Positions 1 to 14,368 of a stretch of DNA of 14,368 nucleotides are shown piece by piece. The notes under the pieces are model-generated. The model saw nothing but the letters and a program-made list of their open reading frames with translations. It ran no database searches and was not told the DNA's origin. The position numbers and the translations under genes are program-made. Every line of letters begins with the position of its first letter. The stretch's first letter is position 1. Source of the stretch: Armatimonadia bacterium (lineage in GTDB: Bacteria; Armatimonadota; Zipacnadia; Zipacnadales; UBA11051); the NCBI GenBank assembly GCA_039683575.1, contig JBDKRC010000086.1, forward strand, positions 1-14,368, given 5' to 3'.

Positions 1-1
1 T

Positions 2-466
2 GTCGCGGAGGGCATCGAGAGGCGGGTGACGTGGGGCGGACTGGACCTGGCGGAGGTGACGGCGGAGGAAATACGACTGCGAGTGCATATGACGCGCCCG
101 AATGCCGCGAGCACTACGCCCAGGCTCTATAGCTGGCAGGTGGCGACGCTACCGGTGCAGCGGCCAGTGCTGCAGGACCTGAGGGTTGAGGGGAAGGTTA
201 ACCCGGCAGGACTGCTGGACACGACGCCGGGGTTCACCTGGGGGTACTACGACCCGCAGGGCAAGGCGCAGGCGGCGTATGAGATGATCGTGGCTTCGAC
301 GAAGGAGAAGCTGGACAAGCACGAGGGAGACTTGTGGCAAAGCGGCGTGGTGGTGAGCACGGAGCAGAAGGCGGAGTACGCCGGTGTGCCGCTGGCGGAT
401 GAGACGACATACTTCTGGAAGGTGCGGGTCCAGAACGCGGAAGGGACGTGGTCCGAGGAATGGTAG
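2..466 (+). CDS. C-terminal part of a protein ending in an Ig/FN3-like domain resembling the N-terminal domain of GH78 alpha-L-rhamnosidases; probable virion decoration/accessory protein (5'-truncated by the window)
   Basis: Frame is open from position 2 to TAG at 464-466. The motif TPGFTW..DPQGKAQAAYEMIVAST...GDLWQSGVV...EYAG.PL..ETTYFWKVRVQN..G.WS matches the recognised pattern of that domain. Its stop overlaps the next ATG. Confidence 0.65.
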   Translation, partial: VAEGIERRVTWGGLDLAEVTAEEIRLRVHMTRPNAASTTPRLYSWQVATLPVQRPVLQDLRVEGKVNPAGLLDTTPGFTWGYYDPQGKAQAAYEMIVASTKEKLDKHEGDLWQSGVVVSTEQKAEYAGVPLADETTYFWKVRVQNAEGTWSEEW

Positions 467-1113
467 CCGAAGGTGTTTTTGCAACGGGGCTGGTGAGCTC
501 GTACTGCACGAGCGAGGACGTGTTCAAGGTGCTGCGCGGGTATGACTTGACGGGGTTCGGGGGCGAGGAGGGACTCGCGCCGAGGGTGCGCGAGCTGCTG
601 CCGATCACGATGAGCATGGTGGAATCGTACGCCGGGCGGGACTTCCGCCTCCACGCAGAGGAGACGGTCCGGGTTGATGGGACGGGGACGGATCGGGTGT
701 ATGTCATAGCGGCGGGCGTGCCGACCCCGGCGACGGTGCAGGGCGTGAAGGTGGACGGGCAGGAGGTCTCGGCAGGGGGGTGGCGGGCTTACCCGGCGAC
801 GGGGATGGTGCGGCTGACGCCTGAGGCCCGCCTGCGAACGTTCACGGCGGGTGTGCAGAATGTGGAGCTGGTGGTGGACTGGGGCTGGGAGACCACGCCG
901 GCAGAGGTGGCGCTGGTGCAGGCGAAGTTGACCGCGGCGGAGTTGCTGGCGGAGCTTGGCGGGGAAGGCGGGACCGTGGCGGAGACGCGGATCGGCGACT
1001 ACGCGGTGCGCTATGCCGAGGGCGGGAAGTTCGGCGGGGCGGTGCAGAGACTGTGCGCGGAGGCGGAGGCGGTGTTGCGGAGGTATGTGGCGGTGAGGAT
1101 GGCGGCGGTCTGA
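460..1113 (+). CDS. Phage head-tail adaptor/connector (HK97 gp6 / SPP1 gp15-like)
   Basis: ATG at 460 overlaps the upstream stop (GAGGAATGGTAG). Motifs YCTSEDV, VESYAGRDF, DGTG, F..GVQNVELVVDWGW..TPAEV, ETRIGDYAVRY and final L.RY are typical of adaptors; the operon position fits. Confidence 0.8.
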   Translation: MVAEGVFATGLVSSYCTSEDVFKVLRGYDLTGFGGEEGLAPRVRELLPITMSMVESYAGRDFRLHAEETVRVDGTGTDRVYVIAAGVPTPATVQGVKVDGQEVSAGGWRAYPATGMVRLTPEARLRTFTAGVQNVELVVDWGWETTPAEVALVQAKLTAAELLAELGGEGGTVAETRIGDYAVRYAEGGKFGGAVQRLCAEAEAVLRRYVAVRMAAV

Positions 1114-1154
1114 GGTTGGGGAAGGGCTGTCAGCATGCGGTAGCGCTGGCAGCC

Positions 1155-1238
1155 GGAATGGGGACAGACCCCGTTTTCGCAGGTCAGGAAGCGGTTGATG
1201 AGGGTTAGGCGGGCGAAAGCGGGGTCAGTCCCCATTCC
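1155..1238. repeat. Hairpin (REPIN/MITE-like) element, copy 1: 26-bp inverted arms around a 32-bp spacer
   Basis: GGAATGGGGACAGACCCCGTTTTCGC (1155-1180) and GCGAAAGCGGGGTCAGTCCCCATTCC (1213-1238) are reverse complements with 2 mismatches. Confidence 0.85.
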
Positions 1239-1261
1239 TGGCGGTGAGGTGTTGGGGTGCC

Positions 1262-1300
1262 GGGCCGGATGCCGACGGTGAGGCTGTCGGCATTCGGCCC
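1262..1300. repeat. Intergenic 17-bp inverted repeat
   Basis: GGGCCGGATGCCGACGG pairs with CTGTCGGCATTCGGCCC, with 2 G-T wobbles. Confidence 0.7.
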
Positions 1301-1326
1301 CTCCGTTGGGAGGTCGGTGTGCGAAC

Positions 1327-1351
1327 GGCGGGGTACGAGCCCCCGCCCTAC
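1327..1351 (-). repeat. GTAG-type REP-like palindrome
   Basis: Minus strand reads GTAG-GGCGGGG-GCTCGTA-CCCCGCC: a tetranucleotide followed by a GC-rich hairpin, the canonical REP layout. Confidence 0.7.
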
Positions 1352-1382
1352 AGTAGAGGATCTGGCAAGGTGAGGTAGCTGG

Positions 1383-1913
1383 ATGGTGGATGTGAACCTG
1401 ACGGGGCTATTGAGGCATGAGGTATGGATCGAGCGGCCTGAGGTGCGGATGGTGGCGGGGGATGTAGCCGTGGCGCGAGGCGTGAGGCAGGAGGGGCTGG
1501 TGCGGGCGCTGGTGAGGCCGTTGGACGCACGGGAGACGGCGGGGCTGCTCGGAAGGATGGAAGAGGCGCGGTATGCGGTGTACATGACGGCGGCGGAGGA
1601 CTTGGCGGAGGGGGATGTGCTGGCGCAGAGGCTGTGGGTGACGCGGCTGGCTGAGGCGGCAGCGGAGGGCGCGAGGGAGTTGCGGGTTGAGGAGGCGTTG
1701 GCGCGGCCCGGCGAGGAGATTGAGGTTGGGGGAGAGAGCGGCGTTGTGGCGGCAGTTGTGGACGAGGTAGTTAGTTTGGCGGAGGGGCTTGAGGAGAGAC
1801 ATGAGGCGGGGTGTGAGGTCGTGGGCGTGAGGCGGTTTGAGGTGCTGGGCGTGGAGGATGAAGGCGGGCAGGGGCACCATTGGCGGGTGTTGGTTCGGCC
1901 GCGGGTGGTGTAG
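1383..1913 (+). CDS. Probable head-closure/stopper (SPP1 gp16-like) protein with an inserted ~60-aa beta domain
   Basis: GAGGT RBS upstream of the ATG. N-terminal LLRHEVWIERP, central DLAEGDVL and C-terminal RRFEVLGVEDEGGQGHHWRVLV fit head-closure proteins; it directly follows the adaptor. Confidence 0.65.
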   Translation: MVDVNLTGLLRHEVWIERPEVRMVAGDVAVARGVRQEGLVRALVRPLDARETAGLLGRMEEARYAVYMTAAEDLAEGDVLAQRLWVTRLAEAAAEGARELRVEEALARPGEEIEVGGESGVVAAVVDEVVSLAEGLEERHEAGCEVVGVRRFEVLGVEDEGGQGHHWRVLVRPRVV

Positions 1914-1915
1914 GG

Positions 1916-2002
1916 GACGGCAGGGAACGGGGAACGGCAACGGCGGGCGGGCAGGATGCCCGCGCACCTACGGCAACGGCAAACGGCAAACGGCGGACGG
2001 CG
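1916..2002 (-). repeat. GTAG-type REP-like palindrome (1947-1971) embedded in short AACGGC(A) tandem repeats
   Basis: Minus strand reads GTAG-GTGC-GCGGGCA-TCC-TGCCCGC. The + strand flanks carry repeated aacggc/aacggca units. Confidence 0.7.
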
Positions 2003-2013
2003 AGAGGTGAGGG

Positions 2014-2694
2014 ATGGGTTTGGATATGTTTCATCAGAATGAGATCGCGCGGGCGCTGCGGATGGTGGTGTCGGGGGCGTCGCTGCTTGGCGCGGAGGTG
2101 TCCGGCGGTCAGGTCGTGACTGTGGCGTCGAACCGGCTGTTCCCGGCGGGGGCGCTGGTGCGGCTGGTGGATGACAACGATCAGGTTGAGGAGCATGTGG
2201 TGGCTGAGGCGCTCGGTGTGGACCAGGTGCGGCTGGAGGCGGAGGTTGTCGGGACCTTTGGACCGGCGGCGAAGGCGAGACTGCAGCTTCGTGAGGGGGC
2301 GGCGGCGCGCTTGAAGTGGGTCGCGCAGGGCCGGCCGGAGATGATGCCTGAGCCGAGGCGGGCGCAGCTTCCCGCGGTGGTGGTGGAGCCGGTGGGGATG
2401 AAGCAGCCAGCCAATGCGGGGACGAACCGCACCTATCAGCAGGAGTATGAGTTCGACGTCTTCTACATCCGGAAGGTCGCCGAGGGTGAGGAGGCGGGGG
2501 TGGAGTTGGGCGAGGAGGTCGCGGACCTGTTCAATCTGGTCATGAGCGACCCGTACCTGGAGGAGACTTGCTGGCATGCGCAGGTGACCGAGGTACAGAT
2601 GCGGCCACGCGAGGAGGAGGAGTTGCGGCGCAAGCAGGCGGGGGTGCAGGTGGTGCGGATGGGGGTGCTGGCGCAGAGGGCGGAGGTTTGGTAA
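2014..2694 (+). CDS. Probable tail terminator/tail-completion protein (lambda gpU-like fold) with an extra N-proximal beta domain
   Basis: LPAVVVEP...YEFDVFY...EEVADLFNLVMSDPYLEETC..AQVTEV resembles tail terminators; it lies immediately before the tail tube gene and has a GAGG RBS. Confidence 0.65.
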   Translation: MGLDMFHQNEIARALRMVVSGASLLGAEVSGGQVVTVASNRLFPAGALVRLVDDNDQVEEHVVAEALGVDQVRLEAEVVGTFGPAAKARLQLREGAAARLKWVAQGRPEMMPEPRRAQLPAVVVEPVGMKQPANAGTNRTYQQEYEFDVFYIRKVAEGEEAGVELGEEVADLFNLVMSDPYLEETCWHAQVTEVQMRPREEEELRRKQAGVQVVRMGVLAQRAEVW

Positions 2695-2756
2695 CGGCGT
2701 TGATGGTTGATCGTTGAATGGTAGAGGCGGAGAACGGAGAGGGTGCGGAGGCTGCC

Positions 2757-2836
2757 GCCCCTTCGGGGCTCACGCCTTGTGGCGCGGGCGACCAGGCCCT
2801 TGCGGACCTGGCTAGAGGCCGACGGCCCTTCGGGCC
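2757..2836. repeat. Composite palindromic repeat element of three short hairpins
   Basis: GCCCC-TTC-GGGGC, CCAGG-N10-CCTGG and GGCCC-TTC-GGGCC occur in series. Confidence 0.55.
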
Positions 2837-2844
2837 TGCAGAAG

Positions 2845-2955
2845 ACGGCGGAGGCGGGAACGGCGGAGGCGGGAACGGCGGAGGCGAGAACGGCGGAGGC
2901 GAGAACGCCGGAGGCGAGAACGCCGGAGGCGAGAACGGCGGAGGCGAGAACGCCG
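2845..2955 (+). repeat. VNTR: 7 full copies plus a partial copy of 15-bp ACG(G/C)CGGAGGCG(G/A)GA
   Basis: Units start at 2845, 2860, 2875, 2890, 2905, 2920 and 2935, with a partial unit at 2950. Confidence 0.95.
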
Positions 2956-2977
2956 CGGGAGCCGGGAAGACGAAGAA

Positions 2978-3002
2978 GTCGCGATCGGTGATCGCTCGTA
3001 CA
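2978..3002 (-). repeat. REP-like repeat family A, copy 1
   Basis: GTCGCGATCGGTGATCGCTCGTACA on the + strand; minus strand reads GTAC-GA-GCGATC-ACC-GATCGC-GAC. Near-identical copies lie at 5624 and 12555. Confidence 0.9.
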
Positions 3003-3058
3003 GATGAGACAAAGGCATTGGTCGCCGGAATGGCGGCGAAGACTGGGAGGTAGGTTGA

Positions 3059-3958
3059 ATGGGAGTGGCATTGGCGCAAGAGGGTGCGTTTGGGTTTGCT
3101 TTGCAGGCGGAGCAGGGGACCTATGTGGCTCCGACCGTTTGGTTGCCCTTGATGGGCGGCAAGCGCGGGGAGACGCTGCAGTGGAAGAAGAACTATGTGA
3201 CGCTGGACATGGCGGACGGCAATGACTTTGAGAGCCGGTACTTCGGCGTGGGTGAATGGGCCGAAGGCGAGATCGTGGTGCCGCTGGTGCCGGGAGCGCT
3301 GACAGCGCTATTGTCGTGGGTGCAGGACCGGGATCAGGACAATCAGGGCAAGTGGGCGTCGGTCGTGGTGGACTGCGTGAACGAGGTCAAGAAGATCACG
3401 GACTGCAAGGTGCGGCGGATGACGCTGGACCTGGTGAAGGGGCAGCCGGTGACGGCGACGCTTAGCGTGGCAGCGCTGAAGATGGAGAGCGGCGTGCCGG
3501 GCGCGGTTTCGATGCCGTCGGCAGCACCGTACCTGTACCGTGAGACCACGGTCCAAATCGCCAGCGGGGGCGACGCGCTGGAAGAGGATGTCAACTGCGA
3601 GCAGATCCGGATTGTGATCGAGAACATGGTCGAGGACCCGGCAGAGGGGCTGCGCCTGGTGAGTGGGAGCAACCCGCGGCACCTGTATAACCTCAGCGGC
3701 GTGCGGTGCCGAGGGGCTATCAGCCGGGACTTTGTGGATGCCGACCTGTATGCGGACTTTGCGGCTGGGCGGGAAGCGGCGCTGAGTATTGGGCTGGCGC
3801 GCGGGGCCAGTGCGGCGACGATCAGCCTGCCACGGGTGCTGTACACCGAAAGCGACATGGGGCTGCCGGGGTCGCACGAACAGCGGATCGTGGAGACGGT
3901 GCAATTCCTGGGGCTCGGGAGTGTCGATGGGCTGACGGCGCCGGTGGTGCTGGCGTAG
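3059..3958 (+). CDS. Phage major tail tube protein (siphovirus type)
   Basis: 299 aa with a GGAGG RBS. Motifs FGFALQAEQGTYVAPTVWLP, EGEIVVPL, DCKVRRMTL..VKGQPVTATLS, I.I.IEN, RG.ISRDF and TISLPRVLY match tube proteins; it sits between the terminator and the chaperone. Confidence 0.8.
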   Translation: MGVALAQEGAFGFALQAEQGTYVAPTVWLPLMGGKRGETLQWKKNYVTLDMADGNDFESRYFGVGEWAEGEIVVPLVPGALTALLSWVQDRDQDNQGKWASVVVDCVNEVKKITDCKVRRMTLDLVKGQPVTATLSVAALKMESGVPGAVSMPSAAPYLYRETTVQIASGGDALEEDVNCEQIRIVIENMVEDPAEGLRLVSGSNPRHLYNLSGVRCRGAISRDFVDADLYADFAAGREAALSIGLARGASAATISLPRVLYTESDMGLPGSHEQRIVETVQFLGLGSVDGLTAPVVLA

Positions 3959-4004
3959 GGGGAGGAACGACCGGAATTCAAAGGATGTAAGGATAGAGGC
4001 AAGG

Positions 4005-4466
4005 ATGGGAAGGATACGGCAGGAGTGGGTGGTGCTTGGGGAGGCTGGTTTGGGGGAGGTTGTGGAGGAGGGGCCGGTGGAGGTCGAGGGGTTCAGGCCT
4101 TGGGTGAGGGTGAGGGCGCTGACGGAGGCGGAGGCGCTGGAGAGGGAAGGGTTGGGGCTTTGGGAGGAGTATGAGCTGGTCGCCCGTGGGATTGAGGAGC
4201 CCGCCGTGTCGGTACGGCGGGCTTATGATTTGCGGGCGATGGCGGAGTATGACTACGCGCGCGCGGTGGTGGACTACTGCCTGCCGGAGATGACGGGTGA
4301 GGGTGTCCGGCAGAGGCTGGGGGCGGAGGCTACGGAGGCGGAGCGGGTTGAGTTCCTCGGGAGGATGCAGCCATGCCTCGCCGCCTGGGTGCATGAGGTC
4401 ATCGAGCGAGTGAACTGGCGGCGGCCGGAGCAGCGGGCGACGCTGGAGATGGCAAAAAAAAGCTGA
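4005..4466 (+). CDS. Tail assembly chaperone, short form (gpG-like)
   Basis: 153 aa, acidic/helical, directly after the tail tube. Contains WVRVRALT..E and ends in KKS on an A-rich slippery site, as is typical for this class. Confidence 0.75.
   Translation: MGRIRQEWVVLGEAGLGEVVEEGPVEVEGFRPWVRVRALTEAEALEREGLGLWEEYELVARGIEEPAVSVRRAYDLRAMAEYDYARAVVDYCLPEMTGEGVRQRLGAEATEAERVEFLGRMQPCLAAWVHEVIERVNWRRPEQRATLEMAKKS
4454..4461 (+). promoter_or_regulatory. Programmed -1 ribosomal frameshift site (A AAA AAA)
   Basis: GC-AAAAAAAA-GC-TGA is an A8 run in otherwise A-poor DNA, correctly phased as X XXY YYZ two codons before the stop. The -1 frame stays open to 4777. Confidence 0.8.
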
Positions 4467-4777
4467 AAGAGCTGGGAGCGGAGGGAAGGCTGCGCGTGGG
4501 GTTGGCGGAGACTGTGGGTGAGGTCGAGGTTGAGGGGCCGAGGCTGCGTGAGGGGCGGGACTTTGTGGGGCAGCAGCAGGCGGCGGCGCTGGGGGCGAGG
4601 CTGGGGGAAGTGAGGCGGAAGGTGCCGGCGTGGGCGCTTCTCGTGGTGCGGACGCTGCATGAGTTGCGGATGATGCGTGCGACGGGGCAACTGCCCGGCG
4701 GGAAGGCGTGGACGGAACAGGCGGCGTGGAAGGTGGAGCTGTGGGCGGTGTGGTGGATGGGGGCGGACGGGGAATGA
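4454..4777 (+). CDS. -1 frame extension of the tail assembly chaperone (gpT-like); fusion product 4005-4777 is about 257 aa
   Basis: Reads KKKLKELGAEGRLRVGLAE... into ORF 4496..4777. C-terminal GQLPGGKAWTEQAAWKVE resembles the LP..GG..DQP motif of gpT-like segments. Confidence 0.7.
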   Translation, partial: KKKLKELGAEGRLRVGLAETVGEVEVEGPRLREGRDFVGQQQAAALGARLGEVRRKVPAWALLVVRTLHELRMMRATGQLPGGKAWTEQAAWKVELWAVWWMGADGE

Positions 4778-4793
4778 AGCGGGAGAGGTACCC

Positions 4794-5450
4794 ATGAGGC
4801 AGATCGTGGAGAGAGCGCCGGTACCGGCGATGCGCAGGGAGTTCGTTGCTGGCGGGATGGGGACTAGGCGACGAGGAGCGCCGGTGGCGGCGGAGAGTGG
4901 AGAGCCGCCAGACGTAGTGGAGAGGCGCTTGGCGGAGGACCGGAGTGAGGCGGGGTCGCGTTGGGACCGAGGCCTGGCGGCGCGGGGATTGCGCGTTGAG
5001 GAACGACGACCACGTGGGTGGGTGCCTCTCCCCTATTCCCTGTTTGAGCGGCGGGGCCTGGAGAGGCGGATGGGCGAGGCTGGTGAGGCGGAGAGGGTGC
5101 CTGCAGAGCAGCTTGAGGTTGAGGGACGGTGGATGACGGAGGCGCAGGGGACTGGAGGCGAGGTCGGGCGTGAGGTGTTGAGAAGCAGACATGAGACGGA
5201 GACTGCGGGGAAGCCTTGGGTGCTGAAGGTACGGCGTGAGGCTGAGGCGCTGAGGACGCGGACGGATGGCCGTCACGCGGTAAGCGCGGGGGCGCGGAGG
5301 CGGTTTGGGGACGACAGGGCTGAGGCGCTGCTGAGGGGAGACGTACGGAGTGACAGCGGCCTGGAGAGTGCGGCTGGTGAGGCTGGGAAGCCGAGACGGC
5401 GGGGGCGGTTTGACGCGGAGGAGGGGTTGCGGTTGGAGCTGGTGAGGTGA
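4794..5450 (+). CDS. Hypothetical 218-aa R/E/G-rich protein at the tape-measure position (short or degenerate tape measure?)
   Basis: GAGG RBS then ATG at 4794; open for 657 nt. Identity is inferred from gene order only; no tape-measure motif recognised. Confidence 0.45.
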   Translation: MRQIVERAPVPAMRREFVAGGMGTRRRGAPVAAESGEPPDVVERRLAEDRSEAGSRWDRGLAARGLRVEERRPRGWVPLPYSLFERRGLERRMGEAGEAERVPAEQLEVEGRWMTEAQGTGGEVGREVLRSRHETETAGKPWVLKVRREAEALRTRTDGRHAVSAGARRRFGDDRAEALLRGDVRSDSGLESAAGEAGKPRRRGRFDAEEGLRLELVR

Positions 5451-5461
5451 GGGCTGGTGGT

Positions 5462-5549
5462 CAAAATGGGGACGGAGCCTTCGCGCGATTACCAGGTGGT
5501 CAAGTTCTGGCGGGGGGAATTGGCGCGCGAGGGCTCCGTCCCCATTTTG
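5462..5549. repeat. Hairpin (REPIN/MITE-like) element, variant copy: 26-bp arms, 36-bp spacer
   Basis: CAAAATGGGGACGGAGCCTTCGCGCG and CGCGCGAGGGCTCCGTCCCCATTTTG differ by 1 mismatch as reverse complements. The outer ATGGGGAC...GTCCCCAT ends are shared with the other two copies. Confidence 0.85.
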
Positions 5550-5569
5550 GGCGAGGGGTGCTCGGGGAG

Positions 5570-5594
5570 CGCCCGACCGGAGTGTCGGGCGTAC
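5570..5594 (-). repeat. REP-like palindrome with a GTAC end
   Basis: CGCCCGAC-CGGAGT-GTCGGGCG-TAC. Confidence 0.55.
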
Positions 5595-5623
5595 ATCGTA
5601 GTGGCCACAGTTGGTCGTGGATG

Positions 5624-5648
5624 GTCGCGATCAGTGATCGCTCGTACA
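5624..5648 (-). repeat. REP-like repeat family A, copy 2
   Basis: GTCGCGATCAGTGATCGCTCGTACA; one loop substitution relative to 2978-3002. Confidence 0.9.
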
Positions 5649-5732
5649 GCTTTGCCTTTCATGGGGGAGGGGCCATGTTGAAGAGTGTTGAGGAACGGTT
5701 AGCTACGGTCGTTCACGGGTCGGCGAGGCCGG

Positions 5733-5814
5733 CGATGGGGACAGACCCCAAATTCGCATGAGGCTTGCTGCTGAACGGTAGGGTTGGTTGCGAAATTGGG
5801 GTCAGTCCCCATCG
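5733..5814. repeat. Hairpin (REPIN/MITE-like) element, copy 2: 26-bp arms, 30-bp spacer
   Basis: CGATGGGGACAGACCCCAAATTCGCA and TGCGAAATTGGGGTCAGTCCCCATCG; same arm cores as 1155-1238. Confidence 0.85.
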
Positions 5815-5855
5815 GCTTGTGAGTACTCGGCGGGAAACGGACGGTCGGGGCGCCC

Positions 5856-5913
5856 GCCCGGCTGGAAGCCGGGCTCAAGTGGCGATACCCTCGCGGCGGG
5901 ATGCCGCTCGCAC
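5856..5913 (-). repeat. Two REP-like palindromes
   Basis: GCCCGGCT-GGA-AGCCGGGC (5856-5874) and TCGCGGCGGGATGCCGCTCGCAC (5891-5913). The second reads GTGC-GAGCGGCATCCCGCCGCGA on the minus strand, a family A-like variant. Confidence 0.6.
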
Positions 5914-5978
5914 GACGAATGACACCGCTTGCTTGGGCTTAGGCCAGATCGCGAAGTGGCTTTGCATAGAGGGATGAG

Positions 5979-8879
5979 ATGATGGCGGAAGTGGTTCGGC
6001 TCGGGGATGTTTGTGGGCTGGCGGTGCGTGAGGCGCGGACTGTCTATGGAGTGGCGGAGTTCGTGGTGCCGGGGGGGACCTTGCGGGCGCGAGTGTATAA
6101 GGCGCGGACGCCTGATGTAGTGCTGGAAGGGGCGCAGGTCTGGCTGGTGCAGAGAATTGCGCCGGGGCAGGAGGGGGAGGACGAGCCGGAGCTACTGGAT
6201 CAGTATGTGTTGATGGTTGATGATCCATATTGGGGGCGGATGATCGCGCCGGAGGTGTTTGCCGCAGCGCCCTTTGAACAGACTTTTGTCATGGGGTACC
6301 GGGTTAGGGGGCGGATTCTGCATGATGGCGTGCCCGTGGAAGGGGCTAACGTCAGCCTCGAGGGTGTGCTTGAGGACGATCAGGCGCGGCAGAGCTTGTT
6401 CTGGGACAGTCTGGAGTACAACGAACTCATCTGGTCGCAGAAGTATGAGACTTACGTCGAGGGCTCCCAAGTATACGCGCCGATCATGACCAACGCCGAC
6501 GGGCGTTGGTCTTTCATTTGCCCAAAGGGGCACGGAGCGATCTACCAGCGAGAGGGCGACAAGCCGAGTTGGGTAAGTACGCTGGCGCGGAAGGTTGTGA
6601 GGCTTTGCGCGGTGTACCAGGGGCGGCGGGCGGAGCTGATGGAGGAGAACGAGGCGATCATCGATGTGCTTAGCGGCAAGCTTCGGGTCTATGGGGAGCC
6701 GGGGGCGATGGTGCGGGTGAGCACGCTCGACGAACGGGGCCAGAGCTGCGTGGTGGCTGAGGGCGGGACGCTGATCGAGGGGCTGCCAGGCGGTGAGCAC
6801 AACGTGGTGCAGTTCAAGCGGGGGCCGGGCGGAGACTGGGATGCGGAGTGGGGGTGCGCACGGCAGACGGTGACTGTTGTCGAGGGCGAGACGGTCAGCG
6901 TCAACATGGGCTTGATGGAGTACTACGACCCGGGCGCGGGGCTGATCGCCGGGCGGGTGTATGAGCGGATGGGGGTTCCGGCGAGCGGCGTGGCGATCGT
7001 GGCGGTTAACTTCGAGACGGGACAAATCGGGGAGACGCTGGCCACTACGGATGAGGGCGGTTACTGGGAAGTACAGATACCCGAGGAGGGGCTGGGCGGC
7101 GATCCCTGGGTCTGCGATGGCAAGTGGGGCTCGGTGCCGCTCCTGGGCTTCCCGTACTCGGATGTGGTGCTGGGGGCGCGGGCTTACTCGGCATGGCCGG
7201 CGATGTACCAGCCGGAGGCGTGGCGCAAGGGGCCTCGGGGGCATGCGAACTTCACGTATGTGCCGGAGGCAATGTGGCTCGTGGACAACGAGGACGGGAC
7301 GACGCATGAGACGGTGGAGACGGCGTATGGCGGGTGGGTGACGGAAGAGGCACTGCCGAAGTTCCGGTGTTTGAGCGTGGAGAAGTTGCTGGTGACGGGG
7401 CCGCAGCTCAAGGAGTATAGCCTGCACTCGAGCAGTGGCGTCGTACTGGGCAGTTGTTACCTCGACGCGCAGCCATTTGAGGACTATGAGACGCTGCCAG
7501 GACAATACCGGGCGGCGGGGTTCTACCCCGAGATGAAGCTGCTGATTGGCGGGAAGGTCAAGGGCTGGGCGGTGGTCGGTGATGAGGAACCGATTGGACT
7601 GGAGATGGCAGAGGCGCACCGGGTGGGGCTGGAGTTCGGGCGCCATGAGTGGTACACGGAGATCGGCGCGTGGAGGGACGCCGGCGAGCCGCCCGCGCCA
7701 ATAGAAGGGGAGGCGCCTGCGCCACCAGAGGGGGAGGCGGCGATATCCGAGGGGACTGGGCTCCAGAATGTGGTCGGGTGGACGGACCTGGTGTGCCCGT
7801 ACTGCGGAGGACCCGCGTGGCGGGACCCGGATGCGTTTGGGTACGTGCGAGGGTTCTGCTGCCAGTGCGCGGAGATGTTCGGGCCTGGAGACGCGATGGA
7901 TGCGCGGACGCACTTCACGCTGCCGACGGTGCGGGGCGCGACGGGCTGGGGGACGCGGGCGCGTCTGGTGATGCGGAGCGGGGGCTGCAAGAGCTATGGC
8001 TTCAAGTGGCACTGGCGGCCTGAGGTCTATGATGAGACTGAGGACTTCCTGGTGCAGGGCGGGCCGGGGCAGGCTACCAATGCGCCGCGGTGGTTTGCGC
8101 GGCATGTGGATGAGATGGGTGATGGGAAGGGGTTCGGGGGGTATGACGCCAGTACATCTCCCCCATTCACGGCGGGACATGATCTGGGCTACTTCGAGGG
8201 CTTGCCGGAGGTGCAGCGGGGGCTGGGGCTGACGCAGATGAAGCTGCTATTTCCGTGGGGATACGAGCAGGCAGAAAAAGTGACGCTTGAGGTTGACTGC
8301 CGGCGGGTGGATTACCAGGTTGAGACGCTGACGGTGAAGATACCGGCCGGGGTGAAGGGGCCGGACGAAGAGAAGCCGCTGAGTGACGTGGTGAAGGTGT
8401 CGGGGGCGCATAAGTGGGCAGCGGAGAAGAAGACGACACCCTTTGCGGGGACGGGACTGTACCGGGAAGTGCTGAGGGTGCGGCTGGTTGAGCCGGTGGG
8501 GGCGGAATGCAAGTTCAGGATTGTCAATGATGCGCCGTTTATGGCACCGACGGCGGGAGTGGTGGTCGAGGAGCGGAAGGCGGCGCTGGTGGCGCTACAG
8601 ATCGGCGGCGGGGGCAAGACTAGCGGACCGCACCTGCTTGATGATGGGATTGGGCAGGTGTTTGTGTTCTACGAGCGCGACGGGCAGATCTGGATGCGGC
8701 GGCGCGAAGGGCTGCCTGGAGGGTGGCTGGAGCCGAAGCAGGTGACGCAGGAGGGGGAAAACCGGGAGCCGTGCGCGGAGAAGGATCGGAGCGGAAGGTT
8801 GCGGCTGTGGTGGGAGCGCGAGGGCGGGCTGAAGAATGCCGTGTCGGCGGATGACGGCGAGAGCTGGGTGGAGGTGTAG
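5979..8879 (+). CDS. Large (966 aa) putative tail-tip/adsorption protein: two carboxypeptidase-regulatory/prealbumin-like beta-sandwich domains, a CxxC...CxxC motif and C-terminal propeller-like blades with an Asp-box
   Basis: VRGRILHDGVPVEGANVSL...TNADGRWSF and IAGRVYERMGVPASGVAIVA...TTDEGGYWEV; CPYC-x17-CCQC; terminal SADDGESW. Codon usage matches the neighbouring genes. Confidence 0.6.
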   Translation: MMAEVVRLGDVCGLAVREARTVYGVAEFVVPGGTLRARVYKARTPDVVLEGAQVWLVQRIAPGQEGEDEPELLDQYVLMVDDPYWGRMIAPEVFAAAPFEQTFVMGYRVRGRILHDGVPVEGANVSLEGVLEDDQARQSLFWDSLEYNELIWSQKYETYVEGSQVYAPIMTNADGRWSFICPKGHGAIYQREGDKPSWVSTLARKVVRLCAVYQGRRAELMEENEAIIDVLSGKLRVYGEPGAMVRVSTLDERGQSCVVAEGGTLIEGLPGGEHNVVQFKRGPGGDWDAEWGCARQTVTVVEGETVSVNMGLMEYYDPGAGLIAGRVYERMGVPASGVAIVAVNFETGQIGETLATTDEGGYWEVQIPEEGLGGDPWVCDGKWGSVPLLGFPYSDVVLGARAYSAWPAMYQPEAWRKGPRGHANFTYVPEAMWLVDNEDGTTHETVETAYGGWVTEEALPKFRCLSVEKLLVTGPQLKEYSLHSSSGVVLGSCYLDAQPFEDYETLPGQYRAAGFYPEMKLLIGGKVKGWAVVGDEEPIGLEMAEAHRVGLEFGRHEWYTEIGAWRDAGEPPAPIEGEAPAPPEGEAAISEGTGLQNVVGWTDLVCPYCGGPAWRDPDAFGYVRGFCCQCAEMFGPGDAMDARTHFTLPTVRGATGWGTRARLVMRSGGCKSYGFKWHWRPEVYDETEDFLVQGGPGQATNAPRWFARHVDEMGDGKGFGGYDASTSPPFTAGHDLGYFEGLPEVQRGLGLTQMKLLFPWGYEQAEKVTLEVDCRRVDYQVETLTVKIPAGVKGPDEEKPLSDVVKVSGAHKWAAEKKTTPFAGTGLYREVLRVRLVEPVGAECKFRIVNDAPFMAPTAGVVVEERKAALVALQIGGGGKTSGPHLLDDGIGQVFVFYERDGQIWMRRREGLPGGWLEPKQVTQEGENREPCAEKDRSGRLRLWWEREGGLKNAVSADDGESWVEV

Positions 8880-8881
8880 CG

Positions 8882-9187
8882 ATGGGCGCGATAGCGGGGC
8901 TGACCTACCCGACGATAGTGGAGCACAACGGGCTGGTGTACCTGACCGGATACAGGGATGGGAAGATGTGCTTCCGGCGGAGTGCGGACGGGGGCAGGAG
9001 CTGGCTACGGTTTGTGGACGGGAGCGAGGAGAAGGAGATCGGGCCGGGTGAGGAGGCGCGCGCGGGGCTGGTGAAGGTGGAGAGCGGCGGGCGGAGGCTA
9101 TTGGCGGCGGTGGCGAACGGGGCGGTGATAGAGGTGTACGTTAGCGTGGATGATGGGGAGACGTGGGCGATGGAGGGGGAGGTTTGA
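8882..9187 (+). CDS. Small BNR/Asp-box repeat protein (101 aa)
   Basis: Two Asp-boxes, SADGGRSW and SVDDGETW. It starts 2 nt after the upstream stop, with a GGAGG RBS. Confidence 0.75.
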   Translation: MGAIAGLTYPTIVEHNGLVYLTGYRDGKMCFRRSADGGRSWLRFVDGSEEKEIGPGEEARAGLVKVESGGRRLLAAVANGAVIEVYVSVDDGETWAMEGEV

Positions 9188-9191
9188 CTGG

Positions 9192-9227
9192 CCCTCACCC
9201 CCGGCCCCTTTCCCAGAAGGAGAGGGG
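9192..9227 (+). repeat. Intergenic CCCTCACCCC...CCCTCTCCC...GGAGAGGGG-type palindromic repeat
   Basis: CCCTCACCCCCGGCCCCTTTCCCAGAAGGAGAGGGG resembles a widespread bacterial extragenic repeat, with stem CCCCTTTCC/GGAGAGGGG. Confidence 0.65.
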
Positions 9228-9310
9228 CGCAAGAGGCATTCAGGCCATCTGGTGCCCTGCGGTCGGGCGCTTGAGAGGACAAGATGGCGACGTGGAAGTG
9301 AGGTGGGTAT

Positions 9311-11599
9311 ATGAGCAGGAGTTACCCGATTGCGCGGGTGCGCGTTTATGAGGCCGGGCAGGAGGCCTATGCCCGGTATGACGGGTTTGGACGATACGAT
9401 GTGGCGGGGGATTTGTTTGCGGAGCAGGCGGTGCGGGTCAGTGAGGTTGATCCGGCGGAGCTTGGGATCTGGAGCGGGCAGGGATACCGCGCGCCGATGC
9501 CGGCGGCCATGCATGTTCGGGCGGGTGGGCTCAATACTGTGATGTGCCGGCCGTTTCTGGATACGACACAGGCGATCGGCCTGGGGCACTTTGCGCCGGT
9601 GGCGGGGACGTGGCGGGGGCTGAAGGGGCTGGGACTGGGGCAGGAGGTGAAACTCTACCAGTCGGATGGCACCAGCAACCGCGTGACGGGGATGGAGAGC
9701 AGGTTTGCGCTGCCGCATAACCCGCTGTTTGCGCTGTCATTGTATCGGGCGGAGCCGGGACCTGAGCATGACTGGGGACAGCCGCCCTATACCGAGATCC
9801 ACTTCGGGATTGGCGAGCAGGATGAGTGGGCGCTGGTGATACCTTACGGGGCACCGATGTTTGTGATGCGGCGGCGCGGCGGGCAGTGGACGCGGGTGCA
9901 TGACAAAGAGAAGGCAGTGCGGTGGCCGACGCTGGAAGGTGTGGCGAAGGGGCAGCGGCTGTTTCTGTGGATCGGGGCACTGCGAGGACGGCTGGCGATT
10001 TCAACGGACGGGTTCGCGGATGATGTGTGGGTGTGCGAGACGCCGGAGCCGCTGAGCATCAAGAGCAGCAAGGTGACGCTCTGGCATAATGCAGGGCAGT
10101 GGGCGTTTTCGTTCCTGCCGATCAAGATGACGCCGGCGAAGGTGTACGGGCCCGTGATCGAGACGGGATATCCCAGCGTGGCCTCGAAGGGCGAGGTGAC
10201 GCTGGAGGGGCGGATGATCCCTGTGGTGGATGATGCGGGGGCGATGCTGTCGGCACCGCTGCTGCTCGATGACAGCCTGGCACGGGAGGGACTGACCGAG
10301 ACGCAGCGGTCGTGGCAGGTGCAGATGGCGCCACACCGGCATATTGAGGAAGGCGTGGGCGTGGACCCGGATACGGGGCAGGCGGTGGACTTTGAGACGT
10401 GGGTGTCGCCTGAGTGGCTGGCTACGCAGGTGGCGCAGGAGGCTGAGGTGGCGAAGTGCGCGGCGCCAGTGTACCACGACCTGAGTACCGATGCCATTGC
10501 GGTGCACGGGGAGCATGCGCAGGACAAGGCGACGGCGCGGTATCAGGTGGCTCTCGACAACCAGCGCGGCCAACACGCGGAACTCAGGGAGTACAGGCGG
10601 GCCAGCGTGGCAGTTGGGTGGAAGATGAGCGATGGGACGGAGGCGCTGGTGGAGGTGATTGACGGGCAGGTAGTGGAGCCGCCGGTGGTGGCCATGCCCG
10701 GAGGGACCAGCGAGACGCGGATCAGTATTCTGGATCCGATGCTGCGACTCAGGGATGAGAAGGCGGACGGGCGGACGCCGGTGTTTGACGGGTGGCCGGT
10801 GGTGAAGGTGATCCGGTGGGTGCTGGCGCGGTGCGGGGTGCCGGTGACGGAGCAGGACCTTGAGGACACCGGGACGGTGCTGAGCAGCGGGACCGTGGAG
10901 CAGCCGGTCTGGCAGGTGGAGCCGGGCCGGTCGTGGGTGGAGTTTCTGCAGGAGGTTGCACGGTTCGACTACAACGCGGCGATCTGGTTCGATGAGGTGG
11001 GGGCGTTCCGCAAGACCTGCCGGTATTGCCGACAGAAGCGGACGGCGGCGGAGGTGACGCGTCATGACGGGACGCTTGAGGGGGCGTGCGACAACACCGT
11101 GCGCTGGGAGATGTACACGCGAGGGAAGGTGGCCCCGAATCCGCAGGCCGCGGGTGAGGTGCTGGATTTGCGGCGGACGCGGAAGAGCCTGGCGCCGGAG
11201 GAGTATGCCAACTATGTCGTGGTGAGCGGCATGGATGAGGCGGGGCGGCCCGTGAAGGCCGTGACGTTTGATGCGGCTTCCCTGTATGACGCGGCGTCGG
11301 AGCAGTACGTGGGTTGGCGCAAGATGGAGGTGGTGACACTGCCGGGGCGGAGTTCACAGGAGGCGGTCAACCGGATAGCCGCGGAGAGACTGGCGGAGTT
11401 GTCGGCGAGGCCAGAGCATGTGCGGATGGTGACGCCGCTGTTGCCCGAGGCGCGAGTCGGGCAGGTGCTGAGGATCAGCGGCGGGGAGAAGATGGGCGTG
11501 AACGGGCAGTGCTACCGGATCGAGGCGGTGCGGCACCAGGTGGAGCGGAGGCAGGATGAGGTGGCGACGACGGTGGTGGAGGCGAAGTGGCTGGGATAG
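9311..11599 (+). CDS. Baseplate hub / tail-tip protein (gp27/gpD-like fold in the C-terminal half) with an N-terminal beta-sandwich region
   Basis: 762 aa with a GAGGTG RBS. Hub-like motifs: VALDNQRG, WVEFLQEVA....AIWFDEVGAF, ANYVVVSG, AVNRIAAERLAELS....VRMVTP..PEARVGQVLRI, YRIEAVRH. Confidence 0.7.
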   Translation: MSRSYPIARVRVYEAGQEAYARYDGFGRYDVAGDLFAEQAVRVSEVDPAELGIWSGQGYRAPMPAAMHVRAGGLNTVMCRPFLDTTQAIGLGHFAPVAGTWRGLKGLGLGQEVKLYQSDGTSNRVTGMESRFALPHNPLFALSLYRAEPGPEHDWGQPPYTEIHFGIGEQDEWALVIPYGAPMFVMRRRGGQWTRVHDKEKAVRWPTLEGVAKGQRLFLWIGALRGRLAISTDGFADDVWVCETPEPLSIKSSKVTLWHNAGQWAFSFLPIKMTPAKVYGPVIETGYPSVASKGEVTLEGRMIPVVDDAGAMLSAPLLLDDSLAREGLTETQRSWQVQMAPHRHIEEGVGVDPDTGQAVDFETWVSPEWLATQVAQEAEVAKCAAPVYHDLSTDAIAVHGEHAQDKATARYQVALDNQRGQHAELREYRRASVAVGWKMSDGTEALVEVIDGQVVEPPVVAMPGGTSETRISILDPMLRLRDEKADGRTPVFDGWPVVKVIRWVLARCGVPVTEQDLEDTGTVLSSGTVEQPVWQVEPGRSWVEFLQEVARFDYNAAIWFDEVGAFRKTCRYCRQKRTAAEVTRHDGTLEGACDNTVRWEMYTRGKVAPNPQAAGEVLDLRRTRKSLAPEEYANYVVVSGMDEAGRPVKAVTFDAASLYDAASEQYVGWRKMEVVTLPGRSSQEAVNRIAAERLAELSARPEHVRMVTPLLPEARVGQVLRISGGEKMGVNGQCYRIEAVRHQVERRQDEVATTVVEAKWLG

Positions 11600-11612
11600 G
11601 AGGCGAAGCGGG

Positions 11613-11819
11613 TTGGATATTGTGCAGGTGACGCGGCGGATCGTGGACCAGCAGGTGCGGCCGGGGCAGAGGGCTGGGACGACGGTGGCGGGGACCGTGC
11701 CGCAGGCGGGGGCGATGCGGGGCAGCGGGAAGTTCCTGAAGCGCGTGGCGGCGGACGGGACGGTGCGGGAGAGCGGGGTCTACGGCAGGGCGCGGTACGG
11801 ACGGAGTTGCTGGAGCTAG
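11613..11819 (+). CDS. Small basic hypothetical tail-associated protein (68 aa)
   Basis: AGGAGG (11598-11603) lies 9 nt before TTG at 11613. It fills the gap between the hub and fibre genes and ends in YG.ARYG..CWS. Confidence 0.6.
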   Translation: MDIVQVTRRIVDQQVRPGQRAGTTVAGTVPQAGAMRGSGKFLKRVAADGTVRESGVYGRARYGRSCWS

Positions 11820-11843
11820 AGATGATCGTGGAGCGTGAATGGC

Positions 11844-12545
11844 ATGGCGGGGACGACTGAGTTCTATGGGTTGACGACGGGCGTTGTGACCGACGATTTC
11901 GTCGAGGCGGATCACCATAATCGGGTGGCGGATACGCTGGACCGGGTGTTGGGGAGTGTGCTGACGAAGCTGCTGGCGCCGGGCGTGTATGCGGGATGGG
12001 AGGTAGACCTGCTGGGGCAGGTTGGGTCTGGTGAAGGGCTGGTCGGCGGGTGTTGGTGCCGGACGGTGGCAGCGCAGGCGATTGAGGGGTTGACGGCAGG
12101 GGCGACCAACTATGTGTTTGGGCGGGTGGATGCGGGTTCTGCATCACAGGGCACGGTGAGCTTCTTCGCCCAGCTTAGTGCGGTGAAGCCGGCGGGGGCG
12201 GTGCTGCTCGGGAGTGTCGAGGTCGATGGTGCCGGGCAAGTCGTGAGCGCCAATTGCACGCTGCCGAGCGTGGACCGGCATTGCGTGCGGATGGAACTGG
12301 CGCCCTTGAGCGGGAGCGGGATGGTGACGGCGGTGGCGCCGAATGAGGAGTTCGTGGCGCAGGTGTCGCATGGCGCGACGATGCGGGTGCCAGGGGCAAT
12401 AGGGTTTGCGTCTAGTAGCCCGGATTTCACGTGGGAATTGGGCGAGACGTGGCGCGGGGATGGGTTCGCGGTGAAGGGGCGAAACAACGGGGCGGTAGAG
12501 GCGGATTTCGTCTATACGTGGACGCGGCAGGGGTTCGTGGAGTAG
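11844..12545 (+). CDS. Putative tail fibre / receptor-binding-associated protein (233 aa)
   Basis: N-terminal MAGTTEFYGL...DHHNRVADTLD resembles fibre attachment segments. GVYAGWEV...VGSGEGLVGG...TNYVF...P.GAVLLGSV is typical of minor tail proteins. Confidence 0.6.
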   Translation: MAGTTEFYGLTTGVVTDDFVEADHHNRVADTLDRVLGSVLTKLLAPGVYAGWEVDLLGQVGSGEGLVGGCWCRTVAAQAIEGLTAGATNYVFGRVDAGSASQGTVSFFAQLSAVKPAGAVLLGSVEVDGAGQVVSANCTLPSVDRHCVRMELAPLSGSGMVTAVAPNEEFVAQVSHGATMRVPGAIGFASSSPDFTWELGETWRGDGFAVKGRNNGAVEADFVYTWTRQGFVE

Positions 12546-12554
12546 CCGGTGATA

Positions 12555-12652
12555 GTCGCGATCGGTGATCGCTCGTACGGGACGATATCGAGAGATAGAA
12601 GCGACGGCGATCGTTGGTCGACGATCATCGCGGTCTGGTGACCGCTCCTACA
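12555..12652 (-). repeat. REP cluster: family A copy 3 (12555-12578), a short hairpin (12609-12626) and a GTAG REP (12628-12652)
   Basis: GTCGCGATCGGTGATCGCTCGTAC; GATCGT-TGGTCG-ACGATC; minus strand TGTAGGAGCGGTCACCAGACCGCGA, a classic GTAG-GAGCG REP. Confidence 0.85.
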
Positions 12653-12689
12653 GGCAGCCGTGGGTGGCGTTACTGAAGAAGGTATAGAT

Positions 12690-13028
12690 ATGAGGGAGAT
12701 CATTCGTCTCTGGGCCGGAGTGGGTCCAGAGACGAAACTGTTTCTGACGTTGACGATGGCGGGCGTTCTGGGGGCGCTGGCTACTACGGCGCTGGACCGC
12801 AAGCCGCTGGTCATGCCGCGAGTACGGCATGGGGCGCTGTACCTGGGTTTCCTGGGGACGCTGATCACCTCGGTAGTGGCGGCTCATGCGGTGGATCACG
12901 GGTTCAGCACGGCGCTGGTGGCGGCAGTGTGCGGGGGAGCGACACTACGGCGACTGAAGGCGGAGATCGACCGAGGATTTGACCGCGAACAGCGGCGATT
13001 GGAGGGCGAGCGCCGGGATGGGGACTAA
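12690..13028 (+). CDS. Small multi-pass membrane protein, DUF4257-like (holin/antiholin candidate)
   Basis: AGVLGAL...LVMPR....LYLGFLGTLI..VVAA pattern, about 3 hydrophobic segments and a charged C-terminal tail. Confidence 0.6.
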   Translation: MREIIRLWAGVGPETKLFLTLTMAGVLGALATTALDRKPLVMPRVRHGALYLGFLGTLITSVVAAHAVDHGFSTALVAAVCGGATLRRLKAEIDRGFDREQRRLEGERRDGD

Positions 13029-13371
13029 CGAATGGATGGTGATCGTGCCAGCGGCGGCGGAGGGGCTGCTGCTGACGGCTTGCCTGCTGGTGTGGATGAA
13101 GCTGCGGACGCTGCGGGTGAGCGGGGTGTGCGAGCTGACGCTGGGGGCGATCACGGTGGACGCAGCGGTGCAGAGCTGGCAGCTTTGGCTGCGGGCGGGC
13201 GGCCCGGCAGGTGTGGCGTGGCTGCTGCACGCGATGCTGTCGTACGTGATGGTGTATGTGCTGTACCGGCTGGGAGAGTTGCTGTGGCGACTGCGGGAGC
13301 AGAAAGAGGGGGCTTGTGCGGCGAAACGCTGGGTTGGGCCAGCGACGCCGGAGCAGATAGAGGTCGGATGA
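13018..13371 (+). CDS. Hypothetical membrane protein (117 aa, about 3 TM segments)
   Basis: ATG overlaps the 3' end of the upstream gene; three hydrophobic stretches; located in the lysis module. Confidence 0.6.
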   Translation: MGTNEWMVIVPAAAEGLLLTACLLVWMKLRTLRVSGVCELTLGAITVDAAVQSWQLWLRAGGPAGVAWLLHAMLSYVMVYVLYRLGELLWRLREQKEGACAAKRWVGPATPEQIEVG

Positions 13372-13396
13372 GACCAGGCTGAGGAGGAGAAGGAGT

Positions 13397-13693
13397 ATGG
13401 GTGATGTGATCGGATCGGTACTGCGGGATGTTGTGAGCCCGACGCTGGGCGCGGGGCTGATGGTGGCGGGGTTCTCGTTTGTGCGCGAGTGGGCGCGGCA
13501 GATGAAGGATGAGCGGAAGAGGAAGCTCGTTTTGGCGCTGGTGCGGGCGGCAGAGCAGCTCTATGGTCCCGGTAAGGGCGAGGCGAAACGGCGGTATGTG
13601 CGGGAGAAGGCCAAGCAGAGCGGCCTGGGTGAGGTGGCTCGCGAGCAGGTTGAGGCGGCGGTCTATGAGCTGACACAGGAAGCGGCGCAGTAG
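13397..13693 (+). CDS. Phage holin, LL-H family
   Basis: One N-terminal TM segment followed by LVRAAEQLY...KGEAKR.YV...QVEAAVYEL, the family signature. AAGGAG/GAGGAG RBS upstream. Confidence 0.85.
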   Translation: MGDVIGSVLRDVVSPTLGAGLMVAGFSFVREWARQMKDERKRKLVLALVRAAEQLYGPGKGEAKRRYVREKAKQSGLGEVAREQVEAAVYELTQEAAQ

Positions 13694-13712
13694 CCACAGC
13701 GGCGTAAGAGAA

Positions 13713-13749
13713 GGGCCGCCACCTCGGAGTGAGGTGGCGGCTTATTTCT
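13713..13749. terminator. Probable bidirectional intrinsic terminator
   Basis: Perfect 11-bp stem GCCGCCACCTC/GAGGTGGCGGC (13715-13741) with a 5-nt loop, followed by TTATTTCT on + and a pyrimidine tract on -. It lies between convergent genes. Confidence 0.75.
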
Positions 13750-13764
13750 GCGTATAGGAGCGGC

Positions 13765-14367
13765 TTACTCGACCGGAACGGCCTTGCCGGTGCGGGCGGA
13801 GGTGTAGCAGGCCTCGATGACCTTGTGGCTCCAGATGCCGTCTTCGCCGGGGATCGGAGCGGGAGTGTCGTTCATGATGGCCTGGCAGAACGCCTGGATG
13901 TGGGCCATGTACATGTTCGTCACGGGGGGCTCGATGGTCTGCTTGGCAGCCTCGGGCTCGCGGGCCTGGCCGGCGTCGTAGCCTTTGTCACCCTTCTCGA
14001 TGACGGCGTTGAGCTGGCCGGTGGAGGCCTGGCCGATGGTGCCGAAGGAGTAGACGCTGCCCTTGGAGCCGTAGACTTCGAGGGCGTTGCGGGCGGCGGC
14101 GTCGGGGACGTTGAACATGGCGTCCACTACGCCAATCGCGCCATTCTCGAACTGCAGCATCGCTACGGCGGTGTCTTCTGAGGCGTAGTCCTGCACGAGA
14201 TTGGCGGTGTAGCACTTGACCTCGCGGACGCGGCCGAAGAACTGCTCGAGCAGGTCTACGCAGTGGTTGCCCATGTCAATGAAGCTGCCGCCGCCACCGA
14301 GTTCCGGGTTCTGGCGGAAGGCACCAGGGATGGGCGGGTACCAGCAGGTGAGCTCGGCACGGCCCAT
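13765..14367 (-). CDS. Gfo/Idh/MocA family oxidoreductase, C-terminal part (host gene; 5' end lies beyond the window)
   Basis: GGGSFIDMGNHCVDLL, EDTAVAMLQFENGAIG, LEVYGSKGS and AF..AI.......EDG.....VIEACYTSARTGKAV are all family motifs. Confidence 0.92.
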   Translation of the reverse strand: MGRAELTCWYPPIPGAFRQNPELGGGGSFIDMGNHCVDLLEQFFGRVREVKCYTANLVQDYASEDTAVAMLQFENGAIGVVDAMFNVPDAAARNALEVYGSKGSVYSFGTIGQASTGQLNAVIEKGDKGYDAGQAREPEAAKQTIEPPVTNMYMAHIQAFCQAIMNDTPAPIPGEDGIWSHKVIEACYTSARTGKAVPVE

Positions 14368-14368
14368 G

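Follow-up and report, generated by a model that had tools for sequence, protein, structure and literature searches.

Gene content of the locus

The window, the whole 14,368-nt stretch of DNA analyzed, is a complete contig (C86) and holds the distal 13.7 kb of a chromosomal cluster of about 23 kb. The remainder lies on a second contig of the same genome, C186, whose end shares an exact 127-nt overlap with the start of C86. Position 1 falls within a gene begun on C186, which corrects an earlier finding. Between 2 and 13693, the ORFs share one strand and have no internal stops; neck genes come first, then the tail tube and the G/GT frameshift chaperone, a short ORF where a tape measure would be expected, the tail tip, the hub, and finally the holin (Table 1). 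Together with the conserved programmed frameshift, this bears out the preliminary description of the window as an intact neck-tail-holin operon. The G-C skew of C86 is the highest among the 352 contigs of the genome.

Table 1. Features of the window, with coordinates, strand, and supporting evidence
Feature	Position	Strand	Evidence
C-terminal 154 aa of head-module protein of ~1,130 aa (Laminin_G_3 + Ig_Rha78A_N)	2..466	+	PF25788, E 9.5e-20; remainder on C186
Putative head-tail adaptor or head-completion protein, 221 aa	448..1113	+	HCP/gp6-like head-tail connector language-model clusters, 0.97 (lead only)
Palindromic host-type repeat unit, 26-nt arms	1155..1238	.	Arms 92% complementary; in gap 1114-1382
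Neck protein, no family, 176 aa	1383..1913	+	Syntenic homologs, 30-43% identity, 7 relatives
Tail-terminator-like protein, 226 aa	2014..2694	+	Phage_tail_terminator_5 language-model clusters, 0.91 (lead only)
Gap	2695..3058	.	Seven copies of 15-nt tandem repeat (2830-2970); host dispersed repeat (2974-3001)
Tail tube protein, 299 aa	3059..3958	+	PF18906, E 9.7e-15, 55.3 bits vs cut-off of 27
Tail assembly chaperone G, 153 aa	4005..4466	+	Slippery heptamer A AAA AAA at 4454-4460
-1 frame extension, T part of G-T	4454..4777	+	-1 frame open across slippery site, to 4777
ORF at tape-measure position, 218 aa	4794..5450	+	19.7% Arg; C terminus ..RLELVR
528-nt gap	5451..5978	.	Palindromic units 5462-5549 and 5733-5814; other host dispersed repeats
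Putative tail-tip protein, 966 aa	5979..8879	+	Tandem Ig/CnaB-like beta-sandwich domains, four invariant Cys, BNR-like C terminus
BNR/Asp-box protein, 101 aa	8882..9187	+	PF02012, 8e-5, below cut-off
Tail hub, gp27/Mu gp44/VgrG-like, 762 aa	9311..11599	+	phrog_1887 'tail protein', 3e-7
Small conserved ORF, 87 aa, overlapping end of hub gene	11556..11819	+	tblastn, 32-49% identity, 5/7 relatives
Tail-tip or fiber candidate, 236 aa	11835..12545	+	44-59% identity, 7 relatives
Two overlapping small hydrophobic proteins	12660..13371	+	12660-13028 (122 aa), 12979-13371 (130 aa)
Holin, 98 aa	13397..13693	+	phrog_6918, 2.8e-7; PF09682, 0.0024, below cut-off
Two-way terminator hairpin, 11 pairs, 9 G-C	13715..13741	.	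Between holin and host gene
Host GFO/IDH/MocA oxidoreductase, C-terminal 200 aa (flank, outside element)	13765..14367	-	PF22725, 1e-23

The preliminary description had expected head genes upstream of the window. C186 carries genes for terminase, portal, prohead protease, HK97-type capsid, and the large head-module protein, each as one unbroken alignment, and head genes stand directly upstream in relatives as well; the element thus has a head. The terminase is recognized by PHROG profiles only (E 4e-10) and not by PF03354. The nearest NCBIfam model to the portal is portal_PBSX (E 7e-41, below its cut-off), and the nearest GenBank phage capsids are at best 34% identical to that of the cluster. 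No small terminase gene was seen at the head end. In G002, a genome of the same genus, the large head-module protein has 1136 aa with PF13385 and PF25788. Of the neck proteins, the adaptor candidate has no Pfam or PHROG match and is 40 to 62% identical to homologs in seven relatives, and the tail-terminator-like protein has homologs of 36 to 66% identity, also in seven. The 176-aa protein between them matched no family in Pfam, PHROG, or NCBIfam and, judging from its position, may be the stopper.

The tail tube protein has a single match in its own genome and is 56 to 81% identical in relatives, with no match among 50,697 phage records. The slippery heptamer lies in a run of eight A (4454-4461) just upstream of the stop of the chaperone G gene. 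Homologs of G were found in six of seven relatives. The 'REGxDF...LPGG...W..ELW' stretch of the -1 extension is also kept in relatives. The frameshift arrangement, in which the G protein ends in ..AKK/VKK, recurs in seven of eight compared genomes and is absent in G028. The short ORF described earlier at the tape-measure position is real and lies at 4794-5450: all eight compared genomes have an ORF of 143 to 281 aa with a similar C-terminal ending there. It shows no tblastn similarity and no detectable sequence conservation beyond the last residues. Its codon usage is host-atypical (-0.012 per codon), and its length differs by 63 aa between two ~90% identical genomes, with a dN/dS of 0.37.

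The 966-aa protein is inferred from its position to have a distal-tail and receptor-binding role. Its PF13620 match (3e-4) is below the cut-off, its AF2 model (pLDDT 59) is good for residues 1 to 400 only, and Foldseek gave domain-level matches of low TM to pilins, adhesins, and sialidases. A 125-aa N-terminal domain present in other genera is absent in the window's genus. The BNR/Asp-box protein is conserved at 41 to 62% identity and in G004 is relocated between terminase and portal. The hub was modeled with pLDDT 87.5 and pTM 0.84 and has the gp27/gp44/VgrG hub fold, with Foldseek matches to hub proteins at E 2e-14 to 1e-9 and TMt 0.64 to 0.75. The 236-aa protein matched no family in Pfam, PHROG, or NCBIfam. 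The 122-aa hydrophobic protein has homologs in five of seven relatives; for the 130-aa protein, G002 alone has one. A DUF4257 match in this region (2.5e-4) is below the cut-off. No peptidoglycan hydrolase gene follows the holin gene in the window's genome, where it is unlinked; in other genomes it is cluster linked. The boundary at a terminator shared with a host gene was located as described earlier, at a hairpin, followed on each strand by a T-rich tail, that separates the converging holin and GFO/IDH/MocA genes. The latter is 86.5% identical to the G002 gene at the corresponding place.

Six gaps (1114-1382, 1914-2013, 2695-3058, 5451-5978, 9188-9310, and 12546-12659) had been described as filled with host-type palindromic repeats. 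This stands for the presence of host-dispersed repeats, since their sequences recur on 13 to 124 other contigs of the genome, but not for gap 9188-9310, which has two weak matches outside the window. There are three palindromic units with 26-nt arms; they match 12 (1155-1238), 37 (5462-5549), and 19 (5733-5814) other contigs, and the rest of gap 1114-1382 matches 123. An ORF at 2718-3053 is probably not a gene and was counted as gap: it consists of the 15-nt tandem array and a host repeat, has no tblastn match in the loci of seven relatives (G002 has about 150 nt there), and scores 0.096 per codon versus 0.2 to 0.33 for its neighbors. Host dispersed repeats also occupy cluster gaps in G033 and G037. 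Their presence suggests long residence of the cluster.

Conservation and inheritance of the cluster

The gene order of this structural-only cluster is kept across five families of the order, as the preliminary description had proposed to check, with host genes flanking directly. On a 72-kb contig of G002, the ORFs from terminase to holin are all structural, lytic, or small and unassigned, with no regulator or replication family match; the flanks hold hydrogenase and DUF1559 genes on the upstream side and a GFO oxidoreductase gene on the downstream side. Host genes also adjoin both ends in the long contigs of G004, G019, G024, and G028. Across C186 and the relatives, no replication, repressor, or integrase gene lies between the head genes and host genes. 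The claim that the boundary has no integrase also holds, with no integrase family match in the window and no att-like repeats in the flanks: in six genomes, no direct repeat of the flanks exceeded 13 nt, which is not above background. No tRNA was found in the window or in 11 sequences scanned. The sole recombinase seen, 3.4 kb upstream in G023, was not found in the G037 stretch, which covers about 4.9 kb upstream of the terminase, and a 67% identical copy lies on an unlinked contig of the window's genome, as would be expected of a host XerC/D-type gene; no cluster-linked integrase was found. The downstream flank is shared within genera (G000/G002 and G023/G033/G037) and within one family (G019/G024, YidC-Jag). 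In G008, the cluster is split among three contigs and interrupted by host DUF1559 genes, yet the alignments of its tube, hub, and large head-module genes remain full length.

Of the 67 genomes of one Armatimonadota order, 49 were found to carry the cluster by the union of tube (38/67) and hub (47/67, or 27 of 34 high-quality genomes). It is confined to this clade in a sample of 401 genomes of the phylum, with 28 of 45 genomes positive within the order and 0 of 356 outside. A search of 5.8 billion proteins found 142 tube relatives; among the 120 listed (54 to 96% identical), those with a named source all come from Armatimonadota or an unclassified 'bacterium'. The cluster is almost always single copy, with one full-length copy per genome, the few multiple matches being pieces on different contigs. 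Patchy presence in close relatives, put forward earlier as an argument against domestication, was found in part: two families are near saturation (17/18 and 15/17 genomes), but none of tube, hub, and capsid was found in five genomes that are 89 to 96% complete (G006, G009, G012, G013, and G018), and two families lack the cluster (0/4 genomes each), one of them nested among carriers on the RpoB tree. At least eight changes are needed on that tree, which we read as one gain and seven absences. All genomes are metagenome bins, so the absences and single-copy counts are soft.

The cluster diverged with its hosts, as the earlier description had predicted. Hub and RpoB trees of 33 genomes have 22 of 30 splits in common, whereas 2000 label shuffles gave 0.19 on average and never more than 3, and the Mantel r of 0.73 was reached in 0 of 2000 permutations. 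However, phages tightly bound to their hosts can mirror host trees too, which is a point against reading congruence as vertical inheritance.

The cluster genes are under purifying selection, also as predicted. In the close pair G033/G037, 13 gene segments have dN/dS values of 0.07 to 0.25 at unsaturated dS (0.24 to 0.46), and the flanking usp gene has 0.25. Between G000 and G002, most cluster genes have 0.15 to 0.53 (capsid 0.19, portal 0.17) and three small ORFs 0.69, 0.89, and 1.3, versus 0.12 to 0.33 for flanking host genes; the cluster genes are thus faster evolving. Full-length tube and hub matches have no internal stops. There are signs of erosion in some lineages, with the cluster lost or fragmented: the missing hydrolase after the holin, the domain loss from the 966-aa protein, the missing G chaperone in G028, and tube fragments, some containing stops, in G015 and G008.

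A candidate gene-transfer-agent-like particle and its rivals

The cluster is probably a particle system of the gene transfer agent (GTA) kind, derived from a siphovirus, domesticated, and inherited vertically. On the strength of its vertical inheritance, its intactness, and its lack of phage replication or integration genes, it is a strong candidate for a GTA-like particle that is new and was domesticated independently. A siphovirus-like phage would have been captured by the ancestor of most families of the order and then transmitted vertically as a host gene set encoding particle and lysis functions only. These comprise a head set (large terminase, portal, S78 prohead protease, scaffold-like protein, HK97-fold capsid, and the lectin/Ig-domain protein), a neck set (adaptor, second neck protein, and tail terminator), a tail set (tube, G/G-T chaperones made by -1 frameshift, and the short tape-measure-position protein), a tip set (multi-Ig/BNR protein, small BNR protein, gp27-like hub, and 236-aa protein), and a lysis set of three small membrane proteins, the holin among them. 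In the proposed mechanism, a host signal would switch on the operon in some cells, and the terminase would fill heads mostly with host DNA. Packaging may have little sequence preference because the cluster encodes no small terminase. The filled head would be joined to a short noncontractile tail, and holins and the peptidoglycan hydrolase would lyse the cell. The lectin-like and Ig-like domains may then bind neighboring cells, with DNA delivered in the fashion of a GTA, to the presumed benefit of the host.

The main rival is a PBSX-like defective-phage killer particle, with head and tail, that may take up host DNA and acts as a bacteriocin against competing strains with no gene transfer. We consider this unlikely, although all the evidence for domestication fits it equally, portal_PBSX is the nearest portal model, and strain-specific targeting could be served by the large, variable lectin/Ig/BNR proteins of head and tail. 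The tail of PBSX is contractile, but no sheath family was matched in the window with Pfam or PHROG, so the tail here appears not to be. No xre-type regulator adjoins the cluster either. Furthermore, a killing particle could do without head, terminase, and portal, which here rank among the most conserved components (dN/dS between G000 and G002 of 0.19 for capsid and 0.17 for portal).

It is improbable that the locus is a strictly host-bound temperate or pseudolysogenic siphophage, still mobile as a virus, with lysogeny and replication genes elsewhere or too divergent to recognize. Such a phage would account for the full structural and lysis gene complement, the distinctive composition (G-C skew), and the several small ORFs with no assigned function. 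IMG/VR lists three such contigs as viral, but these are the same cluster, and two match metagenome-assembled contigs already found. The host genes at both ends in five long-contig genomes, the lack of integrase, att-like repeats, and tRNA, the single copy per genome, the near-saturated families with no occurrence in 356 sampled genomes outside the order, the flanks conserved within genera and one family, and the host repeats and host genes inserted inside the cluster all speak against it.

A decaying, functionless prophage remnant, conserved through short elapsed time or hitchhiking, is also improbable: it would explain the erosion signs, including loss of the endolysin in the window's genome and of the entire cluster in several lineages, but the 762- and 966-aa ORFs are open across families whose RpoB is only 64 to 73% identical, a distance over which neutral frames would not stay open, and dN/dS is low at unsaturated dS. 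A headless tailocin is ruled out by the terminase, portal, protease, and capsid genes. The earlier preference for a GTA-like particle over a headless F-type tailocin is thereby upheld, as contiguous head genes exclude the headless form.

Comparison with known systems

F-type tailocins resemble the cluster in that holin genes come after genes for tube, G/G-T chaperones, hub, and tip arranged as in siphoviruses, but they are headless, while here the head genes are contiguous with the tail genes. HK97-like temperate siphophages share the order terminase, portal, protease, capsid, neck, tube, G/GT, tape measure, tip, and lysis. The cluster differs from them in having no integrase, repressor, replication genes, or att sites, in a tape-measure ORF several-fold shorter than usual, in the host repeats and host genes inside it, and in its distance from phage proteins, with capsids 34% identical at best and a tube with no match. 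PBSX of Bacillus is likewise encoded by a chromosomal cluster for nonpropagating particles with head and tail, is conserved within a group of hosts, and supplies the best NCBIfam model for the portal. However, that match is below the cut-off, no sheath or other contractile-tail family was matched with Pfam or PHROG, and the Armatimonadota cluster has no adjacent regulator genes and is conserved across families of an order.

The Rhodobacter capsulatus GTA (RcGTA) main cluster is about 15 kb, compared with about 23 kb here. It belongs to the alphaproteobacterial GTAs, and so to another phylum. By sequence family the two appear unrelated: no family is common beyond generic portal, protease, and HK97 capsid matches, the tube here is PF18906, and family searches found no match to GTA-named families in the cluster. 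The cluster also differs in having holins inside it and no visible small terminase gene at its head. Both are chromosomal clusters of head and siphovirus-type tail with structural genes only, inherited clade-wide with the host under purifying selection. The lysis enzyme is unlinked in the window's genome, as in RcGTA, and the RcGTA head carries extra decorating proteins, while the head module here includes a lectin/Ig protein. Both have a very short tape measure: RcGTA g11 is described as 113 + 83 + 20 residues (~216) in a 49-nm tail (PMC7296036), which the 218-aa ORF of the window and its counterparts parallel.

Head and tail genes on two contigs

The genome that holds the window (G000, an Armatimonadota metagenome bin) is assembled to 6.23 Mb in 352 contigs, with 63.5% G+C, a completeness of 96%, and a contamination of 2%. 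ORFs free of internal stops run on a single strand from 2 to 13693, and a codon-usage model trained on the long ORFs of this genome picked those marked in the table. This is in agreement with the preliminary description, which had claimed an operon without recognizable stops. The programmed frameshift that it proposed was found as a slippery heptamer, A AAA AAA, at 4454-4460, ahead of the stop of ORF 4005-4466, with the -1 frame open until 4777. It had also placed the operon's end at a terminator shared with a host gene, and an 11-pair hairpin with both strands T-rich lies at 13715-13741, between the holin gene and the convergent host gene. Of the features of a siphovirus-type (long non-contractile) tail module, a tube, a G/G-T pair with a -1 frameshift, and a central hub are present, and no sheath family was matched in the Pfam and PHROGs scans of the window proteins. 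An NCBIfam scan gave no match for any window protein. In a search of sequencing runs, no RNA run was listed for the stretch; all matching runs are stored as assembled contigs, which show neither depth nor expression, and the best of them covered 0.32 of the sampled words.

Genes and gaps of the cluster. Positions are those of the window (contig C86) unless contig C186 is named; G002 is a genome of the same genus as G000.
Feature	Position	Strand	Basis
Large terminase	C186		62% identity to G002
Portal	C186		72% identity to G002
Prohead protease	C186		52% identity to G002
HK97-type capsid	C186		83% identity to G002
Protein of about 1,130 aa	C186, first 1,023 residues		Homolog in G002
First ORF, truncated	26-466 (model pick); 2-466 open from the contig's first bases, no earlier stop	+	Ig_Rha78A_N domain
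Head-completion/gp6-like adaptor (lead only)	448-1113	+	Codon model; language-model neighbors, score 0.97
ORF	1383-1913	+	Codon model
Tail terminator (lead only)	2014-2694	+	Codon model; language-model neighbors, score 0.91
Tail tube	3059-3958	+	PF18906, E 9.7e-15; codon model
ORF ending just past the slippery heptamer	4005-4466	+	Codon model
ORF in the -1 frame	4496-4777	+	Codon model
Tape-measure-position ORF, 218 codons	4794-5450	+	
966-aa protein (tail tip)	5979-8879	+	Codon model
101-aa BNR protein	8882-9187	+	Codon model
Hub, 762 aa	9311-11599	+	phrog_1887 "tail protein", 3e-7; codon model
ORF	11835-12545	+	Codon model
Two ORFs	12660-13028 and 12979-13371	+	Codon model
Holin	13397-13693	+	phrog_6918, 2.8e-7; codon model
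Host GFO/IDH/MocA oxidoreductase, convergent	13765-14367	-	Family scan; codon model
Six intergenic gaps	1114-1382, 1914-2013, 2695-3058, 5451-5978, 9188-9310, 12546-12659		

The head half lies on C186, a contig of 9,833 bases whose end overlaps the start of C86 exactly over 127 bases; the first ORF stays in frame across the join. Five G002 proteins have homologs encoded on C186, each aligning without a break, and the G002 head proteins match PF04860, PF04586, PF05065, PHROG terminase profiles, and Laminin_G_3 with Ig_Rha78A_N. A search of G000 with PF03354 (TerL_ATPase) gave no match, and its terminase was identified through the G002 homolog. As the terminase, portal, protease, and capsid genes of C186 are contiguous with the tail genes, the element has a head, which the preliminary description had deduced from adaptor and stopper genes, and the whole cluster measures about 23 kb. 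An F-type tailocin, which has tail genes only, is thereby ruled out. Bases 1-50 of C186 are a tandem repeat of the heptamer CAGGGGT, at which the assembly breaks; the terminase match follows about 400 nt downstream. The far end of C86 joins another contig, C57.

Structure prediction gave a good model of the hub (pLDDT 87.5, pTM 0.84), with Foldseek matches to Mu gp44, T4 gp27, VgrG, and siphophage and tailocin hubs (E 2e-14 to 1e-9, target TM 0.64-0.75). The model of the 966-aa protein was poor (pLDDT 59, with residues 496-752 below 50), and its Foldseek matches did not go beyond the level of domains (pilin-like tandem Ig/CnaB folds and sialidase folds), so we make no claim of a distal-tail-protein fold. 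PDB sequence-profile searches with both proteins gave chance-level matches only. Four cysteines of the 966-aa protein are invariant across 12 homologs. They form a CxxC...CxxC pattern at residues 606-630 (window 7794-7868), in the region that AlphaFold failed to model, and the pattern suggests a zinc ribbon. The homologs in four relatives of the same order (G004, G023, G033, and G037) carry an additional N-terminal domain of 125 aa that is absent in the window's genus and has no counterpart anywhere in G000; between G033 and G037, this extension has a dN/dS of 0.13, indicating purifying selection. The domain is helical (stretches L116, about 1300-1700; L023, 2781-3152; and L027, 17991-18344).

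Host repeats and the tape-measure position

The preliminary description had the six intergenic gaps filled with host-type palindromic repeats. Gap sequences match 13 to 124 G000 contigs, except for the gap at 9188-9310, which has only 2 weak matches outside the window. Three units, at 1155-1238, 5462-5549, and 5733-5814, have 26-nt inverted arms that are 92 to 96% complementary; the palindromic unit is about 85 to 90 nt long, with the core ATGGGGAC.G.CCCC. Short dispersed host repeats also lie at 2974-3001, 5620-5647, and 12551-12578; several families are represented, one of them a 24- to 28-nt motif present on 32 to 36 contigs. The G033 and G037 clusters contain repeats too, of different sequence. 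An ORF at 2718-3053 is made up of a host repeat and seven tandem copies of a 15-nt repeat. We counted it as gap because tblastn found no match in the loci of seven relatives, G002 has about 150 nt at this place, and its codon score is poor. The seven tandem copies (2830-2970) translate to GGGEN/GGGGN repeats, and the ORF is absent from relatives.

Behind the G/G-T pair, an ORF of 143 to 281 aa is present in 8 of the 8 genomes compared. These ORFs are rich in Arg or Pro, vary in length, and have a similar C-terminal ending (..RLELVR, ..RLELSR, ..RLDLAR, and ..SIDLAR), beyond which tblastn detected no similarity to the ORF of the window, even inside the genus; family scans including NCBIfam gave no match. 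The ORF of the window has 19.7% Arg and a codon score of -0.012 per codon, compared with 0.2-0.33 in its neighbors. Between G033 and G037, the dN/dS is 0.37, with lengths 63 aa apart. In our reading, the ORF encodes a real protein that evolves fast and is probably extended. The 218 codons that the preliminary description saw at the tape-measure position are present as an ORF, and we infer its role as a length ruler from position only.

Boundaries, distribution, and inheritance in the order

Having read the window as a GTA-like particle system, the preliminary description expected head genes upstream without replication, repressor, or integrase genes, conserved synteny, presence across related genomes, congruent cluster and host trees, and dN/dS below 1. 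The order from terminase to holin seen on C186 and the window is kept in seven genomes with long contigs. Host genes adjoin the cluster in five genomes. Upstream of the terminase, G002 carries a DUF1559 gene and genes for hydrogenase subunits; downstream of its holin, a PG_binding_1 protein is followed by the GFO oxidoreductase that G000 also has (86.5% identical). The upstream and downstream flanks are DUF1559 and a response regulator in G004, M6 and S8 peptidases and Jag-YidC in G019, an M16 peptidase and YidC in G024, and acetolactate synthase and an amidase followed by unknown genes in G028. The downstream flank is common to G000 and G002 and, separately, to G023, G033, and G037; G019 and G024, which belong to two genera of one family, both have YidC there.

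Genes for replication, lysogeny, and integration are absent from the cluster in the gene lists and flanks of G002, G004, G019, G023, G024, G028, and G033/G037, as expected. The sole tyrosine recombinase seen is 3.4 kb upstream of the cluster in G023. An unlinked contig of G000 encodes a homolog with 67% identity, and the recombinase did not turn up in G037, where about 4.9 kb ahead of the terminase was covered; it therefore looks like a host XerC/D-type gene, and we rejected it as a phage integrase. No direct repeats longer than 13 nt, the background level, join the two flanks in six genomes, and no tRNA genes were found in the 11 sequences scanned. Lacking an integrase, att repeats, a repressor, and replication genes in the draft bins examined, the cluster does not qualify as an integrated temperate prophage.

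We considered G-over-C skew as a mark of foreign origin. The skew of C86 (0.336) is the strongest of the 352 contigs, and that of the cluster is 0.19-0.27 in G002, G004, G019, G024, and G028 and about 0.01 in G023 and G033. Clusters of the genus g12 have no skew, and some host flanks, with genes on the opposite strand, have the same skew, so this mark was dropped.

The tube was matched in 21 of the 41 nearest genomes and in 38 of the 67 genomes of the whole order, and the hub was matched in 47 of the 67 (27 of the 34 high-quality ones); 49 of the 67 have one or the other. In a sample of the phylum, tube matches were found in 28 of 45 genomes inside the order and in 0 of 356 outside it. Each genome has one full-length match, and multiple matches are pieces on different contigs. 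Pooling tube and hub matches and not counting G000, the presence expected in relatives was borne out in the families f6 (17/18) and f4 (15/17); f1 has 11/15, f3 has 1/1, and f5 has 4/7, one of them a weak partial match. However, f2 (0/4) and f7 (0/4) are empty, and tube, hub, and capsid are all absent from five genomes (G006, G009, G012, G013, and G018). Some absences are bin gaps, as several tube-negative genomes had the hub. A search of 5.8 billion proteins returned 142 relatives of the tube, the 120 listed being 54 to 96% identical, and the named homologs belong to Armatimonadota or to an unclassified "bacterium."

The hub was found at full length in 38 genomes, of which the 33 that also have RpoB were used; partial hub matches were not used, and G051, G064, G063, G007, and G053 were omitted for want of RpoB. 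Quick maximum-likelihood trees of hub and RpoB, the one host marker, have 22 of 30 splits in common, compared with a mean of 0.19 and a maximum of 3 in 2000 label shuffles. The patristic distances correlate with an r of 0.73, which was reached by 0 of 2000 permutations. The expected congruence is thus largely there; the eight conflicting splits are local in extent, some of them with good support in one of the trees. A rooted RpoB tree had 53 rows (51 of the 67 genomes of the order, with 16 not used, and two outgroups). In it, f7, which has no cluster, is basal, and presence changes at least 8 times, which we read as one gain and seven absences; the absences include two genomes that are 77% and 85% complete and the family f2, which branches within a group of carriers. 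In two high-G+C genomes, G003 and G022 (stretches L137 and L121), an antisense frame of rpoB is stop-free over the whole gene.

G033 and G037 are about 89 to 91% identical in DNA over cluster and flanks. In 13 gene segments of this pair, dN/dS is 0.07-0.25 at a dS of 0.24-0.46, as low as had been expected, and it is 0.25 in the flanking usp gene and 0.20 in the linked amidase. The pair G000 and G002 is near saturation (dS 0.65-1.0), with dN/dS values of 0.19 for the capsid, 0.17 for the portal, 0.15 for the tube, 0.32 for the hub, 0.24-0.53 for most other cluster genes, and 0.69-1.3 for three small ORFs; host genes have 0.12-0.33. The cluster thus has the vertical inheritance and purifying selection of a GTA, as judged from one marker gene and quick tree searches.

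Possible particle function and comparison with gene transfer agents

The particles of GTAs carry roughly random fragments of host DNA, each shorter than the encoding cluster, and deliver them to recipient cells, and their production is under host control. Taken together, our data fit a set of particle genes that came from a phage and is now the property of the host, a system of the GTA kind. This reading draws on a cluster with structural genes only and host genes at its ends, a single full-length copy in each genome, two near-saturated families, confinement to one order, the host-like tree, purifying selection, and invasion by host repeats and genes.

The predicted particles may carry and transfer host DNA, or they may instead be PBSX-like killers. 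In G002, G019, G024, and G028, no gene of the same orientation lies ahead of the terminase, so no small terminase is seen in the cluster, an absence that is only suggestive of random packaging of host DNA. An active phage is unlikely. Virus-prediction pipelines already class such contigs as viruses, and three IMG/VR contigs have the same cluster, two of them matching MAG contigs already found; among GenBank phages, the tube had no match and the best capsid match was 34% identical. With such contigs filed as viruses, prophage counts for the phylum are inflated.

Unlikely too is a dead remnant; erosion and rearrangement are seen in several genomes, alongside purifying selection. G000 lacks the peptidoglycan hydrolase that follows the holin in G002, G023, G028, and G033; its unlinked homologs of PG_binding_1 and Amidase_2 (C97 7264-8088 and C40 25335-25988, 39 to 46% identity) are candidates for the missing lysis enzyme. 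The G chaperone is absent in G028. G004 has its 101-aa BNR homolog between terminase and portal (L026 9373-9678) rather than after the 966-aa protein and ahead of the hub. In the genus of G008, the cluster genes are distributed over three or more contigs (C35, C21, and C48; stretches L117-L120). Pilin-like DUF1559 genes of the host are inserted in the head and neck modules, at one place separating the capsid from the large head protein and at another the terminator from the tube. The small BNR gene and the hub are about 17 kb apart, and C48 has fragments of the tube next to its G/G-T genes. Full-length alignments are retained in G008 by the tube, the hub, and the large head-module protein.

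Within the reading as host property, we tentatively propose, with somewhat less than even confidence, a working GTA of independent origin, which would be the first found in Armatimonadota. A single capture, once the basal family of the order had split off, would have been followed by retention through the radiation of five families. Host DNA would be loaded into the heads with no small terminase dedicated to the task, heads and tail tips studded with lectin and Ig domains would find recipients, and the tape measure of 143 to 281 aa would have converged on the solution of RcGTA, the GTA of Rhodobacter capsulatus.

Armatimonadota are poorly studied, mostly uncultured, and common in wastewater, digesters, and sediments; a working GTA would indicate a route of gene exchange in the phylum that nobody has sought. 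To our knowledge, only a handful of independently domesticated GTAs are known, and the experimental knowledge comes almost entirely from Alphaproteobacteria. Among the window proteins, no GTA-named family was matched in Pfam, PHROGs, or NCBIfam, including those that we take to mark RcGTA. The portions of the literature retrieved for GTA with Planctomycetes and Armatimonadota/Armatimonadetes, for Zipacnadia, and for GTAs more broadly describe no such element in the phylum, and none of the terms phage, prophage, viral, and gene transfer occurs in the main text of the paper naming Zipacnadia (PMC10290634).

By sequence, the cluster is not of the RcGTA family, its tube being a PF18906 protein. According to PMC7296036, the RcGTA tape measure has 113 + 83 + 20 residues, with a tail of 49 nm. 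A second deep GTA case, at order level and co-diverging with its host, would allow a test of which features of GTAs are convergent necessities, the candidates being a short tape measure, packaging that is no longer specific, lysis genes unlinked to the cluster, and decorated heads.
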